A stretch of DNA of 64,000 bases, from positions 858-64,857 of the forward strand of contig JAVBNU010000026.1 of the NCBI GenBank assembly GCA_031551265.1, given 5' to 3'. The DNA comes from Candidatus Gastranaerophilaceae bacterium. GTDB lineage: Bacteria; Cyanobacteriota; Vampirovibrionia; Gastranaerophilales; Gastranaerophilaceae. Of the stretch, positions 1-64,000 are shown one piece after another. Position numbers and translations under genes: made by a program. The notes beneath the pieces were generated by a model. The model was not told the origin of the DNA and did no database searches. It saw only the letters and a program-made list of their open reading frames with translations. Numbering within the stretch: the first letter of the stretch is position 1; each line of letters starts with the position of its first letter.

Positions 1-740
1 GGTTGTTTTTCTTTTACAACTTCTTTTTTATCGGCTGTCTCTGCGCCTTTAGAGCTTCTTTCTTTAATTGTTAAACAAGTCCAAAGCATACCAAGTGAAA
101 ACGCCAAAGCACCCATTACAAACTGAGATTCAATACTCATCTGGTAGTTAAACACTGCTCTCAAAAATGGTGCTGTACCGGCTGCAATAACCGAGCCTAA
201 GCCAATTGCAAAGCTAAAAAATGAATTGGCTATACCGTGCTGCTCTGGAGGCACAATATCCGGTACAAGCGCACGATAAGGACCTTGTGCAACGTTAACA
301 CAAGCATCAATAACCCAAATTAAAATCGCTGCAACAAAAAGAGCGGCTAATGTTGGCATTGAAATATTTAAAACACCGGCTATAACATTTGTTATACCCT
401 TAGCATGCGGCAATCCCCACAAAGCAACACTCGCAAGAAGTGCACCTATCAATAAATAAGGTCTTCTTCTACCAAATCTTGTATGAGTATTGTCACTCAT
501 AATGCCCACAATCGGTTGAACAACCATCCCCGTAAACGGTCCTGCAAGCCATATCAAGCCGAATAAAAACGGTGATGCACCCAAAGACTCTGTTACCGGG
601 CCTGATAAAATAATTCTCATTTGCCAGGCGAATTGTAGACCAAAAAAGCCTAGACAAAAATTTAAAAATTGATGTGTTTTAAACTTTTGCAAAATTGGTT
701 CTGCTGAAGCTGTTTCCTTTTCTTTCTGTGCTGTTGCCAT
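1..740 (-). CDS. GPH/MFS-type sugar (sucrose/SLC45-like) transporter; C-terminal part lies off the window
   Basis: Absent from the ORF track because it is open at the window edge. Reverse ATG at 738-740 follows an AAGGAGG RBS. My translation reads MATAQKEKETASAEPILQKF...GIMSDNTHTRFGRRRPYLLIGALLASVA. The D-x(4)-R-x-G-R-R-R-P loop motif and hydrophobic character fit GPH/sucrose-type carriers. Confidence 0.6.
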   Translation of the reverse strand, partial: MATAQKEKETASAEPILQKFKTHQFLNFCLGFFGLQFAWQMRIILSGPVTESLGASPFLFGLIWLAGPFTGMVVQPIVGIMSDNTHTRFGRRRPYLLIGALLASVALWGLPHAKGITNVIAGVLNISMPTLAALFVAAILIWVIDACVNVAQGPYRALVPDIVPPEQHGIANSFFSFAIGLGSVIAAGTAPFLRAVFNYQMSIESQFVMGALAFSLGMLWTCLTIKERSSKGAETADKKEVVKEKQ

Positions 741-769
741 TTTACCTCCTTGTCCTTTCTGTAACTTTT

Positions 770-1720
770 TTATACTCTATTAAATTTATCTTCTGTTATT
801 ATATAAGCGCCATTTTCCTCAACAGGCAAGGTTGTTATGTAAGAGCGAACATTTAAGCCGGACCATATATCTGACACTGTTTGTTTCATTTTATCTAGTT
901 TATCATCTTTTGCAATAACCATTATAGCAGGACCCGCACCACTAAGCACACATCCCAAAATATTTTCTTCGTATTTCAACGCATCCATAATTTCGGCAAA
1001 ACCGGGAACAAATTTTTGCCTGTATGGCTGGTGTAACTTATCTTGTAAAGCCATTTTCATTAATTCGGCATCCTGTGTATGAACAGCCTGAATAAACATC
1101 GCAACGCGTCTCAGGTTAAACTCAACGTCTTTTAATGGTATCTCTGTAGGAATAACGGAACGTGAAATATCGGTAGATAATTCATAATCCGGTATACAAA
1201 GAGTCAGTGTCCATTCCTCCGGCCATTGAAGTTTTCTGTAAATTATACTGTCATCAGCCTCTTGTGAAACAAGTACAAGCCCACCAAGAATCGCTGGTGC
1301 AATATTATCAGGATGTCCCTCTATTTCTGTTGCAATAGACAACAAAGCCGCCTCATCTGCCGGTGACCCCAAAAGTTCATTTGCTGCAATCAAACTGCCA
1401 ACAATAACAGATGCTGAACTTCCTAAGCCTCTTGCTATTGGGATATCTGCTTGAATAGTGATTTTCAATTCGCTGGGCGTCTGACCTATTGAATTATACA
1501 ACATTTCAATAGCTTTATACGCAATATTGTTATTATCTGTCGGTATTGAACGTGTTTCAATATCGTCTGTCTCTGAAAAAACATTAATTTCAATGCCTGA
1601 GTTCGGTATAACCGTTTCTTCTATTGTTATCGTGTTATAGATTGGCAGAGCCATTCCCAAACAATCAAAACCAGGACCTATATTTGCCGTTGTTGCCGGT
1701 ACTTTTACACAAATTTTCAT
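770..1720 (-). CDS. thrB: homoserine kinase
   Basis: 316 aa with a GHMP-kinase N-terminus (VPATTANIGPGFDCLG) and a GLGSSAS phosphate-binding motif. Confidence 0.9.
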   Translation of the reverse strand: MKICVKVPATTANIGPGFDCLGMALPIYNTITIEETVIPNSGIEINVFSETDDIETRSIPTDNNNIAYKAIEMLYNSIGQTPSELKITIQADIPIARGLGSSASVIVGSLIAANELLGSPADEAALLSIATEIEGHPDNIAPAILGGLVLVSQEADDSIIYRKLQWPEEWTLTLCIPDYELSTDISRSVIPTEIPLKDVEFNLRRVAMFIQAVHTQDAELMKMALQDKLHQPYRQKFVPGFAEIMDALKYEENILGCVLSGAGPAIMVIAKDDKLDKMKQTVSDIWSGLNVRSYITTLPVEENGAYIITEDKFNRV

Positions 1721-1730
1721 TTTTATTGAC

Positions 1731-2852
1731 CTACTTAATCTGTATTGGCATTATAAGACAAATATAATTTTCATCGCTATCCGGTTTGAAAAGTGACGCC
1801 GAAAGACTTCCATTCAAACCAATTTTTATTTTAGCGCTGTCCATAACTTTCAAACAGTCTATGATATAACGATAATTGAACGCAATCGACATTTCTTCAT
1901 CATCATATTCAACATCCAAAACATCTTCTGACATACCGGCTGACGGCGTATCTGCCGTTAAATAGAGTTTGTTTGCCGCCATTTTCATCTTAACTATATT
2001 CATTTTTTCGCTAACCATAATAGCAACTCGCTCCAGAGAATTAATTATTTCTTCTCTGTCAACTGTCAGCTGTTTGCTGCATGTTTTTGGGATAAGTTGT
2101 TTGTATGGAGGGTATTGACCTTCAAGAAGTCTTGAAAACAAGTAAACATCGCCTATTTTAAAAATAATTTGTGCTTTATCTAAATAAATGGCTATACTTT
2201 CGCCACCAACCATTGAATAGATTCTTTGAACTTCCTGCAATGTTTTAGCCGGGATAACAACAGATGTTTCTCCATCAATTTTGCTTTTTACCGGTTCAAT
2301 ACATTGGGCCAGTCTGTTGCCGTCTGTTGCTGCCATTTCAAGCTCTTTATCAGAAATAGCGCAATAAACACCGCTTATAATATTTTTTGTTTCGAAATTA
2401 GCAGCTGCGAAAGATGTTTTCTTAATCGATTGCACAAATGGTTTCGCGTCAATTTGAATTTCACTGTAGCTGGCAAAATCCTCTTTTTCTGTTGATTTAG
2501 CAGGAAACTCATCGGCTGAAATTCCGAAAACATCAAACATCGCATTACCACAAGTTATTTTAACCATTTGATTCTCAGGGTTCAAATTAAACTCAACCGG
2601 TTTATCAGGAATTTTAGAAGCGATTTCTACAAGAGTTCTCGCAGGGAGTGTTATTTTACCGGCTTCTTTGACCTGCGCAACTCCGAATGATACAATTGTT
2701 ATGTCTAAATCTGTTGCTGTGAATTTTATTTTATTATTTTCTGCTTCAATCAAAATATTTGACAAAACCGGCTGAATAGCCTTGCCTACCGTAGCTTTTT
2801 CTACAAGTCTCAAACTATTTAAAAAATCATCTTTTTCTATAAGAAAATTCAT
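1731..2852 (-). CDS. dnaN: DNA polymerase III beta sliding clamp
   Basis: 373 aa. The N-terminus (LRLVEKATVGKAIQPVLSNILIEAENNKIKFTATDLDI) and typical length match beta clamps. Confidence 0.9.
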   Translation of the reverse strand: MNFLIEKDDFLNSLRLVEKATVGKAIQPVLSNILIEAENNKIKFTATDLDITIVSFGVAQVKEAGKITLPARTLVEIASKIPDKPVEFNLNPENQMVKITCGNAMFDVFGISADEFPAKSTEKEDFASYSEIQIDAKPFVQSIKKTSFAAANFETKNIISGVYCAISDKELEMAATDGNRLAQCIEPVKSKIDGETSVVIPAKTLQEVQRIYSMVGGESIAIYLDKAQIIFKIGDVYLFSRLLEGQYPPYKQLIPKTCSKQLTVDREEIINSLERVAIMVSEKMNIVKMKMAANKLYLTADTPSAGMSEDVLDVEYDDEEMSIAFNYRYIIDCLKVMDSAKIKIGLNGSLSASLFKPDSDENYICLIMPIQIK

Positions 2853-3168
2853 TGCTTAATTGCCTCTCTATTCTTTATTATATATATATAATAATATATA
2901 AAAATAATAATAGTAATAAAGCAAGAAAAATCTGTACAAAACTCAACAAAAGTTTATGGTTATTTGATTTGGTCTGTTCAAAAGTTGTCTAAAACGTGTA
3001 GAGAATTTGTTCAAAAAATGTTTATAAAAATTAATTTTGAACTTTTAGCCACAAAATTAAAACTTTTCTACAAGTTTTGAACACGTTTTCTACATTTTCG
3101 GAAAATCGTCTTTTTATAAATAGAGCATGGAAGCATGCTCTATAGTTGATTATTAACTAATTCAATTA
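2853..3168. other. candidate chromosomal replication origin (AT-rich tract plus DnaA-box-like 9-mers)
   Basis: A nearly pure A/T run lies at about 2875-2920. TTTTCTACA occurs at 3064-3072 and 3086-3094, TTAGCCACA at 3045-3053, and TTCTCTACA on the minus strand at 2997-3005. The region is directly upstream of dnaN, and genes diverge from it (minus strand to the left, plus strand from 3.8 to 11.6 kb). Confidence 0.4.
3121..3142 (-). terminator. hairpin downstream of the 93-aa ORF
   Basis: TAGAGCATG-GAAG-CATGCTCTA forms a perfect 9-bp stem. On the minus strand it is followed by the T/A-rich TTTATAAAAA. Confidence 0.4.
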
Positions 3169-3450
3169 TTAATTATTGTCAAGGTGTTTTTTTCGAGCAT
3201 CATCCAAATGTTCAAAACCCAAAATATAGTGATAAAGTGATTGGACTAAATTCCTTCCGGTTTCGCCTTTGCCTATTAAGCAATAATCGCCCCTTACATT
3301 TTTTCCGAGGAAAATCTCAGCCTGAATAACTTTATCCTCGTGACAAATAGCCGGATTTTCAATCCTTTCTTTTATCCAGCTAAAAAGACACTGCAAAGTC
3401 GGCTTCTTATCTTCTGTTTTTATATATTCTGAAAAATACTGTAAAATCAT
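3169..3450 (-). CDS. hypothetical protein (93 aa)
   Basis: ORF from the track lying between the dnaN upstream region and a repeat. I recognise no motif. Confidence 0.45.
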   Translation of the reverse strand: MILQYFSEYIKTEDKKPTLQCLFSWIKERIENPAICHEDKVIQAEIFLGKNVRGDYCLIGKGETGRNLVQSLYHYILGFEHLDDARKKHLDNN

Positions 3451-3495
3451 ACTTTTATTTTAGCTTAAAATATTTGAGACAACAAAATATAATTT

Positions 3496-3578
3496 GTCAT
3501 TGCAAGAAGCCGCTTGCGGCGACGCGGCAATCCAGAGATTAGTGTGAGTCTTACGCGTCAAAATCCTGTCATTCGCAA
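3496..3578 (+). repeat. GTC-AT hairpin repeat units
   Basis: GTCATTGCAAGAAGCCGCTTGCGGCGACGCGGCAATCC spans 3496-3533, with an inner GCCG-CTTG-CGGC hairpin. A second GTCATTCGCAA start lies at 3568. Confidence 0.6.
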
Positions 3579-3827
3579 CATATTTGTTGGGAAATTTGCA
3601 AGGACGTTTGTTTGCGGAATCTACAATCTGGGAGCATAAGACACGCTCCACTTTTTGTCACCGAATTACTTAACCTATACAAGTATGACGTGAAAATTTG
3701 TGTATTGTTTTTATTCTACAAATTAAGGCATATCATTTCGAGAAAGACTGACCATTAGATTAATCTTTTTTAACCCTAAGGTCGATATATTTTGTTTGAA
3801 AACTAACTAAGATTAAATTACAGAGAG

Positions 3828-4625
3828 ATGAACAACAGAGAAGGATTTATCGTGCCTATCATATACAATAACGGGGATTGTAATATCGAGCGGTTTTTGC
3901 ATCGGATTGATAACAAAAAAAGCAAAGCCGATAAGCTGTACATTCGCGGTAAAGCACAATTTATACAAAAAATGTTTCATGAAGCAGTAAAATCCTACCT
4001 TGCAGCTATTATGCTTGAGCGAAATAATATTCCTGTATACATTGATTTAGCCTTGGCATACCGCGAATTGGAAGATTTTGATAAAGCCATTGATATTCTT
4101 GAACGTGCAAAATTAATCGATGAATTCAATCCTAAAATTTATTTTGAATTAGGTATTTCGTACAGTTGTATGGATATTCAGTCTTTGGCAATTGAAAATC
4201 TCCAAAAATCTCTTGAACTCGACAAAAGCGACCCTTCAGCCCAATTACAGCTTGCAATAGCTCACGAATTGGCAGAAGAATACGAAATGGCGCTTTTAAT
4301 TTATGATGTGATTATTCAAAAAGAGCCTTCTTTTATACCAAGCTACCAGCACAAAGCCGCGCTATTGATTGATTTAGGTGAATATCAAGACGCTGCTGCT
4401 ACCTTCAAAAATATTGTCAAAATCAACCCAGATTATTATAAAGCTTATTTAGGCATAGCAATTTGTTTCGACAATTTACGTATGTACAACGATGCCATTC
4501 GTTATTATCGCAAATTCATCGAGAAAAAACCCAACTCAAAAACCGCGCCGGATGTACAATCAAGAATACAAAAAATCAAAAAATTACCTAAAAATAATTT
4601 GACCCCGCAATTAACTTTGTGCTAG
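3828..4625 (+). CDS. tetratricopeptide-repeat protein
   Basis: 265 aa with repeated A-x-x-x-Y/F...A...P TPR-like 34-residue units (for example AIDILERAKLIDEFNPKIYFELG and AIRYYRKFIEKKPN). Confidence 0.75.
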   Translation: MNNREGFIVPIIYNNGDCNIERFLHRIDNKKSKADKLYIRGKAQFIQKMFHEAVKSYLAAIMLERNNIPVYIDLALAYRELEDFDKAIDILERAKLIDEFNPKIYFELGISYSCMDIQSLAIENLQKSLELDKSDPSAQLQLAIAHELAEEYEMALLIYDVIIQKEPSFIPSYQHKAALLIDLGEYQDAAATFKNIVKINPDYYKAYLGIAICFDNLRMYNDAIRYYRKFIEKKPNSKTAPDVQSRIQKIKKLPKNNLTPQLTLC

Positions 4626-4658
4626 TTTAGTTTCATTAGCGAAAACAGAGAATTTTTT

Positions 4659-5606
4659 ATGACAGAAAAACTCGACATCATAACTATCGGTGAAAGCTTA
4701 GTAGAATTATCCTCGGATAAAAGTCTTTTGCATGCTGAACAGTTAGATAAATTCTACGGAGGCGACACTCTTTGTACTGCAATCGCTGCATCAAAACTAG
4801 GCGCGCAAGTCGGATATATTTGCCGCGTCGGAAATGATAGTTTTAGAGAATATTTAATGGATAGCTGGCAACATGCCGGCCTTGATATATCTCAAGTAAA
4901 ACTTATTGAAGGCACTAACGGACTTTACGTCATAGCACGCTCTGAAGAAGACGGCACAAGAGAATTTGCATACTACCGCAAAAAAACAGCCGGATGCAGT
5001 CTCAACAGAGATGATATTTCAGAAGAATACCTAAAACAAGGCAAAATTTTTTATACAACAGGCATAGTACAAGGTCTTTCACTCTGCGCAAAAGACGCCG
5101 TTAAAAAAGCTTATATGCTCTCTAAACAAAACGGACTTATTACAGCATACAGACCAAACTATGTACCAAAATTACATACTATTGAAGATGCTAAAGAAAA
5201 TTTTTACGATATTGCTGAATATTTAGATATTTTATTTTTAAGTATAAAACATGATGCCAGAAAAATATTTGAAATGGAGTCTATGGACACTTTAATTAAG
5301 TATTTTTGGGATTTAGGAATATCAACAGTCATTGCAAAAGTTGCAGACGATAACGGCTACTACACCGGCTATAACGGCGATGTTCAGTTTACTAAATTTT
5401 TTACAGATAAGATTGTAGACACAACATGTTCAGGTGATGCATTCAGTGGCGCATATTTACATGGTATTAATACAGGTCTGAGCCCGATGGAAGCCACAAA
5501 ACTGGCATCAATAGTGGAAGGTTTGCAATCACAAAAAATAGGCGCAATTAAGTCTTTACCTTCGAAATCAGAAGTATATTCAATCTATAAAGGTTGTCAT
5601 GAGTAA
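4659..5606 (+). CDS. PfkB-family carbohydrate kinase (KdgK/fructokinase-like)
   Basis: 315 aa. N-terminal DIITIGESLVEL and C-terminal DTTCSGDAFSGAYL (the PfkB DTxGAGD signature). Confidence 0.8.
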   Translation: MTEKLDIITIGESLVELSSDKSLLHAEQLDKFYGGDTLCTAIAASKLGAQVGYICRVGNDSFREYLMDSWQHAGLDISQVKLIEGTNGLYVIARSEEDGTREFAYYRKKTAGCSLNRDDISEEYLKQGKIFYTTGIVQGLSLCAKDAVKKAYMLSKQNGLITAYRPNYVPKLHTIEDAKENFYDIAEYLDILFLSIKHDARKIFEMESMDTLIKYFWDLGISTVIAKVADDNGYYTGYNGDVQFTKFFTDKIVDTTCSGDAFSGAYLHGINTGLSPMEATKLASIVEGLQSQKIGAIKSLPSKSEVYSIYKGCHE

Positions 5607-6603
5607 GAAAGTCGTTATTTCCGGCTATTACGGGTTTGATAATTTCGGTGATGAGGCGATATTACACGTTCTTTTAGAAAATTTGAAAAAAGAAAAACAC
5701 GATATAACCGTATTATCAAAAAATCCCGAAAAAACTGCCGAGAAATACAACATTAAAGCAAAACAAACATTTTCGCTGTGGCAAGTTTTTGCATCTGTTT
5801 TTAAAAGTGATGTCTTGATTAGCGGTGGCGGCAGCCTTCTACAGGATGTGACAAGTACAAAAAGCTTGATTTACTACCTTTTTGTAATTAAATTAGCACA
5901 ATTTTTCAGAAAAAAAGTCATTATATTCGCACAAGGCATCGGGCCCGTTAACAATAAATTTTTGCAGTGGCAGACAAAAAGAACCCTGAAAAAATGTAGC
6001 TACATTACCGTTAGAGACGATAAAAGCCTATTTTTATTGCGTGGGTGGGGATTAAAGCCTGTTTTGGTCAACGATCCTGTTTGGGCGATTACAATGCCCC
6101 AAAATTTACCCGAAAACAAAATCGGCATGCAATTACGCGACTGGAAAACCCTATCAGATGACTTTTTAAAAGAATTGGCAAAACAAATCAACATTAATTA
6201 CTCAGGCAAAGAGATTTGTTTATTTTCATTTCAAAATGATACCGATGTTCCTGTTTGTGAAAAATTTAAGGCAATTCTGCTTGAAATGAATCCGTTAATG
6301 AAAATTTCAATAATTGAAAACCATTCGCTAAGCGAAATATTAAACGAAATATCAAAACTTGAAGCACTTATTGCAATGCGCTTTCACGCTGTTCTGCCGG
6401 GAATCAAAGCCGGAATTAGAACTTTGGCAATCAGCTATGATATTAAAGTCCGGAATTTGGCTGCAGAAGCTGACATTCCATGTGTGATTTTGAACGAAAA
6501 TGACAAAATTAAATATTTTATGGAACAACTAAAAACTACAATACCAAGAAAACTGGACAAAGATTTTGATTTTACTGAGATAAATAAGGTAATTGAAGAT
6601 TAA
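5599..6603 (+). CDS. csaB: polysaccharide pyruvyl transferase CsaB
   Basis: 334 aa. The N-terminus VVISGYYGFDNFGDEAILHVLLENL is characteristic of CsaB. It overlaps the preceding gene by 8 nt. Confidence 0.7.
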   Translation: MSKKVVISGYYGFDNFGDEAILHVLLENLKKEKHDITVLSKNPEKTAEKYNIKAKQTFSLWQVFASVFKSDVLISGGGSLLQDVTSTKSLIYYLFVIKLAQFFRKKVIIFAQGIGPVNNKFLQWQTKRTLKKCSYITVRDDKSLFLLRGWGLKPVLVNDPVWAITMPQNLPENKIGMQLRDWKTLSDDFLKELAKQININYSGKEICLFSFQNDTDVPVCEKFKAILLEMNPLMKISIIENHSLSEILNEISKLEALIAMRFHAVLPGIKAGIRTLAISYDIKVRNLAAEADIPCVILNENDKIKYFMEQLKTTIPRKLDKDFDFTEINKVIED

Positions 6604-6660
6604 TTTGGACAAGCAGGAACTTATTTTATAACTATTTTACAAAAGTCATTTTACTATCAC

Positions 6661-6757
6661 GTCATGCCGTGCTTGACACGGCATCTATCCAGTAAACAAC
6701 GATACCGCCTATCCTGAAAGATACCGGATATTTTGCTGTGCAAAATTCCGGTATGAC
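6661..6757. repeat. MITE-like pair of inverted GTC-AT hairpin units
   Basis: GTC-ATGCCGTG-CTTGA-CACGGCAT-C lies at 6661-6685. The inverted unit at 6720-6757 reads, reverse-complemented, GTC-ATACCGGA-(nested hairpin)-TCCGGTAT-C. Confidence 0.6.
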
Positions 6758-6887
6758 AGAAATTTAATGTTATTACACAAAAATTGTTTTAACTAATTTC
6801 ACTCAAACTTTTACATAATCTTAATTTGTAATTTGAGAAATAGTATAATAAAATGTACTCATAAATTACAAATAAACACGAGGTCTT

Positions 6888-8732
6888 ATGTGCGGAATAG
6901 TAGGATATACAGGAAAAAACAATATAGTTGAAATTTTGTTATCTGGATTGAGCAAATTAGAATACAGAGGCTACGACTCAGCAGGTGTTGCAGTAAACAC
7001 CGAAAGAGGAATGAAAGTCTATAAAGCGCCCGGGAAATTGCAAAATTTAAAAGATATTTTAAAAAAAGAAACAATTTCAGACGCCACGGCCGGAATAGGA
7101 CACATTCGCTGGGCAACTCACGGTATACCTAATGAAATCAACGCACACCCGCATACTTGTACCTGCGGCGGGCTTGTTTTAGTTCACAATGGCATTATTG
7201 AGAATTTTAAGGAATTAAAAGAATATTTAACCTCAAAAGGATGTTCTTTCAAATCACAAACCGACACAGAAACGATTGCTCATTTGATTGCGCTTGAATA
7301 TGAAAAATATAAATCGCTACCAACAGCTGTTACAGCTGCTTTGAGACAACTTCAAGGCGCTTATGCTCTTTGTATTATGCACAAAGATGAACCTGATTTA
7401 ATTGTTGCAGCACGTAAAAACGCTCCTTTATTAATCGGTTTGGGCAGAAATGAAAATTTCATCGCCAGTGACGCTACAGCAATTCTTGAATATACAAAAG
7501 AAGCTATTTATCTGAATGATGGTGAAGTTGCAATTGTAACATCTTCAAATATTCTGGTTACTGATTTGAATAACCAGCCGATTGTAAAAAAAGTTGAGCT
7601 TTTGCCCTGGGAGCCTACAGCTTTGAGCAAAATGGGCTATAAACATTTCATGTTGAAAGAAATAAACGAACAGCCTGATGTTATTAGAAATGTTCTTTTT
7701 GATAAATTTAAAAATATCGAGTCACCAATTGAATTGAATGAAGTTACTTTGAATAAAGAAACTTTGAAAAATTTGAAACGTATTGAAATCATCGCTTGCG
7801 GTACGTCATTACACGCTGCTATGGTTGGAAAACATATTATAGAAGACTTTACAGGTATTCCTGTTGATGTTGACGCATCAAGTGAATATATTTATCGCAA
7901 AACTGTTACCGGCAAAAACGATTTGGTAATAGGTGTTTCACAGTCAGGTGAAACAGCTGATACCATCACTGCGATTAAACAAGCCAAAGAAAAAGGCGCA
8001 CATATTTTAATTATGACTAACCGCCCTGACTCTAATATGGCAAGAATGTCAGATAGCTTAATCCCTATTAATGCGGGGATAGAGGTTAGTGTTGCAGCAA
8101 CAAAATCTTATATAGCTCAGCTGATTTCCTTTTATTTGCTCGCAATTTATCTTGCTGAGGTGAAAGGTTCTCTTAGCGCAGAATATTTAACAAAATTAAA
8201 ACAAGAAATTGTACAATTACCTCCAAAAATTGAACAGATTTTACTAAAAGAAAACCAGAAAAGCATCATTGATTGTGCGAAAACTTTTGCGAATATGAAA
8301 AATTTCATATACATTGCAAGAGGCATCAACTACGCAACTGCCCTCGAGGGTGCACTCAAACTAAAAGAAATCAGCTATATCAACGCAACAGGATATTGTG
8401 CCGGTGAGTTGAAACACGGCCCGATTGCGATGCTGGATGAACAAATGCCTGTTTTGGCAATTTTAATGCCGGGTGTTGTGTACGAAAAAATTCTATCTAA
8501 CGCACAAGAAGCAAAAGCACGTAACGCAAGGCTAATCGCTGTTACGTCCTCTGATGATAAAGAGTTGGATGAGCTATTTGAGTTTGTACTTAAAGTTCAA
8601 GAAGTACCTGAAATACTTTCGCCAATTATAACAGCAGTTGTATTGCAGCTCATCGCATATTATATTGCAGAATTTTTAGGTAAAGATGTTGACCAGCCGC
8701 GTAATCTTGCTAAATCTGTTACGGTTGAATAA
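6888..8732 (+). CDS. glmS: glutamine--fructose-6-phosphate aminotransferase
   Basis: 614 aa. It has the MCGIVGY Ntn-amidotransferase start, SIS-domain motifs (GVSQSGETADT) and a C-terminal KSVTVE. Confidence 0.95.
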   Translation: MCGIVGYTGKNNIVEILLSGLSKLEYRGYDSAGVAVNTERGMKVYKAPGKLQNLKDILKKETISDATAGIGHIRWATHGIPNEINAHPHTCTCGGLVLVHNGIIENFKELKEYLTSKGCSFKSQTDTETIAHLIALEYEKYKSLPTAVTAALRQLQGAYALCIMHKDEPDLIVAARKNAPLLIGLGRNENFIASDATAILEYTKEAIYLNDGEVAIVTSSNILVTDLNNQPIVKKVELLPWEPTALSKMGYKHFMLKEINEQPDVIRNVLFDKFKNIESPIELNEVTLNKETLKNLKRIEIIACGTSLHAAMVGKHIIEDFTGIPVDVDASSEYIYRKTVTGKNDLVIGVSQSGETADTITAIKQAKEKGAHILIMTNRPDSNMARMSDSLIPINAGIEVSVAATKSYIAQLISFYLLAIYLAEVKGSLSAEYLTKLKQEIVQLPPKIEQILLKENQKSIIDCAKTFANMKNFIYIARGINYATALEGALKLKEISYINATGYCAGELKHGPIAMLDEQMPVLAILMPGVVYEKILSNAQEAKARNARLIAVTSSDDKELDELFEFVLKVQEVPEILSPIITAVVLQLIAYYIAEFLGKDVDQPRNLAKSVTVE

Positions 8733-8739
8733 TTTAAAG

Positions 8740-8907
8740 ATGAGCAAAATTATTAACAAAAAAATCGAAATCGAAAAAATTTCAGATTTATCAAATGATT
8801 ATATTGAAAAAAAATTTCAAGAAATGAGTCTTGACGTTGTACGCTGGGCAATCGTCAAAGCAGAAAACAATCTGTTAACAATAAGTGCTTCTGTCATTGA
8901 AAAATAA
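8740..8907 (+). CDS. small hypothetical protein (55 aa)
   Basis: This is the track ORF 8686..8907 trimmed to the internal ATG at 8740, just after the glmS stop. Sequence: MSKIINKKIEIEKISDL... Confidence 0.35.
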   Translation: MSKIINKKIEIEKISDLSNDYIEKKFQEMSLDVVRWAIVKAENNLLTISASVIEK

Positions 8908-8944
8908 TTAAATTTTTTATTTTCCAATAATACAAAGCCTGCAT

Positions 8945-9116
8945 GTCATACCGCAGCGCTAAGCGCAGAATGCATATTAAAGCGTTTATGTGCGGTATCT
9001 TTTCAAATAACAAAAGAAGCCTAATTTTAACTGAGGAAAGCAAAATGCTATGCTGGAAAGACCCCGCACACAAACGCTTAGTATAACAATTTTACAATTA
9101 AACGCTGCGGGGTGAC
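8945..9116. repeat. MITE-like element with GTCA(T/C)(A/C)CCGCAGCG terminal inverted repeats
   Basis: The left end reads GTCATACCGCAGCGCT, and the right end reverse-complemented reads GTCACCCCGCAGCGTT. Each end is itself a hairpin (ATACCGCA/TGCGGTAT and ACCCCGCA/TGCGGGGT). Confidence 0.6.
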
Positions 9117-9162
9117 CCGTAAATTGATCCGTTATTGATTCAATAAATGTAGAAAAATAAAC

Positions 9163-9185
9163 AAAAAAAATGCCGTCGCCGGCAT
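9163..9185 (-). terminator. intrinsic-terminator-like hairpin oriented on the minus strand
   Basis: The minus strand reads ATGCCG-GCGA-CGGCAT followed by about 7 T. No minus-strand CDS lies upstream of it. Confidence 0.4.
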
Positions 9186-9456
9186 GAAAGTTTGTTATGG
9201 AGAAGGAGTAGAGGAGAAAAGTTTGAGAATTGATTACATGATATATATTCCACGTTTGATATATATTTAATATCTTTTGTATATCATTTTTTACAATTCT
9301 TTACACTCTTCGTGATATACGGTTAAGATTTGTTACAAATAGTCCTCCCGCATGACAACTATTTTTGTTTACGGTATTTGTAGAGGTATAGATAAGAGTC
9401 CATCGCTTTTATGTATCCAAGTGTGTTAAATAGTTAAAGACAGGAAGAAGTATCGT

Positions 9457-11616
9457 ATGAAAATCGCTAGCATACAGCTATCCAATGGTATTACCATTGC
9501 AGGAAATAAAAACTCATTTCAAGTAGAAAAAAACCAAACACAATCAAACCCACAGCAAGTTAGCTTGAACAACATGCCTTCAAACGCGTATTTGGTGAAC
9601 TTTAAAAGTGCGCCTGTTGCGCATATTAAATTTCCTATGGTATCAACAAGCACCACTCCCCCAGGCTCATCTGTTATAAAGTATGACGCGGATAACGAGT
9701 TGTTCATAGAAAACATTTTAGACCTCACAAAAGGAGATGTTACTGCCAAATCAAAAAAAGATTTTGAAGCAGAGTTAGAACAACTCAAAAAAATGCCTTC
9801 AAGCCCATATAACGATAAGCTTATAAAAGAATGTGAAAAAGAGCAGAAGCAGATTGAAAAAATTAACAGTCATGGCTTGCATCTCAGTGTTTGGGAAAAA
9901 GCTGAAAAAATGGTATATCATGCCAAAGACAACAAAGACCACACGATATTTTATTTAAAAGTAGATAAAGAGCTTGAGAAATCGAAATTGCCAACATTTA
10001 AGTACTCCCAAGGTGAATTCAAACCGCAAGTTACAGTAATGGACAAATCTTTGAACGGCTCAAAAGTAAAGATGATTGCGGGAAGCTACATGAAATCAGA
10101 AGACGGCTGGTCGTTGACAATGCCTGGCGATTTGAAAATTCCAGAACTCAAAAAACCGTTGTTTATAGGTGTCAGAGATGGCGAAACCGTCGTTTACTCT
10201 GAACATAATAGTGTCAAAAACAGCAGGCCAATTGCTTTTAAACAAGCGCAACCAAACAATCAAAGCATGGTTGCGGTATCAACTCTGAATCTTGAAAACA
10301 GAACCGAAAATGCTGTACAAATTTACATGAATGCCGGTTTAGATAAACTAGCAAAACAAACAAAAGAAGGAGAGTATATCCAAGAAGTATTGGATAATAA
10401 TCCCACATTTTTTATGCCGGCAGGTGGTTTTGGTAAAAGATTCCGAGGCTATACTGAGGGTGGAGAAACTAAACCTTCTGCGCCTTTACCTACAGACCCA
10501 AATCACAGAATGTTAGGTACAACTCTTGATATTGCAGCCTCAGCAGGACTTTTACACAATTACGACCAAGTTTTATACTTGAGCCAAAACAAAAGTTTAA
10601 AAAGGCTCGATAATGCGCATCAGGTTCTCGAGGTTCCAAAACATGACAGCGATGGTGGCGCCATGGTAGAAGCCCTAAAAAAAGGAGGTGTTGCTGTTGA
10701 CAAAGATATGGTTATTTTAAATGCTGATATTTTCACAAATGCAGATGTCTCAAAAGTATACCACGCCCTTAAAAGCTTACCCGATGCTGCGTTTGTGATT
10801 CCATATTATGTAGTTGATGCTGAACGCGCAAAATCATTCGGATTAATCGGTACTAAAAAACCGGGTAGTCCTGAAATTGATACTTTCGTTGAAAAACCAA
10901 AATATACTAAAATCGAACAAATCCCTAATGAATTAAGAAGATATCTGGAGGGTGATCGTGATTATGCTCCGGAATCAGAAGAACATCAAGAATTTTTGTT
11001 AAATCGCAAGGATGACGTGAAAGATTTGGTAAACTTCAAGCTATCAGAAAAAGCTCGAGACAATGAATCAACCGACGACTTTATGGCTAACCCGGGGATA
11101 TATGCATTCAGCAAAGAAGCTGTTGAGGTACTGAAAAACTGGAAAGATGAAAACGCCGCAACAGTGGATGAAACTTGGGCTCCCGGTAAACCATCTACCG
11201 GGCTTGGTAAAGTTATAGTGCCATATCTTTTAGAACAATGCCGAAAAGGAAAATTAATAAGTAAAGAAACAGGTAAACCAATGAAAGCCTACACAATACA
11301 GCTTCAAAGACTTGGTGGAAACCAACCTGCTTTTTGGGACGATATCGGTTCAGCTGACGCTTTTTTGAATGTTGTTCGTGAGGTTGCATACCAAACTGAA
11401 ACCAATGAAAAGAATCCGGCTAAAAGCAGATTCTATGGCCTCCCACAATACATGCTAAAAGATTTCGCTGAATTAGCTGATTACGAGACCGGTGTAGTAA
11501 ATATGTCACAAGATGCCCAAATTAATTTTGTGAATTTTAAACAAAAAAATAAAATCACCGCAGTCGAAGGCAACGTCTTAGTAACAGATGAAAACATTGC
11601 TCACTCAAAAGCTTAA
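9457..11616 (+). CDS. large protein with a sugar-phosphate nucleotidyltransferase-like domain and an unknown ~320-aa N-terminal region
   Basis: 719 aa with an AGGAAG RBS. PAGGFGKRF matches the G-x-G-x-R NTP-transferase loop, and FWDDIGSADAFL matches the W-x-D-x-G motif of GlgC/GalU-type enzymes. Confidence 0.5.
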   Translation: MKIASIQLSNGITIAGNKNSFQVEKNQTQSNPQQVSLNNMPSNAYLVNFKSAPVAHIKFPMVSTSTTPPGSSVIKYDADNELFIENILDLTKGDVTAKSKKDFEAELEQLKKMPSSPYNDKLIKECEKEQKQIEKINSHGLHLSVWEKAEKMVYHAKDNKDHTIFYLKVDKELEKSKLPTFKYSQGEFKPQVTVMDKSLNGSKVKMIAGSYMKSEDGWSLTMPGDLKIPELKKPLFIGVRDGETVVYSEHNSVKNSRPIAFKQAQPNNQSMVAVSTLNLENRTENAVQIYMNAGLDKLAKQTKEGEYIQEVLDNNPTFFMPAGGFGKRFRGYTEGGETKPSAPLPTDPNHRMLGTTLDIAASAGLLHNYDQVLYLSQNKSLKRLDNAHQVLEVPKHDSDGGAMVEALKKGGVAVDKDMVILNADIFTNADVSKVYHALKSLPDAAFVIPYYVVDAERAKSFGLIGTKKPGSPEIDTFVEKPKYTKIEQIPNELRRYLEGDRDYAPESEEHQEFLLNRKDDVKDLVNFKLSEKARDNESTDDFMANPGIYAFSKEAVEVLKNWKDENAATVDETWAPGKPSTGLGKVIVPYLLEQCRKGKLISKETGKPMKAYTIQLQRLGGNQPAFWDDIGSADAFLNVVREVAYQTETNEKNPAKSRFYGLPQYMLKDFAELADYETGVVNMSQDAQINFVNFKQKNKITAVEGNVLVTDENIAHSKA

Positions 11617-11625
11617 TTAAACTAA

Positions 11626-12282
11626 TTATTTAATACAAAATTGACCTGATATGACACCAAATATTGGGTCAATTTTTTTGTGGAATTTAAACCCATGCGA
11701 CTCAAACATTTTTATTAATTCTACGGGCGCTGAGAAGTCTTTTTTGGACTGTAAAAAACTATTATAGGGTATGGCTGAGCCGGGAGGAATTTTCGCCAGC
11801 AATCGCACTATGGCGTCAAATGTTTTATCAGCAAAATTATTGCTTTTGCCAAAATCAAGATGTGCAAAGGTACCATCCTTTTTGAGCACACGGTATATTT
11901 CGGATAAAGCCCTATCCTTATCGGGAATATTACGCAGGCCAAAACTTATTGTACAAAGGTCAAAACTTTCATCTTCAAACGGCAAATTTGTACAATCGGC
12001 ATTTATAAACACAGCATCAGACACTTTTTGTTTGGCAATATCCAACATCGGCTCCGAAATATCAATACCCATAACTTTTGCTGTCGGGCTTTTTTCTTTT
12101 AGCATTCTCGCAATATCACCCGAGCCGGAACATAGATCTAAAATTCTTGCATCATCAGGTATTGATAATTGCTGCACAAATAAATATTTTACCAATTTAT
12201 GCATACCCAAAGAAATGATATTATTGAAAACATCATATCTATGTGCAAATTTTTCGAACATTATTTGGTTAGATTCAGACAT
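11626..12282 (-). CDS. ubiE: class I SAM-dependent methyltransferase, UbiE/MenG-like
   Basis: 218 aa with YDVFNNIISLGMHKLVK, the SAM motif ILDLCSGSGD, and FGLRNIPDKDRALSEIYRVLKKDG. Confidence 0.7.
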   Translation of the reverse strand: MSESNQIMFEKFAHRYDVFNNIISLGMHKLVKYLFVQQLSIPDDARILDLCSGSGDIARMLKEKSPTAKVMGIDISEPMLDIAKQKVSDAVFINADCTNLPFEDESFDLCTISFGLRNIPDKDRALSEIYRVLKKDGTFAHLDFGKSNNFADKTFDAIVRLLAKIPPGSAIPYNSFLQSKKDFSAPVELIKMFESHGFKFHKKIDPIFGVISGQFCIK

Positions 12283-12291
12283 TTGATTATT

Positions 12292-12726
12292 TTAATTATT
12301 AACTAAATCTTTTAGGGATTCTTTGTTAACGCCTCTAATAATATTTTCCAGAATCTCTGCACTGTCATAAACCAGTCCAGAACAATGTTCTTTGCGCTCA
12401 GGTGAGCCAAAATCATGTTTTGCAGTCAGCACACGACAACAGGCCGAGCCTCTTTTATTTTTAAATTGTTTTAAAAATTCTTTAGCCAGAGCTTTTGCTT
12501 CATCAGGTGATTGTTCAATATTCGTTCTGCCTTTTATAGCGCCAATCACTATTTCACAAGCTGCAACAGCACCACACAAACAACCTGACGACATACCCCC
12601 CGAAAAGGCTGTTGCTACCGGCAAAATATGTTCTGAAATAAGTTCTTCATCAATCGCTGCTTTCAAAATTGCTTCCGAGCAAGAATAGCCTTCTTTAAAA
12701 TATTGTACTGCTTTTTCCTTCATCAT
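12292..12726 (-). CDS. C_GCAxxG_C_C family redox protein
   Basis: 144 aa. The conserved Cys pattern (YSCSEA, GCLCGAVAAC, CCRVL, EHCSGLV) fits that family. Confidence 0.65.
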   Translation of the reverse strand: MMKEKAVQYFKEGYSCSEAILKAAIDEELISEHILPVATAFSGGMSSGCLCGAVAACEIVIGAIKGRTNIEQSPDEAKALAKEFLKQFKNKRGSACCRVLTAKHDFGSPERKEHCSGLVYDSAEILENIIRGVNKESLKDLVNN

Positions 12727-12737
12727 TAAAATCCTTT

Positions 12738-14030
12738 TTATGGTTTTATTCTGTCCATTAGGCGCGGGAATGGAATAGTTTCACGTACATGATGTAAGCC
12801 GCAAATCCAAGCGACTGTGCGTTCAATACCCAATCCAAATCCTGCGTGCTCAACGCTTCCGTATTTTCTCAAGTCTAAATACCAATCAAAAACATCTTCA
12901 CTCAAGCCGTGTTCAGCTATTTTAGCTTTAAGCAACGCAATGTCATCTTCTCTTTGACCGCCGCCGATAATTTCGCCAAAACCTTCCGGCGCAATTACAT
13001 CAACACAAAGCGCGAGTTTATCATTTTCAGGGTCTTGTTTCATATAGAACGCTTTTATCGACATTGGATAACGATGTATCATTACCGGCTTGTCAAATTC
13101 TTCTGAAATCAACGTTTCCTCGTCACCACCAAAGTCTTCACCCCAAGGTGTTTCGTTGCCTTTTTTATGTAAAATTTCAATTGCCTCAGAATAAGTAATT
13201 CTTGGGAACGGTCTTTTTATATTTTCAAGTTTAGCAATATCGCGTTCTAAAACTTCTAAATCAGCTCTGTTGTGTTCCAAAACTTGTTGTACAATGTATT
13301 CGATAAACTCTTCTGCCAAATCCATGTCGTCTTGAATATTAAAAAACGCAACTTCCGGCTCAACCATCCAAAACTCTGTTAAATGGCGTCTTGTTTTTGA
13401 TTTTTCCGCCCTAAAAGTCGGGCCAAAGCAATAAGCTTTACCCACAGCCATTGCTGCAGCTTCCATATATAGCTGCCCGCTTTGGGTCAGATATGCTTTT
13501 GTATCAAAATAATCTGTTTCAAAAAGGTTTGTTGTACCCTCGCAAGCGTTTGGTGTAAAAATCGGAGCATCAACTAATGTAAAGCCTTTATTATCAAAGA
13601 AATCTCTGACAGACTTAATAATTCTGTGTCTAACTTTTAAAATTGCATTTTGTTTTGGCGCGCGTAACCACAAATGACGGTTTTCCATCAAAAAATGTAC
13701 GCCGTGCTCTTTTGGAGTAATCGGATAATCTACCGACTCCGAGATAATTTTGACATCTTTTACATCAATCTCATATCCGATTTTTGAGCGGTCATGTTTT
13801 TTTACTGTGCCCACAACTTCAATTGAGGATTCCTGAGTAATTCTATCAGCCAATTCAAAAGCTTCATCCGAAACATTGCCTTTAAAGACAACTGCCTGAA
13901 TTTCACCGGTACCGTCGCGCAGCTGCAAAAAGTGCAGTGTGCCACTTGAACGTTTGTTGAACATCCAAGCCTGCAATGTGATTTCCTGATTTTCGCATTT
14001 GGCAATTTCGTTGATAAAAATTTTTCTCAT
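12738..14030 (-). CDS. asnS: asparagine--tRNA ligase
   Basis: 430 aa class IIb aaRS with [21 protein letters not shown] and C-terminal [12 protein letters not shown]. An archaeal-type AspRS is the alternative. Confidence 0.8.
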
Positions 14031-14439
14031 CTTAAACCCTCTTTTGGTCTTTCAATAAGATTTTATCATGGTAAAAGCTGATTTTAAAATAATTCTTTTT
14101 GTTTTAAATAATTTTTCTTAAAACTTCTATGAAATTCTCTGAAATTATTTTAACCCCCAGCAAAACGCTCCCTTTCCTCTATGCATATTACTGTAATAAT
14201 TTTTTGAAAAGGAATTAAAGCATACTGTCACCCCTGTGACAAATGCCATATGTCTATATTGCACTTTTAATTAGAATTCGCGTATGACTGATATGTTACA
14301 AAATGTAAAAAAATTCTGTAAAGCTGCAATTTGAGGCTCAAAAAATACTTTATATATGTACGGAGTATTATGGCTTTTCGTAGAGAAAAAGCTCACTAGC
14401 GAACTATTAAGAGAAGATAACAAAAGAGGTATTTACACG

Positions 14440-16248
14440 ATGGTTTATCCTGTTGCAGGAAACAATGGATATACTAGACCTGCCGAGGACGATGAAGAAA
14501 TAAGACGCAGGCAGCAGCAACAAGCTGCGCGTGCTGCACGTGCTTCGGAGCCTTTTGAAAAAAAAGAGGACACGCCAAAGGTTGATGACTTCAAACGTGC
14601 TGAGGAAACTTCTGCTACTCAAAACCCGATTACGCAACCATACACCCAAAATAATAAAGAATCAGGCATTGCCGGTCCCGACCATAAAGAAAAAATTAAA
14701 GAAGAAAATAAAGACATACAGGCGAGAATTGACGACAATAAAAAAATTGATATGGGGTCAAGCGTTGCTAATCTTGGAGAAAAAGGCGAACAAAACGAAG
14801 AGGAAAATAAACAGGATGAAAACGCTGACAAATCAAAACTGGAAATGAAATTTGGCACAGCCAGCCACAATTCTGAACGTGACAATCTTGAAGAAGTTGA
14901 GTTGTCGCGTAATAACATTTTTGAAAATACAAAAATAGCAAACGCAGATGAGATTAATGAAAAATTTAGCGAATACGAAAATACGAATCACGAAAATAAC
15001 CCGAATATTTTTGAAGAGGTGCCTAACAACAACCAAGAGATGGGTGTTGACAATTTAAACTTAGATGAAAATAACCAACTGTCCAATAATTTGCAAGAAA
15101 AAGGCTTGCTAGACAGTAATATTAATGTAGACCAGTTACAAGAAAACGGACTGCAAGAAAAAGGCCTGGAAAACAATAACCTCCAAGAAGAAGGTACAAA
15201 TCGAAACTACAATTACACAATAAATAATAACTACGAGTCGAACTATAATCAGGAATTAAAGGAAACTGTCAACAATTTTTCCAATTCAGATAAAGAGCTG
15301 TTCGAAAGTCTTGGCTATAATCCTGTAAATGATACTTTTAATACAGATTTTAGCACTTTATCTAAAAGTGAGCTTCGCAGACTTGGTGATATTGCCCAAT
15401 CGCTGCCTACCGATAATAATTTACGTAAAGCCTTGAATTCAGAAGTCTCAAAAGCTTTTACAGCGCAGGCTGAAAAAGAAAAAAGAAGTTCCGGCACAAA
15501 AAAACCATCAAATAATCTTTCCAATAACGCTTCTACAAATAAAGCTGCAAAAGAAGACAGAACAGCCAAAAAAGAAGAAGTACCGACGCAGATTAAATCA
15601 GCTTTAAAAAGCAGCAGCGAATTTACGAGTGGAGAAATTGCCACTATCAGCCAACTCTCGTATAATTCTAATTCCGAAACATTTGACAAGAATTTACCGC
15701 TCAACCGTGATAGTTTGAGTAATCTGCGCAGCATAAAAGACAAGCTGGATAGGGATAAAACTCCAAGAAAAGTGCTTGACCGCATCGATGATGAGATTGC
15801 ACGTGTTGAGCACAATAAAACGCCTGAAGAATGGCAAAAATTAAAAGAAAAACACAAAAATATTCAGAATGTGAGCCAAATGCTAGCAGCAGAACAAATG
15901 TCTAAAATGGACGCAAACACGAAGGAGGAATACGAGAAAAAAGGCCTGTCAAAAAATCTCGTGGATTCATTAAAAGATAAATTATCGGATGGTGAAATTG
16001 ACGCTCTCAAAAATTTAGGCTATAGACCTGAAACTGAAAACTTTGCAAAAGAATTAAAAATGAAAGATGTAAAAGCTGCACAGAGTATTCTTGATAACAA
16101 AAAATTTCAAACAAATTCCAAAACAGCACGTGCATTGCAGCAGGCCATTGAAAATGCTCAGGCTAAAGCAGTTGAAAACACTCAAAATAACCAAAATATT
16201 TTTGTTGTCGACTCAAGATTGAAGTTTTTATTCAATAATTTGAGATAA
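14440..16248 (+). CDS. acidic/N,Q,K-rich repetitive protein of unknown function
   Basis: Track ORF 14356..16248 trimmed to the ATG at 14440, which follows AGAGG. It has three ~55-aa internal repeats (LGYNP..TF...LPTDNNLRKAL; LSYNS..TF...TPRKVLDRIDDEI; LGYRP..NF...KTARALQQAIE). The C-terminus is NIFVVDSRLKFLFNNLR. Confidence 0.6.
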   Translation: MVYPVAGNNGYTRPAEDDEEIRRRQQQQAARAARASEPFEKKEDTPKVDDFKRAEETSATQNPITQPYTQNNKESGIAGPDHKEKIKEENKDIQARIDDNKKIDMGSSVANLGEKGEQNEEENKQDENADKSKLEMKFGTASHNSERDNLEEVELSRNNIFENTKIANADEINEKFSEYENTNHENNPNIFEEVPNNNQEMGVDNLNLDENNQLSNNLQEKGLLDSNINVDQLQENGLQEKGLENNNLQEEGTNRNYNYTINNNYESNYNQELKETVNNFSNSDKELFESLGYNPVNDTFNTDFSTLSKSELRRLGDIAQSLPTDNNLRKALNSEVSKAFTAQAEKEKRSSGTKKPSNNLSNNASTNKAAKEDRTAKKEEVPTQIKSALKSSSEFTSGEIATISQLSYNSNSETFDKNLPLNRDSLSNLRSIKDKLDRDKTPRKVLDRIDDEIARVEHNKTPEEWQKLKEKHKNIQNVSQMLAAEQMSKMDANTKEEYEKKGLSKNLVDSLKDKLSDGEIDALKNLGYRPETENFAKELKMKDVKAAQSILDNKKFQTNSKTARALQQAIENAQAKAVENTQNNQNIFVVDSRLKFLFNNLR

Positions 16249-16308
16249 TAACAATTGTCTGGCTGCTGCTTCATGAATAAAGCCAAGACCACGTTGCGGA
16301 ACGGCGAC

Positions 16309-19300
16309 TTAAACCTTAATTAACTCGCGCAGGCTATTAAGCAACCCTGCGCTGCCTTTGCGGTATTTATCAATACTGTCGTATTTTAACTCAGGGTTTT
16401 TGATATAGTAATTAAGCGCTCTTAAATATGCTCTTGCGGTATCAAGTGATGTGAAGCAAGGCGTACAATACATTTCAGAAATTGTGCGAAGTAAAAATCC
16501 TCTGTTTTCTGAACCCACACGTGCTGCATTCGCATCCGTTGAAGGCGTGTTTATGATAAAACTTAAATCTCTGCTTTTCATATTGCGCTGAATTCGCTCT
16601 AAGTCAAAATATTCAATTTCTTTTGAAACAATTCCGTTTTCTTCCAAGAAATTGTGCGTACCCGTTGTAGCAACTATTCTATACCCAAGCTCATTAATAG
16701 TTTTCGCAATATCTAAACACAACGGCTTATGGTGATTTGTCAGAGAAAGCAAGACATCCTTGCCTTTGCGGTCGTTAATGTTCACAGGGAACTTATATCC
16801 GGCCGCCATAAATCCTTTTATAAGCGCTTTCTCAAAAACATTATCTACACCCAAAACCTCGCCCGTTGATTTCATTTCAGGCGCAAGCGCAGGGTCAATT
16901 CTATTAAGCTTTTGGAACGAGAACACCGGCACTTTCACGCATATCAAAGAACGTGTAGGTGCCAAATCAGGCTTGTAGCCTTGTTCTTTAATGCTCTGAC
17001 CTAAAATCACATTAATCGCAATTTTAGTCATCGGAATGCCCGTAACTTTACTCATAATCGGCACTGTACGTGACGCACGAGGATTAACCTCAATAACGTA
17101 TGCAATATCATCTTTCAGGACAAACTGAATGTTCATCAAGCCTTTGATTTGCAACTTACGTGCAATTTTTTGTGTATATTCAATTAATTTTGCGCTGATA
17201 TGTTTCGGCACAGTTTGCGGTGGATAAATTGCCATACTGTCACCTGAGTGAACACCGGCTTTTTCAATATGCTCTGTGATGCCGGGTATCAGGACATTTT
17301 CTCCGTCAGATATTGCATCAAGCTCAACCTCATCACCTGCAACATACTGGTCAATTAAGACAGGATGTTCATCAGAAAATTTCAACGCTTCTTTGAAGTA
17401 TGTCAAAAGCTCTTCCTGATTGTACACAACCTGCATGCCGCGCCCACCGATTACATAGGAGGGACGGACTAATAACGGATAACCGAGTTCTTCGGAAACG
17501 CCTATTGCTTCTTTGACAGAGCGCACTGCATAGCCTTTTGGCTGCGGAATTTCCAGCTCTTGTAATAATTTTTCAAATAATTTTCTGTCCTCAGCCATAT
17601 TAATCGACTCAAGCGAAGTTCCTAAAATTTTCACTTTTCGCTGTTGGAGTTTTGGCGCAAGGTTAATTGCAGTCTGGCCTCCAAATTGAACCATTACTCC
17701 CGCAGGTTTTTCAGCCCTGACAATGTTCATTATGTTTTCGATATTCATCGGCTCGAAGAAAAGCTTATCAGCAACGTCAAAATCTGTACTTAACGTCTCG
17801 GGATTAGAGTTTACAATCAAAGACTCATAACCTTTTTCACGTACAGCCCAGGCTGCATGCACAGAACAATAATCAAATTCAATACCCTGACCTATACGAA
17901 TAGGACCTGAACCCAAAATCAAAATACTATCTTTGTCTTTATTTACAATATTTTCATTTTCTTCATTAAACGTTGAATAGAAATAAGGCGTTTGTGCCTC
18001 AAACTCAGCCGCACAAGTATCAACCATTTTAAACGCTGCCGAAATGTTGTTCACAACACGGAAAGTCTCAATTTCCTCATGCGACTTTTTCATTAAATCA
18101 GCAATCTCGCTGTCTAAAAATCCTTTTTCTTTGGCTTCCATATACATTTCTTTTGTTAATTTACCGGCTGCCAATCTCTTTCTAAAATCGACAAGATTCC
18201 TGATTTTATTGATAAACCAAGGGTCAATCTTAGTAATTTTGTTTAATTCCGTAACTGAAAAACCACGATTTAGCGCTTCTGCAACACGGAAAATTCTTCT
18301 GTCATCCTGAATTGAAAGCTGTGTTCTCAAAACTGAATCAGGCAATTCAACATATTTTTGCCAGATTAAATCAGTATTTTTATCCTCAATTGAAGTAACA
18401 GCTTTTTTAAATGAACTCTCAAAAGTTCTGCCGATTGCCATAACTTCGCCTGTGGCTTTCATTTTCGTACCTAAAAGTCTGTCACCTTTGGCGAATTTGT
18501 CAAACGGCCATTTAGGAATTTTTGTAACCACATAATCAATAGTTGGCTCAAACGCAGCGACTGTCTTTTTAGTGATTGAGTTTACAATCTCTTCCAAACG
18601 ATAGCCAACCGCGATTTTAGTCGTAACTTTTGCAATCGGATAACCCGTCGCCTTAGAAGCCAGCGCAGATGAGCGGCTTACGCGGGGGTTAACCTCAATA
18701 ACATAATACTGATTGCTGTGCGTATCCAGCGCATATTGGACATTACAGCCGCCAGCTATTTTCAATGCACGAATGATTTTCAACGCTGACGTTCTCAACA
18801 TTTGATACTCTTTATTTGTCAGTGTTTGAGAAGGCGCAACAACAAAACTGTCACCTGTATGAATACCAATCGGGTCAATATTTTCCATATTACAAATAAC
18901 GATACATGTGTCGTTAGCATCACGCATAACTTCATATTCGATTTCTTTATAGCCCGCAATACTTTTCTCAACCAAAACCTGTGTTATAGGTGACTGCTCC
19001 AAGCCGGAATGTACAATTTCTTCATATTCTTTTCTGTTTTTGGCAATACCACCGCCAGCGCCACCCAGTGTAAACGCAGGACGAATGATAATAGGATAGC
19101 CCACTTTTTCAGCAAAAATTAAAGCATCATCTAAGCTTGATGCAATCATACTATCAGGTATCGGCTCACCGATTTCGTTCATCAAATTTTTGAATAATTC
19201 TCTGTCTTCAGCGAGATTAATCGAATTAATATCAGTTCCCAGCAGTCTGACATTATATTTTTTCAAAACACCTGCTTTATCAAGCTCACACGCCATATTC

Positions 19301-19587
19301 AAACCAGTCTGGCCGCCTAAAGATGCTATCAAGCCATCCGGTCTCTCTTTATTAATAATATATGTCAGAGCCTCGACGGTTATCGGTTGAATGTAAACTT
19401 TGTCAGCAATATCCTCATCAGTCATAATTGTTGCGGGATTAGAATTGACCAGAACAACCTGTATCCCTTCCTCTTTCAACGCGCGGCATGCCTGCACGCC
19501 CGCATAATCAAATTCCGCTGCTTGTCCTATTACTATCGGTCCTGAACCTATTACCAGTACCTTTTTTATACTCTTGTCTCTGCTCAT
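16309..19587 (-). CDS. carB: carbamoyl-phosphate synthase large subunit
   Basis: 1092 aa. Duplicated ATP-grasp halves, with N-terminus KKVLVIGSGPIVIGQAAEFDYAG repeated as ILILGSGPIRIGQGIEFDYC. Confidence 0.95.
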   Translation of the reverse strand: MSRDKSIKKVLVIGSGPIVIGQAAEFDYAGVQACRALKEEGIQVVLVNSNPATIMTDEDIADKVYIQPITVEALTYIINKERPDGLIASLGGQTGLNMACELDKAGVLKKYNVRLLGTDINSINLAEDRELFKNLMNEIGEPIPDSMIASSLDDALIFAEKVGYPIIIRPAFTLGGAGGGIAKNRKEYEEIVHSGLEQSPITQVLVEKSIAGYKEIEYEVMRDANDTCIVICNMENIDPIGIHTGDSFVVAPSQTLTNKEYQMLRTSALKIIRALKIAGGCNVQYALDTHSNQYYVIEVNPRVSRSSALASKATGYPIAKVTTKIAVGYRLEEIVNSITKKTVAAFEPTIDYVVTKIPKWPFDKFAKGDRLLGTKMKATGEVMAIGRTFESSFKKAVTSIEDKNTDLIWQKYVELPDSVLRTQLSIQDDRRIFRVAEALNRGFSVTELNKITKIDPWFINKIRNLVDFRKRLAAGKLTKEMYMEAKEKGFLDSEIADLMKKSHEEIETFRVVNNISAAFKMVDTCAAEFEAQTPYFYSTFNEENENIVNKDKDSILILGSGPIRIGQGIEFDYCSVHAAWAVREKGYESLIVNSNPETLSTDFDVADKLFFEPMNIENIMNIVRAEKPAGVMVQFGGQTAINLAPKLQQRKVKILGTSLESINMAEDRKLFEKLLQELEIPQPKGYAVRSVKEAIGVSEELGYPLLVRPSYVIGGRGMQVVYNQEELLTYFKEALKFSDEHPVLIDQYVAGDEVELDAISDGENVLIPGITEHIEKAGVHSGDSMAIYPPQTVPKHISAKLIEYTQKIARKLQIKGLMNIQFVLKDDIAYVIEVNPRASRTVPIMSKVTGIPMTKIAINVILGQSIKEQGYKPDLAPTRSLICVKVPVFSFQKLNRIDPALAPEMKSTGEVLGVDNVFEKALIKGFMAAGYKFPVNINDRKGKDVLLSLTNHHKPLCLDIAKTINELGYRIVATTGTHNFLEENGIVSKEIEYFDLERIQRNMKSRDLSFIINTPSTDANAARVGSENRGFLLRTISEMYCTPCFTSLDTARAYLRALNYYIKNPELKYDSIDKYRKGSAGLLNSLRELIKV

Positions 19588-19612
19588 GTATTAATTCCTT
19601 ATTGTTTCATTC

Positions 19613-19882
19613 GGTGCGTGGGACGCACCCTACTTTTTTTATTTTGTTGGGATGGAAACCCCCAACTTACTTTTTTATGCTCCCTCTCCCCGTTGCGACT
19701 CTGCCGAGTAAAACGATTGAGTATCGTTTTAGGAGAGGTGGGCTGGGGTGAGGGGTACGTTTACCTTCTCCTGTGTTTTTGTTGGGGTGAAACCCCAACC
19801 TACTGCTTTATTTTTCTTTTGTGGGGTGGGCTCGCCAGCCCACCATTATTAATTCGTTGCGGTGCGTGAGACGCACCCTACA
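19613..19882 (-). repeat. BIME-like cluster of REP-type hairpin units (families A, B, C, D)
   Basis: Unit positions: A at 19613-19633 and 19861-19882; B at 19647-19670 (degenerate) and 19781-19804; C at 19681-19758 (CCTCTCC...GGAGAGG plus GGGGTGAGGGGTAC); D at 19825-19844. On the minus strand, A and B read GTAG plus stem-loop. Confidence 0.75.
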
Positions 19883-19885
19883 GTT

Positions 19886-20149
19886 TTACATGCCAATTCT
19901 TCCATGAAGAAGCTCGGATTTAGTTATGAATATATCGTCGTCATCATCCACAGGTACATACCCGTCATCTAGGCTTAACGTGTCACTTTCAAGCAGATTG
20001 TATCTTCTTTCTAATTCTTCAAGCTTTTTATTTGTTAACTGTTGACCTTCAAACATTGCTGTTTCTGACGCCCCAGGCTGTTTTCCGATTTCCTTGTTAT
20101 TGCCAAAACTAGCATTTACTCTGTGATTCATAACTGGATTAATTCTCAT
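19886..20149 (-). CDS. hypothetical 87-aa protein inserted between carA and carB
   Basis: ORF from the track: MRINPVMNHRVNASFGNNKEIGK..., with an acidic C-terminal half (VPVDDDDDIF). It is co-directional with the pyr genes. Confidence 0.45.
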   Translation of the reverse strand: MRINPVMNHRVNASFGNNKEIGKQPGASETAMFEGQQLTNKKLEELERRYNLLESDTLSLDDGYVPVDDDDDIFITKSELLHGRIGM

Positions 20150-20165
20150 TTTTCTGTGTCCTTCC

Positions 20166-21284
20166 TTAGACTTTTAGTGTACTCTTCGCAGCACTTGGAA
20201 CTTTTCTGAAAGTTTCAATCTTTGAAATCCAGTATTCAAAAAGTGAACCGGCATCAGACGGCCCGGGAGCCACTTCAGGGTGGAATTGTACCGCAAAAAT
20301 TCTCAATTTTTCTGCATCAAATCCTTCCAGCGTTCCATCGTTTAAGTTTTGATATGTTGCTCTGCTATGCTCTGTCAATGATTGTGCATCAACTGCATAA
20401 CCGTGATTTTGTGATGTTAGCATGACTTTTTTGTTTTGGATATTGACAACAGGGTGATTGCCACCACGATGTCCGTATTTTAATTTATAAGTTTTAGCGC
20501 CTAACGCTAACGCTAAAAGCTGATACCCTAAACAAATACCAAACATTGGTATGCTGCCGATTAGTTCCTTGATAACTTTGATTTGGCTTACACAATCAGC
20601 CGGATCTCCGGGGCCGTTTGATAAGAACAATGCATCAAATTTACCTTTTAAAATAGTATCTGCAGTTACATCTGCAGGGAAAACTGTTATTTCACAATCA
20701 AATTTTTGCAAATTATTTAAAATTCCGGCTTTCATACCGTAGTCAATAATTGCAATTTTAGTAGGATTTATCACACTTTTATCACAGTAGAATGTTTCTG
20801 CTTTTTTACGAGTAGTCATTAAAATCAAGTCTTTGCTGACTTTATAACGGCTTAGTTCATCAATCAGCCTTTCAGAAACGTTTTCTGTTGTAATTACACA
20901 GTTCATCGTACCGTTTTCTCTCAAAATTCTTGTTAAAGCTCTTGTGTCGATACCTGAAATTCCTACTATACCGTGTTGTTTTAAATAATCTTTTAATGTT
21001 TGTGAAGCTAAATAATGTGAATCATTTTCGCAATAGCTTTTTACAATCAAGCCTCTGGCATAAACATTTCCACTCTCAAAATCGTGTGGATTAATGCCTG
21101 TGTTACCGATTTCCGGATAAGTCATTACAATTACTTGTGATGCATATGACGGATCCGTCAAAATTTCCTGATAGCCAACCATTGAGGTGTTGAAGACCAA
21201 TTCGCCGAACATTGTGCTTTCTGCACCTATTGAATTCCCTTCAAAGACCATTCCGTTATCGAGAACTAATCTGGCTTTTTTCAC
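20166..21284 (-). CDS. carA: carbamoyl-phosphate synthase small (glutaminase) subunit
   Basis: Track ORF 20166..21299. I prefer the GTG at 21284, which lies 6 nt after GAGGAGG. It has the GATase triad region GICLGYQLL and a HPE motif. Confidence 0.9.
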   Translation of the reverse strand: MKKARLVLDNGMVFEGNSIGAESTMFGELVFNTSMVGYQEILTDPSYASQVIVMTYPEIGNTGINPHDFESGNVYARGLIVKSYCENDSHYLASQTLKDYLKQHGIVGISGIDTRALTRILRENGTMNCVITTENVSERLIDELSRYKVSKDLILMTTRKKAETFYCDKSVINPTKIAIIDYGMKAGILNNLQKFDCEITVFPADVTADTILKGKFDALFLSNGPGDPADCVSQIKVIKELIGSIPMFGICLGYQLLALALGAKTYKLKYGHRGGNHPVVNIQNKKVMLTSQNHGYAVDAQSLTEHSRATYQNLNDGTLEGFDAEKLRIFAVQFHPEVAPGPSDAGSLFEYWISKIETFRKVPSAAKSTLKV

Positions 21285-21389
21285 GTTACACCTCCTCAAT
21301 TTTTAAAGGCTCGGTCTTCGCCTTAAAATTGTAGTCGCCTACAGAGCCAAGCTCACAAGACTCACTTTGTTCGTCTGTTCGTTTTGTCA

Positions 21390-22151
21390 TTATTTACCTT
21401 CTTTCGTAATTATAGTTTCAATTTCATCATAAATTTTTTGCATAGCAGCAACTCTGTCAGACGCATTCGTAACAGCACGACCAATTACCAAGTAATCTGC
21501 GCCTTCTTCAATCGCTTTTGTTGGTGTTGCTAAACGCTTTTGGTCATCTTTAGATGACCATTCAGGTCTGATACCCGGGCAAAGTACTTTAAACTCTTTA
21601 CCGCAAAGTTCTTTGATTTTTCGTGCTTCCCAGACGCTTGCGACTACGCCTGTAGCGCCACCGCGCTTAGCAAGCTGCGCAAGCGTCAATGCATAATCAC
21701 TCGCATTTTTATCAATCTGTAAATCGTTATTTAAAGTTTCATTACTGATACTTGTCAAAATTGTAACCGCAAGGATAGTCGGCTCTTTCATGCCTAATTC
21801 TTTTGCTGTTGCTTTTGCTGCGTCTGTAGACTGCTTAATCATTTCATAGCCGCCTAATGCGTGAATATTATAGAATGTAGCGCCGCTTCTGATTATGTTT
21901 TCCGACGCTTTCGCTACTGTATTCGGAATATCCATTAATTTAACATCAAAGAAATATTCCGCTTTTTGCTCATTCATAAATTTAATGATTTCAGCGCCAC
22001 AGCCTGTATAAAGCTGTAAGCCGACTTTGAATACTCCTACATAGTCTTTCAATTCAACTATCAGTTGTTCCGCTTCTTCAACGTTATCAACATCAAGCGC
22101 TAAGACTATTTTCTCTTTTATATTTTGATTTATTTTTTCTATAGTTTGCAT
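21390..22151 (-). CDS. pyrF: orotidine-5'-phosphate decarboxylase
   Basis: 253 aa with LALDV, FFDVKLMDIPNTV (the DxKxxDIPNT motif) and LVIGRAV near the C-terminus. Confidence 0.9.
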   Translation of the reverse strand: MQTIEKINQNIKEKIVLALDVDNVEEAEQLIVELKDYVGVFKVGLQLYTGCGAEIIKFMNEQKAEYFFDVKLMDIPNTVAKASENIIRSGATFYNIHALGGYEMIKQSTDAAKATAKELGMKEPTILAVTILTSISNETLNNDLQIDKNASDYALTLAQLAKRGGATGVVASVWEARKIKELCGKEFKVLCPGIRPEWSSKDDQKRLATPTKAIEEGADYLVIGRAVTNASDRVAAMQKIYDEIETIITKEGK

Positions 22152-22168
22152 TTCTTACCTTTTCTATC

Positions 22169-22392
22169 GTCATCCTGAACTTGTTTCAGGATCTGTCTGT
22201 TTTGGAGTTACACCGATTACTTTACTTTCTGGTTTCGGTGAGCTGGCGAGTCCACCCTACAGTTTTGTTTCTGCCCCTCTCCCCGGCGCGGGAGAGGGGT
22301 TGGGGTGAGGGGTACATTTCCTTCTCCTACGTTTTGCTGGGGTAGAAACCCCAACCTACTATTTTTATCTGGTGCGTGAGACGCACCCTACA
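22169..22392 (-). repeat. BIME-like cluster: one GTC-AT hairpin plus REP units D, C, B, A
   Basis: GTC-ATCCTGAA-CTTGT-TTCAGGAT-C lies at 22169-22193. D is at 22237-22261, C at 22274-22315, B at 22338-22360 and A at 22371-22392. Confidence 0.75.
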
Positions 22393-22396
22393 TTTC

Positions 22397-23689
22397 TTAC
22401 ACCGTCACCGACGTTTCATTTTTGGTTATTTTGCCGTTGATTATTGTATATTCAACTTTTCCTAGTAAACTTTTTCCTTCAAAAGGCGATATTTTGCATT
22501 TTGTTTTGAACTCAGAAGCTTTGACTTCCCATTTCCTACTTGGATTAAAAACACATAAATTCGAAATATTGCCTTTTTTTATCGAACCTTGATTATTTAA
22601 TTTCAAAATTTTAGCCGGATTGCTTGATAATAAAGAGATTGCGGTGCTTAACGTAATGTAACCTTTGTTTACAAGATTAGTTATTGTGAGCCCCAAAGCT
22701 GTTTCAAATCCGACGATTCCCATTGGCGATTGTTGGATTGGCGAAGTTTTCTCTTTAATTGTATGCGGTGCATGGTCTGTAGCAATTACGTCAATTGTAC
22801 CGTCAAAAATACCCTCAACTATTGCCTGCACATCTTCACGGCTGCGCAGCGGCGGGTTCATTTTGAAACGCGCGTCACAGTCAACTATATCTTCGTCACA
22901 CAGACTGAAATAATGCGGCGCTGTTTCGCATGTCACTTTCAAACCTTCTTTTTTCGCTTGTCTTATCAATTCTACTGAGCGTTTTGTCGAAATATGCGCA
23001 AAATGCACTTTTACATCCTTAACCGAACGCACAACTTCCAGTTCACGAGTAACCGCAAGACTTTCTGCCAAATTAGGAATACCCTGCAAGCCCAATTTAG
23101 TTGATGTGAATCCTTCGTTTATAACACCGCCTTCGGCAAGCGAGCTATCCTCAGAGTGCAAAATAATCAACGCATCAATTGATGCAGCATATTCAAACGC
23201 CATTTTGAGAAGCTTCATATGTTCAACAGGGCGACCATCATCCGAAAATGCAATTGCGCCATTGTGTTTCAACTCTTCAAAATTGGTAAGCATTTGCCCT
23301 TCCATGCCTTGTGTCATTGCACAAACTTGATGATAGCCTATTCCAGAAACTTCTTTTGCTTGCGCTTTAACGTACTTAAGCACCATAAGATTATCAACAA
23401 CCGGTTTTGTGTTTGCCATAGGACATACAGCCGTGTAGCCTCCTGCAATTGCAGATGTTATACCAGTTTCAATAGTTTCTTTTGACTCAAAACCCGGCTC
23501 ACGCAAATGACAATGCATTTCTACAAATCCCGGGGCAACAACTAAACCACTGACATCAAGAATTTCCTCACCTTTTTGCGGTGCAATTGTCGAGGCAATT
23601 TCAGTAATTACGCCATCTTCAATTCTAATGTCTTTCTTTTCGTTAATGCTATCCGTAGGACTTATTACTATTCCGTTTTTTAGGAGCAT
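22397..23689 (-). CDS. pyrC: dihydroorotase
   Basis: 430 aa amidohydrolase with the HCHLREPG metal motif and DHAPH. It overlaps the pyrB stop. Confidence 0.9.
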   Translation of the reverse strand: MLLKNGIVISPTDSINEKKDIRIEDGVITEIASTIAPQKGEEILDVSGLVVAPGFVEMHCHLREPGFESKETIETGITSAIAGGYTAVCPMANTKPVVDNLMVLKYVKAQAKEVSGIGYHQVCAMTQGMEGQMLTNFEELKHNGAIAFSDDGRPVEHMKLLKMAFEYAASIDALIILHSEDSSLAEGGVINEGFTSTKLGLQGIPNLAESLAVTRELEVVRSVKDVKVHFAHISTKRSVELIRQAKKEGLKVTCETAPHYFSLCDEDIVDCDARFKMNPPLRSREDVQAIVEGIFDGTIDVIATDHAPHTIKEKTSPIQQSPMGIVGFETALGLTITNLVNKGYITLSTAISLLSSNPAKILKLNNQGSIKKGNISNLCVFNPSRKWEVKASEFKTKCKISPFEGKSLLGKVEYTIINGKITKNETSVTV

Positions 23690-24630
23690 AGAGCCTCCTT
23701 GTTGCTTAATAACATATACAAAACCGCCATTCTAATATAAATGCCGTTTTTGACTTGTTCTAAAATTGTTTCGCCATATTCACCATTAACCAGCTCATCT
23801 GTCATTTCAACACCACAATTCACCGGCCCCGGGTGCATCACGATTACATCTTTTTTACAATATTTTTTGACCTTATCGGAAGAAAGTCTGTATGCATTGA
23901 TATATTCACTTATCGGCGGGTATAGATTTGTGTCGTGACGCTCAGCTTGAACTCTCAAGCACATAACAATATCAGCATCTTTAATCGCAGGGATTAGATC
24001 CTGATGATAAGTAATTTGATATTTTTCAACATCAACTGGTTTGAAATACGATGGTGCACAGACATGAACATCAGCGCCAAATTTTGTGAGCAGCTCTATA
24101 TTTGAGCGTGCAACTCTGCTGTGTGAAATATCGCCGATTATCGTAATTTTCTTATCTTTAACAGTTTTGTGATGTTTTAACATTGTATAAAAATCAAGCA
24201 ACGCTTGTGTCGGATGAGCGTGATTACCATCACCGGCGTTCAAAAACGCTATGGGATAATCAATTTGCGTTATCATATTATCCAAAATACCTGATAAATT
24301 GTGTCTCAAAACAACCGCATCAACGCCAAGACAATATAAGTTATCTATTGTCGCTTTCAGACTTTCACCTTTTGTAAGAGAGGACGTAGCTGTATCAAAA
24401 CGCAATATCTGCATTTCAAGTTTTTTTGCTGCCATTTCAAAACTCAATTTGGTGCGTGTTGAGTTTTCAGCAAAAATTAACGCTACGGTCTTTTCCTTCA
24501 TTGAAGGCTTAAACTGCCCTTTTTCTATCAAGTTCGCTAAATCAATAATATTCATAATAAAATTGTCATCCAGTCGTTCAATGTCGACTAAGTGACTATT
24601 AAATTCTGTTTTATTCAACGATTTAAGCAC
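23680..24630 (-). CDS. pyrB: aspartate carbamoyltransferase catalytic subunit
   Basis: 316 aa with STRTKLSFE (the STRTR-type carbamoyl-P motif) and HPGP. Confidence 0.9.
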   Translation of the reverse strand: MLKSLNKTEFNSHLVDIERLDDNFIMNIIDLANLIEKGQFKPSMKEKTVALIFAENSTRTKLSFEMAAKKLEMQILRFDTATSSLTKGESLKATIDNLYCLGVDAVVLRHNLSGILDNMITQIDYPIAFLNAGDGNHAHPTQALLDFYTMLKHHKTVKDKKITIIGDISHSRVARSNIELLTKFGADVHVCAPSYFKPVDVEKYQITYHQDLIPAIKDADIVMCLRVQAERHDTNLYPPISEYINAYRLSSDKVKKYCKKDVIVMHPGPVNCGVEMTDELVNGEYGETILEQVKNGIYIRMAVLYMLLSNKEALCS

Positions 24631-25204
24631 CTACTTTTACCTCTTTTTCGCGGCTTCCCGGTTTCACGAGCGGTATGCCTTTTGCGCATAACGGACAATT
24701 GTCAGGTTCGTACACAACCGGTGTAACCTGTAGTAACGATTTTATATTATAAGATGTTTTGCCTGCCGTGCGGTCAACCAAACAGCCAACTGCAACAACC
24801 TCCGGTTCAAATTCTTTAATAGCTTCTTCTGTTTCTTTGATTGTACGTGCTGTTGTAATCACATCTTCAATGATGACAACACGTTCACCTTTTGACAGCG
24901 TATAGCCGCGTCTAAGTTCCATTACGCCGTCTTTGCGTTCGACGAATAAATTACGCTTTCCGGCTTGTTTAGCAACTTCGTAGCCGATTATAACCGCACC
25001 CACAGCAGGAGCGATAATTGTATCAAACTCTAAGTCTTTTAACGCGTATGCAATCATTCTGCCTAGCTCTTCAGTGATTTTCGGATATTGATATAATTTC
25101 GCACACTGAAAATAAATATCTGAATGTAAACCTGATGTCAGGCAAAAATGTCCGTGCAAAACGCCCTCAGCTTGTTCTAATAATTTTAATGTATCACTGT
25201 TCAT
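24623..25204 (-). CDS. pyrE: orotate phosphoribosyltransferase
   Basis: 193 aa with the PRPP-binding motif VVIIEDVITTARTI. Confidence 0.85.
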   Translation of the reverse strand: MNSDTLKLLEQAEGVLHGHFCLTSGLHSDIYFQCAKLYQYPKITEELGRMIAYALKDLEFDTIIAPAVGAVIIGYEVAKQAGKRNLFVERKDGVMELRRGYTLSKGERVVIIEDVITTARTIKETEEAIKEFEPEVVAVGCLVDRTAGKTSYNIKSLLQVTPVVYEPDNCPLCAKGIPLVKPGSREKEVKVGA

Positions 25205-25229
25205 TGTTCTTCCTTTTTTTAATTGTACT

Positions 25230-25269
25230 CCCTCTCCCCTTTGCGGGAGAGGGTTGGGGTGAGGGGTAC
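25230..25269 (-). repeat. REP family C unit
   Basis: CCCTCTCCC-CTTTGC-GGGAGAGGG followed by TTGGGGTGAGGGGTAC. This is the same unit seen at 22274-22315. Confidence 0.7.
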
Positions 25270-25273
25270 GTTC

Positions 25274-26218
25274 CTACCCGTTCCTCAACATTTCTTTTAG
25301 CTCTTGTATTGATTGAACGCCATTTTCAGCCATAAATTCTTTTAATTCACCCACCAAATTACCGCTAATATCGGGGTGTGTGAAATTAGCTGTTCCGATT
25401 TGCACTGCATCAGCACCTACAGCAAGAAACTCAAACACGTCGCTCAAACTGTAAATACCACCCATACCGACAATTGGTATTTCTAAAACATTTGCCAGTC
25501 TGGAAACAACACCAAGCGCAATCGGCTTAACCGCACGGCCAGAAAGCCCGCCTTGGATTTGCTGGGTTTTGATGAATTGTTTTTTATTTTTGTCAAAATA
25601 AAGTTTTAAGCCCAAAGCCTTGACTGTATTGATTGCAGAAACACAATCAGCACCGGCATTTTGTGCAGCAAGTGCAATTTTTTCAACCGATGTTACATTA
25701 GGCGTGAGTTTAATCATTAAACAACCTTTGTAGACATTGCGAACATTGGTAACCAACTCACCAAGTGTTTTTTCATCAGTGCCAAACTCTAAACAGCCTT
25801 GTTTTACATTCGGACAAGATATGTTTAACTCAATTGCTTTGATATTGTTATTCTGACAAATTTCGGAAACTTGTATATATTCTTCCATACTCGCACCGGC
25901 GACATTCATAATGAAATCAATATTTTTAGCTTTCAAAATCGGTAACTTATTTTCAATAAACGCATCAATACCAACATTTTCAAGACCAATTGAATTTATC
26001 ATACCAGCTTCGACTTCAAATATTCTCTGCCAGGTGTTTCCCGGGCGCGGCGCTAAAGTTATAGCTTTTGTGACTACTGCGCCAAGTTCTGCAGGATTCA
26101 TATAATCTTCAAATTCGTCGCAATAGCCAAATGTTCCTGATGCTGTCAAAATAGGATTTTTCAGGGCTAATCCGTTTAAATTTACACTCATATCAACTGC
26201 GCTAGAGATTATTGCCAT
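25274..26218 (-). CDS. pyrD: dihydroorotate dehydrogenase, class 1B catalytic subunit
   Basis: Track ORF 25274..26257 trimmed to MAIISSAVDMSVNLNG (ATG at 26218). It overlaps the pyrK stop by 10 nt and pairs with pyrK. Confidence 0.9.
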   Translation of the reverse strand: MAIISSAVDMSVNLNGLALKNPILTASGTFGYCDEFEDYMNPAELGAVVTKAITLAPRPGNTWQRIFEVEAGMINSIGLENVGIDAFIENKLPILKAKNIDFIMNVAGASMEEYIQVSEICQNNNIKAIELNISCPNVKQGCLEFGTDEKTLGELVTNVRNVYKGCLMIKLTPNVTSVEKIALAAQNAGADCVSAINTVKALGLKLYFDKNKKQFIKTQQIQGGLSGRAVKPIALGVVSRLANVLEIPIVGMGGIYSLSDVFEFLAVGADAVQIGTANFTHPDISGNLVGELKEFMAENGVQSIQELKEMLRNG

Positions 26219-26976
26219 ACAACCTCCTCGCCTTTGAATACAGGGCCGTCTTTGCATATAGTAGCATTTTTAATGTTGCCATTAACGTCTTTAACCTTTA
26301 TTACACAACCACGGCAAACACCGATTGAACAAGCCATAATTTTTTCCATTGCAAGCTCGGTTTCAATTGCGTATTTCATGCCGGTTTGCGCAATACCTTT
26401 CAAAACTATTTCAGGGCCACAAGAATATATTTTTTGTGGTTTGTATTCTTCAATAATTTGGTCTAAGTGATCGAGGATGGTGCCTTTTTTGCCGACAGAA
26501 CCATCATTTGTAACTAAAACATCACAATCAATATTTGTCGGAATATCAGCCTTGGATGTAAATGCGCCGACACACAGAGCGTCAGGCATATATTTTGATA
26601 AATAAAAAATTGGTGCAAACCCCACGCCTGCACCTATTAATAAAGCTTTTTTATTCTCGATTTTAAAATAGTTGCCCAAAGGTCCGATAAAATCGATATT
26701 GTCACCAACTCTCAATGATGAAATGTATTTTGTGCCTTCGCCTTTGAGTTTGAAGAAAACACTGACCTCTTTTGTTTCAGGGTTGAAATCTGCTACACTA
26801 AACGGTCTGCGCATTGTCAGGTTGTTACATAAAATTGAAATAAATTGTCCTGGCTTGATTTCCTCAATTGAAGGGGCGCTAAAAGAAATTAAAAATAAAT
26901 CTTTTGCTACAGACTCGGATTTTAGAACCGTTCCTATATGCGTTTTTTTATTTTTAGTAATTTGTTCTTTCAACAT
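26209..26976 (-). CDS. pyrK: dihydroorotate dehydrogenase electron-transfer subunit
   Basis: The track ORF starts at the TTG at 26988. I prefer the ATG at 26976, preceded by GAGGA. It has an FNR-like fold and a C-terminal Cys cluster (CSIGVCRGC...C) for the 2Fe-2S centre. Confidence 0.85.
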   Translation of the reverse strand: MLKEQITKNKKTHIGTVLKSESVAKDLFLISFSAPSIEEIKPGQFISILCNNLTMRRPFSVADFNPETKEVSVFFKLKGEGTKYISSLRVGDNIDFIGPLGNYFKIENKKALLIGAGVGFAPIFYLSKYMPDALCVGAFTSKADIPTNIDCDVLVTNDGSVGKKGTILDHLDQIIEEYKPQKIYSCGPEIVLKGIAQTGMKYAIETELAMEKIMACSIGVCRGCVIKVKDVNGNIKNATICKDGPVFKGEEVVWQ

Positions 26977-26990
26977 TTCATTCCTCAAAA

Positions 26991-27022
26991 AAAAAGAAAA
27001 AGTTTTACCGCTTTTTCTTTTT
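26991..27022 (-). promoter_or_regulatory. A/U-only 12-bp hairpin plus U-run in the pyrK leader (candidate attenuator)
   Basis: The minus strand reads AAAAAGAAAAAG-CGGTAAAA-CTTTTTCTTTTT, followed by TTTT and then the GAGGA RBS. Confidence 0.35.
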
Positions 27023-27169
27023 TATATTTTTAATTTTTTAATATTTGTTATTTTCATCTTCTAGCCCTTATCTTAATGTTATTTAAGCATCTACATATTC
27101 TAAATTCAACCCAAATGACCACAATGTTTACAAAAGTCAAAGTTTGGTTGTCCGGGTCCAAATATTGCT

Positions 27170-27289
27170 GTCATCACGCACTTGATGCGCGATCTATCCA
27201 ATGTGGAATTCCTACTATGGCAAGATCCCTGATAGCACTTGAGTCTAACGTTCACAGAGCTCACTAAGGCTCAAGGCTTCCGGGATGAC
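27170..27289. repeat. MITE-like element bounded by inverted GTCATC ends
   Basis: The left end is GTC-ATCACGCA-CTTGA-TGCGCGAT-C. The right end, reverse-complemented, reads GTCATCCCGGAAGCC... Confidence 0.5.
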
Positions 27290-27415
27290 GTTTTTATGTG
27301 TTTGTGAATATTTCTATCTCAGGAAATAATATGCAATAAACAAGTCATTGCAACTAAAAAAGCCGGCTTTTACACCGACTTTTTCGTGGATTATTACTTT
27401 TAGTTATTGTGATTA

Positions 27416-29209
27416 TTAATTGTTGAATAATCCGCCTATCATAGAGAAAATATTTTTTTTAGGTTTATTTGCATTTGCAGCTTTGTATGCATCTATTTGT
27501 GTTTTTAGAGCATCTCTTAAAGGGCTGTCAATCGGTAATCTTGCGCATTCAACTCGTGCGTCTATTAAATCGTTGGTGCCGGTTATAGGCTTACAAGTTC
27601 CTTTATTAGCGTCAAATCCCCAGCGCTCAGCAGCTTTGTCAGCTGTTTTTGCGTCAGATTTTGGAGCATCTTTCTTTTCTGCTTCGGTCTTAGGGTTAGC
27701 TTTTCCCTCGGTTTCTTTTTTGAGTGTTTCTAATGACTTGTCTCCTTTTTTGGCGGCTTCGTATTCGGCGTCCCCTTGTTTGATCTTGTCGATGCTTGGT
27801 TTTGCCTTATCAATTGCTGCGTTTGTTATGCCTTTGCTGCTTTTTTCGTATTCTTCAATTTGTTTTTTGAGTTCAGCTCTTTGAGGTTCGGTAAGGTTTT
27901 TACCTTCTAATTTTGTTTTAGCAGTTGCCAAGTCTGTAGAAGATTTAATAGGATTATTTGTAGTTGCTTGAGTATTCGAATTAGGCTGAGCTTCGTGTGG
28001 TTGTTTACCCTCTGTTTTGTTAGCTACATCGGCACCACCGTTTGCAGTAGTTGTTCCGTCTGCATTGGTTTTCTTAGGTTCGGTTTCTTTAGGTGCGTCT
28101 GTGTTTACTCCGTTCATTTTTAAGAAGGCTTCTCTCATGGCGATTTCTTTGTCGTCTTTACCTTTTTCCAGTTTTGTCCAAGTCATGTCTTTGCCTGCAT
28201 TTTTGCCGTCTTTATAGAAATCCTCGTATTCTTTTTGAGTTGGTTGACGATATAAATCGTTACCGACTTTTGCGAAGTTACCTAATTCTTTGTTCATTGC
28301 CTTAACTTGGTCAGGATCTTTTGTTAAATCAGTTTTAAGACTGTCTAATTTTTTTACAGCGGCTTGTCTAATATCCATGTCTTTGCCATTTTCATCTTTC
28401 ATGGTGGTGCCATCTGAATTTTTTGCCAGTTCATTTATTCTCTCGTAGCGATTGGAGTGTGCTATTTTGCTGCCATCGTTCAATGTTAAATCGGTGTCTT
28501 TGCTTTTATCGGCATCAGTATCTTTACCATCAACGTCACACATTATAGTTTGGTTGCCCTGTTTGCCGCTGATTTCAACGTTGTTGCCGACTGTTCTGCG
28601 ATTTTCGGTACCTTCAGGTACAAAAGTACCTCTGTTGGGCTCTTGTTTCAAGCCCTTTCTTTGCTCCGGAGTGAGTTGTTCGGAACGTACCGGCTGCTGT
28701 GTTTGATTTGTAGCTGTTGTTTGCGCAGGTTGTGTAGTGCCGTTTGGTGCCGGTGTAGCTTGTTGCTGTTGTTGTGTCTGTGTTTGGTTTGACGCAGAAT
28801 TTATAGCCACTTTTGTATCGGGGGCTTGCTGACCACCACTTTGTGCGCCGTTGCCATTTTTCTCTTCATTTTTAGCAGGTTCAGGTGCTTTTACACCATT
28901 AGGTCCTGCTGCCTGTTCGTCTGTACCTGCGGGTGCTGTTGTGCCAAAAGGATTTGTAGTTGTGTTTTCTGTCCTTGCAGATTGTTGGTTAGCAGACGCA
29001 TTAGCTGCTACTCCTTGATTAGTTTCAGGTGTTGGTGGCGTAGTTTTTTCTAACCCTGTACCTAAATTAGCGGGTGCTGGTGCAGGTGTTAAGCCGATGC
29101 TTGTATCTTTTTTTTCAGGTGTTGATGTACCTTTACTTTTGTCCTCTTGTTTGATCGGATCAGGTCTCTTAATTGCTGTTGAGCCGTTTGAAACTGGTGG
29201 TGCTGACAT
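27416..29209 (-). CDS. T/Q/N/K-rich low-complexity protein of unknown function
   Basis: 597 aa with an AAGGAG RBS. It contains LTEPQRAELKKQIEEY and LPIDSPLRDALKTQIDAY motifs. The C-terminus is KNIFSMIGGLFNN. Confidence 0.6.
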   Translation of the reverse strand: MSAPPVSNGSTAIKRPDPIKQEDKSKGTSTPEKKDTSIGLTPAPAPANLGTGLEKTTPPTPETNQGVAANASANQQSARTENTTTNPFGTTAPAGTDEQAAGPNGVKAPEPAKNEEKNGNGAQSGGQQAPDTKVAINSASNQTQTQQQQQATPAPNGTTQPAQTTATNQTQQPVRSEQLTPEQRKGLKQEPNRGTFVPEGTENRRTVGNNVEISGKQGNQTIMCDVDGKDTDADKSKDTDLTLNDGSKIAHSNRYERINELAKNSDGTTMKDENGKDMDIRQAAVKKLDSLKTDLTKDPDQVKAMNKELGNFAKVGNDLYRQPTQKEYEDFYKDGKNAGKDMTWTKLEKGKDDKEIAMREAFLKMNGVNTDAPKETEPKKTNADGTTTANGGADVANKTEGKQPHEAQPNSNTQATTNNPIKSSTDLATAKTKLEGKNLTEPQRAELKKQIEEYEKSSKGITNAAIDKAKPSIDKIKQGDAEYEAAKKGDKSLETLKKETEGKANPKTEAEKKDAPKSDAKTADKAAERWGFDANKGTCKPITGTNDLIDARVECARLPIDSPLRDALKTQIDAYKAANANKPKKNIFSMIGGLFNN

Positions 29210-29486
29210 AATACTTTCTCCTTTATACTTCTCTTATAATTAAATTCCTTCTCTCTGCATGCGAAAACGCATATATTACTCCCGTATATAAATAAAGTTA
29301 TTTTTATAAAAAAAAATTGCCCTGTGAAAAACAGTTTGTTTTCCAACATGGGCATGTATTTCAGATACTATCTGAAATTTCAAAAATTAAATTTATCGTT
29401 ACAATTCTTCACGAAAGCACGAATTTGTAATAAATCTTAATAAAAGGATTGAAAATTATCCCTACAGTAGAGATATAAGTATTTTG

Positions 29487-29588
29487 TCATTGCGAAGCCG
29501 TGGTAATCCGATACCCCTCACCTGAATTTCTAACACTCACAAGTTCGTGAAGAAATTCTTCCTCTCCCGCATTGGGGAGAGGAAGTAA
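29487..29588 (+). repeat. GTC-AT hairpin unit plus an inverted REP family C unit
   Basis: GTCATTGCGAAGCCGTGGTAATCC is followed by CCCCTCACC (the reverse complement of GGTGAGGGG), then CTTCCTCTCCC-GCATT-GGGGAGAGGAAG. Confidence 0.55.
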
Positions 29589-29592
29589 AGAT

Positions 29593-30261
29593 TTATTTTG
29601 TGATTAACTCCATACCTTCGATTATTGCTTTTAGTTTGTCCAGCGAGTGTTTGTCGCCCAGTGCTTTTATGGCGAGTTCAACAAACTTCATTTGTTGTGG
29701 TTTATCCGAAACCTCTTTTAGTAGTTCCAAAATTTTGTTCAAACCTTCCATGTCTGTGTAGCCGGAGTTGTTTTTGATGTGTTTGAAAGTTCCGTCAGGG
29801 AAATATATTGTGATTTTGTATATTTCCGCGTTTTCCGAATACTCTACAGTGATTGGTTTTTTGCTCTTTTTCGCGATGCTTAGCATTTCTAGGTCAGAGC
29901 TTGTGGCTTCGATTTTTTTGTTGTCATATTTTTGAATTTTTCTTTGTTTCTCTTCTTTATCCAGCAATTCAAGTTTTATAAGGTTGCCAAATTTTACGGC
30001 TCTATAGGTTGTGTTGTCCGTGCCGGTCATTGCTAATTCTTCTGTTTCTAATTGAAAATCAAACATTTGTTTGATGGGTACATTCAGGCAGTGGCATATT
30101 TTTTCTAACGTATCTGCGGAGGGAAAGTTTTTGCCGCATTCAATTCTTGTTAATTGTCTTTGATTAATGTCAATCATTTCCCCGAGTTGTTCTTGTGTAA
30201 TCCCTTTTGCCTTCCGAATAAATTTCATATTCTTACCAAACATTTGTTTTAGTGTTGTCAT
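29593..30261 (-). CDS. XRE-family HTH transcriptional regulator with an unknown C-terminal domain
   Basis: Track ORF 29593..30369 trimmed to the ATG at 30261 after an AAGGTGA RBS. The HTH is ITQEQLGEMIDINQRQLTRIECGKNFP. Confidence 0.7.
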   Translation of the reverse strand: MTTLKQMFGKNMKFIRKAKGITQEQLGEMIDINQRQLTRIECGKNFPSADTLEKICHCLNVPIKQMFDFQLETEELAMTGTDNTTYRAVKFGNLIKLELLDKEEKQRKIQKYDNKKIEATSSDLEMLSIAKKSKKPITVEYSENAEIYKITIYFPDGTFKHIKNNSGYTDMEGLNKILELLKEVSDKPQQMKFVELAIKALGDKHSLDKLKAIIEGMELITK

Positions 30262-30569
30262 TGAGTTCACCTTATTCCTTACCTTATTAAGTTGTGTAAT
30301 TATATTATTACTTCTTTTGTACCTAATATTGAAGGCTTTTTGCTGGCAAAAGAATTGAGAAAAAGACATGATATGTGATTTAATTTTTTAAAAACAATAT
30401 AATGAGTCATAAAATGTAATTTATCAATTAATGATGGCAAAAAAATATAATAAATAAACTCAACATGTGATTAGGCTTATGGTGTAATTTTAGTAAATAT
30501 TATAAGATAATTCTTTAAATGATAGCAAGTTTGTGTTAAGTTGAAAAAAAAGGATAACAAAAGGTTTTT

Positions 30570-33215
30570 ATGAGCAGTAATTATAATGATTTAGCCACAG
30601 TTTATGACGCGAAAGAAACAGAAGCGCGGATATATGATTTTTGGGAAAGTAATCAGTTTTTTAAGGCTGATGAAAAATCGTCAAAAAAACCTTTTAGTAT
30701 TGTAATTCCGCCACCGAATGTAACAGGTGTTTTACACATGGGGCATGCTCTGGATGGTACGCTGCAAGATATTTTGACACGTTATCACAGAATGTCGGGC
30801 TACGAAGCTCTTTGGCTGCCGGGTTGTGACCATGCAGGTATTGCCACTCAAAATGTGGTAGAGAAAAAGTTACGTGAAGAAAGTAAAAACCGCTTTGATT
30901 TAGGGCGTGAAAAATTTCTGGATTTGACATGGAAATGGGCAAATGAGCATAAATCTGCTATTTTAGGGCAATTTAAGCGTTTAGGCGCATCATTTGACCT
31001 AACACGAGAAAGATTCACACTTGATGAAGGCTGTTCTGATGCGGTTAAAGAAGTTTTCATTAAACTTTATGAAAAAGGTTTGATTTATAAAGGAACATAT
31101 ATTGTAAACTGGTGTCCACGCTGTCAGAGCGCGATTTCGGACATTGAAACAGAGTACGAAACCGAAAACGGTAAACTTTGGGAACTATGTTACCACATAA
31201 AAGATGGTCCCGGTGCGATTGTTATTGCTACAACCCGCCCTGAGACGATGTTTGGTGATGTTGCAGTTGCCGTGCATCCTGATGATTATAAATATAAAGA
31301 ATTAATAGGTAAAACTATCTGCATGCCGCTGACAAGCCGTGAAATCCCTATTATAGCTGACGAATTTGTGGATAGAAAATTCGGAACAGGCGCGGTTAAA
31401 ATTACGCCGGCACATGACCCTAATGATTTTGAGGTCGGTAAACGTCATAACCTAAAACCAATTTGGGTTATTGATGAAGAAGGTAAGATGAAGGCATGCA
31501 AAGAAGTCCCGCCTGAATTGCATGGATTAACCCGTGAAGAGGCACGTGAAAAAACGCTTGAAATGCTTAAACTCCAAGAGTCTTTCGGGCGCGTCAAAGA
31601 CCACGAGCATAATGTCGGTAAGTGTCAACGTTGTGATACAACGATTGAGCCGTTGCTTTCCGAGCAGTGGTTTGTGAAAATGGAGCCGCTTTCTAAGGCT
31701 GCGATTGATTCTATCGAGAAAAAAGAAATCCAATTTATTCCTGAGCGTTGGACAAAGAATTATTTGAATTGGATGACAAATATTCGTGATTGGTGTATTT
31801 CTCGTCAATTATGGTGGGGTCATCAAATTCCGGCTTATTATCATAACGAAACAGGCGAAATGGTTGTTGCTAAAGAGAATCCGGATCCTAAAAATTATAC
31901 ACAGGACAATGATGTTTTAGATACATGGTTTTCGTCAGGCTTGTGGCCGTTTTCGACTATGGGATGGCCGAATCTTGAGAGTGAAGATTTCAAGAAATTT
32001 TACCCTACAACGGTTTTGGTTACCGGGTTTGATATAATTTTCTTTTGGGTAGCCAGAATGATTACAATGGGATACGAATTCACAGATAAAGCACCATTTT
32101 CGACGGTATTTATCCATGGTTTGATACGTGATGAGTTCGGGCAAAAAATGTCGAAATCAAAGGGCAACACAATTGACCCTGTTGAAATAATTGATAAATA
32201 CGGTAGTGACGCGCTAAGATTTACGTTGACATCACTTTGTACGTTTGGTGGTCAGGATATTAAGGTTAGTGATGAGCGTTTTGAGTATGGTAGAAACTTT
32301 GCCAATAAAATCTGGAATGCTTCAAGATTTGTACTGATGAACCTTGAAGATGTTGATGATAAACCGATTGATTTTGATGAATTGACGCTGGCTGACAAAT
32401 GGATTTTGAGCAAACTTAATGCGACTGCTGCAGAAATTAATAAGCAGGTACAAACATACCATATTGGTGAGTATGCACAGATGGTGTATGACTTTTTCTG
32501 GAACTCATATTGTGACTGGTATGTTGAGTTGGCTAAAATTCAGCTGCAAAACCCTGATTTGGCACTGAATACGCAGCGTGTTCTATTATACGTTCTTGAC
32601 CAATCGTTGCGATTGTTGCATCCGATTATGCCGCATATTAGTGAGAGCATTTGGCAATTGCTGCCTAACGGGCAGGAGCTTCAAGGCTTAATTAGAGCTG
32701 ATTTTCCTCAATTTGATGAAAAATTGGCATTTGCAAAAGAAGCATCTAATATGGAATACGCTTTTGAGGTTATTAAATCTCTCAGAAATATTCGTCAAAG
32801 CTTTAACATTCCGTTATCAATGGCTATGAACATTAAAGTTGTTGCTGATAATGCCGAAAAACCAATTTACACAGCGATAGAAGCGTTTGTAAAAAGACTG
32901 GCGAAAGTCGGCGAAATTGAGTTTGTTACTGATGATAAAAGTCTCATGAAGCAGTCAGCGTCGGCTGTTGTTGGTAATTCAAAAATTATTGTTAATTTGG
33001 CAGGATTGATTGATTTGAATGAAGAAATCGGACGCCAAAATAAAAAGCTGGAAAAATTATTAAACGAGTTGAACGTGCTTCAAGCAAAATTAAATAACAA
33101 AAAATTTGTTGATAATGCACCTGCAGAGCTTGTACAGCAGACAAAAGACAGAATTGAAGAACTCAACGCTCAAAAAGCAATACTGGATGAACTTTTACTT
33201 TCATTGAAAGGATAG
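30570..33215 (+). CDS. valS: valine--tRNA ligase
   Basis: 881 aa with PPPNVTGVLHMGHAL (the HIGH region), KMSKSKGN, and a C-terminal coiled coil. Confidence 0.95.
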   Translation: MSSNYNDLATVYDAKETEARIYDFWESNQFFKADEKSSKKPFSIVIPPPNVTGVLHMGHALDGTLQDILTRYHRMSGYEALWLPGCDHAGIATQNVVEKKLREESKNRFDLGREKFLDLTWKWANEHKSAILGQFKRLGASFDLTRERFTLDEGCSDAVKEVFIKLYEKGLIYKGTYIVNWCPRCQSAISDIETEYETENGKLWELCYHIKDGPGAIVIATTRPETMFGDVAVAVHPDDYKYKELIGKTICMPLTSREIPIIADEFVDRKFGTGAVKITPAHDPNDFEVGKRHNLKPIWVIDEEGKMKACKEVPPELHGLTREEAREKTLEMLKLQESFGRVKDHEHNVGKCQRCDTTIEPLLSEQWFVKMEPLSKAAIDSIEKKEIQFIPERWTKNYLNWMTNIRDWCISRQLWWGHQIPAYYHNETGEMVVAKENPDPKNYTQDNDVLDTWFSSGLWPFSTMGWPNLESEDFKKFYPTTVLVTGFDIIFFWVARMITMGYEFTDKAPFSTVFIHGLIRDEFGQKMSKSKGNTIDPVEIIDKYGSDALRFTLTSLCTFGGQDIKVSDERFEYGRNFANKIWNASRFVLMNLEDVDDKPIDFDELTLADKWILSKLNATAAEINKQVQTYHIGEYAQMVYDFFWNSYCDWYVELAKIQLQNPDLALNTQRVLLYVLDQSLRLLHPIMPHISESIWQLLPNGQELQGLIRADFPQFDEKLAFAKEASNMEYAFEVIKSLRNIRQSFNIPLSMAMNIKVVADNAEKPIYTAIEAFVKRLAKVGEIEFVTDDKSLMKQSASAVVGNSKIIVNLAGLIDLNEEIGRQNKKLEKLLNELNVLQAKLNNKKFVDNAPAELVQQTKDRIEELNAQKAILDELLLSLKG

Positions 33216-35048
33216 TTGAAGGATAATAATTTGCGATATATTTCAATAGTTGTGCTGGTTTTAATGTGTTGTTCGTTTATCTTTTTTGCGAAATACAAAA
33301 CGGAAGATAAGCTTTATAAAATTGTGCAAATCCAGTCAGCGAGCGAGTATTATGTTGATTTTAATAATGATGGTGTTGCTGATGAAGATGAGTTGGTTGT
33401 GTTGTCATCTTTGCAGGCTTTTCAGCCGATTTTGACGGATAAAAAAAGTTTTATATATCGCAAAAATATTACGAATGCTGAAAATATAAAGAATTACTTT
33501 TTGGCAGAACAATATTTGAGTGAAAATTTGCTTGGTAAAGATGTTCGGGTAGAAGTTCTTTCGAAAACAGAGCCTAAAATTGTGCGGATATATTTGAATA
33601 ATGAAGATGTTGCAAAAATTCTGTTGGGTAAAGGTTTTGCAGTTGTGAAAAATTATTCCTTCGATTTTTACAGGTATTTCGGGCATGAAAATATTTATCA
33701 AATCAAGAAGAATGCGGCTGATGCCAAAGATTTGAAGATTTATATTTTGAACAATAAAAATAACAAGTACCATGAATTAGACTGCAAGTATGGCTTGATG
33801 ACGCATGATTATAAAATAGTCAAAGAATCGGAATTGCCGAAAAGTGCGTCAAAGTGTGAGTTTTGTTTTCATATTGAGCATAAAGAGCTTGAGTGGAAAG
33901 ACAGGAACGACGACCCGCCTTTGAAATTGGGTAATATGGAAATCTATATGCTTGATTTCACCCGTCACCCGCGCCCGAATGAGGGGTGCAAAAATTATAC
34001 ATGCTCTGCATTGAAGCGGCTGATTAAAAATTCTGCTGAATCCATTGATATTGCGATGTATTCAATACATAATCAGGCGATTTTGGATGAGCTAATAGCA
34101 GCGCAAAAACGGGGTGTAAAAATCCGGATTGTCACAGAAGGCGATAATTACAGGGATTACAAAGAGGACATGGAGCTTTTGCATGAATATTTTAGTGACA
34201 TTAAAAACGATAATGCGACAAAAGGCCATGGAGCGCGTGCTTTGATGCACCACAAATTTATTATTTTTGATGATAAATATTTTTTTATCGGTTCGACCAA
34301 TCTTACACGCAGTGACTTATCGGGTTTTAATTCAAATATTGCGCTGATTATTAATTCGCCTGAAATGGTGCAGATATACAAGGAAGAGTTTGAGCAAATG
34401 TTTTCAAAGGATTTGTTTCATAAGAAAAAAACCAAAATTGATAACAAAGAAAATATCAAAATAAATGCTGATATGACGGCTAGTATTTATTTTTCGCCGG
34501 TGGAGGCTGTGATTACAAATCAAATTATTCCGCTTGTAAACAATGCCAAGAAATATGTTTATATTCCGATTTTTGTGTTTACACATAAAGAAATGGCGCA
34601 AATATTAATTAACGCTAAGAAACGAGGCGTTGACGTGCGTGTGATTATGGACGCTACCGGCGCCTGGAACAGAGGTTCTGTACATAAAACTATGCGAGAG
34701 GCAGGAGTGCCTGTAAAAGTCGAAAATTTAGCCGGCAAAATGCATATGAAGTCGATTATTATTGATGATGAGATAACGGTTATCGGTTCAATGAATTATA
34801 CTGCAAGTGGTGAAAATTTCAATGATGAAAATATTCTTGTTATTAAAAATGCCGCTTTAGCTAAGTATTATAAAGCGTATTTCTTGTTTTTATGGAGTTT
34901 TATCCCTGATAAATGGCTGATTAAAACACCTCATGCCGAGTCCTGGGAGTCTGTCGGCTCATGCACTGATGGTGTGGATAATGATTTTGACGGTAAAATT
35001 GATGCTGCAGATGAGGGCTGTAAGCCGATTAAGAGCAAACGCCAGTAA
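33216..35048 (+). CDS. phospholipase D-family protein (two HKD motifs) with an N-terminal membrane anchor and SNase-like region
   Basis: 610 aa, starting at a TTG directly after the valS stop. HKD motifs are HHKFIIFDDKYFFIGSTNLT and HMKSIIIDDEITVIGSMNYT. The C-terminal CTDGVDNDFDGKIDAADEGC resembles the DNDxDG Cys-flanked metal-binding motif. Confidence 0.75.
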   Translation: MKDNNLRYISIVVLVLMCCSFIFFAKYKTEDKLYKIVQIQSASEYYVDFNNDGVADEDELVVLSSLQAFQPILTDKKSFIYRKNITNAENIKNYFLAEQYLSENLLGKDVRVEVLSKTEPKIVRIYLNNEDVAKILLGKGFAVVKNYSFDFYRYFGHENIYQIKKNAADAKDLKIYILNNKNNKYHELDCKYGLMTHDYKIVKESELPKSASKCEFCFHIEHKELEWKDRNDDPPLKLGNMEIYMLDFTRHPRPNEGCKNYTCSALKRLIKNSAESIDIAMYSIHNQAILDELIAAQKRGVKIRIVTEGDNYRDYKEDMELLHEYFSDIKNDNATKGHGARALMHHKFIIFDDKYFFIGSTNLTRSDLSGFNSNIALIINSPEMVQIYKEEFEQMFSKDLFHKKKTKIDNKENIKINADMTASIYFSPVEAVITNQIIPLVNNAKKYVYIPIFVFTHKEMAQILINAKKRGVDVRVIMDATGAWNRGSVHKTMREAGVPVKVENLAGKMHMKSIIIDDEITVIGSMNYTASGENFNDENILVIKNAALAKYYKAYFLFLWSFIPDKWLIKTPHAESWESVGSCTDGVDNDFDGKIDAADEGCKPIKSKRQ

Positions 35049-35122
35049 AGGTAGTAAAAAAATTTTTTCAGATTTGCCGGTGGTCTCTGTTATAATATAG
35101 GAATAATAAAAGGAGTTTAGTT

Positions 35123-35665
35123 ATGAGTAAAAAAGTTTTGGTAATATCGTCAAGTCCGAGAAAAGGCGGTAACTCAGATACATTGTGTGACGAATTTGCG
35201 AGAGGTGCAGCTGAGGCTGGGCATCAAGTTGAAAAAATATTTTTAAAAGATAAAAAAATTAACTACTGCACAGGCTGTGGATTTTGTATGACAAACGACC
35301 ACAATGGTTGTTCACAAAAAGACGACATGACCGAAGTATTGGAAAAAATTATTGCAGCCGACACTCTTGTTTTGGCGTCTCCCGCGTATTTTTATACGAT
35401 GTGTGCTCAATTGAAAACGATGATTGACAGATGTTGTGCGAAGTATACAAAAATCACCAATAAAGAACTGTACTTTATCGCAACGGCCGGTGATGATGCT
35501 AAGCCGGCTGTAGATAGAATTTTTGAAGAATTTAGAGGGTATTTATATTGTCTTGAAGACTCTGTCGAAAAAGGCGCAATTCGTGCAGTCGGTGTTATGC
35601 ATAAAGACGACGTGAAGAAAACAGGCTTTATGGCAGAAGCTTACGAAATGGGTAAGAGCGTATAA
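35123..35665 (+). CDS. flavodoxin-like NAD(P)H-dependent FMN reductase / iron-sulfur flavoprotein
   Basis: 180 aa with VLVISSSPRKGGNSDTL and YCTGCGFC motifs. Confidence 0.75.
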   Translation: MSKKVLVISSSPRKGGNSDTLCDEFARGAAEAGHQVEKIFLKDKKINYCTGCGFCMTNDHNGCSQKDDMTEVLEKIIAADTLVLASPAYFYTMCAQLKTMIDRCCAKYTKITNKELYFIATAGDDAKPAVDRIFEEFRGYLYCLEDSVEKGAIRAVGVMHKDDVKKTGFMAEAYEMGKSV

Positions 35666-35689
35666 ATCGATTGAAAAATGTATTTCAAT

Positions 35690-35716
35690 GTGTTACAATG
35701 TAATACAATGTAACAC
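35690..35716. promoter_or_regulatory. palindromic/tandem operator upstream of the TA pair
   Basis: GTGTTACAATGTAATACAATGTAACAC has inverted outer arms (GTGTTACA / TGTAACAC) and a tandem TACAATGTAA repeat. It lies 22 nt upstream of the antitoxin ATG. Confidence 0.5.
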
Positions 35717-35737
35717 AAAATAAAAAGGTGGTTTATT

Positions 35738-35968
35738 ATGGCTTCTGAACAGTTTTCAATGCGTCTCTCAAAAGATACTAAAGACAAGCTTGAAGAACTT
35801 GCTAAAGCAACGGGACGCTCAAAGGCTTATCTGGCAAATCAAGCTTTGGACAAATATTTAGACTATGAAACCTGGTATGTCCAAGCTGTGCAAGAAGGTA
35901 TTCGGGAAGTCGAAAATGGTGATGTTATATCACTCGAAGAGGTAAAGCTCGAATTAGGGTTGGGGTAA
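35738..35968 (+). CDS. ribbon-helix-helix (CopG/ParD-type) antitoxin
   Basis: 76 aa. The N-terminal FSMRLSKDTKDKLEELAKATGRSKAYLANQAL is a typical RHH. Its stop abuts the toxin start codon. Confidence 0.75.
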   Translation: MASEQFSMRLSKDTKDKLEELAKATGRSKAYLANQALDKYLDYETWYVQAVQEGIREVENGDVISLEEVKLELGLG

Positions 35969-36250
35969 ATGGAAATTATATTTACTAAGGGTGCACTCAA
36001 TAATTTAAAAGAAATTCAAACGTATATATATAAATACAATCGGAGTGCTGCAAAAAAAGTCCACGCGCATATTATTGAGAAAATTGAAACCATGCTCTCC
36101 CAAAACCCGGCTATTGGCAGATTAGGGCAAAATTTAAGGACAAGAGAGCTTATAATCACAAAATACCCTTATGTTGTGCCATATCAAATGAGAGATGGCG
36201 TGATTTATATTTTGAGGGTTCTGCACACCTCAAGAAAATGGGAATCATAA
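35969..36250 (+). CDS. RelE/ParE-family toxin
   Basis: 93 aa. LKEIQTYI...NPAIGR...RELIITKYPYVVPYQMRDGVIYILRVLHTSR fits the ParE pattern. Confidence 0.75.
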   Translation: MEIIFTKGALNNLKEIQTYIYKYNRSAAKKVHAHIIEKIETMLSQNPAIGRLGQNLRTRELIITKYPYVVPYQMRDGVIYILRVLHTSRKWES

Positions 36251-36357
36251 ATGTAGTTTGTAAACATAATGTAAAATAATATTTCTTATATAGCAACAAA
36301 AAAATTTCACGTGTTTTATATAGATAAAATGTGTGTACTAAATTTAAAAGGCGTTAC

Positions 36358-37578
36358 ATGAAGGTCGTTTCGTTAAACAAAAGTTGTTTGCAAAGAGCTG
36401 AATTGAAACGAGATTGCTCGAAAAATGATTCAAGTAATTTGGCATCTGACAAAGAATGTTCTTTGTCAAATATTCCCTACTATCCTTGTATATCGTTTGG
36501 GGCGACTCCGACTGAGGAAAAAATTCAGGCTTATATGGAGCGTCTCCAAAACATAAACCCTAAAACCTGGGTGCCTGATGAAGATCCAGCTAACCCAAGA
36601 GCTAAAAAATGTATAAATAATCCTATCGCAGAAAAAGGCTTGGCGTTTTTGGATTCGTTAAATAATTATGAAAAAAGAATTTTTGTGGACAAGTATAAGG
36701 AAATGACAGGTTTTCCTGATTTAGATATGGTAAACAGAAATATAAGAAATGAAGTTGCAGATAAAATTTTTGGATTAGCAAAATTACATGATTTTAAACC
36801 TCTTTATGCGGGCTTTGTTTTGAGTTGTTCGGGCGGCATAAAAAAAGCGTTGCCGGGCTCGGATTTAGATGGCCTATCGTTTCTTATTGATACAAAAAAA
36901 CCCTTATATGCGGGGTATTATCGATATTTGTTTGGTGAATCAGTCAATCAGCTGATTTTAGAAACCGGGGCTAATCATTATCCCGAAGTGATTTCGCTGC
37001 AAGAACTTGCTCATTTTATAGGTGAGGCAGAAAAAAGCTTTCAAAAAGAAAAGTTTTCAGAGGCTGAGTTAAAAAGATTTCAAGACAATATTGAGCATTT
37101 AGAGAATGATAATGTTATAGGAGCGGAGTTTAACAGGAGAATTGCCCAAAATATAAATAATGAAAATCACAGTGATGACCCTAAGCAATATAAATATGAT
37201 TTTCTTGCGGTGTGCCAATTAATTGAAAACTACCGCCAAAATGGGTATAACACGATTTATGATAATATGGATGACAAAACAAAAAAGCTCATTGAAAAGT
37301 CCTGTCTTTATAAATATAGCAATATCACTCAACAAGCTCTCGTTTCGAAACGCAAAAAAGACAAAATAAAATTTAGGGAAGAGTTTCTAAAAGATTTCAA
37401 TGATTTTTCTGTTCAACGCCAGTTTGAAATAATAAAAGCGATGATTCATAGGTCATACAGCATAACTTCGCCTGACGAAGATGAAACCTTAAAAAAACTT
37501 TTTGCTAATTCAGGCAACATGGCGACATCTTTGGATAGTCTTGAGTTGATGTACAAAATATTAACCGAAGGGGAATAA
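36358..37578 (+). CDS. hypothetical protein, possible minimal nucleotidyltransferase fold
   Basis: Track ORF trimmed to the ATG at 36358. SCSGGIKKALPGSDLDGLSFLID resembles the G-[GS]-x(9-13)-D-x-D pol-beta-type NTase signature. This is a motif-level guess only. Confidence 0.3.
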   Translation: MKVVSLNKSCLQRAELKRDCSKNDSSNLASDKECSLSNIPYYPCISFGATPTEEKIQAYMERLQNINPKTWVPDEDPANPRAKKCINNPIAEKGLAFLDSLNNYEKRIFVDKYKEMTGFPDLDMVNRNIRNEVADKIFGLAKLHDFKPLYAGFVLSCSGGIKKALPGSDLDGLSFLIDTKKPLYAGYYRYLFGESVNQLILETGANHYPEVISLQELAHFIGEAEKSFQKEKFSEAELKRFQDNIEHLENDNVIGAEFNRRIAQNINNENHSDDPKQYKYDFLAVCQLIENYRQNGYNTIYDNMDDKTKKLIEKSCLYKYSNITQQALVSKRKKDKIKFREEFLKDFNDFSVQRQFEIIKAMIHRSYSITSPDEDETLKKLFANSGNMATSLDSLELMYKILTEGE

Positions 37579-37592
37579 TTTGTGTTTCTTGA

Positions 37593-38951
37593 TTAAGGCT
37601 GTAAAACTTTGCTGGAGCGATGACCTGATAAATACAGTTTCACCAAATTCGTTTCTTGTGGCGCCTGTGGTACCGGCATAGGCTCGTTATTTTTTTGTCT
37701 TTTTGCAACATCTTGCGCAACGTCATTTCTAATCATTTTGTTGCAAAGATATGGAACCACGAATGCCAAACATGCAGCAACAGCGGCTAAATTACCCCAG
37801 TAGACGGCTGTTGCGTATTTCAATGTTCGCGCAGCGTTTTTATCGGTTTTTGCAAGCTCACTCAACTGCTCTATAGGCTTAGTTTCAGGGAAAATCCTTC
37901 TGAATAATCCCGGCTTTTCTTTTTTAACAGTTATATCTGTCTTGAATATTTTGTCGCATAATCCTGCTAATGCTCCACCGACAACTATATCTCCGCCCAT
38001 AAAAGCCGGGGTGGACATACCGAGTCTTATGCCCCAATCTTTGCGTTCAGCTTCTGTTCTTGAAGAAATTTGAAAACCTCCTATTTGTACTAATAGCCCT
38101 ATAAACATGGCTAACCGAGACATATAAATACCTTTTCTATAATCAAATTTTGAAGCACTTTTTTTAATGAAATCGTTGAATTTGCCGGCACTTTGCGATG
38201 ACAACCCTATCTTCAATGCCAATGGGAATGCAAAAGAAATCGCGGTAGCCCCAGCTAAAAATGCCAGTATGCGCTTTTTCTTTGTCTGCTCATAATAGTC
38301 AGCTCTATCAGCGATTATTGAACTGTCTGCCATTTCCAATTCTGCGCTGAAACCTGTTTTACCACTTCTTTTCTTTGTTAGGTAATTATTCATAAATCCT
38401 AACCCACCAATGGTCGCACCTGTTATAAACAAATCTGAACATAAAACACCGAGTTTCGCGTTCATAAGCTTGTTGCGCAAAGCTTCATAATTATTATTGG
38501 AATTTTTTAATAATTCTTGGACATCAAGCGTATTATTATCTTTCTTTCCGATAATTTTATTGAGAAAACTTTCGAACGGGCTGGTAGAGGCTTTTTTTGC
38601 TAATTCTGCAATTCCTTCTTCTGTTTTTAGAGATGATACCAGATGGGCATATGATAATTGCACTGCTTTGTGATTATTTGCCAATAGACTTTTTGTCAAA
38701 CCCGTCATCCTCATTGCGATTCTGTTGGAAATAGGCACAGTTATCAACGGAGCAAGGAAAGCAAAGAAACAAAATGCACCTATGCTATTTAGTTTTTCTT
38801 TCTTTTCTTCACTGTTGTTGGTCTGCAAAAGCCATGGGAAAACCCCGCCCGCCTCCAAAATAGCACGATTGGCGAGCATATTCTTTTCTATTTCTCCACT
38901 TATGCGGTAAAAACTACCAAAATGAGGACTGTTTTTATTCTGTACTTGCAT
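37593..38951 (-). CDS. multi-pass membrane protein of unknown function
   Basis: The track ORF starts at the TTG at 39056. I prefer the ATG at 38951 (MQVQNKNSPHFGSFYRISGE). It has several hydrophobic segments. Confidence 0.5.
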   Translation of the reverse strand: MQVQNKNSPHFGSFYRISGEIEKNMLANRAILEAGGVFPWLLQTNNSEEKKEKLNSIGAFCFFAFLAPLITVPISNRIAMRMTGLTKSLLANNHKAVQLSYAHLVSSLKTEEGIAELAKKASTSPFESFLNKIIGKKDNNTLDVQELLKNSNNNYEALRNKLMNAKLGVLCSDLFITGATIGGLGFMNNYLTKKRSGKTGFSAELEMADSSIIADRADYYEQTKKKRILAFLAGATAISFAFPLALKIGLSSQSAGKFNDFIKKSASKFDYRKGIYMSRLAMFIGLLVQIGGFQISSRTEAERKDWGIRLGMSTPAFMGGDIVVGGALAGLCDKIFKTDITVKKEKPGLFRRIFPETKPIEQLSELAKTDKNAARTLKYATAVYWGNLAAVAACLAFVVPYLCNKMIRNDVAQDVAKRQKNNEPMPVPQAPQETNLVKLYLSGHRSSKVLQP

Positions 38952-39143
38952 ACTTACATAAAACTCCAAAATAAAAAAAGTTACAAAAAACTGCGCTAGC
39001 ATATTAATTTTGTAACAAAAAGTAATATTTAATGGATTATAAGACCTGCCTGACAAGCTTAACTTTGTGTAAAGTTGATTTAAATGGTATAATAGAGTTC
39101 ACTTAAAAAAGCAATGTTAAAATATTGAGGAACAAAAATAGAA

Positions 39144-40598
39144 GTGTTCAAAATTTTTATTGAGAGTTTTCTAGGGAAAATGCCTCAATGGTATAAGATA
39201 ACAATACTGATTTTTTTGATAATTAATCCGATTGTGTTCTTTTGTATCAGCCCGTTTTTGGCGGGGTGGATGCTGTTGCTGGAATTTATTTTCACTTTGT
39301 CGATGGCTTTAAAATGTTACCCTGTGCCTTCGGGCGGTCTTTTGGCGCTAGAGGCAGTGATAATAGGTCTTACGACGCCTGACGGGGTTTATAAGGAGGT
39401 GTCGGCTAATTTGCCGATAATATTGCTGTTGATATTTATGGTTGCCGGGATATATTATCTTAAAGATATTGTTTTTTTCGTTTTTACCAAACTTTTTGTG
39501 GCTATTAGAAATAAACAGGTTTTATCAATCACGTTTTGTCTGATATGCGCGTTATTGTCGGCGTTTCTTGATGCTTTGGCGCTTATGGCTGTTGTCATTG
39601 CGGTGTGCTTTAATTTCTACGCGATGTACCACAGAGTTGCCGGCGAGCTTATTGAGTCCGAAGATTCGCACTCTGAAATGCAGGAATTCAAAGGGTTTTT
39701 GCGTAATTTGATTATGCATGGCGCTGTAGGTACTATTTTAGGAGGCACGATGACTATTGTTGGCGAACCTCAGAATTTGATGATTGCGACAAAATTGGGC
39801 TGGTCTTTTGGAGAATTTTTCCGTAATTGTTCGATTATATCAGTGCCGGCTGCTATTTCGGGATTTATTTTGTGTCCGATTTTAGAAACGGCTAAATTTG
39901 GTGGCTTTGGCTATCAGCTGCCGCAGAGGGCTTATGAGGTTATTGCGCAGGATTCCGAAGCAAAATTCACAAAAATAAGCCAACAATCTCTATTTACCTA
40001 TATTTTGCAAGGGCTGGTTGCTATTTTGCTTTTCATCGCGATTGCTTTTCATATGGCGGAAGTCGGACTTATTGGTATTGCTCTGATTATAGTTATGTCT
40101 GCATTCAAGGGTTTGACGAAAGAACACGATTTTGCAGAGGCTTTTAATAACGCGATGCCCTTTGTGTTATTAATTGTGGTCTTTTTCGCTGTGCTTGCTG
40201 TGGTGCATGATCAAAATCTTGTCTCGCCTCTTGTCAATTGGGCACTGCATTTTAGCGGAAAAATTCAATTACTTGCGCTGTATCTTGTTAACGGCGTGTT
40301 ATCGTTAGTTAGTGATAATGTTTTTATTGCTTCTATTTTCATTAACGAGATAGAAAAAGCGTATAATCAGGGCTTATTTTCACAAGAATGGTACGACAAG
40401 CTGGCTATTATTGTTAACATGGGAACGAATATCCCAGCAATGGCTACTCCAAACGGGCATGCCGCACTTTTGTTTTTACTAACATCATCAATCGCGCCAT
40501 TGATAAATTTGTCGTACTGGCAAATGGTAAAACTCGCACTGCCGTACACTGTTGTTTTGACGATAACAGGAGCAATCGCAATATGTTTGTTTATGTAA
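39144..40598 (+). CDS. nhaB: Na+/H+ antiporter NhaB
   Basis: 484 aa. FLGKMPQWYKITILIFLIINPIVFF..AGWMLLLEFIFTLSMALKCYP...LSAFLDAL closely follows the NhaB N-terminal pattern as I remember it from E. coli. Confidence 0.85.
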   Translation: MFKIFIESFLGKMPQWYKITILIFLIINPIVFFCISPFLAGWMLLLEFIFTLSMALKCYPVPSGGLLALEAVIIGLTTPDGVYKEVSANLPIILLLIFMVAGIYYLKDIVFFVFTKLFVAIRNKQVLSITFCLICALLSAFLDALALMAVVIAVCFNFYAMYHRVAGELIESEDSHSEMQEFKGFLRNLIMHGAVGTILGGTMTIVGEPQNLMIATKLGWSFGEFFRNCSIISVPAAISGFILCPILETAKFGGFGYQLPQRAYEVIAQDSEAKFTKISQQSLFTYILQGLVAILLFIAIAFHMAEVGLIGIALIIVMSAFKGLTKEHDFAEAFNNAMPFVLLIVVFFAVLAVVHDQNLVSPLVNWALHFSGKIQLLALYLVNGVLSLVSDNVFIASIFINEIEKAYNQGLFSQEWYDKLAIIVNMGTNIPAMATPNGHAALLFLLTSSIAPLINLSYWQMVKLALPYTVVLTITGAIAICLFM

Positions 40599-40619
40599 TA
40601 AGACACGTAAAGGATTGAT

Positions 40620-41270
40620 ATGGAAAATTCTTGCTATAAATCTAAATTATTGGCCGTCGCAGTAAACAGCGACAAAGGGAATTATGTGCTTGATATTATG
40701 AAAAAAGCAGGCATATCAGGCTGTACAAAAGTTTTTGGGAAAGTTTGTGATGAAATGAGTGAGACTAACGTCTCTTGTGTTCAACAAAATATTTTGTTAA
40801 GTATAACCAACTCTGACCCAAACCCGATCATTGATGCGATAGCCAAAGCTGCGTTGGCAGATTGTAGCCTTAAAATTACTATAATGTTATTTGGCTCATT
40901 TAACTTTGATTTAAACGCAGATAGCTGCCCTGACGACACCTTAAAAAGGAGTACTCAAATGAAATCGAAAATGAATTTAATTGTGACGATTGTCAACAGA
41001 AGCCATACAACTGAACTTATGACGGCTGCGCGTGAAGCCGGCGCCAGAGGTGGCACAATTATTAACGCAAGAGGTACGGGCACCGAGGAAGATGCAAACT
41101 TTTTTGGAATTAGTCTGGCTCCCGAAAAAGAAATGCTGCTGATTCTCTCGAAAGCCGAAGATACTCAACAAATTGTTGACGCTATAAAAAATCAACCAAT
41201 ATTCAATGAACGCGGCGCCGGAATTGTCTTTACGCTAAACGCAGAACAGGCGTTTTTCTTTAATGAATAA
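40620..41270 (+). CDS. tandem PII(GlnB)-like domain protein
   Basis: 216 aa. The second half (LIVTIVNRSHTTELMTAAREAGARGGTIINARGTGTEED..FFGISLAPEKEMLLILS...IVDAI) matches the PII beta-alpha-beta pattern, and the first half repeats it weakly. Confidence 0.5.
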   Translation: MENSCYKSKLLAVAVNSDKGNYVLDIMKKAGISGCTKVFGKVCDEMSETNVSCVQQNILLSITNSDPNPIIDAIAKAALADCSLKITIMLFGSFNFDLNADSCPDDTLKRSTQMKSKMNLIVTIVNRSHTTELMTAAREAGARGGTIINARGTGTEEDANFFGISLAPEKEMLLILSKAEDTQQIVDAIKNQPIFNERGAGIVFTLNAEQAFFFNE

Positions 41271-41275
41271 AAATA

Positions 41276-41295
41276 TCGGAACGACAGGATTTGAA
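41276..41295. repeat. att remnant: 20-nt copy of the tRNA-Pro 3' end
   Basis: TCGGAACGACAGGATTTGAA is identical to 61356-61375 and 49149-49168. Confidence 0.75.
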
Positions 41296-41402
41296 ACTCA
41301 TTCCGTGAATTACTAAAAACAAAAAAACCAGTAAAATCAAGGGTTTGGAGAAATTACATTTTCTCTGAATTGAATGTTTTACCCTTGAATTTTATGTTTT
41401 CA

Positions 41403-41419
41403 AGTACATATGAAGTACA
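41403..41419 (+). repeat. arm-type repeat, element A left arm
   Basis: AGTACATATGAAGTACA: two AGTACA hexamers 11 bp apart. Confidence 0.55.
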
Positions 41420-41620
41420 CAAAAACCTACCCTATTTCATGCGGGTTTCCATAATTATACCATATAAACTACCTACAGTCATCATTTAATCGCTTAACGA
41501 GCCTCCTACACGCGCTGTAAATATGATTATAAGTTGGTTTAGATGCACTTCACTTTTTAGCCTATATATTTTTTACTTTTTCGCCTATTTCTATTCGACA
41601 TTCCGCGGGGAGTATACTTC

Positions 41621-41702
41621 ACAAATTGCGGGTATGTCATTCGGCATTTCGCGAGGGTAATGCTTTACAAATCGCGGACATTCTACTTTACAAATCGCGG
41701 GA
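41621..41702 (+). repeat. three ACAAAT(T/C)GCGG direct repeats upstream of the ATPase gene
   Basis: Copies lie at 41621-41632, 41667-41678 and 41690-41702. The last two are CTTTACAAATCGCGG, 23 bp apart. Confidence 0.5.
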
Positions 41703-41721
41703 TTTACGATATGATAATCTT

Positions 41722-42939
41722 ATGAAAAAGCGATGGCAGGAAAAAGGAATATACAGGGCTTTACAGATAACACGTGTTGTCATGCTCTCTGGTGCGCGGC
41801 AATGCGGTAAAACAACACTTGCGAAGCACATTGTATCAAAGGATTATAAGTACGTAACGCTAGATGACCCATATATTATGGAAGCCGCCAAATTTGACCC
41901 TTCAAACTTTGTTAAGCACGACAAGAAAACCATGATAATTGACGAGATACAGCACGTTCCAGAACTAATACTAGGTATAAAAATAGCTGTAGATAACGAC
42001 AACCGCAAAGGACAATATTTAATTACAGGGTCGGCTAATATTTACAATTTACCCACTGTTAAAGAATCTTTGGCTGGGAGAATAAGTCGAGTACGTCTAA
42101 GACCCTTCGCATATGGGGAAATTGTGGGCAATCCACCCATGCTATTACAACGTCTGAAAGATAAGGATTTTATCAGTAATAAAAATTATGATAAAAAAAG
42201 TATTATGGAAATTGCTATGAGGGGTGGGTTTCCTGAACCGCTGACTTTGGGCTCGTCTAAAATTAAAGATTGGTATAAAGGTTATATTGAAACCCTTGTA
42301 ATGAAAGACCTTAGCGATATTACAAACATTAAAAGACAGGATAAACTTCAAAAATTGGTCGAAATCACAGCGGCATTTTCGTCTAAATTTATGGATAAAT
42401 CTCATGTGGCTTCAAGTTTAGGAATTTCGCGCTCAACACTGGACAGTTATTTAAACTGGCTTGAAAATATCTACCTGACAGATAGGCTACAACCATGGTA
42501 CAAGACAGATTACGAACGTGTAAGCAAGCAAAGCAAGCTGTTTATAAACGACACAGGACTAATGAGCACCATACTAAACTGGAAATTATCTGACCTTGAG
42601 TATGATGTAGACAAGCAAGGTAAGCTAATGGAGACATTTGTGTATAATCAAATTATTGCACAGATTGATTTACAGCCATATGATGTATCGTTGTATCACT
42701 ACAGGGATAGGGAGAAAAGAGAAATTGATTTTATAATAGAAACACCCGATGAGATTATAGGCATTGAGGTTAAAGCGGGTAAAGCGTTTGACAAAGGTTT
42801 CTTCAAGCACCTAAAATGGTTTAAAGCCAACTTGGCGAAGGGTAAGAAATTTTCGGGTATCATACTTTACACAGGGGAACATGCGATGTCTTTAAGTGAT
42901 GATATGCACCTTGTACCGATTAACAACTTGTGGGAGTAG
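41722..42939 (+). CDS. AAA-family ATPase (AAA_14/DUF4143-type)
   Basis: Track ORF trimmed to MKKRWQEKGIYRAL. Walker A is SGARQCGKTT and Walker B is MIIDEIQ. The C-terminal REKREIDFIIE...IGIEVKAG is typical of the DUF4143 nuclease-like tail. Confidence 0.7.
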   Translation: MKKRWQEKGIYRALQITRVVMLSGARQCGKTTLAKHIVSKDYKYVTLDDPYIMEAAKFDPSNFVKHDKKTMIIDEIQHVPELILGIKIAVDNDNRKGQYLITGSANIYNLPTVKESLAGRISRVRLRPFAYGEIVGNPPMLLQRLKDKDFISNKNYDKKSIMEIAMRGGFPEPLTLGSSKIKDWYKGYIETLVMKDLSDITNIKRQDKLQKLVEITAAFSSKFMDKSHVASSLGISRSTLDSYLNWLENIYLTDRLQPWYKTDYERVSKQSKLFINDTGLMSTILNWKLSDLEYDVDKQGKLMETFVYNQIIAQIDLQPYDVSLYHYRDREKREIDFIIETPDEIIGIEVKAGKAFDKGFFKHLKWFKANLAKGKKFSGIILYTGEHAMSLSDDMHLVPINNLWE

Positions 42940-43051
42940 CTTTTACGTCATACTTCATGGTTTGTATTTTTGATAAGTATAAACTATGAACTTAAAATAA
43001 CACGACAATTTTTATTCTCTTATTTCAGTTTCGACTGTAAAACTGAAATAA

Positions 43052-43243
43052 CTATTTTTTGTCATCATCCCCAAAGAGTCCGCTAAAAATTCCTTCAAAT
43101 ATTTTTTGAAGGATGTCCAGTCCTATCCATATCAATGCTACCACTGCTAGGAACGAAAATAGAAGATGAGCGCCACCGTATAGTTTGATTTCGCCAAACA
43201 CTAAGGTCAGGGCTATGAAAATCAGGAACCATACGAAACTCAT
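43052..43243 (-). CDS. small two-TM membrane protein (63 aa)
   Basis: It has two hydrophobic helices (FVWFLIFIALTLVF and LLFSFLAVVALIWIGL) and an acidic/basic tail (DDDKK). Confidence 0.5.
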   Translation of the reverse strand: MSFVWFLIFIALTLVFGEIKLYGGAHLLFSFLAVVALIWIGLDILQKIFEGIFSGLFGDDDKK

Positions 43244-43273
43244 AGGCGTGCCTCCTCTGCTTTGATAATTCTG

Positions 43274-43489
43274 CTAATCAATTTCGACCGCCTGCTCGAT
43301 TATGTTCTTTATGGCTGTGATGCTCTGCTCAAGGCTCTCAACAAGCGCAAACATTGACTTAAATTCCCTATTCATTGAATATGGAACTTCTGAAAGCCCC
43401 CACAGTATATCGTTCAGGGCAAAGACCAAGCCTTGTGCGTTAGATACTCGCTCTAATAAAGCGATTGTGTTGTTAGGTGTTTCTTCCAT
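43274..43489 (-). CDS. small helical hypothetical protein (71 aa)
   Basis: ORF directly upstream of, and co-oriented with, the 63-aa membrane ORF. Confidence 0.45.
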   Translation of the reverse strand: MEETPNNTIALLERVSNAQGLVFALNDILWGLSEVPYSMNREFKSMFALVESLEQSITAIKNIIEQAVEID

Positions 43490-43560
43490 GCTATATTCCT
43501 TTTTTAAATGTAACTTTTATCATTATACATCATTATTGATAGAGTACAACATTCATGATA

Positions 43561-43590
43561 GATAGATTTACATTTCTTAAAAAATCTATC
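43561..43590. promoter_or_regulatory. 9-bp inverted repeat in the divergent control region
   Basis: GATAGATTT-N12-AAATCTATC. Confidence 0.5.
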
Positions 43591-43597
43591 AACTATG

Positions 43598-43626
43598 TTG
43601 TACTAAATTTGCCAGTCGTGTATAGT
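43598..43626 (+). promoter_or_regulatory. sigma70-like promoter placed for a leaderless transcript
   Basis: TTGTAC-17 nt-TATAGT. The ATG at 43633 lies only 6 nt after the -10 hexamer. Confidence 0.4.
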
Positions 43627-43632
43627 GATAAT

Positions 43633-44019
43633 ATGACCAAGCACAAGCCAAAAGAATTGAATACCTTTGAAAAGAAGCTAAAAGACGACCTCGAAGAACG
43701 GTTTAAAGCGAAAGAGGTTAGCTTTTCAGTGTTTATTAATGAGTTAAGAGAGGATATGCCCACTGGCACAGAGAAGCCGAAGTTTGACGATTATAAAAAT
43801 AAATATAAAGCGGAGCGTTTGAAACTCCTACGTGCCTCATTCTCATACGACGAAGTACGGAAAATGCTTGATATAATTGGATATAGGATAGTCTTTACAG
43901 TCGCCGAGAAGACCATAACCCCCGCCAAAACCGTTTTAAAGGATATGAAAGTAAGATATACCGATGTCATGGCGGTTTGTGAGTTGCTAGGGATAGAGAT
44001 TGACTGGGTTGAAAAATAA
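43633..44019 (+). CDS. hypothetical protein, possible DNA-binding regulator
   Basis: Track ORF 43555..44019 trimmed to MTKHKPKEL. The C-terminal VCELLGIEIDWVEK resembles the end of an XRE-type HTH. Confidence 0.4.
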   Translation: MTKHKPKELNTFEKKLKDDLEERFKAKEVSFSVFINELREDMPTGTEKPKFDDYKNKYKAERLKLLRASFSYDEVRKMLDIIGYRIVFTVAEKTITPAKTVLKDMKVRYTDVMAVCELLGIEIDWVEK

Positions 44020-44354
44020 CCCACACCGCAGAGCCTTGTAAGCGCCCGATAAGACGCATTTCAGGGCTATTATATAATGTTTGGTTGACGTTATAAATGC
44101 CCTTTGGCTACGCTGAAAGCCATTTAGTGACACGCTTCTAGTCACTTTCTCATGCGTGCCGATATATTTAATATTCCCTTAAATGACCTCATAGATGGGG
44201 TTAAAGGCGCTTTCCCTGTGCGTCTATATCTTAAAAGTGGTGTTTTTTTCATTTTTCGCATGGCTCGACCGCCGTAAACAAAAAAGACATGCATACATTC
44301 TAAGTTAGGACAGTAAAAAAGGAGTTCTAATTTATGAAAAATAGAGTTGTCACT

Positions 44355-44483
44355 GTGCGGGTTGATGACAAGTTGGCGGATTTGTTAGATGAATTGCGTG
44401 ACGAACATCATATAAACATCAGTGATTTGGTTCGCCATATTTTGATGGATGCGCTTTTTGGCAGAGAGGGAAATAATAGATGA
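44355..44483 (+). CDS. ribbon-helix-helix protein (start uncertain or frame-broken)
   Basis: The open frame from 44337 reads ..NRVVTVRVDDKLADLLDELRDEHHINISDLVRHILMDALFGREGNNR. The good RBS and ATG (44333) are one frame off across an A6 run. The only in-frame start is the GTG at 44355. The stop overlaps the next ATG (ATGA). Confidence 0.45.
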   Translation: MRVDDKLADLLDELRDEHHINISDLVRHILMDALFGREGNNR

Positions 44484-45856
44484 ATTCTGTTCCCTTAAAT
44501 ACAGTTGGTGTTACTAAACATATATACCTACGCAGTATTGATATGACTAAACTAGATATTTGTGTAGGCGTAAGATACTTACTAGAGTACGTGAATAAGG
44601 TTTGTGATTCTGTTTGCATCACTGATAAAAAGAAGTATGTTAATAGGTTGTATGACCTCATCAACCTTATGGATAAGGATATTTTTAAGTATAGTGATTT
44701 TCTAAGTGAGGTTGATTTTTTAAAGAATAATGGCTTGACTTTGTATTCCTACTTGCCAAGTATAGAGCACTACATAGAGGATATAAGGACAGGTAATTTG
44801 TTTGAATCTCTTTCTATAAAGCCTTGTAGAGTTTATGGTCATAAGAAAAAGAGGTCAATCATTGATGATGAAAGTGACCTCAAACTGAATAATATTTATT
44901 TTTACTTTAATAATATATATGAAAAAATATCACCAGTTCATGCGATTAAGATTACTAAGATTATCCTATTTTTAATGATGTGTCATATATTTAAGGATAT
45001 TTCTTTATCTCATAATGTAAGATATTCATTTTTCGATTTAATTAAACCTATAGTGACTGGCTGTATTATTAATACGGACTTTGCCCTAAAAGGCAGGGTT
45101 TACAGTGATTATATGTTAGGGATGTTACAGTTGACACCCAATCACGTAGATAATAAGTTGACGATAAGAAAAAATACTAATCATCCATGTATTGAATTTC
45201 ACTACAACAATGACGAAGCTGATTTTTTGTTTCCAAGTTATGATGACATGCCTGTGAAAGATGTGAAAATGACCAATTATTTAAGGTATCTCAACGATAG
45301 GGATAACCAAAAGTCCATACCCATAACTAATTCCAGTTCATATATTACGTTAAGAGTTTATGGGGAATCCGATACCATGAAGGTGCATCTGACACTTAAG
45401 GGTATAAATATATTAAGAGAATTGCCCGAGTGTTTTACTATATTTGATATTCCCTATTCTCTCGAAGACGAAAATAATATTATACAGATGACTTATTATA
45501 TGTTCATCCTGATGTTGGAGCATACAGCGCAGCTTAGGTGGAATGAGTTTACTTATGATGTGGATGAGTTTGAAAGCCTTGCTACATATGATGAGATTGC
45601 TCTTATTAGACACCTTCAAAAGAAATACAATATAGACAGAGGCTTGTGTAGCCGTGTTATTAAGGCTATTGAACTGGCTAACCTCGCAGAAAGTGCTGTT
45701 GATGCCTACATTCGTAAGCGCTACAACTCCTGTAGCGATTCACACCAAATCCAAGACCTTAAAATGATGATTCAGGATGTGAAAGACTTTCAGGCATCTA
45801 ATCCGCCTATTAACCCTGTACAGGAGTTATACAAACGATTGGATAGTTCAAGGTAA
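44480..45856 (+). CDS. hypothetical protein (458 aa), no recognisable motif
   Basis: Long ORF with a 4-nt overlap with the upstream RHH ORF. Confidence 0.6.
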   Translation: MNSVPLNTVGVTKHIYLRSIDMTKLDICVGVRYLLEYVNKVCDSVCITDKKKYVNRLYDLINLMDKDIFKYSDFLSEVDFLKNNGLTLYSYLPSIEHYIEDIRTGNLFESLSIKPCRVYGHKKKRSIIDDESDLKLNNIYFYFNNIYEKISPVHAIKITKIILFLMMCHIFKDISLSHNVRYSFFDLIKPIVTGCIINTDFALKGRVYSDYMLGMLQLTPNHVDNKLTIRKNTNHPCIEFHYNNDEADFLFPSYDDMPVKDVKMTNYLRYLNDRDNQKSIPITNSSSYITLRVYGESDTMKVHLTLKGINILRELPECFTIFDIPYSLEDENNIIQMTYYMFILMLEHTAQLRWNEFTYDVDEFESLATYDEIALIRHLQKKYNIDRGLCSRVIKAIELANLAESAVDAYIRKRYNSCSDSHQIQDLKMMIQDVKDFQASNPPINPVQELYKRLDSSR

Positions 45857-45860
45857 GGAA

Positions 45861-47102
45861 ATGTTTTGTGAGGTAAAGGTTGACAAATTACGCTTTTGCA
45901 TAAATCGAATAAAATTACATGAACTGTTCCCATTGTTCGATATTTCGTGTATAGAGCGGAATTTAGAGCACTACTATGGGAAGATAGCGGGCAGAAAGTT
46001 CACAAAATCTGGGAATCTGATTATCGACATTACCCCCACAAGGCAGTTGAGAGAAGGGAAATACGTCAAGAACAACCTACAAATGCCCTCTGAACGAGTA
46101 TTTAACCAAGGTTTAAGCGGTATTATCCCTGATGTAGCGGTTCAAGGGATTGTGAGCATAACGAAATTACACTTAACGATTGATTTACGCTTGAGTGTAC
46201 CAACCTGTGCCTGCATAGAAATGCTATCCTGTCTTAAGTATAGGCGGCTGATAGCCCTTCAACTTTCTTCTAGTAAGCATAATGCCTCACTCTGCTTGAC
46301 TCATTCCAAACACGATATTAGGGAAAGAGACTCCACAGGAGCGCTAGTGTTCAAGTTCTACGCCAAAGAGCAGGAATACAAGGATAAACACAACTGCGAT
46401 ACCCTTGTGAATCTTAATGAACGCCTATCAGCACAGACAGCTAAGACTTTAGGAGCCTCCTATGACCGTATTAATAATACATTCGACATTGAAGGTCAAA
46501 ATCTCCTACGCGTAGAAATACAATTAGAAGACGCCAGCCAACTAAAAAAAGTTAATAAATTTCTGACCGACAATGATGGACGATTATTACTAAGCACCTT
46601 GACTGATAAAGCCAGTAACAACGTTCTTTACAGTAAGTTAGATGAGATTTTTAAGTGGTATTTAAAGGAATATGTATTTTACCGCAAGCCTGTTGCTGCA
46701 AACGAAAAATATACTGATGATGAGTTAGTCGCTGAACTACTGGAAAAGAGCGGTAGGCTTGACGTTTACAACGCTAGATTTAAAGATTTGGGAGAAGTTA
46801 AGAAATTTAAGAAATTGAGCAGTAAAATCGCTAACGTAGCCCCCACAAACCCCTTGTATAGCGAGTTATACCATTTATTATTTGATGAGCCTAACCCCAA
46901 TATCAGCACAAAAAATGAGCACGCCCAAAAGGACACTACCTCAACCGCTTTGATGGTGGTGTTTAGCGGAATTCACTCCATAGGGAAGGTGTATAGGGCA
47001 TCCATGAGAAATGTCGACGCTCGTGTGAGCGCCCTAAAGCGGTACACCCTCCCCATTGGCTACCCTGTGCCCTATTCTGTGCCGTATTGGGATGATAGTT
47101 GA
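45861..47102 (+). CDS. possible Rep_trans-type replication initiator/relaxase
   Basis: 413 aa. VDKLRFCI at the N-terminus, VFKFYAKEQE and LLRVEIQLED resemble the xYDKxxE and RxExxL blocks of Rep_trans / phage gene II-like initiators. This is from memory only. Confidence 0.35.
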   Translation: MFCEVKVDKLRFCINRIKLHELFPLFDISCIERNLEHYYGKIAGRKFTKSGNLIIDITPTRQLREGKYVKNNLQMPSERVFNQGLSGIIPDVAVQGIVSITKLHLTIDLRLSVPTCACIEMLSCLKYRRLIALQLSSSKHNASLCLTHSKHDIRERDSTGALVFKFYAKEQEYKDKHNCDTLVNLNERLSAQTAKTLGASYDRINNTFDIEGQNLLRVEIQLEDASQLKKVNKFLTDNDGRLLLSTLTDKASNNVLYSKLDEIFKWYLKEYVFYRKPVAANEKYTDDELVAELLEKSGRLDVYNARFKDLGEVKKFKKLSSKIANVAPTNPLYSELYHLLFDEPNPNISTKNEHAQKDTTSTALMVVFSGIHSIGKVYRASMRNVDARVSALKRYTLPIGYPVPYSVPYWDDS

Positions 47103-47121
47103 TATTTATCCTTATAAATAA

Positions 47122-47652
47122 TTATTTAGGGAGACTTTCAAGAAATTTGTTCAGTTCAGGTATTCCAAAACGTATAAGCATGTCTTTAATTTCAGCTGTT
47201 TTTGTAGGGTCATAATGAACACCTAATGATTTCTTGGAACGTTCCGAACCAAGTTCAAAGCTTGTTATATAATTAAATATACTAAAATCTATGTATGATT
47301 TTACTTGATTTAGTACATCATATGGAACACCGTACATTAAAAGAGCAGAATCCAAGGACTTTATTTTATCTGTGTTTTTTTTATCATTCAAGGTCTTAAC
47401 GGCAAGTAATTCCAAGAACGCATCCGAGGACAAGCCTAAAGCCTTCGCAAGAGAGACTAATGTATATATATTGGGCATTTTATTATTATAATTTTCTAAT
47501 GCTGATATAGCCCCTGTGCTAACACCTGATTCCTTTGATAGCTTGTCGGTTGACCAACCTAACTCATCGCGCTTCATTTTTATGGTGCCGCCAATGCCCT
47601 TGATTATACATTTAAGCTCTGTTTCTAGTAGTTCCTGCTGTGTTTTATCCAT
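47122..47652 (-). CDS. XRE/CI-like HTH repressor
   Basis: Track ORF trimmed to MDKTQQ after GGAGGG. The HTH is WSTDKLSKESGVSTGAISALENYNN. It is divergent from xis-int. Confidence 0.7.
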   Translation of the reverse strand: MDKTQQELLETELKCIIKGIGGTIKMKRDELGWSTDKLSKESGVSTGAISALENYNNKMPNIYTLVSLAKALGLSSDAFLELLAVKTLNDKKNTDKIKSLDSALLMYGVPYDVLNQVKSYIDFSIFNYITSFELGSERSKKSLGVHYDPTKTAEIKDMLIRFGIPELNKFLESLPK

Positions 47653-47765
47653 TTTAAGCCCTCCATGCCTTTTATTATACCACAAGCTTCATTGAAAATT
47701 ACATATTCGTTAAAAAGTTGAAGATTCAACTTATATTCATTATAAAATACGTATTCTTTAAAAGG

Positions 47766-47794
47766 TTGACTAAATTTAATTCATATGTTATAGT
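47766..47794 (+). promoter_or_regulatory. near-consensus promoter for xis-int of element A
   Basis: TTGACT-17 nt-TATAGT, followed by AGGAG and the ATG at 47833. Confidence 0.5.
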
Positions 47795-47832
47795 GAATAT
47801 ATAATTTAAAGAGAATAAAAAGGAGATAAATT

Positions 47833-48033
47833 ATGACCCCAAACTTAGGATTAATTACATTAAAACAAGCAAGTGACTTGTTTCCAGACAAACCTTGTGA
47901 AGCGACAATCAGAACATGGAAGCGCAGGGAAGACCTACCACCATTTATTTTTAAGAAAATAGGCGGTACGGTGTACGTCATCTTAAATAAACTGGTTGAA
48001 TGGATTGAAAACCCAACACAGGACGCAGCATGA
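47833..48033 (+). CDS. excisionase/AlpA-like small DNA-binding protein
   Basis: 66 aa lying immediately upstream of, and overlapping, the integrase gene by 4 nt. Sequence: ITLKQASDLF....TIRTWKRR. Confidence 0.6.
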   Translation: MTPNLGLITLKQASDLFPDKPCEATIRTWKRREDLPPFIFKKIGGTVYVILNKLVEWIENPTQDAA

Positions 48034-49052
48034 GCCAACGGACGTATAAAGATAATATTTGTGAGGAAAACGGTAAATTCTTTGGGAAAGTAACTGTCAA
48101 AGGCAGACAAAGACAGTTCTTGTGCCATGGTGCTAGGACTAAAGATGATGCGCGAGCTATTGTGGACGCTGAAAAATATTTACTTCGTCAGCAGATAGCG
48201 AAGCTAGTTCCTGAAAGTGAAAAGCCCTTGACGTTTTCCTTTATGATAAATAATTATTTAGAATACGTTAAAAAAAATAAGTCCTGTGATGCTAATGATA
48301 AAAACTATTGTAAGAAACTCTCGAAGTTCTTTGAGGGTAAGCTAGTTAAAGATTTAAAACGGAAAGATATTGAGAATTTTAGAGAATCACTCCGTAATGG
48401 TAAACGAAAAAATGCTACTATAAACCGCCATATGGAAGCATTGAGAAAAGCGTTTAATCTCTTAATTGAGGAGGATTTAATCCAATATAATCCATGTAAA
48501 GGCTTAAGACCGCTAGTTGAGAATAACCGCAGAAATGATTATCTTGTTGAAGATAGCGAGGACGATTTTTTAAACGCTCTACCTTATCCACAGCGAGATA
48601 TAGTGGAGTTCGCCATTTTAACGGGGCTAAGACAGGGTAACGTGTTCAACTTGAATAAGTCACAGGTGAGCCTTCAACGTATGCAGATAGAGATACAAAA
48701 GGCTGACAACAAAGGACGTAAAGAAATACGCATACCATTAATGGGTCGTCTTAAAGAAATTGTCCTTAAATACTATGATGAATCGGAGCATTTTCTATTT
48801 GTAAACCCTTTGACTGGCTACCCATACACAGATATTAGAAAAACTTTTAATAAGGCTAAGGAAGCTGTAGGGTTGCCTGACTTGGTGTTTCACGATTTAA
48901 GACGCACCACTGGCACGAAATTATTGAAGAAGGGAACAAATTTAAGGGTTATCCGTGACGTCCTCTCGCACAGCAGTGTAACGACTACGGAGAGATATTT
49001 GTGTGTCGATGATGAGGATATTTATAATGCTTATGCGTTGTTAAGTTCATAG
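48030..49052 (+). CDS. int: tyrosine site-specific integrase
   Basis: 340 aa with TGLRQGNV (Arg I), HDLRRTTGT (HxxR) and HSSVTTTERYL (catalytic Tyr). Confidence 0.85.
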   Translation: MSQRTYKDNICEENGKFFGKVTVKGRQRQFLCHGARTKDDARAIVDAEKYLLRQQIAKLVPESEKPLTFSFMINNYLEYVKKNKSCDANDKNYCKKLSKFFEGKLVKDLKRKDIENFRESLRNGKRKNATINRHMEALRKAFNLLIEEDLIQYNPCKGLRPLVENNRRNDYLVEDSEDDFLNALPYPQRDIVEFAILTGLRQGNVFNLNKSQVSLQRMQIEIQKADNKGRKEIRIPLMGRLKEIVLKYYDESEHFLFVNPLTGYPYTDIRKTFNKAKEAVGLPDLVFHDLRRTTGTKLLKKGTNLRVIRDVLSHSSVTTTERYLCVDDEDIYNAYALLSS

Positions 49053-49080
49053 AATAAAGATTTAATTCAAAACAAAGTCC

Positions 49081-49097
49081 AGTACATATGCAGTACA
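49081..49097 (+). repeat. arm-type repeat, element A right arm
   Basis: AGTACATATGCAGTACA has the same 11-bp-spaced AGTACA pair as 41403-41419. Confidence 0.55.
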
Positions 49098-49106
49098 CGA
49101 CAAAAA

Positions 49107-49142
49107 ATTACCACCTCTGAAACCCAGTGGTGGTAATTTTTT
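49107..49142 (+). terminator. intrinsic terminator after int (bidirectional shape)
   Basis: ATTACCACC-13 nt loop-GGTGGTAAT with a preceding A6 and a following T5. Confidence 0.6.
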
Positions 49143-49148
49143 ACAGAA

Positions 49149-49190
49149 TCGGAACGACAGGATTTGAACCTGCGACCCCTACCACCCCAA
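49149..49190. repeat. att site: 42-nt exact copy of the tRNA-Pro 3' end
   Basis: TCGGAACGACAGGATTTGAACCTGCGACCCCTACCACCCCAA is identical to 61356-61397. Confidence 0.85.
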
Positions 49191-49320
49191 CGTGAAACGC
49201 TGTCATGTCAACGGTTTTCAGATTTCACCACAACTTGTCAGAATTATTCATATGCATGGTTCTTTGATATTTTGATTGTCGCAGCGCTTTTCACAATTTA
49301 TCACGCTTTATCAGAATTTT

Positions 49321-49339
49321 TGCAACAAAAATGCAACAA
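49321..49339 (+). repeat. arm-type repeat, element B left arm
   Basis: TGCAACAAAAATGCAACAA: two TGCAACAA octamers 11 bp apart. Confidence 0.55.
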
Positions 49340-49567
49340 GCGCGAGATTGGTGTCAAAGGAGGAAGATTTAATATTAATGCAAAACTCCACATGAACAGG
49401 GGCGGGGAGGGGATTTTTTCCTAAATAGCCCTCGCTCTACCGGAGTCATAAAAAAATTCTGCTATTTTTGGATTTAAAAACGCTTCTTGTAAGGCTTAGT
49501 AGATTCTTTAAATAAAGAGAGTATTATGTAAATTTTATTAACAAATATATAATAATAAATAAAACCA

Positions 49568-49596
49568 CTTGACAAATATGGGATATTTTTGTAAAA
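49568..49596 (+). promoter_or_regulatory. consensus-like promoter for the two-gene cargo operon
   Basis: TTGACA-17 nt-TAAAAT, 40 nt upstream of the TTG start at 49637. Confidence 0.5.
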
Positions 49597-49636
49597 TACT
49601 TCATGTAACTACATATTAACAAATGGGAGAAATCCG

Positions 49637-50413
49637 TTGAAAGAATTTAATTTAGATTTTGGGCAAAACTTCATTAGTGCTATAGCAAACAGTATATCGG
49701 AAGCTGTAAGTTATGATATAAAACAAAGCAAGCAATTATTGAATACCCATACAACTAATAGTACACCAAATTTAATTTGGGACTTGATTAATACAAATAT
49801 TAAAAATAAATTAGGAAAAGAAAATGTGGAGATTATTACACAAAAAATTGGCTTATGGGAATTTTTAATTGTGTACGACAAATCTTCAAATAATGTTTTA
49901 ACAATAATGAGAGATGCTCGTTTGAAATTGCTTGTTCGGGGCCAAAATAAATACAAAAAGCATTATGCAGCTATTTTAGCATATAGATTCAACAAAGGAT
50001 TGCAACCTAAAGCAAGACAGCGTACCCTATTTGTTGTAAGTAGCAACGAAACTGAAGATAATAAATATAAAGAAATGATGTCCAATGAATTATGCAGCAA
50101 ATTTGAGTCGTTAGGTGACAACAGTAGATATGCAATAATAAGTTTTTCTGCGTCAAATTACCAATTAAATTCATTGGCTGTAAGTCTTTTCACTCCAAAA
50201 TTTGAACCGGTACATAAAGAATCTTTAGATAATTATATAAAGCCAAGTTATGATTCAATTCCTGATACTCTAGAATTGAAAACGACACCTGATATTGAAA
50301 TTAAGTTGACGCAAGAGGCACTTAAGAAAAAAGACGAAAGCAACAAAGAAGAAATGCCGCTACTTAAAGAAGATGAATCTTCCGATAAAAATAATCAATC
50401 CGCTGGAGAATAA
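49637..50413 (+). CDS. hypothetical protein (258 aa), candidate toxin/effector partner of the HTH-ImmA protein
   Basis: TTG start after GGGAGA. I recognise no motif. The C-terminal tail is acidic/Lys-rich. It ends 8 nt before the next gene. Confidence 0.55.
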   Translation: MKEFNLDFGQNFISAIANSISEAVSYDIKQSKQLLNTHTTNSTPNLIWDLINTNIKNKLGKENVEIITQKIGLWEFLIVYDKSSNNVLTIMRDARLKLLVRGQNKYKKHYAAILAYRFNKGLQPKARQRTLFVVSSNETEDNKYKEMMSNELCSKFESLGDNSRYAIISFSASNYQLNSLAVSLFTPKFEPVHKESLDNYIKPSYDSIPDTLELKTTPDIEIKLTQEALKKKDESNKEEMPLLKEDESSDKNNQSAGE

Positions 50414-50421
50414 ATATAAAT

Positions 50422-51585
50422 ATGAGTAAAAATAGATTTAACGGTGAAAGGCTAAAGCAAGCTAGGATATACCGTGGACTGTCGATAAATGACTTGGCTG
50501 AAATTCTTGATGTTTCAAAACAAGCTATTTCTCAGTACGAAAAGAGTGAAATTTCGCCAGAATTTAATAAATTATCATTAATTGTCAATAATTTAAACTT
50601 CCCCCCTGAATACTTTTTTCAATGCGATTCGTTTGATGTGGAAACGACAACAACTTATTTTAGAGCATTAATTTCCACAAACAAGATTAATCGTTTACAG
50701 CAAATTACCAAATTGAAACATCTTGCTATCATTCATGAAGTTTTAACCAAATACATTGAGTATCCTCTTTTTGATATCTCGCATAAAATAAATATTGATA
50801 ATAAATCAATAGAAGATTTTACTAGTGATTTAAGAGAACAGTGGGGATTGGGAATAGACCCTATTGATGACATGGCATACTTGTTGGAAAAAAATGGAAT
50901 CATTGTTACATCATACACAACTGAAACAAATAACATTGATGCTTATAGTCAAAAGATAACTATAAATGGAAAAGACCGGTTTATTGTTGTCTTATCAAAT
51001 GACAAATTATCTGCAACAAGGACGCAGTTTGATGCAGCCCATGAATTAGGACACATTTTTTTGCATAACTGGGGCATTGACCTTGAAGAGTTGTCTAAAG
51101 AAGAATTTAAAGAAATAGAAAATCAGGCTAATGAATTTGCTGCTTCTTTTTTATTGCCGAAAGAAAGTTTTATTCGAGACGTAAGCCTATATCCTAAAGA
51201 CTTAAATTATTACATAGAACTAAAGCGCAAATGGAAAGTATCTATAAGTGCTATGATTATTAGAGCTCATAGATTGGATGTGCTTTCTTTTAATCAATAT
51301 CAGTATTTGATGCGTCAAATGGCCTTTAAAGGGTGGCGCAACAAGGAACCACTTGATGGAGTTATTATGAAACCTCAACCTACTCTTTTAAGTAAATCTA
51401 TTGATATGCTTTTAGCCAATAATATTTTTACAGTAAAAAGTTTCTTAGATGAATTAGCCCAAAATACCTTGCCATTGAAACCAGAAGATGTTGAATTATT
51501 ATTAAACTTGAAAAAAGGTACATTAAAAATAGAGCCCATATCCAAAGAAACAAACATCTTGAAGCTGAAAAATGAACCTACATAA
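50422..51585 (+). CDS. fused XRE HTH + ImmA/IrrE (COG2856) zinc metallopeptidase
   Basis: 387 aa. The N-terminal HTH is LSINDLAEILDVSKQAISQYEKSE, and the peptidase HEXXH is AAHELGHIFLH. Confidence 0.8.
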   Translation: MSKNRFNGERLKQARIYRGLSINDLAEILDVSKQAISQYEKSEISPEFNKLSLIVNNLNFPPEYFFQCDSFDVETTTTYFRALISTNKINRLQQITKLKHLAIIHEVLTKYIEYPLFDISHKINIDNKSIEDFTSDLREQWGLGIDPIDDMAYLLEKNGIIVTSYTTETNNIDAYSQKITINGKDRFIVVLSNDKLSATRTQFDAAHELGHIFLHNWGIDLEELSKEEFKEIENQANEFAASFLLPKESFIRDVSLYPKDLNYYIELKRKWKVSISAMIIRAHRLDVLSFNQYQYLMRQMAFKGWRNKEPLDGVIMKPQPTLLSKSIDMLLANNIFTVKSFLDELAQNTLPLKPEDVELLLNLKKGTLKIEPISKETNILKLKNEPT

Positions 51586-51627
51586 TTACAATAATTTTCC
51601 AAATTTACAGGGACATTTACAAGGACA

Positions 51628-52722
51628 TTATTTTATAAACCTATCATTAATTTTATACTTACGACCACGTTTAGATGTATTGGCCGGGATTAAAAAGTTT
51701 TCTTTTGTCCATTTTGCAGCAAGCTCGCGAGCGGTGCGTTGGTTGCAGCCAAAGAATGCAGCTATGTCGTTTGTGGTTACAATTTCTTGTTGTTTGAATA
51801 ATATCAAGGCTTGCCGTTGTTTTGGGTCAAGGGTTTTTAGGATTGGTGAAATATCTTCTGTTTTCTGTAATGCGGCATGTTTTTGAACATTCTCAAATGC
51901 TGCCGCCATGCCAGCAATGAAATATTCAACCCATTTTGTGATGTCTGCTTCTGCTCGGCCCATGTAGTAATTATGTGAATTACCAACACTTATGGCAGCG
52001 TAGTAGCTGTGTAAATCTTTTGCATAATACTCTTCAAGTGAATAAATACCTTTAAGGTCATAGCCCCCTTTATACAAGACAAGAGTGGTTAAGAGCCTTG
52101 CAGTCCTGCCGTTACCATCATAGTATGGGTGGATTGTAGCAAATTGATAATGTGCAATGGCGGCTCTGATAGGGGCGGGAATTTCATTTGCAGTTTGATT
52201 CAGCCAACTTATGAAACTCCTCATTAAATCCTGGACGTCTTTTGCCTCAGGCGGCATATAAACAATCCCACCGGAAGCACTATCACGAATGACATTTTGC
52301 CCTTCTCTGTATGGTGTAGGTTTTACCTTTGGACTTCCACCGGCTTCAACAAGAGCATGAATTGTTTGCACTTGTTTTTCAGTTATTAAAGACTGCAATA
52401 ATGCCTGTTGTTCCATATATTCAATGGCTTTATAGTAGCCTAAAACTTCTTTCTCATCTCTCACGCGCTGCGGAATCTTGGCATGGTGCTGGATTACTTC
52501 AATGACTTCCTCTTGAGATAATCTGTTGCCCTCAATCTGTGTCGAATAGTGAACGCTTGTGAGTCTTGCGCTCTCACGCAGGGACGCCATAACAGCAGGA
52601 GTAATTGGCAAATCTTTAATATTTTCCTTGATTCGCTCAATCTTCAATAGATTGCTGGCAATTGTATTTGTGATTGTGTAATTTGGCTTAAATTCCGTCA
52701 TTAACTTCCACCTTTGCGTCAT
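51628..52722 (-). CDS. Fic-family AMPylase, class II (N-terminal inhibitory helix), with a C-terminal wHTH-like tail
   Basis: 364 aa. The Fic motif is HPYYDGNGRTAR, and the inhibitory (S/T)xxxE(G/N) motif is STQIEGN. An alternative start is M8 at 52701. Confidence 0.85.
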   Translation of the reverse strand: MTQRWKLMTEFKPNYTITNTIASNLLKIERIKENIKDLPITPAVMASLRESARLTSVHYSTQIEGNRLSQEEVIEVIQHHAKIPQRVRDEKEVLGYYKAIEYMEQQALLQSLITEKQVQTIHALVEAGGSPKVKPTPYREGQNVIRDSASGGIVYMPPEAKDVQDLMRSFISWLNQTANEIPAPIRAAIAHYQFATIHPYYDGNGRTARLLTTLVLYKGGYDLKGIYSLEEYYAKDLHSYYAAISVGNSHNYYMGRAEADITKWVEYFIAGMAAAFENVQKHAALQKTEDISPILKTLDPKQRQALILFKQQEIVTTNDIAAFFGCNQRTARELAAKWTKENFLIPANTSKRGRKYKINDRFIK

Positions 52723-52769
52723 TAATTAGTCATTAACATGTTATTATTATGTCATTAATTTGTCATTAA
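52697..52769. promoter_or_regulatory. array of five GTCATTAA boxes across the fic start and promoter
   Basis: Boxes lie at 52697, 52718, 52729, 52751 and 52762, with spacings of 21, 11, 22 and 11 bp. The palindrome GCAAATATTTGC follows at 52781-52792. Confidence 0.6.
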
Positions 52770-52891
52770 GTAAACCCTTTGCAAATATTTGCGTAGTGTT
52801 TCTTAGCATGGCGTCCCGTTTTTAGTGGTTTCCCGGTATGATTCAATAAACAGCTAGATACGAACGTATAAACGCAAGGGAGCAATATTTT

Positions 52892-53122
52892 ATGTGCGAT
52901 AAAAAACTTATAGAACAGCTTGAAAACAAGATATCTGTAGCGAAATTGTTATTATTCGACGCGCAGGCGTTGGTTAGATTTGGGGCACTAGCAAGTGATT
53001 CATGCATTGAAGATATTGAGTTACAGCTTAACAAAGGCCATGACGACTACTACATACTTTTAAAAGCAATTAATAAAAAAGTGGCAAAGGCAATAAAAAT
53101 TTTTGATAAAATTGATTCTTAA
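52892..53122 (+). CDS. hypothetical helical protein (76 aa)
   Basis: ORF from the track, convergent with and overlapping the XRE gene end by 4 nt. Confidence 0.4.
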   Translation: MCDKKLIEQLENKISVAKLLLFDAQALVRFGALASDSCIEDIELQLNKGHDDYYILLKAINKKVAKAIKIFDKIDS

Positions 53123-53334
53123 AATTGTTCAAATAATTCATTAGGTTTAATGTGCAGTGCTCTTGCAATTTTGAATACATTTTCAACAGTTGTGTTGCGC
53201 TCACCACGCTCAACCATACCAACAAAATTGGGTGACATATCAAGAATTTCAGCCAGTTCAAGCTGGGTCAAGCTACGCTCAATTCTCAATGCTTTCAATC
53301 TTTTCCCGAATTTTTGCAAATCTTTTTTACTCAT
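53119..53334 (-). CDS. XRE/Cro-CI-type HTH regulator
   Basis: 71 aa. LTQLELAEILDMSPNFVGMVERGERN is a canonical HTH_3 motif. Confidence 0.8.
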   Translation of the reverse strand: MSKKDLQKFGKRLKALRIERSLTQLELAEILDMSPNFVGMVERGERNTTVENVFKIARALHIKPNELFEQF

Positions 53335-53454
53335 ATCTACATTTTCGTGGTAATATTGAAATACATAAACAAACCGACCGTGCGTTTTAATTCATAAGCC
53401 CTTATTATTATCAATTTTTTTGAATAAAACTGCATGTGTTAGAAGGAGATTAAT

Positions 53455-53799
53455 ATGTTCAAACAATTATTTTCTTGTATAGTTGGTGGAATAAGTACGA
53501 TGGCAAACAAAAAAGGAACTTTTATTAATTATGCCAAACAATTCCTAAAAAATGCGCCAAAGACTTATGCAAAACTGGAACCATACTTACCGCAACTCGT
53601 TGACAAATTATTTGAGTATTCCAATAGTAAAGGATATAAATTAGATGATGAAGTTGGCCTAATGGAAGGTGCTTTATATATGTTTGTCAAACGTATAGCA
53701 GAAGATGAAATAAATAATTTACCTGTCTATGCTTCAACGTCTATTACTGAAGGCTTCATAGTATACAGAAGCCTTTTAGATGAATACCCTATTGAGTAA
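53455..53799 (+). CDS. hypothetical protein (114 aa)
   Basis: ORF with a GGAGA RBS, divergent from the XRE regulator. An alternative start is MANKKG. Confidence 0.45.
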   Translation: MFKQLFSCIVGGISTMANKKGTFINYAKQFLKNAPKTYAKLEPYLPQLVDKLFEYSNSKGYKLDDEVGLMEGALYMFVKRIAEDEINNLPVYASTSITEGFIVYRSLLDEYPIE

Positions 53800-53820
53800 T
53801 AAATTTAAAAGGAAACTATT

Positions 53821-54189
53821 ATGAAAAAATTTATTCTAATACTTTTATTGATGTTATCTGCGCCTATTATGACGGTACATGCTGAAGAAAAAGCCGGTAC
53901 AGTACATGTGATTGAAGAAGCATTAGAAATTAATCCTAATATAGAAATGCTTGTAGACCATAGTTTTCAAGGCGGTGTGAAAGTTAAAAGTATCAAGATT
54001 AAACAAGTAGAAATCATGCGTGATACAACGGTTGTGGTACATGGTGACATAACAGAAGGTGAGCCTAAAGGCATTGGTATAATAATTGAAATAACTGATA
54101 TGAAAGGAAATACGTCTGAATTGTTTGGCTACCAACCCTTGCAAATGGGAGATTATACATTTCGTATCAAAGACCCGAGGGCGCAGTAA
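53821..54189 (+). CDS. small secreted protein (122 aa)
   Basis: The signal peptide MKKFILILLLMLSAPIMTVHA is followed by a beta-rich sequence. Confidence 0.55.
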   Translation: MKKFILILLLMLSAPIMTVHAEEKAGTVHVIEEALEINPNIEMLVDHSFQGGVKVKSIKIKQVEIMRDTTVVVHGDITEGEPKGIGIIIEITDMKGNTSELFGYQPLQMGDYTFRIKDPRAQ

Positions 54190-54437
54190 ACTCCCATAAA
54201 CAGCTAGTTATACCTATATAAACCTAAGCTAAACATAATAATAACAAGCCTTAACAAGTCTCTTAAACTCAAATAGCCCTTCAATAATACCACACACTAA
54301 ATCGGCGCCCTTGTATTTTTGTTAATATTAATACCACTTAAGCAAAGATAGGATTTATTTCAATAGTTATACTATAAAATTATTTCACTTGAATTGATAG
54401 GAACATGCAGGCAGAAAAATACGAAAGGTTATAAATT

Positions 54438-54905
54438 ATGAATAAGAATAAAAACTCTACCGAAGGTGTATTTTGGGAAATTGTATTTGCTACCACTGTC
54501 ATTGTCATCGGAGCTTGTTTGGTGATTTATTATTTGGGCTACATACATGGCAAGAATAAATTCTTTAATTCAAGATATGAAGATGGATTCTATAATTGTG
54601 ATAAACTGTGGAAAGACCAAATAAAGAAAAAAGAAGAAGAGCAAAAGAAACAAATAACTAAAGACACTAAATTAATCTTGTATTATACAAGCAAAAGTTT
54701 TCCTGAAGTCAACACTACTAAATATACACTATATAATGATAATCTAAAACTGTCTGCTTCATACAATGTTAATGAAGGAAATGGTAAAAGTGATTATTCA
54801 AATAATATTTATTACAATGAAAATGATTTAATACTCAATATGCTAAAGAATGATATAGCAAAACAATTAACAGAAAAGTTTGTTATTGAAAGAGTTAATG
54901 AGTAA
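54438..54905 (+). CDS. N-terminally membrane-anchored protein (155 aa)
   Basis: One TM helix (VFWEIVFATTVIVIGACLVIYYLGY) followed by a Lys/Glu-rich linker. Confidence 0.5.
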   Translation: MNKNKNSTEGVFWEIVFATTVIVIGACLVIYYLGYIHGKNKFFNSRYEDGFYNCDKLWKDQIKKKEEEQKKQITKDTKLILYYTSKSFPEVNTTKYTLYNDNLKLSASYNVNEGNGKSDYSNNIYYNENDLILNMLKNDIAKQLTEKFVIERVNE

Positions 54906-55016
54906 TTACAAAATTACAAAAATTACGTTAATTTTTTAAGTTTAAAAAATTCGTTTTTATTATTTTTTTATTTTAATTTTTAAAAGTTTTGTGTAATTTT
55001 CGTAATTTTGTAATTT
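54903..55016. repeat. iteron-like inverted arrays of AATTAC (candidate element ori/operator)
   Basis: AATTAC occurs at 54903, 54911 and 54920, and GTAATT at 54993, 55002 and 55010. A pure A/T spacer separates them. Related GTAATTTTTGTA recurs near 56265. Confidence 0.5.
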
Positions 55017-55067
55017 TTATTCGTTTTTAAATTTAATATGGTATAATTGGCTTGGAAGGTAGTTTTA

Positions 55068-56168
55068 ATGAAAAAATTTAAGTTATTGCCAATAGATATA
55101 GGTTTTGATGATAGTTGTGTAACTCTGCCATACAGACAAGAAGCACAAGAGCTTTTCTTGTTGCTTGATAAGTATGGCAAAGATTTTAAAGATATTGATA
55201 ATGAAGAAATCAACGAACCTAATAATAATTTGATTAATAATTTGGTTAACTCCCTTGATAGCCTGAATGAACTTGAATTCATTATTGCCTTAAAAAAAGT
55301 ACAAAAATTAAATAAATTTTATCCCATAACAATTAGCTTTAATAGAGATTTAGGAAAGCATTACAAGAATTTTGCCAAAGTAACCGCAGCCCTCAAAAGT
55401 TCTTCCTCCTTTGCGGATATAGTAAAAATGCTTGAAAGTAATTTTGATGATACGACAGATGAATTCATATCGTACATCAATGGTTTTAATTATTTATTGA
55501 GCCTCTTTAAGTATGATACTAAAGAATTTCGGGAGTATTTAAAGCATTACAGGCGAAGTAAGTATATTTTGAACTACAGCAGCACTTTTGACTATTTAAA
55601 CTGGCATCTTGAACAAGATTTATTTGGTGAATTAAGAGATATTGGAAAGGCTAAAAGAGCTGTTAATGTTGAAATATTTAACTTTATGACTGCTAAAAAA
55701 ATTGGCACCATACAAATAATAATCAATTTACAAACTGCAAAAAATGAATACACAGAGGATACCTACCAGATTGGTTTTAAGTCTGCAAACATTGAATATA
55801 GATACATTAAAGCCGAATGGATAGAAAAATATGGCAAAGCATTAGTTGATGATTTTACTGAAAAATCTAAGACATATGCTAAAAAAGAATTAAGCCGTAA
55901 TGTTACTGAAATATTGGAAGCACGATTGAGTACATTTGAGGATTTGATTCAGTTTCAGAAAGATTTGATTGCGTTACATAATGATTGTTATAAAAAAGAA
56001 ATTTATAAAAACAAGTGCCAACACAAGATAAATAGCCATTCAAAACCTTGTGGCAAAGAATTTTTAACCTATGATAAACGTACCCCCTTCTGTTGTGAGT
56101 GTGTAGAAAAATCGAATTTAAATGCCCAAAGAACAAGAATGCACAGAGAGCGAAAAGCAAGAAAATAA
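55068..56168 (+). CDS. hypothetical protein with a C-terminal Cys4 zinc-ribbon and basic tail
   Basis: Track ORF trimmed to the ATG at 55068 (GGAAGG RBS, with an extended -10 TGGTATAAT at 55039-47). The C-terminus is CQHK..PCGKEF...FCCECVEK...RMHRERKARK. Confidence 0.55.
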   Translation: MKKFKLLPIDIGFDDSCVTLPYRQEAQELFLLLDKYGKDFKDIDNEEINEPNNNLINNLVNSLDSLNELEFIIALKKVQKLNKFYPITISFNRDLGKHYKNFAKVTAALKSSSSFADIVKMLESNFDDTTDEFISYINGFNYLLSLFKYDTKEFREYLKHYRRSKYILNYSSTFDYLNWHLEQDLFGELRDIGKAKRAVNVEIFNFMTAKKIGTIQIIINLQTAKNEYTEDTYQIGFKSANIEYRYIKAEWIEKYGKALVDDFTEKSKTYAKKELSRNVTEILEARLSTFEDLIQFQKDLIALHNDCYKKEIYKNKCQHKINSHSKPCGKEFLTYDKRTPFCCECVEKSNLNAQRTRMHRERKARK

Positions 56169-56210
56169 GGCTCTTTGTAGTTTTTGCTTTCCTATTATTA
56201 AGTTTTGTTA

Positions 56211-56250
56211 AGCGATATCGAAAAACTTTTTTTATATCGCTATTTTGTTT
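56211..56250 (+). terminator. hairpin plus T-rich tail after the 55068 gene
   Basis: AGCGATAT-15 nt-ATATCGCT followed by ATTTTGTTT. Confidence 0.45.
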
Positions 56251-56455
56251 CGTTTTTTATTTTTGTAATTTTTGTATATTTTTTAACTCTTAAATTTTTA
56301 ATTTAAAAAATATATTTAATTACATATGGCTTCATATGTGACCAAAACCCTTGTTATAATTGGTTTTTAAAAATTGCGATGAGTGGCTAGATGCGTTAAA
56401 GTAAGAATGTAAGCGCTTACAAGTTTACTACTTTAAAACCGAAAGGAGGCCAATC

Positions 56456-59311
56456 ATGGCAAAAAAATCAAAACTACAATTAAGTGAAGAACTTGTAATC
56501 GAAAAATTTGGACAACCAAAGGAAATCAAAAATGGCGAATGGATTTATCCATGTCCTTGTTGTTTAGATGAAGGCGGTGACAGTGACCACGACCATCTAA
56601 AAATCAACATTGCAAAAGGTTTTATAACCTGTTTTGCCAATCCGGAACATTCAAAAGAACTGGTAAAACAATACTTTGAAAACTTTGAGTCAGAGCCCAA
56701 AGTTTCTACTGGTGACCTTGAGGTAAGTCATGAAAAAGTACACTTAATGCACAATGAACTAAAAAACAACAAAGACGCTATGGAGCTTTTGTATTCAAAA
56801 GGTTACAATGAACAGACAATAAATAAAATGCAAATCGGACTTTATTGTGGCGATTGGTTTGTTTTACCTATGATAACACTTGATAATCAACTTGTTGGTT
56901 ATGAGTTCAGACATAGTAATAATTTCAAATTTTCCCATAAATCCAAAGGCTATGCTGATGATGAGCGGAAAACTTTGTGCCTGATTAATGATTCTGGCAA
57001 ACAAGAAAATCTACTTGTCATGGCAGGATTCAAAGACGGACATGTTATGTGGCGTTATCTTCAAGAATCAGGCAATCTTTTAGACTACACAGTTGTAACA
57101 GCTAGTAATGGCGAGGCAAATACATTAAGAGCTCTAAACGCAAACTCTGGTTTTGTTAAGAAATTCAAAAAAATAATTATTTGTTTGGACAAAGATAAAA
57201 CAGGTAAAGCCAGTACAAGGAAGATTGCTCTTGAGTTAGGTCTGCCTGTGCATGAATTAAAGCTACCATTTCTTAAAAACGAGGAAGATAAAAAATTCAA
57301 AGATTTTACGGATTGGTATAATCTTGCAAAAGAAATCGATTATAACGCTTCTATTTTGCCTGAAAAAGTAAAGCTTATACCTGAAAGTCGTATCAATAAA
57401 TGTATTAGTAATGAAGATACTCTAAATAAAGCTAAACTTGTTGATATATCTAAATTATCAGGAGTTCAGGCGGGTATTTACCCAACAAAATACGGTTATT
57501 ATGAGGTCTATTACAAAGGACAAGACAATGAAAAAGCTTACTTAATAAGAAAAACTAATTTTACTTTTCACATCACACGAGAAGTAATCAGTAATAATAA
57601 TAAATTTGATTTTGAAAAAGCACACAAGCTTGAACTTCACACTAGTATCAACGGAATAAAGACAAAATCTGTCATATTTTCACCTGATGATTTAACAAAA
57701 CCAGAAAAAATATCTGAAATTCTCAAAACAAACGGTATCCATTTTTCTTGTTTAAGTGCAAACGAACTCAAAAGCGTTTTAGAAACTGAATACCGAGATT
57801 GCAACCGCATTTTGCATATATTTGAAAACCCGGGTACTGCAAAAGTAGGTGACAACGAATATTGGCTATATAAAAATGCTTGTGTTATTACTACCACTGG
57901 TGAAATTGTCTTAGCACAAAAAGATTCTTTGATGAGGCAAGGTGTAATCAAATTAGACAATGATTGCGAAATGGCGCTTGAACCGACAAAAGGAATGCAT
58001 GCACCGGTATTGCCTGATGAAATTAAACTTGAATCTATGCTCAAAAAGTATAAATATCTCGAAGAAACTGCAAATTTATACAAAAGTATGCATGAAAAGT
58101 CGCCTGATTCGATTAATATTCTTACATCAGCTTTAATACGAAATACTTTAGAGTCATATAATGGAAGCATTGAACCATTTATGTTGCTTGGCAATATAAT
58201 TATGTCTCCTGCCATAGACACTGTTTATGAAGAAATTACAGGCTACCCTGTCAGCTATGCTTATGGTGAAGCACGTAGCGGTAAAAGTAATATTTTAACA
58301 CTCGGTGCAAAAATCTATGGATACAAGAGCAACTATCTAAGTGGTGGCAATGATACCAGTAACAATTTAATGCATAATATGGAATATTATAGCAAAACAC
58401 CCATATTATTCTCCGAAATAGAAGCTAATATAAGAAAGCGTTTTTCTGAAAATGTTAAGGCTTTATATGACCGCATACCTAGAAAACTGATGAAAGCATA
58501 CGGCGAAAATCAGAATATCAAAGCTATCAATGGGACTATTCACTTCGCTACAAATGATATGATTCCTAAAAATGAACAAACAATGTCCCGTTTGATTTTT
58601 ACCGAATTTAAACAAAATAATTTTGACTATACAAAAGCAATACCTTTCAACAGTGTACGAGATGATTTAATAGGTTTAATTTTGCCGCAAATGTTGCCCT
58701 TTCTTAATCATAAAAAATATATTGAGACTTTATTACGCAAAAACATTCTTGAAATCAAATTGCTTAAAGCAGAAAGTAAGTTGCAAATTGATGATAGAAG
58801 TGCTAACAACATTGCAGTTGCAAAAACAGGAATTGATTTATTATTCATAGTTGCAGGGATAGATTTGACAAATGCAAACAATGAAATAAAGCAAATGTTG
58901 GCAAATTATAAAGCTTATCTTGCTCAATATGCAGGTTTGGTTGAAACAAAAGACCATTTCGTCACATTCATGGAAATTCTTACAGAATTATTCAAGCAAG
59001 ACAGACCTGCATCAGGGAAAGATTATAAACTTTATAATGGAGGATTGGCAATTTATCTTAAACCAATAATGCCGGCATTCCGTGAAATCTTAAAGCGAAC
59101 CAGTGAACCCAACACATATATCCCTACAGAAACAGAAATCAAACATGCTGCAGAAAAACACGGATGTGAAACCAATTATAATGTTGATTTCTCAGGAAAA
59201 ACCAGACGGGCATTAGTTATTCCTAAAGATGTTGAGGGTGTGGATTACATAATATCCATAATAGGAACCACACCTGAAGAACAACAAAAATGTGCTGGCA
59301 AAGTGATATAG
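56456..59311 (+). CDS. bifunctional primase-helicase (zinc finger + Toprim + P-loop NTPase)
   Basis: 951 aa with a GGAGG RBS. It has an N-terminal CPCC...HDH Zn-binding region, a Toprim-like IIICLDKDKTGK, and Walker A GEARSGKSN with ILFSEIE. Confidence 0.7.
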   Translation: MAKKSKLQLSEELVIEKFGQPKEIKNGEWIYPCPCCLDEGGDSDHDHLKINIAKGFITCFANPEHSKELVKQYFENFESEPKVSTGDLEVSHEKVHLMHNELKNNKDAMELLYSKGYNEQTINKMQIGLYCGDWFVLPMITLDNQLVGYEFRHSNNFKFSHKSKGYADDERKTLCLINDSGKQENLLVMAGFKDGHVMWRYLQESGNLLDYTVVTASNGEANTLRALNANSGFVKKFKKIIICLDKDKTGKASTRKIALELGLPVHELKLPFLKNEEDKKFKDFTDWYNLAKEIDYNASILPEKVKLIPESRINKCISNEDTLNKAKLVDISKLSGVQAGIYPTKYGYYEVYYKGQDNEKAYLIRKTNFTFHITREVISNNNKFDFEKAHKLELHTSINGIKTKSVIFSPDDLTKPEKISEILKTNGIHFSCLSANELKSVLETEYRDCNRILHIFENPGTAKVGDNEYWLYKNACVITTTGEIVLAQKDSLMRQGVIKLDNDCEMALEPTKGMHAPVLPDEIKLESMLKKYKYLEETANLYKSMHEKSPDSINILTSALIRNTLESYNGSIEPFMLLGNIIMSPAIDTVYEEITGYPVSYAYGEARSGKSNILTLGAKIYGYKSNYLSGGNDTSNNLMHNMEYYSKTPILFSEIEANIRKRFSENVKALYDRIPRKLMKAYGENQNIKAINGTIHFATNDMIPKNEQTMSRLIFTEFKQNNFDYTKAIPFNSVRDDLIGLILPQMLPFLNHKKYIETLLRKNILEIKLLKAESKLQIDDRSANNIAVAKTGIDLLFIVAGIDLTNANNEIKQMLANYKAYLAQYAGLVETKDHFVTFMEILTELFKQDRPASGKDYKLYNGGLAIYLKPIMPAFREILKRTSEPNTYIPTETEIKHAAEKHGCETNYNVDFSGKTRRALVIPKDVEGVDYIISIIGTTPEEQQKCAGKVI

Positions 59312-59320
59312 GGGGTAATT

Positions 59321-59512
59321 ATGGATAACTTATTAAATATCCCTGAAACAGCTAGATGTCTTCGTGTTTCGCTAAGCACCCTTTATAGATGGGTGCACCA
59401 AAAGAAGATACAGCATGTCAAAATCGGCTCCAGAGTCTTATTTTCAGAAAAACATCTCCTAGAGTTTCTTGATAGAAACACAATCATACCAAAAGGGGCA
59501 GGTCAATATTAA
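59321..59512 (+). CDS. excisionase-family HTH protein
   Basis: 63 aa. IPETARCLRVSLSTLYRWVHQKKIQHVKIGSRVLF matches the excisionase/MerR-like HTH_17 pattern. Confidence 0.75.
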   Translation: MDNLLNIPETARCLRVSLSTLYRWVHQKKIQHVKIGSRVLFSEKHLLEFLDRNTIIPKGAGQY

Positions 59513-59659
59513 AACCCGGCACTACAAGAGCACCGTAGCATAATTGGCACGGTGCTCCGGCGCCCCTCTTAACCCCAAAGACAAGTTAGCAAAAGTTAGC
59601 ATACAGGCTCGCGAATAGGCAGCAACACGTTAAAATCAATATAGAAAGGCATAATACAA

Positions 59660-60787
59660 GTGGCAAAAGTATTCAAACGCAAATGGAAAAATAGAAAAGG
59701 TGAAGGCTCGACCTGGGCTTTCACTTATTCTGATACTTTTGGCAAACGCAAGATTGAAAGCGGCTTTGATACTAAAGCAGAAGCCGAAACAGAGCTTTCT
59801 AAGCGCCTTCAAGAAGTTGACAACGGAATGTATCAAGAGGTTAACAAGTCTCTCACCTTCGCTCAACTCGCTGAAAAGTTTATGAATCACTATGCTAAGC
59901 TACATCTTGAACAATCAACTTATGACACACATGAAACCAATTTGCGGGTGCATTTAATGCCTATATTTGGCAAAATGAAGATTTTAGATATCACAACGAG
60001 TACAATTAATGAGTTTATCGTATTGAAAAAAGATTGTACAAATCTCTCAAACGCAACCATAAATAAGATTGTAGCACTTTTAAAAAATATTTTCTCAAAT
60101 GCTTATCAAGATGGTATAATCAATCGCAACCCTTCTTTAAGAGTCAAAAAGCTCAAAGAAGCAAAGCCTGAACAGTTATTTTTGACAAAGAAAGAAGTTG
60201 ATGCGGTGCTTGAAGCTGCAAAGCAACATTATCCTGATTTCTTCCCCCTTTTGTTCTGTGCGGTATCAACAGGCGCCAGGCAAGGCGAGTTATTTGCACT
60301 CACATGGGACAAAATTAATTTTGTTGAGGACTATATTAAAATTGACCGCAGTGTATATAAAGAAAAGTTCAAAGCACCCAAAACGCTATCATCTATTAGA
60401 AAAATATACATTAGTGATGAATTGATTAAAATTTTGAAGTCATGGCGTCTGCGCTGCCCTCACAGCGAACTTAACCTTGTGTTCCCCAATAAGGTCGGTG
60501 GGTTTATGGACGGACATAATATGAGGAACCGTGAATTTAGTGCTGTTTTAAGGCGTGCAGGAGTGACACGGGTGCGATTTCATGACCTTAGACATACATT
60601 TGCAAGTCTGTTAATTACAAACGGTGCTAACATTAAATATGTTCAAAATCAACTAGGCCACGCCACAACTGATATGACATTAAATACATACTCGCACTTG
60701 ATGCCTGAATCTATTGATGAAGGTGTGCAAATTATGAATGGTATTTTTAGTTCGAAAGATAATGATGTCAGGAAGTTTGGGACGTAG
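59660..60787 (+). CDS. int: tyrosine site-specific integrase
   Basis: 375 aa with a GTG start. Motifs are TGARQGEL, HDLRHTFASL and GHATTDMTLNTYSHL. Confidence 0.9.
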   Translation: MAKVFKRKWKNRKGEGSTWAFTYSDTFGKRKIESGFDTKAEAETELSKRLQEVDNGMYQEVNKSLTFAQLAEKFMNHYAKLHLEQSTYDTHETNLRVHLMPIFGKMKILDITTSTINEFIVLKKDCTNLSNATINKIVALLKNIFSNAYQDGIINRNPSLRVKKLKEAKPEQLFLTKKEVDAVLEAAKQHYPDFFPLLFCAVSTGARQGELFALTWDKINFVEDYIKIDRSVYKEKFKAPKTLSSIRKIYISDELIKILKSWRLRCPHSELNLVFPNKVGGFMDGHNMRNREFSAVLRRAGVTRVRFHDLRHTFASLLITNGANIKYVQNQLGHATTDMTLNTYSHLMPESIDEGVQIMNGIFSSKDNDVRKFGT

Positions 60788-60860
60788 AGAATTAATATTA
60801 TTAAAATAATTGGTTTTGCATTAATAATTTTGTTTTTTACTTATGTTAAAATAAGGTTAA

Positions 60861-61244
60861 ATGGAATTAGGAAATCATTATATGGAAAAATTTTTACCTT
60901 ATGTAACTGCAATCATAGCCATTCTAGGTTTTGTATTTTCTGTTTGGAAATATATTGATTTGAAGAACAGGGAAGAAAAACGTTTAAACTATGAAAACTA
61001 TAGTAAAATCATTCAAAATTTAAAAGGTGAACTAAACCATAATACTGAAATGGTCTTTTTAGAAGGTTCATTTTATGTGGCAAATGTATATAAATTATTG
61101 GAATTTCCTGAATATAAATATATTTCGATTCCATTGTTAAATTTAAAGAAAGAAACTCTTAGTGTAGAAAATGAAAAACAATTAAAACACATAGAAATGG
61201 CTATCGACGACGTTCTTAAAAAGTTAACTCTTTTGAAAAAATAA
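60861..61244 (+). CDS. hypothetical membrane-anchored protein (127 aa)
   Basis: One TM helix (YVTAIIAILGFVFSVW). An alternative start is at 60882. Confidence 0.4.
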   Translation: MELGNHYMEKFLPYVTAIIAILGFVFSVWKYIDLKNREEKRLNYENYSKIIQNLKGELNHNTEMVFLEGSFYVANVYKLLEFPEYKYISIPLLNLKKETLSVENEKQLKHIEMAIDDVLKKLTLLKK

Positions 61245-61252
61245 AATCATTT

Positions 61253-61271
61253 TGCAACAATTTTGCAACAA
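61253..61271 (+). repeat. arm-type repeat, element B right arm
   Basis: TGCAACAATTTTGCAACAA has the same 11-bp-spaced TGCAACAA pair as 49321-49339. Confidence 0.55.
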
Positions 61272-61355
61272 AATCGCTTTTTTGGCAAATTTTAGGCTGA
61301 AATGCAAAGAGTTGCAAAATGCTTAAAGCTATGTCTTGCAACTCTTTTAACAATT

Positions 61356-61429
61356 TCGGAACGACAGGATTTGAACCTGCGACCCCTACCACCCCAAGGT
61401 AGTACGCTACCAAGCTGCGCCACGTCCCG
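61356..61429 (-). tRNA. tRNA-Pro (anticodon GGG)
   Basis: Hand-folded 74 nt: CGGGACG-TG-GCGC-AGCTTGGTA-GCGT-A-CTACC-TTGGGGT-GGTAG-GGGTC-GCAGG-TTCAAAT-CCTGT-CGTTCCG-A. G37 and the TTCAAAT T-loop are present. CCA is not encoded. Confidence 0.85.
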
Positions 61430-61536
61430 ATATTTTCATTATGCTATTTAATTTTCAATTTTCGTTTTTTCGGGACTGCCGCAGCTATCCCCTCCATTTC
61501 GCATCTGACATTAAGTCAGCTGCTCACGGAGTCCTT

Positions 61537-61554
61537 GCCACGTCCCGATATTTT
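61537..61554. repeat. 18-nt duplicate of the tRNA-Pro 5' end plus its upstream flank
   Basis: GCCACGTCCCGATATTTT is identical to 61419-61436. Confidence 0.6.
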
Positions 61555-61574
61555 TATGAAGTTTTCAAATTCCG

Positions 61575-61598
61575 TTGGGGTGGAAACCCCAACCTACA
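61575..61598 (-). repeat. REP family B unit
   Basis: The minus strand reads TGTAG-GTTGGGGT-TTCC-ACCCCAA. Confidence 0.7.
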
Positions 61599-61712
61599 TT
61601 TTGGTAACTGTATTCCCAACGTTATTCCATGCTAGCTGAAATTTGAACTTTTTTCAAGTTGTTATTTATATTTGTGTTATTATTGGTGCGATAGGATATA
61701 GAGAGGTAAATT

Positions 61713-62120
61713 ATGAAAAAGATTATTTATTTGTTGTTGGCATTTGTTGTCGCAACATGTACGGTGTTTGCTGCTGAAACAAAAATCAACCCTGACAACA
61801 TTAAAACAATGGATCAGTACACAAATTATGTTGAGCAAGTGTTTTTTGATAAAACTCCAACAGCGTTTTCTTATGTAAAAAGACAAATTATTTACAAAGT
61901 AGAGATTGATCCGGCTGGTAAAATCAGTAATTACGAAGTTCTACAATCTTCAGGCTCAAAAAAATATGATGACAAAGTGCAAGATGCTGTGAATTCTGTG
62001 CTGCTTCCGGCATTCCCTAAGAAATCAAATGTGAAAAAACTAACTTTTACATATGATGTTGAAAAAAGAACGAACGTACAAGTTCCGGTTAATGTAGTAT
62101 TACCAAAAATTAAAATTTAA
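61713..62120 (+). CDS. secreted TonB C-terminal-domain-like protein
   Basis: 135 aa. The signal peptide is MKKIIYLLLAFVVATCTVFA. IYKVEIDPAGKISNYEVLQSSGSKKYDDKVQDAV resembles the TonB_C fold pattern. Confidence 0.4.
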   Translation: MKKIIYLLLAFVVATCTVFAAETKINPDNIKTMDQYTNYVEQVFFDKTPTAFSYVKRQIIYKVEIDPAGKISNYEVLQSSGSKKYDDKVQDAVNSVLLPAFPKKSNVKKLTFTYDVEKRTNVQVPVNVVLPKIKI

Positions 62121-62131
62121 CAGCATTTTTC

Positions 62132-62153
62132 GGTGCGTAAGACGCACCCTACA
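62132..62153 (-). repeat. REP family A unit
   Basis: The minus strand reads TGTAG-GGTGCGT-CTT-ACGCACC. Confidence 0.7.
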
Positions 62154-62161
62154 ATTTAAAG

Positions 62162-62189
62162 ACTCCCGAGATTTTCCTTGGGAGTTTTT
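62162..62189. terminator. bidirectional intrinsic terminator between convergent genes
   Basis: ACTCCCGAG-ATTTTC-CTTGGGAGT (one G-T pair) followed by TTTT, with AAA on the 5' side. Confidence 0.6.
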
Positions 62190-62199
62190 AGTTAATTAA

Positions 62200-62433
62200 T
62201 TATTTTTTCCTGAAAATTACTTCATAACCTAAAATTTCGGCAACTTCTATCAATTCTTTTGAATATAGCTTATCTTCATTTAATTTTCTTGTGAAATTAG
62301 CTATTTTATCGTTACGCCCGTATGCTTCATTAATGTTTCTTTTTACTGCAGAAATAGTCGTACCATTATATGTAATTAATGATTTTAAAGTCTTTGCCAT
62401 ATTGTTTGAGTGTATGATTACTTCTTTTTCCAT
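62200..62433 (-). CDS. small hypothetical protein (77 aa), possibly HTH-like
   Basis: ORF from the track. The C-terminal ELIEVAEILGYEVIF resembles the end of an XRE-type HTH. Confidence 0.4.
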   Translation of the reverse strand: MEKEVIIHSNNMAKTLKSLITYNGTTISAVKRNINEAYGRNDKIANFTRKLNEDKLYSKELIEVAEILGYEVIFRKK

Positions 62434-62537
62434 ACTATTATTTTACAATTTATTTACTAAAAGTTGATTTTTTATCTTATTATAATATAATTATATTGTA
62501 ATAAGATAAAATAATTACATAATATAAAGGGATTAAC

Positions 62538-62723
62538 ATGAAATACAATAAAAAAACAAAGCAGTTAGCTGAGCATGTGTGTCTTGTGTCAGAAAAACTG
62601 ATTGTGCTTAATAAGTTTGCTTATGAATGTGATAAAAGAGCAGATGCGATGACTCTGATTAGTATTTCCTTGGGTTATTTGAGCAGACTTAAGAAAAAGA
62701 TGGTAAAAATTTATGATATTTAA
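62538..62723 (+). CDS. small hypothetical protein (61 aa)
   Basis: ORF from the track with an AAGGGA-like RBS. I recognise no motif. Confidence 0.3.
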   Translation: MKYNKKTKQLAEHVCLVSEKLIVLNKFAYECDKRADAMTLISISLGYLSRLKKKMVKIYDI

Positions 62724-62733
62724 ACATTTTTAC

Positions 62734-63474
62734 TCAAATCGCTGCGCCTTTTTGACTGACCATTTTATTTAATGCTTGTTTTGCGCCTTCGTATTCTTTA
62801 GCGAGTTTAATCACAAAATCACTGGCTTCGAGGTCGCGCGCAATTGCTTCTTTGAGTTCATAGACTTCTGATGTTGTCATAACACTTACGTTATCGTTAT
62901 TCATGAATTTGTACATTTGTTTAAATTTTTCTTGAGTTTTTGTATCATAGCCGGGCAGCTCGATTCTAAACGCGTACCACATGTGAAATTGATGCAGCAT
63001 TTTATAAGTGTCGGGTTTTTTGTCGCAGATGACGAACATTTCGGAGGTTTTGAATGATATTGATAGTTTTTTATTTGCGATAATGTTGACAATAAAGTTT
63101 AGGTACAGGGCTTTGAGACCGCATAGAGGTGTGATAAATCCTTCTTCTTCACCAATGGTTTTTAAAATTGCATCTGCTCCTGCGAATCTATAGACAGGGG
63201 TTCCTTCTTCTTGTACGAATCCCAGCAAAATTTCGGGGTCATTTTGGGCCGTTTTGACGATTTTTGTGATATCGGCTTCCATGCGTTTCTTTTTTTGTTC
63301 GGATTTTGAGTTTAGGTTCAGGCTTGCGCCTTCTTGCAGCACGACTTTATTAGTGCCGTTGGAGTAGGATGTGTTGGCTTTTTGGTAGGCTTGTAGCTGC
63401 TCCAAGCGCTTTTGCTGTCGTTTTTTCTGTAATTCAGCGATAAACTCGTAAAAAATATCTTTAAATCCTTGCAT
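62734..63474 (-). CDS. hypothetical protein (246 aa)
   Basis: ORF from the track. It has an N-terminal coiled-coil-like KKRQQKRLEQLQ, then a globular region. I recognise no motif. Confidence 0.5.
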   Translation of the reverse strand: MQGFKDIFYEFIAELQKKRQQKRLEQLQAYQKANTSYSNGTNKVVLQEGASLNLNSKSEQKKKRMEADITKIVKTAQNDPEILLGFVQEEGTPVYRFAGADAILKTIGEEEGFITPLCGLKALYLNFIVNIIANKKLSISFKTSEMFVICDKKPDTYKMLHQFHMWYAFRIELPGYDTKTQEKFKQMYKFMNNDNVSVMTTSEVYELKEAIARDLEASDFVIKLAKEYEGAKQALNKMVSQKGAAI

Positions 63475-63553
63475 AAAATTCCCTTTGATAAAAGTGTAAC
63501 TTCCTATATATTTAATAAAAACAATTCAGAGGAAAAAATTGCGCAAGGTAATA

Positions 63554-64000
63554 TTAAAATCCTGCCTCATAATAACTACCTGTATATACAAACCCTGGTA
63601 AAAAGCCTTGCATATCTACTTGTGGTAAAGGTGGCTTTTCTTCTTTTGGTGGTAGTGAGTCTGACAAAAATCTTATTGTTGTGGGGTACACAGCGCCGCT
63701 TTTGGCTTGCATGCCTTTAATTATTATCTCATCATCAGGATTGGCGCATACTGCATTTAAGGTTTTCCAGTATTTATTTTTTTCGTGATTCATGGCGCGT
63801 CTAAAATCTTGAGGTAATTTAATTTCTCTATCATTAAACTGTCTATTAATTTCGGAAAAACCTTTGCTCGCGTTATTTACTTTTTCAGCGTCTTTGCCGG
63901 TTAAAATGTACACATCACCGGTTTGGCTGTTAGCGACTTTAGCAACAGCTCTGTCGCCGTATTCATGGAACAAATGTGCCGGCTTCTCTTTATGGCTTGC
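63554..64000 (-). CDS. hypothetical protein; N-terminus lies off the window
   Basis: The reading frame stays open to the window end upstream of the track start at 63973 (..ASHKEKPAHLFHEYGDRAV..). Confidence 0.45.
   Translation of the reverse strand, partial: ASHKEKPAHLFHEYGDRAVAKVANSQTGDVYILTGKDAEKVNNASKGFSEINRQFNDREIKLPQDFRRAMNHEKNKYWKTLNAVCANPDDEIIIKGMQAKSGAVYPTTIRFLSDSLPPKEEKPPLPQVDMQGFLPGFVYTGSYYEAGF

What the first reader, a model, noticed from the sequence alone, without database searches (positions are those of the whole stretch)
41276..61429. Two different integrative elements stacked in tandem at a single tRNA-Pro(GGG) gene
The 3' 42 nt of the tRNA (61356-61397) recur exactly at 49149-49190, and the first 20 nt recur again at 41276-41295. 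Each interval ends on its tRNA-proximal side with its own Xis and tyrosine integrase (47833-49052 and 59321-60787). Each element also has a private pair of 11-bp-phased direct repeats present in both of its arms. Element A has AGTACA-N5-AGTACA at 41403 and 49081. Element B has TGCAACAA-N3-TGCAACAA at 49321 and 61253. That is the layout expected for arm-type integrase binding sites, so both elements may still be excision-competent. The shorter outer att copy suggests element A arrived first and is the more decayed of the two.
Basis: partly seen in the sequence, partly recalled or inferred. Interest (0 to 1): 0.7.

Follow-up and report, generated by a model that had tools for sequence, protein, structure and literature searches.

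The report
Two tandem islands at tRNA-Pro
Two unrelated small mobile islands, each with its own integrase, excisionase and integrase-docking repeats, sit head to tail at one proline tRNA gene of an uncultured gut bacterium and carry anti-phage genes; this is real and well supported, but it is an ordinary, already known kind of arrangement.

Summary
A tRNA-Pro(GGG) gene lies at 61355-61430 (-). Its 3' 42 nt recur at 49149-49190 and its 3' 20 nt at 41276-41295. Each interval carries an Xis/AlpA-like gene and a tyrosine integrase with the catalytic residues I could place intact, and the two integrases are only about 25% identical.

The two 11-bp-phased repeat pairs occur nowhere else in the window. 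Comparative data support them as arm-type sites. Relatives of IntB at tRNA-Val and tRNA-Ala keep TGCAACAA-N3-TGCAACAA about 100 nt from the tRNA. The complete relative at tRNA-Val carries the pair in both arms. Relatives of IntA, including phage contigs in attP form, keep RRTACAY-N4-RRTACAY or another phased pair on both sides of the core.

The "A is older and decayed" inference is not supported. The 20-nt and 42-nt blocks end exactly at the first base of the T loop and of the anticodon loop, the two canonical crossover sublocations. Either order of arrival gives this layout.

Element B (12.2 kb) carries RosmerTA, SoFic and a primase/helicase-like gene. Element A (7.9 kb) carries a PDC-S01 ATPase and two near-orphan genes. 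Excision was not testable. Verdict: new members of a known kind; modest interest.

The parts
41276..41295 (-). Outer att copy. It is the int-distal junction of element A: a displaced 20-nt 3' fragment of tRNA-Pro running from the first T-loop base to the discriminator.
   Evidence: Exact 20-mer, 3 copies in the window, 0.01 expected. Read directly. tRNA positions mapped.
41403..41420 (+). Arm-type site pair of element A in the int-distal (P') arm: AGTACATATGAAGTACAC, two 11-bp-phased RGTACAY units.
   Evidence: The same architecture is seen in attP of clade relatives L037, L038, L039 and L035.
41626..42939 (+). Element A cargo: an AAA_14/DUF4143 ATPase that matches the PADLOC candidate defence family PDC-S01.
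   Evidence: Pfam 2e-37 and 4e-27. PADLOC PDC-S01 4e-131.
43555..44019 (+). 154-aa ORF of element A. Besides xis and int it is the only gene shared with an IntA-family relative (35% identity to L031).
   Evidence: tblastn 8e-18. No family hit.
44334..47102 (+). Rightward operon of element A: a 49-aa RHH regulator (44334-44483), a 458-aa ORF (44480-45856) and a 413-aa ORF (45861-47102). The two large ORFs are near-orphans of unknown function.
   Evidence: RHH_1 is precomputed and matches phrog_876. The 413-aa ORF has no homologue among 5.8 billion proteins. The 458-aa ORF has only 2 weak relatives among 1.84 billion representatives. AF2 pLDDT was 34-36.
47122..47685 (-). HTH_3 repressor-like regulator of element A, transcribed divergently from xis-int.
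   Evidence: Pfam HTH_3 9e-10. PHROG transcriptional repressor families. A promoter-like TTGACT-17-TATAGT site at 47766-47794 faces xis.
47833..48033 (+). XisA, an AlpA/excisionase-type HTH whose stop overlaps the intA start.
   Evidence: HTH_17 5e-4. phrog_66 9e-4. Syntenic homologues annotated HTH_17 lie upstream of IntA relatives.
48030..49052 (+). IntA, a 340-aa tyrosine integrase. Recognisable motifs are Arg I (LRQGN), HDLRR, SHS and ERY. It has a conserved 56-aa N-terminal domain.
   Evidence: PF00589 3e-23. phrog_1 2e-58. Alignment to XerA 5hxy. Family alignment. The N-terminus is 57-70% identical to relatives against 30-44% for the rest.
49081..49098 (+). Arm-type site pair of element A in the int-proximal (P) arm: AGTACATATGCAGTACAC.
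   Evidence: RRTACAY-N4-RRTACAY is found only directly downstream of IntA-family int genes in 458 kb of fetched DNA.
49102..49142 (+). Terminator-like inverted repeat (AAAAAATTACCACC ... GGTGGTAATTTTTT) between the arm site and the core. A hairpin sits at the same place in relatives.
   Evidence: Read directly. Equivalent hairpins occur in L031, L032, L051 and L037.
49149..49190 (-). Middle att copy. Its first 20 nt form the int-proximal junction of A, and the whole 42 nt form the int-distal junction of B (a displaced fragment running from the first anticodon-loop base to the discriminator).
   Evidence: Positions mapped.
49321..49339 (+). Arm-type site pair of element B in the int-distal (P') arm: TGCAACAAAAATGCAACAA.
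   Evidence: The homologous site TGAAACAAATTTGCAACAA lies in the same arm of the tRNA-Val relative.
49637..51585 (+). RosmerTA-type defence gene pair: RmrT (DUF5986, 49637-50413) and RmrA (HTH + M78 peptidase, 50422-51585).
   Evidence: PADLOC RmrT 3e-41 and RmrA 5e-156. Pfam DUF5986, Peptidase_M78 and HTH_3.
51628..52722 (-). Fic-domain protein matching the SoFic defence family.
   Evidence: PADLOC SoFic 2e-54. Pfam Fic 1e-20.
52892..53334 (.). Conserved regulatory module of the B family. It comprises a 76-aa ORF (+, 52892-53122) and a 71-aa HTH repressor-like gene (-, 53119-53334; 84.5% identical to relatives) that faces the rightward operon.
   Evidence: tblastn against L020-L027. The relatives' gene carries HTH_3/HTH_19.
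53455..56168 (+). Four ORFs of unknown function (114, 122, 155 and 373 aa) at the head of B's rightward operon. They are not shared with relatives.
   Evidence: No hit in Pfam, PHROGs, NCBIfam, PADLOC (155- and 373-aa ORFs only) or PDB sequences (373-aa ORF only), and none in relatives' loci.
56456..59311 (+). 951-aa primase/helicase-like protein with weak Toprim and DUF927 matches. It is the putative replication module of B.
   Evidence: phrog_239 DNA primase/helicase 2e-18 and phrog_1139 2e-6. Weak Toprim_2 and DUF927. Relatives carry a different 885-aa Toprim or 616-aa protein at this position.
59321..59512 (+). XisB, an AlpA/excisionase-type HTH_17 protein, 71-75% identical to relatives.
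   Evidence: HTH_17 2e-15. phrog_66 4e-9..
59660..60787 (+). IntB, a 375-aa tyrosine integrase with an N-terminal arm-binding domain. Recognisable motifs are ARQGE, PKT, HDLRH, GHA and TYSH.
   Evidence: PF00589 3e-26 and Arm-DNA-bind_4 4e-5. Alignment to Tn1549 Int 6emy. Family alignment.
60861..61244 (+). 127-aa ORF in a variable slot between intB and the tRNA. Relatives carry other small ORFs there.
61253..61271 (+). Arm-type site pair of element B in the int-proximal (P) arm: TGCAACAATTTTGCAACAA.
   Evidence: It is the only invariant block in the aligned int-proximal arms of four elements at three different tRNAs.
61308..61349 (+). Terminator-like hairpin (AGAGTTGCAA ... TTGCAACTCT followed by TTTT). 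It explains the extra TTGCAA motifs, which are not additional arm sites.
   Evidence: Read directly. Relatives have a hairpin at the same place.
61355..61430 (-). Intact tRNA-Pro(GGG). Its 3' 42 nt (61356-61397) form the int-proximal junction of B.

Best explanation
The interval 41276-61397 is a tandem array of two unrelated site-specific integrative islands at the 3' end of one tRNA-Pro(GGG) gene. The host is an uncultured bacterium, probably a member of the Gastranaerophilales/Melainabacteria.

Element A (41296-49148, 7.9 kb) uses a lambda-type (heterobivalent) tyrosine integrase that crosses over in the T loop, giving a 20-nt identity block. Element B (49191-61355, 12.2 kb) uses a distantly related integrase (about 25% identity) that crosses over in the anticodon loop, giving a 42-nt identity block. 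Each incoming element supplied a copy of the tRNA 3' end, so the gene stays intact and the displaced fragments mark the island ends.

Each integrase is inferred to bind two kinds of DNA. Its catalytic and core-binding domains would bind the tRNA-derived core. Its conserved N-terminal domain would bind the pair of 11-bp-phased direct repeats in both arms: RGTACAY for A and TGCAACAA for B. Together with the AlpA-type Xis encoded just upstream, this would assemble the intasome that decides between integration and excision.

In both elements an HTH repressor-like gene faces the operon that contains xis and int. In B that operon also contains a primase/helicase-like gene. Derepression is therefore expected to trigger excision, and in B replication as well.

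Both islands carry anti-phage cargo at the int-distal end: PDC-S01 in A, and RosmerTA plus SoFic in B.

What is shown here: the anatomy, the domain content, the conservation of the arm sites across relatives with other tRNA targets, and the foreign base composition. What is inferred: DNA binding, the regulatory logic, present-day excision competence and defence activity.
For: The att copies are exact and in the same orientation. The identity blocks end at the first base of the T loop (61375) and of the anticodon loop (61397). These are the recognised crossover subsites (PMC4383910).

There are two integrases plus two Xis genes. Both integrases are full length with recognisable catalytic motifs.

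B family: relatives 57-63% identical sit in the same geometry (replication gene, xis, int, small ORFs, tRNA on the minus strand) at tRNA-Val(GAC) and tRNA-Ala(TGC). L020 is a complete 9.8-kb element bounded by a 49-nt direct repeat, with TGCAACAA-N3-TGCAACAA in both arms. This motif is the only invariant block of the int-proximal arm across four elements.

A family: RRTACAY-N4-RRTACAY is found only just downstream of IntA-family int genes in 458 kb of fetched DNA. Phage contigs in attP form show phased repeat pairs on both sides of the core, and the motif changes with the integrase: L037 AGTACAT/GGTACAT, L038 GTCGGGAAAA, L039 GGGACACA. L035 has an attP-like junction, whereas L034 has the integrated junction with the identical integrase. 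L051 is a single clade element at an identical tRNA-Pro(GGG), with the same TTTTACAGAA junction.

The N-terminal domains are more conserved than the rest of the proteins. IntA against P0128 is 70% versus 30%, and IntB against P0002 is 85% versus 59%.

Tetranucleotide distance to the rest of the window is 0.0238 for A and 0.0163 for B. Same-size host chunks reach at most 0.0159 and 0.0141. B's GC is 0.328, below every host chunk.

Six of seven metagenome contigs with the identical tRNA have no IntA- or IntB-like integrase on its 3' side.
Against: No direct evidence of mobility exists for these two copies. The exact proteins occur in one sample only. No syntenic empty site was found. No reads were available to look for attP or attB junctions.

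IntA has no Pfam arm-binding hit, so its N-terminal domain is assigned by position and conservation only.

IntA's closest relatives (44-46% identity; L031, L034, L035) have 44-49-nt identity blocks that reach the anticodon loop. A T-loop crossover for IntA is therefore a change within the clade. A deletion that happened to end at the T-loop edge cannot be strictly excluded.

Neither element has a recognised transfer or packaging function, so how they move between cells is unknown.
Confidence: 0.85

Rival explanations
1. The array is real, but one or both elements are fixed remnants that can no longer excise. This applies especially to element A, which may have lost part of its distal att site by deletion, as the first reader's "decayed" reading proposes.
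For: A's outer att copy is 20 nt, whereas IntA's nearest relatives have 44-49-nt blocks. A has no recognisable replication or transfer gene, and its central genes are near-orphans. No junction evidence is available.
Against: The 20-nt block is perfect and ends exactly at the first T-loop nucleotide, a canonical crossover subsite. No degraded similarity follows it. IntA, XisA, the repressor and both arm-site pairs are intact. The 18-nt arm units differ at only one base between the arms.
Confidence: 0.25
2. Element B, and possibly A, is a phage satellite in the manner of PICI or P4: it excises, replicates with its own primase and is packaged by a helper phage. It is not merely a passive genomic island.
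For: B has the typical satellite core of int, AlpA-type xis, a primase/helicase-like gene and a repressor switch. It is 12 kb with no structural genes. Its defence cargo matches what satellites often carry. The IntA clade includes integrases of T7-like phage contigs with near-identical arm sites and a 70%-identical N-terminal domain.
Against: No capsid-redirecting, terminase-small-subunit or cos/pac-related gene was recognised in PHROGs or Pfam. IMG/VR holds no close relative of IntA or IntB themselves. The replication genes are not conserved within the B family.
Confidence: 0.3
3. The tandem layout is an assembly artefact. Two islands from different strains or loci were joined through the shared 42-nt tRNA fragment in a metagenome-assembled contig.
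For: The source is a MAG contig. The independent k=31 Logan contigs of the same sample break inside the att copies (L001 ends at window 49174 and L018 at 61385), so they do not confirm the joins.
Against: A 42-nt repeat is shorter than ordinary reads and the final k of standard assemblers, so the junction A-arm/core/B-arm should only be built if reads span it. Breaks at k=31 are expected for any repeat of 31 nt or more and say nothing either way. Tandem arrays are also seen in relatives (L031).
Confidence: 0.05
4. The repeats are chance matches, and the recombinases are unrelated housekeeping or phage-remnant genes.
For: None beyond the small size of the arm motifs.
Against: Searches give the chance expectations. 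The position-specific conservation of the motifs across independent relatives argues strongly against chance.
Confidence: 0.01

Closest known systems
Tandem arrays of tRNA-gene-integrated genomic islands as catalogued by Islander/TIGER (Hudson, Lau & Williams 2015, PMC4383910)
   Same: There is an intact tDNA plus co-oriented displaced 3' fragments. Each island has its own fragment and its own tyrosine integrase next to the tRNA-proximal end. The crossover subsites are the anticodon loop and the T-loop/T-stem region.
   Different: The host is an uncultured, probably melainabacterial, lineage. The two members of this array use two different subsites of the same tRNA. The integrases are only 36-63% identical to anything else found here.
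Lambda-type heterobivalent integrases with arm-type sites (lambda and HK022, L5, P22, HP1, Tn916/Tn1549; from my own knowledge, except that the PDB hit 6emy is the Tn1549 Int)
   Same: The protein has an N-terminal arm-binding domain plus core-binding and catalytic domains. Direct-repeat arm sites lie in both the P and P' arms about 50-130 bp from the core. An Xis of the AlpA/HTH_17 type is encoded next to int. As with lambda and HK022, relatives keep the arm specificity while changing the core (tRNA) specificity.
   Different: The layout is very simple: one pair of 11-bp-phased repeats per arm in the same orientation. Binding has not been shown. IntA's N-terminal domain matches no Pfam arm-binding family.
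Phage satellites and primase-encoding islands (P4-like, PICI; from my own knowledge)
   Same: Element B has int, AlpA-type xis, a primase/helicase-like gene, a repressor switch, a small size and defence cargo.
   Different: No capsid-size redirection, packaging or helper-sensing genes were recognisable, and no helper is known. Only the switch, xis and int are conserved within the family.
RosmerTA and SoFic anti-phage systems (Millman et al. 2022, bioRxiv 10.1101/2022.05.11.491447; PADLOC models)
   Same: RmrT (DUF5986) is adjacent to RmrA (HTH + M78 peptidase), and a Fic-domain protein is present. All three have strong HMM matches.
   Different: They are carried as cargo of a tRNA-integrated island in an uncultured lineage. 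Their activity is untested.

Membership tests
Tandem tDNA-integrated genomic islands (Islander criteria) | An intact tRNA gene plus cognate 3' fragments in the same orientation on the same replicon | tested here: met
   the tRNA lies at 61355-61430 (-), with a 42-nt fragment at 49149 and a 20-nt fragment at 41276, all in the same orientation.
Tandem tDNA-integrated genomic islands (Islander criteria) | [quoted passage not shown] | tested here: met
   IntA lies at 48030-49052 and IntB at 59660-60787. They are about 24-26% identical to each other's families. Each lies at the tRNA-proximal end of its interval.
Tandem tDNA-integrated genomic islands (Islander criteria) | Foreign origin or variable presence: an empty site in relatives, or atypical base composition | tested here: inconclusive
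   The composition is atypical. Identical tRNA-Pro genes without an adjacent IntA- or IntB-like integrase occur in 6 of 7 metagenome contigs, but their flanks are not syntenic. No true empty site of this locus was found.
Heterobivalent (lambda-type) tyrosine integrases | A catalytic domain with R-K-HxxR-H/W-Y | tested here: met
   IntB shows ARQGE, PKT, HDLRH, GHA and TYSH. IntA shows LRQGN, HDLRR, SHS and ERY; its catalytic Lys was not placed.
Heterobivalent (lambda-type) tyrosine integrases | An N-terminal arm-type DNA-binding domain | tested here: inconclusive
   IntB matches Arm-DNA-bind_4 at 4e-5, 23.5 bits against a cut-off of 22.3, so the feature is met for B. IntA has no Pfam hit. Its N-terminal 56 aa are the most conserved part of the family, which is suggestive only.
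Heterobivalent (lambda-type) tyrosine integrases | Arm-type repeats distinct from the core, present in both arms and conserved with the integrase | tested here: met
   B-family conservation at three tRNAs is.
Heterobivalent (lambda-type) tyrosine integrases | Demonstrated binding of the N-terminal domain to the arm sites, and Xis-dependent excision | not testable with these tools
   This needs EMSA or footprinting and in vivo excision assays.
Phage satellites (PICI / P4-like) | A core of int, xis/alpA and primase-replication genes under a repressor | tested here: met
   This holds for element B only. Element A has no recognisable replication gene.
Phage satellites (PICI / P4-like) | Genes for hijacking helper capsids or packaging, and dependence on a helper phage | tested here: not met
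   No PHROG or Pfam hit to packaging, capsid or redirection functions was found in any ORF. Helper dependence is not testable here.
Prophage | Virion structural and lysis genes | tested here: not met
   PHROGs scans of the ORFs tested in both elements give only integration, regulation and primase hits. The sizes are 7.9 and 12.2 kb.
ICE / IME | A relaxase, oriT, a type IV coupling protein or a T4SS | tested here: not met
   No such Pfam or NCBIfam hit was found. An unrecognised oriT cannot be excluded.
RosmerTA defence system | Adjacent RmrT and RmrA genes | tested here: met
   PADLOC RmrT 3e-41 (49637-50413) and RmrA 5e-156 (50422-51585), adjacent on the same strand. Anti-phage activity was not tested.
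SoFic defence system | A single Fic-domain protein matching the SoFic model | tested here: met
   PADLOC SoFic 2e-54 and Pfam Fic 1e-20. Activity was not tested.

The most novel reading that the evidence does not exclude
The IntB-type elements could be an undescribed family of satellite-like defence islands of gut Melainabacteria. In that family only a repressor switch, Xis, Int and the TGCAACAA arm code are kept, while the tRNA target, the replication gene and the defence cargo are swapped freely.

Element A could be a satellite of integrase-bearing T7-like temperate phages. It shares their arm-binding domain (70% identity) and their arm-site sequence, so the helper's Int/Xis machinery could act on the island's arms in cross-talk.
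Probability: 0.1. Interest if true: 0.55.

Novelty: new member of a known kind. Interest (0 to 1): 0.3.

Why it matters
The finding gives a precisely delimited pair of integrative islands in a poorly studied, uncultured gut lineage, with att cores, arm-type sites, Xis and Int all located. It is a clean natural example of two integrases using two different crossover positions (T loop and anticodon loop) in the same tRNA gene.

The comparative data show arm-site specificity being retained while the tRNA target changes. That is useful for predicting att sites, and for mining integrases with their complete attP as genome-engineering tools for organisms that lack genetic systems.

The islands also add RosmerTA, SoFic and PDC-S01 to the mobile defence repertoire of this lineage. 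None of this changes current understanding, because tandem tRNA islands and arm-type sites are textbook features.

Tried and rejected
The following attempts led nowhere or ruled something out.

- **Empty site through flanking genes.** The P-II-like protein gave no relatives in 185,579 reference genomes. NhaB gave 16 loci of at most 73% identity, none with a tRNA-Pro nearby, so no syntenic comparison was possible.
- **Exact-protein look-ups.** The left flanking gene and both integrases were found only in Logan sample SRR23967709, in contigs that break inside the att repeats; the right flanking gene is not on record. These are not informative about junctions.
- **Exact empty-site junction.** A search for the left flank joined to the intact tRNA found 0 hits in JGI metagenomes.
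- **Direct IMG/VR scans.** IntA, IntB and P0122 gave no relatives. Only P0128 gave phage contigs.
- **Function of the unknown ORFs.** Pfam, PHROGs, NCBIfam, PADLOC (four of the seven unknown ORFs) and PDB-sequence searches (three of them) found nothing. The 413-aa ORF has no homologue at all, and the 458-aa ORF has two weak ones. Single-sequence AlphaFold models had pLDDT 34-36 and were not used for fold search.
- **Extra TTGCAA motifs at 61308-61345.** I considered these as additional arm sites and rejected the idea. They are the two strands of a 10-bp terminator-like hairpin that relatives also have at that place.
- **Order of arrival from the layout.** I considered deducing it and rejected this, because both orders give the same structure.
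- **ORFs 53150-53353 (+) and 49164-49424 (+).** These are probably spurious. The first is antisense to the conserved 71-aa HTH gene. The second runs across the att copy.

Full report
**Observation**

ARAGORN and Rfam find a single tRNA in the window, tRNA-Pro(GGG), on the minus strand at 61355/6-61429/30. The 20-mer TCGGAACGACAGGATTTGAA occurs exactly three times, at 41276, 49149 and 61356, in the same orientation; 0.01 matches are expected by chance. Reading the sequence shows that 49149-49190 equals 61356-61397 over 42 nt and diverges at the next base. The outer copy diverges after 20 nt, and no degraded similarity follows it.

The pattern AGTACA-N5-AGTACA, with up to one mismatch, occurs only at 41403 and 49081. 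TGCAACAA-N3-TGCAACAA, with up to two mismatches, occurs only at 49321 and 61253. About 0.2 matches are expected in each case. All four sites lie inside their own element, 52-131 nt from an att core.
- A 127-aa ORF lies between intB and the tRNA.
- The A repeat is better described as an 18-nt unit, AGTACATATGMAGTACAC.

**Gene content of element A (41296-49148, 7.9 kb)**

Element A encodes the following:
- an AAA_14/DUF4143 ATPase that matches the PADLOC candidate family PDC-S01 (4e-131);
- two small minus-strand ORFs;
- a 154-aa ORF;
- an RHH protein;
- a 458-aa and a 413-aa ORF;
- an HTH_3 repressor-like gene on the minus strand;
- divergently from that gene, behind a promoter-like site, a 66-aa HTH_17-like Xis whose stop overlaps the start of a 340-aa tyrosine integrase.

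The 413-aa ORF has no homologue among 5.8 billion proteins. The 458-aa ORF has two weak relatives among 1.84 billion representatives. Single-sequence structure models were useless.

**Gene content of element B (49191-61355, 12.2 kb)**

Element B encodes the following:
- RmrT and RmrA (RosmerTA; 3e-41 and 5e-156);
- a SoFic-type Fic protein (2e-54);
- a conserved 76-aa ORF and a 71-aa HTH gene on the minus strand;
- a rightward operon of four unknown ORFs;
- a 951-aa primase/helicase-like protein (phrog_239, 2e-18);
- an HTH_17 Xis (2e-15);
- a 375-aa integrase with an Arm-DNA-bind_4 domain;
- a 127-aa ORF.

Both integrases are full length with recognisable catalytic motifs: Arg I, HxxR, the third His and Tyr in both, plus the Lys in IntB. 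They are only about 25% identical to each other's families.

No virion, packaging, relaxase or T4SS gene was recognised. Neither element is therefore a prophage or a recognisable ICE/IME.

**Host and composition**

The rest of the window is housekeeping: GlmS, CarB, ValRS, an Asp/Asn-tRNA synthetase, a PLD-family enzyme and NhaB. Names attached to IntB homologues point to Melainabacteria/Gastranaerophilales.

The tetranucleotide distance of A (0.0238) and of B (0.0163) to the rest of the window exceeds that of every same-size host chunk (maxima 0.0159 and 0.0141). B's GC of 0.328 is below every host chunk (0.357-0.394). A's GC of 0.368 equals the host's.

**Comparative evidence for element B**

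IntB has hundreds of homologues. Contigs encoding the closest ones (57-63% identity) show the same geometry of replication gene, xis, int, one or two small ORFs, then a tRNA on the minus strand. The tRNAs differ, however: Val(GAC) in L020-L022 and Ala(TGC) in L023-L029.

L020 and L021 contain a complete 9.8-kb element bounded by a 49-nt direct repeat of the tRNA-Val 3' end. TGCAACAAATTTGCAACAA lies 98 nt before the tRNA-side repeat, and TGAAACAAATTTGCAACAA lies 119 nt after the distal repeat. The tRNA-Ala elements have the exact motif 102-104 nt before the tRNA.

When the four int-proximal arms are aligned, this motif is the only invariant block. The int-distal arms of B and L020 are about 75% identical, with the motif best conserved. 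The N-terminal 62 residues of IntB are 85% identical to P0002 against 59% for the rest.

Only the 71-aa HTH gene (84.5%), the 76-aa ORF, xis (71-75%) and int are shared. The replication gene and the cargo differ: a type I R-M system with an SLFN/AlbA_2-domain gene in L023, and nothing comparable within the element in L020.

**Comparative evidence for element A**

IntA has only nine homologues below 1e-20. In all contexts I retrieved, a pair of 11-bp-phased repeats follows the int stop codon, then a hairpin, then the tRNA 3' end:
- L032-L034: GGTACATAATGGATACAT before tRNA-Phe.
- L031: GGTACACTATGGGTACAC before a partial tRNA.
- L036: AGTACATATTCGATACAT.

The degenerate motif RRTACAY-N4-RRTACAY occurs nowhere else in 458 kb of fetched DNA on either strand.

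L035 encodes the identical integrase to L034. After a 49-nt core it leaves the tRNA-Phe sequence and carries a second repeat pair about 80 nt further on. That is an attP-like or tandem junction.

IMG/VR phage contigs with clade integrases are in attP form, with a pair on each side of the core, and the motif changes with the integrase:
- L037: AGTACATATTTGATACAT, then the tRNA-Ala 3' part, then AGTACACTATAGGTACAT.
- L038: GTCGGGAAAA twice on both sides.
- L039: GGGACACA twice on one side and GGGACA twice on the other.

IntA's N-terminal 56 residues are 70% identical to P0128 while the rest is 30% identical. This matches their near-identical arm motif and their different tRNA targets.

L051 comes from a termite-gut metagenome. 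It has an identical tRNA-Pro(GGG) occupied by a single clade element, with ATTACACAAA twice, a hairpin and the same TTTTACAGAA junction as element A. Six other contigs with the identical tRNA show no IntA- or IntB-like integrase on its 3' side.

**What the two att lengths mean**

The Rfam alignment places the T loop at 61375-61369 and the anticodon loop at 61397-61391. A's identity block (61356-61375) begins at the first T-loop nucleotide. B's block (61356-61397) begins at the first anticodon-loop nucleotide.

Islander recognises the anticodon loop and the T-loop/T-stem region as the standard crossover subsites, and it lists 125 tandem arrays among 3919 islands (PMC4383910). The shorter outer copy therefore reflects a different crossover position, not erosion.

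The order of arrival cannot be read from the layout:
- If A entered first, B could only use the regenerated tRNA.
- If B entered first, A could use either the tRNA or the displaced 42-nt fragment, which still contains the whole T arm. Insertion into the fragment gives exactly the observed structure.

One caveat remains. IntA's nearest relatives have 44-49-nt blocks. T-loop use would therefore be a change within the clade, and a deletion that ended by coincidence at the loop edge cannot be strictly excluded.

**Mechanism (inferred)**

Each Int would bind the tRNA-derived core with its C-terminal domains and the phased arm repeats with its N-terminal domain. The adjacent AlpA-type Xis would direct excision. 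An HTH repressor facing the xis-int operon (which in B also includes the replication gene) would keep the element quiescent.

The middle att copy serves both elements, so each can in principle excise alone. A would recombine 41276-41295 with 49149-49168. B would recombine 49149-49190 with 61356-61397. How either element moves between cells is unknown. B has the core of a phage satellite but no recognisable hijacking genes.

**Limits**

No reads, no syntenic empty site and no junction sequences were available. Present-day mobility and the correctness of the MAG assembly across the 42-nt repeat therefore remain unverified. The independent k=31 contigs break inside the repeats, as expected for a repeat of that length.

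**Verdict**

The finding is real, and its central interpretation is correct. The arm-site proposal is strongly supported by conservation. The "older and decayed" inference is not supported. This is a new member of a well-known kind of arrangement, of modest interest.

Noticed in passing
window 52697-52769: There are five copies of GTCATTAA. Two pairs are 11-bp phased (52718/52729 and 52751/52762), and the array straddles the start codon of the SoFic gene. The relative contig L021 has a 10-bp periodic CTAATNNTAT array (1736-1825) at the start of its own Fic gene. This may be an operator or iteron array.
   Followed up: no
window 44480-47102: Two large adjacent ORFs of element A (458 and 413 aa) are near-orphans. 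The 413-aa protein has no homologue among 5.8 billion proteins, and the 458-aa protein has only two weak relatives. Single-sequence AlphaFold models had pLDDT 34-36.
   Followed up: partly
L036 1-11205; L037 1-4703: Phage contigs carry an IntA-clade integrase with an attP next to it. L036 has T7-like genes (T7-type primase-helicase, DNA pol A, endonuclease I). The integrase N-terminus is 70% identical to IntA, while the rest is only 30% identical.
   Followed up: partly
L031 7000-7736: An IntA-family element is followed by a partial tRNA fragment. A second element then begins, with its own phased repeat (AGTGTCCCATA twice) and another integrase gene. This is another tandem array in the clade.
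   Followed up: no
L021 691-2379: In the tRNA-Val relative, a Fic gene 26% identical to B's lies just outside the 49-nt distal att repeat. A further element may be stacked there, but the locus ends too soon to tell.
   Followed up: no
window 27416-29209 (-): A 597-aa low-complexity protein rich in T, Q, N, P and K has no Pfam match. It accounts for the strong AT-skew dip at 28-29 kb.
   Followed up: no
window 49174 (end of Logan contig L001): The k=31 Logan contig coming from element A stops 4 nt earlier than the repeat structure predicts (49178). The contig coming from element B stops exactly where predicted (61385). A minor variant may be present in the sample.
   Followed up: no
P0122, P0123 (IntA relatives; alignment A5): These two integrases have Lys in place of the first His of the HxxR motif (PKDIRR), whereas IntA and the phage relatives have FHDLRR/FHDLRH.
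   Followed up: no

Follow-up and report, generated by a model that had tools for sequence, protein, structure and literature searches.

Two adjacent, co-oriented genes, rmrT and rmrA, lie close to the left edge of an integrative element ('element B') in the window, by which is meant the whole 64,000-nucleotide stretch of DNA that was analyzed (Table 1). The ATG of rmrA stands exactly 8 nt past the TAA of rmrT, on the same strand; the TTG of rmrT is the earliest start codon of its open frame, and homologues of the protein align from residue 1.

Table 1. Features of the rmrT-rmrA locus and of its host element (positions are those of the window)
Feature	Position	Strand	Details
Incomplete tRNA-Pro copy (3' part), att-type direct repeat	49138-49201	.	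64 nt, 88% identical to 61345-61408
Sigma-70-like promoter of rmrT-rmrA, TTGACA-17-TAAAAT	49569-49597	+	11/12 consensus positions; putative function
Shine-Dalgarno GGGAG	49625-49629	+	7 nt 5' of the rmrT TTG; read from sequence
rmrT, DUF5986-type RosmerTA toxin gene	49637-50413	+	258 aa, TTG start
Codons for RmrT QRTLF, residues 128-132	50018-50032	+	Window copy of the family's beta-clamp-binding-motif-like peptide
rmrA, antitoxin gene, fused XRE-HTH and M78/ImmA-IrrE Zn-peptidase	50422-51585	+	387 aa, ATG start
RmrA XRE-type HTH, residues 11-65	50452-50616	+	Pfam HTH_3, E 1.8e-10
RmrA M78/IrrE-like metallopeptidase domain, residues 168-282	50923-51267	+	Pfam Peptidase_M78 PF06114, E 4e-17
SoFic-like Fic-domain gene, convergent with rmrA	51628-52722	-	364 aa; PADLOC SoFic E 2.1e-54; Pfam Fic E 1.3e-20
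Small Cro/CI-type HTH gene at divergent junction	53119-53334	-	71 aa; Pfam HTH_3 E 4.5e-15
Primase/helicase-like replication gene of element B	56456-59311	+	951 aa; PHROG 239 'DNA primase/helicase' E 2.4e-18; weak Toprim and DUF927
Tyrosine integrase of element B	59660-60787	+	Pfam Phage_integrase E 2.9e-26; PHROG 1 integrase E 4e-87
tRNA-Pro(GGG), intact; integration site of tandem elements	61355-61430	-	ARAGORN

The product of the first gene, RmrT, matches the Pfam family DUF5986 (PF19448) with an E-value of 2.1e-41 (142.5 bits, against a gathering threshold of 25 bits), its residues 7-241 aligning on profile positions 3-232 of 238 and thus over the full length of the profile. It is matched equally completely by the PADLOC RmrT model PDLC03930 (E 2.8e-41, 3-243 of 247 positions); all clades of DUF5986 are assigned to this one, existing RmrT model, and phage copies of the toxin already carry the label 'DUF5986 family protein' in RefSeq. 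The product of the second gene, RmrA, has full-length matches to 14 PADLOC RmrA models, with E-values between 4.7e-156 and 1.8e-38 (the former for PDLC03944, at 2-382 of 384 positions), and no better assignment was found for it. The HELGH motif of its peptidase domain occupies residues 207-211 (positions 51040-51054), and all of 33 homologues have H207, E208, H211 and E233. In the PDB, the best sequence matches to the HTH part were the P22 C2 repressor and ICEBs1 ImmR (7t8i), and the best match to the peptidase part was CapP (7t5t); the single-sequence structure model of RmrA reached a pLDDT of 34 and was of no use for a fold search.

The two genes are found together well beyond the window. 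Among loci that were located from RmrA, a DUF5986 gene stands directly upstream in 60 of the 61 assessable genome loci (intact in 54, fragmented in 6), and among those located from DUF5986 proteins a gene for an HTH+M78 protein of 377-409 aa follows directly in 9 of 9. The fragmented toxins, each beside an intact antitoxin, are compatible with a toxic gene. Two temperate phages, phiCD27 and phiCT9441A, also carry the pair, next to late or terminase genes, and genes for restriction-modification, Vsr, Macro and RhuM occur in the flanks of homologues. What identifies a RosmerTA system was therefore found in the window: an RmrA component, an adjacent and co-oriented RmrT match, and a two-gene module that is conserved across genomes. 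Since the two proteins match PADLOC RmrT and RmrA models, the window pair is, as judged by sequence, a catalogued subtype of RosmerTA, distinct from the verified E. coli one.

Other searches with the toxin returned little. Its AlphaFold2 model is a confident one (pLDDT 89.5), and a Foldseek comparison of it with the PDB and BFVD gave nothing at E<0.01 and no TM-score as high as 0.3. A few PD-(D/E)xK nucleases appeared in the Foldseek noise, and a nuclease reading of RmrT was not taken up, since no D...(D/E)xK triad is conserved among its members. A search of PDB sequences with the DUF5986 profile gave no meaningful match, a search of NCBIfam with the window RmrT gave none, and none was found by tblastn against plasmids or in scans of the genome and viral collections with the RmrT sequence alone. 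A word-indexed search for RmrT homologues returned 2 matches only, so that an exhaustive search was required to collect the family. In the literature search, no paper was found that mentions DUF5986, and no report on toxicity or defence of this RosmerTA subtype.

These results bear on a preliminary description of the locus. The promoter, the 258-aa reading frame, the 8-nt gap and the 387-aa XRE-HTH/HEXXH peptidase that it listed are all present at their positions, and its suggestion of a RosmerTA architecture is borne out more strongly than it had supposed, through full-length PADLOC matches of both genes. The gene-neighbourhood comparison that it proposed likewise upholds the pairing, with linkage between DUF5986 and COG2856-type genes kept at nearly all loci. 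Of the HMM and structure searches that it suggested for the 258-aa protein, the former succeeded, in Pfam and PADLOC, while the Foldseek search did not. The protein had been thought to hold no recognizable motif and to represent an unrecognized partner, perhaps a new effector family; a Pfam family, a RefSeq name and an existing RmrT model already cover it. The window pair is an unremarkable example of a defence system that is already catalogued, and so reveals no new effector family.

The promoter listed in Table 1 is the top-scoring site between 49000 and 52900. The same scan recorded 27 promoter-like sites, as compared with 17.4 +/- 4.4 in shuffled sequence, and because shuffled AT-rich DNA also yields many such sites, the promoter is regarded as plausible, not proven. 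The sequence around it showed no palindrome convincing enough to be an operator, and no terminator was found between rmrA and the SoFic-like gene.

The position of the pair supports its description as accessory cargo: it occupies the end of element B that is farthest from the integrase, and this integrative element, 12.2 kb in size, is inserted in tRNA-Pro. The partial tRNA-Pro copy at 49138-49201 delimits element B on its left and a neighbouring element A on its right, and lies approximately 370 nt upstream of the rmrT-rmrA promoter; its counterpart at 61345-61408 overlaps the intact tRNA-Pro gene, and a third, shorter copy of the tRNA 3' end is found at 41268-41298. Beyond rmrA, the SoFic-like gene retains an intact Fic motif (HPYYDGNGRTAR) and is a putative second defence gene in the cargo region. 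The 71-aa Cro/CI-type HTH protein encoded farther along is likely to be element B's own regulator. A copy of this small gene, 86% identical, occurs about 700 nt upstream of a RosmerTA pair at another Gastranaerophilales locus (L010). A scan of the viral collection with the element B primase gave no match.

The preliminary description had placed the promoter at the 'left edge of element B', which is about right, and had seen the pair as satellite or prophage cargo, which agrees with the tRNA-Pro repeats and with the neighbouring SoFic-like gene. Its alternative, that the 387-aa HTH-peptidase is an ImmR/ImmA-style induction switch for the element itself, fares far worse. Spelled out as a repressor and an anti-repressor protease fused in one chain that controls the excision and replication of element B, with the 258-aa protein as an accessory, it is considered very improbable. 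Such a switch would account for the combination of an M78/ImmA-IrrE peptidase with an XRE HTH, which are the domains of ImmA and ImmR, and for the presence of the locus on an integrative element. However, RmrA homologues keep their tie to DUF5986 whatever the element that carries them, including restriction-modification islands and phage late or terminase neighbourhoods; in the window, rmrA sits at the far end of element B, roughly 8 kb from the integrase, convergent with the SoFic-like gene and away from the regulatory junction, where a separate Cro/CI-like HTH is available. The full-length matches to RmrA models also speak against that role.

If the pair is a toxin-antitoxin module, the point at which the toxin might act is suggested by a loop in the middle of RmrT. 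The DUF5986 consensus at this loop is [KE]Q[LIM][ST]LF[DE], and it agrees at every position with the published consensus for binding to the bacterial sliding clamp, QLxLF or QLSLF (PMC4549789). Of 97 DUF5986 loops, 32 contain the pattern Q..LF and 48 contain Q..[LIMF]F, whereas the same patterns matched 0-1 times in 23,127 residues elsewhere (the single match being to Q..[LIMF]F) and in 0.8-2.1 of 97 shuffled loops. In an independent genome set, Q..[LIMF] with a nearby hydrophobic residue was present in 47 of 47 distinct loops. The strict forms are thus limited to between one third and one half of the family, and many members have variants of the type Q-M-T-L-x-D-F; Q128 of RmrT is invariant among its close relatives. 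In the AlphaFold2 model residues 119-137 are coil, and because the motif loop is modelled at a fairly high pLDDT (about 87-91) it may be packed against the fold of RmrT instead of being free. Taken as a peptide, the loop looks like a candidate sliding-clamp-binding motif.

A second toxin family has a similar peptide. In the family of the verified E. coli RmrT, one aligned position of a linker reads QLDLF, QLSLF, QIDLF or QLxLxL (consensus QLDLF), although this family and DUF5986 are unrelated in sequence (hhalign probability 0.3%). Genetic evidence that connects a Rosmer toxin with the clamp comes from Streptococcus pneumoniae, where the Rosmer-family toxin RipA (Spr1630) is neutralized by RipB and requires ClpX for its restraint (PLoS Genet 2025, PMC12795458). 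Suppressors of RipA toxicity proved to be substitutions in the hydrophobic pocket of DnaN, and RipA bound DnaN in yeast two-hybrid assays (PMC12795458). The conserved QxxLF-type loop of DUF5986 fits with docking of the toxin in that same pocket.

On balance, and with only modest confidence, the pair is read here as a DUF5986-subtype RosmerTA cargo module, in which a clamp-poisoning toxin is held by RmrA. This analysis itself established which genes these are, the families to which they belong, their conserved linkage, their setting on a mobile element and the conservation of the motif; the rest of the scheme is built upon these findings with the help of relatives. A single promoter would serve rmrT and then rmrA, and the 8-nt gap suggests that expression of the two genes is coupled. 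The XRE HTH and Zn-peptidase of RmrA would keep RmrT harmless, probably with the help of ClpX(P), and the HTH is probably the repressor of the operon as well. Were the control by RmrA lost, for example upon phage infection, free RmrT would bind the hydrophobic cleft of DnaN through its Q-x-x-L-F loop (QRTLF, residues 128-132); with the clamp occupied, DNA replication would stall, and both the infected cell and the phage would cease to replicate. In this scheme the antitoxin role of RmrA, the anti-phage function, the targeting of DnaN and the dependence on ClpX are carried over from relatives, and may hold for the window pair by analogy, while from these and from the motif we infer toxicity and defence for the DUF5986 subtype itself, binding of DnaN via the loop, the trigger and the autoregulation.

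The conservation of the loop could have a different origin. It might be the site that the Zn-peptidase of RmrA recognizes or cleaves, or a degron for ClpXP, in which case the toxin would act by other means, for example enzymatically; several polar residues outside the loop (N41, D49, H109/Y110 and N119) are near-invariant, a hint that RmrT may have a further site, perhaps an enzymatic one. This explanation, which we judge to be unlikely, draws on the fact that the motif is common to two toxin families without detectable similarity, for which the demonstrable common factor is a homologous RmrA, and on the habits of ImmA/IrrE-type peptidases, which cleave partner proteins at defined positions (ImmA-ImmR and IrrE-DdrO, as cited in PMC10440598). 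The confident modelling of the loop, which is no floppy tail, points the same way. Against it stand the consensus, which coincides with that of clamp-binding peptides throughout, and the behaviour of RipA, the one characterized relative, which interacts with DnaN and whose suppressors fall in just that pocket of DnaN where motifs of this kind bind. The two readings are also compatible, as cutting or masking of the clamp-binding motif could be the way in which RmrA inactivates the toxin.

A further question is what the clamp-poisoning module, if it is one, does for its carrier. It could be mainly an addiction or stabilization module that maintains the 12.2-kb element or a prophage, with phage defence secondary or absent. 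The pair does reside on a mobile element with tRNA-Pro repeats, and on temperate phages; the antitoxin is essential while the toxin is present, the classical signature of addiction, both for rmrA (10.1101/2022.05.11.491447), which Millman et al. 2022 could not delete (10.1101/2022.05.11.491447), and for ripB (PMC12795458); and the role that has been described for RipAB in S. pneumoniae is the induction of competence and not defence. Yet homologues are often situated in chromosomal restriction-modification or defence islands without an obvious mobile element, the window pair adjoins a SoFic-like defence gene, and two other RosmerTA systems gave protection against phages in experiments: that of E. 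coli OLC-716, studied by Millman et al. (10.1101/2022.05.11.491447), and that of Gordonia phage Kita, the only systems for which this has been demonstrated, both of which have toxins unlike that of the window (10.1101/2022.05.11.491447; PMC10440598). Maintenance of the element as the principal role therefore seems improbable, and the roles of addiction and defence are in any case compatible.

More broadly, and more tentatively (we would put it at somewhat below an even chance), several RosmerTA toxin families, among them DUF5986, the spr1630/RipA type and the sequence-unrelated E. coli RmrT family, may be clamp poisons that act through a QLxLF-type motif, which RmrA and ClpXP would mask or cut so as to keep the toxins under control. 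The value of the locus lies in the way into the mechanism of RosmerTA toxins that it provides, a subject for which the record so far consists of one membrane toxin and the RipA-DnaN genetics. The occurrence of a clamp-like peptide in two dissimilar RmrT families makes for a simple and testable hypothesis about a widespread defence family, and suggests that the result from S. pneumoniae extends to the copies that phages and elements carry, which are found in Clostridia, Negativicutes, Bacilli and probably Melainabacteria. If the clamp-poison reading is true of these families together, RosmerTA would be largely a family of replication-arrest defence systems, and the motif would have arisen by convergence or else be all that can still be seen of an ancestry shared by their toxins.

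Several known systems invite comparison. In common with ImmR/ImmA of ICEBs1, IrrE/DdrO and CapP/CapH, the window locus combines an XRE HTH with an M78 HExxH peptidase domain; in contrast to those pairs, it has both domains fused in one protein of 387 aa. It differs from them also in that its HTH-peptidase is coupled to a toxin gene, away from the regulatory junction and the integrase, and is linked to DUF5986 and not to a particular mobile element. SocAB offers a parallel for the proposed mechanism: SocB of Caulobacter crescentus binds the beta clamp and in this way blocks replication (Aakre et al. 2013, as cited in PMC12795458), so that docking in the clamp cleft, a stall of replication and a part for ClpXP in toxin control would be shared with the scheme presented above. 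The parallel is one of action, since RipA has no sequence or structural relationship to SocB; moreover, SocA is a ClpXP adaptor, whereas the window RmrA is an HTH-peptidase, and no role as a mobile defence module is known for SocAB.

The closest characterized relative is RipA/RipB (Spr1630/Spr1629), which has the same operon plan of a toxin of about 250 aa followed by an XRE-HTH/ImmA-like antitoxin, and whose described output in S. pneumoniae, as noted above, lies in competence. Residues 6-347 of the window RmrA match the NCBIfam model of the spr1629 family repressor/antitoxin (E 1.1e-70) and score 238.7 bits, below the curated cut-off of 335 bits for NF052239 (antitox_spr1629), which makes the protein related to that equivalog family and places it outside. 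On the toxin side, the window RmrT gives no match to NF052238 (spr1630 family ClpXP-sensitive toxin), while 8 of the 97 members of DUF5986 give colinear and nearly full-length matches to the spr1630 model, all of them well below its 125-bit cut-off (the best being P0108, with 35.2 bits and E 1.2e-8, and another with E 5.2e-7). A profile search that started from the closest DUF5986 clade returned DUF5986 proteins only. Because the window RmrT misses the spr1630 model and the window RmrA falls below the cut-off of the spr1629 model, the link to RipA/RipB is remote and transitive, and for the toxin the homology is a distant one.

The verified RosmerTA system of E. coli OLC-716 is matched in gene order and antitoxin design: in both, the toxin gene comes first and is followed by that of an antitoxin of about 370-390 aa, which joins an XRE HTH at its N-terminus to an HExxH Zn-peptidase. 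The two RmrA proteins are 30% identical over 338 aa (E 3e-40) and belong to different subtypes (PDLC03944 in the window, PDLC03949 in E. coli OLC-716), and the toxins belong to different families (PDLC03930/DUF5986 and PDLC03935, respectively). Targeting of the clamp is not universal in the RosmerTA family. Both the toxin family of the window and that of E. coli OLC-716 have, in a linker midway along the protein, a peptide that resembles clamp-binding motifs.

The 258-residue protein of the operon, which the preliminary description treated as an unrecognised partner and a possible new effector family, belongs over its full length to Pfam family DUF5986 (PF19448; E 2.1e-41) and likewise matches, from end to end, the PADLOC model PDLC03930 (E 2.8e-41) for RmrT, the toxin of RosmerTA systems. 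Its 387-residue neighbour matches the PADLOC model PDLC03944 for the antitoxin, RmrA (E 4.7e-156), together with 13 other RmrA models. Because both genes match such models, the pair falls within the bioinformatic definition of RosmerTA, and the RosmerTA-like layout originally proposed is borne out; the idea of a new effector family is not. Both reading frames lie where they had been placed, and the larger product does combine an XRE helix-turn-helix (HTH_3, residues 11-65) with an ImmA/IrrE peptidase (Peptidase_M78, residues 168-282; HELGH at 207-211). The near-consensus promoter is likewise present; since AT-rich DNA yields many such matches (27 promoter-like sites in the scanned region vs 17.4 +/- 4.4 in shuffles), its assignment to the operon is plausible rather than proven.

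Features of the rmrT-rmrA operon and of the two integrative elements
Feature	Position	Strand	Remarks
Element A	41268-49201		about 7.9 kb; tandem at same tRNA-Pro site as element B
Shorter copy of tRNA-Pro 3' part	41268-41298		
AAA_14/DUF4143 ATPase with NERD-like tail	41626-42939		element A
XRE-type HTH gene	47122-47685	-	element A
Small excisionase-like ORF	47833-48033		element A
Tyrosine integrase	48030-49052		element A
Repeat of tRNA-Pro 3' part	49138-49201		64 nt, 88% identity
Element B	about 49.2-61.35 kb		12.2 kb; order: RosmerTA pair, SoFic-like, HTH, unknown ORFs, primase/helicase, integrase
Promoter-like TTGACA-17-TAAAAT	49569-49597	+	11/12 consensus positions; top such site in 49000-52900
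Shine-Dalgarno-type GGGAG	7 nt upstream of rmrT TTG	+	read from sequence
rmrT	49637-50413	+	258 aa; TTG is first start codon of open frame
rmrA	50422-51585	+	387 aa; begins 8 nt past TAA of rmrT
SoFic-like Fic-domain gene	51628-52722	-	convergent with rmrA; 42 nt separate it from the rmrA stop codon; PADLOC SoFic E 2.1e-54
Small Cro/CI-like HTH (71 aa)	53119-53334		at divergent junction of element B
Primase/helicase-like gene	56456-59311		element B
Tyrosine integrase	59660-60787		element B
tRNA-Pro(GGG)	61355-61430	-	

The two partial copies of tRNA-Pro delimit tandem integrative elements, and the gene order of element B, with the RosmerTA pair far from the integrase, identifies the pair as cargo at the integrase-distal end, in agreement with the earlier reading. 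The neighbouring SoFic-like gene, whose Fic motif HPYYDGNGRTAR is intact and which scores 68.6 bits on the NCBIfam SoFic model (far under its 550-bit cut-off), appears to be a further candidate for a defence function in this cargo slot. The alternative offered at the outset, that the HTH-peptidase protein acts as an ImmR/ImmA-style induction switch for the element, is not supported, given the distance from the integrase, the presence of a separate regulator in element B, and the fact that such proteins accompany DUF5986 into unrelated contexts. In a Gastranaerophilales metagenome-assembled genome (MAG), an 86%-identical copy of the small HTH gene lies about 700 nt upstream of a RosmerTA pair (locus L010, 2246-2440), and at a second locus (L017) an integrase and a primase fragment lie close by, so that in this lineage the pair seems to travel on related elements. 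Elsewhere in element B, the 373-, 155-, 122- and 114-aa ORFs (55047-56168 and 53455-54905) had no match in Pfam, PHROG or NCBIfam; the 373-aa product has a Cys-rich, basic C-terminal tail (CxxC...CxxC). Within the window, G+C content falls to its minimum (0.286) at 54-56 kb, and an 86-aa ORF (49164-49424) overlapping the tRNA-Pro fragment (att repeat) is most likely spurious. Two large ORFs of element A (44480-45856 and 45861-47102) found no match in Pfam or PHROG. The leftmost 41 kb of the window is occupied by genes of an ordinary chromosomal kind (GlmS, CarAB, ValRS, a PLD-type synthase and NhaB).

An exhaustive homologue search (E<=1e-3) returned 263 representative clusters related to the window RmrT, the nearest relative being only 40% identical; every DUF5986 clade maps to the same PADLOC model. 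Linkage was assessed from both partners. Starting from five different DUF5986 proteins, an HTH+M78 gene of 377-409 aa was found directly downstream in 9/9 loci, many of them flanked by restriction-modification, Vsr, Macro or RhuM genes. In the opposite direction, an RmrA alignment was used to scan one genome per species, and the 68 loci obtained were searched with HMMs from two alignments (A1 and A3); among the 61 assessable, a DUF5986 gene lay directly upstream of rmrA intact in 54 and fragmented or truncated in six, and was absent from one, where rmrA is itself N-terminally truncated. A split or truncated toxin gene beside an intact antitoxin gene (L019, L020, L033, L038, L042 and L049) fits the expectation for selection against an active toxin, and some of these breaks in MAGs may be assembly errors. 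The closest RmrA relatives (60-63% identity) come from Candidatus Gastranaerophilales/Melainabacteria MAGs and the remainder from Clostridia, Negativicutes and Bacilli; the same pair is present in the temperate phages phiCD27 (gp71-gp72) and phiCT9441A (gp31-gp32, of which gp31 bears the annotation 'DUF5986 family protein').

A further connection leads to RipA/RipB (Spr1630/Spr1629) of Streptococcus pneumoniae, assigned to the Rosmer family by its authors (PMC12795458). Residues 6-347 of the window RmrA match the NCBIfam 'spr1629 family repressor/antitoxin' model (E 1.1e-70, under the curated cut-off), and the 'spr1630 family ClpXP-sensitive toxin' model is matched by 8/97 DUF5986 members, including P0061 (E 5.2e-7) and a colinear Paenibacillus protein, P0108 (residues 12-207 vs positions 4-210 of 246; E 1.2e-8). 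One DUF5986 member, P0039, has an additional weak match to another PADLOC RmrT model, PDLC03931, which has the same 246 profile positions as the spr1630 model and a similar aligned range, and is probably the RipA/Spr1630-type model and a sister family of DUF5986. Homology between DUF5986 and RipA is remote and transitive. The window RmrT has a confident predicted structure (pLDDT 89.5, pTM 0.78), for which Foldseek returned nothing at E<0.01 in PDB and BFVD; the family profile matched no PDB sequence.

RipB neutralises RipA, whose restraint requires ClpX; RipA interacts with the sliding clamp DnaN in yeast two-hybrid assays, and its suppressors are substitutions at five DnaN residues clustered in the hydrophobic protein-binding pocket, with no binding motif mentioned (PMC12795458). 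The window RmrT contains a conserved peptide, QRTLF (residues 128-132), within a coil of the model (residues 119-137); the DUF5986 consensus of the peptide is [KE]-Q-[LIM]-[ST]-L-F-[DE], with exact QLSLF in several members; the published beta-clamp-binding consensus is Q-L-x-L-F, in full form QLSLF (PMC4549789). Q..LF occurs in 32/97 loops, never in the other 23,127 residues, and in a mean of 0.8 of 97 shuffled loops; for Q..[LIMF]F the values are 48/97, one and 2.1. In an independent set (54 genes adjoining rmrA, giving 47 distinct loops), Q..[LIMF] with a hydrophobic residue within four positions is found in all 47, and Q..[LIMF][FLIMV] in 26; the strict motif is confined to a third to a half of DUF5986 members. 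A similar peptide is conserved in the sequence-unrelated toxin family to which the RmrT of E. coli OLC-716 belongs, the system that Millman et al. verified by experiment (sequences in the supplement of 10.1101/2022.05.11.491447). This RmrT has QLKLDL in an acidic linker, which varies in length across the family. At the aligned position, eight plasmid-borne homologues (L080-L087), each followed by an XRE/ImmA-IrrE-like gene (8/8), read QLDLF, QIDLF, QLSLF, QMYLF, QLELDL or QLFLPG.

The motif in both families, combined with the RipA-DnaN data, leads us to propose that the loop docks in the DnaN cleft: RmrT released from RmrA control would bind there and arrest replication. The loop may be packed against the fold, as its pLDDT is about 87-91. 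Alternatively, the motif could be a cleavage or recognition site for RmrA, which would also explain its presence in unrelated toxins with homologous antitoxins; this reading and clamp binding can both hold. An additional functional site may be formed by other residues that hardly vary (N41, D49, H109/Y110 and N119), and membrane depolarisation is the activity of at least one RosmerTA toxin (PMC10440598).

The clamp-binding hypothesis was not found in the searchable literature, and neither mention of DUF5986 nor experimental work on this subtype was found in the literature searched. The locus is a catalogued RosmerTA subtype of modest intrinsic interest, which is somewhat raised by this testable hypothesis. 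The verified E. coli proteins map to other models: the OLC-716 toxin, of another type, to PDLC03935 rather than PDLC03930, its similarity to DUF5986 being undetectable (hhalign probability 0.3%), and its RmrA to PDLC03949, with 30% identity to the window RmrA over 338 aa (E 3e-40).
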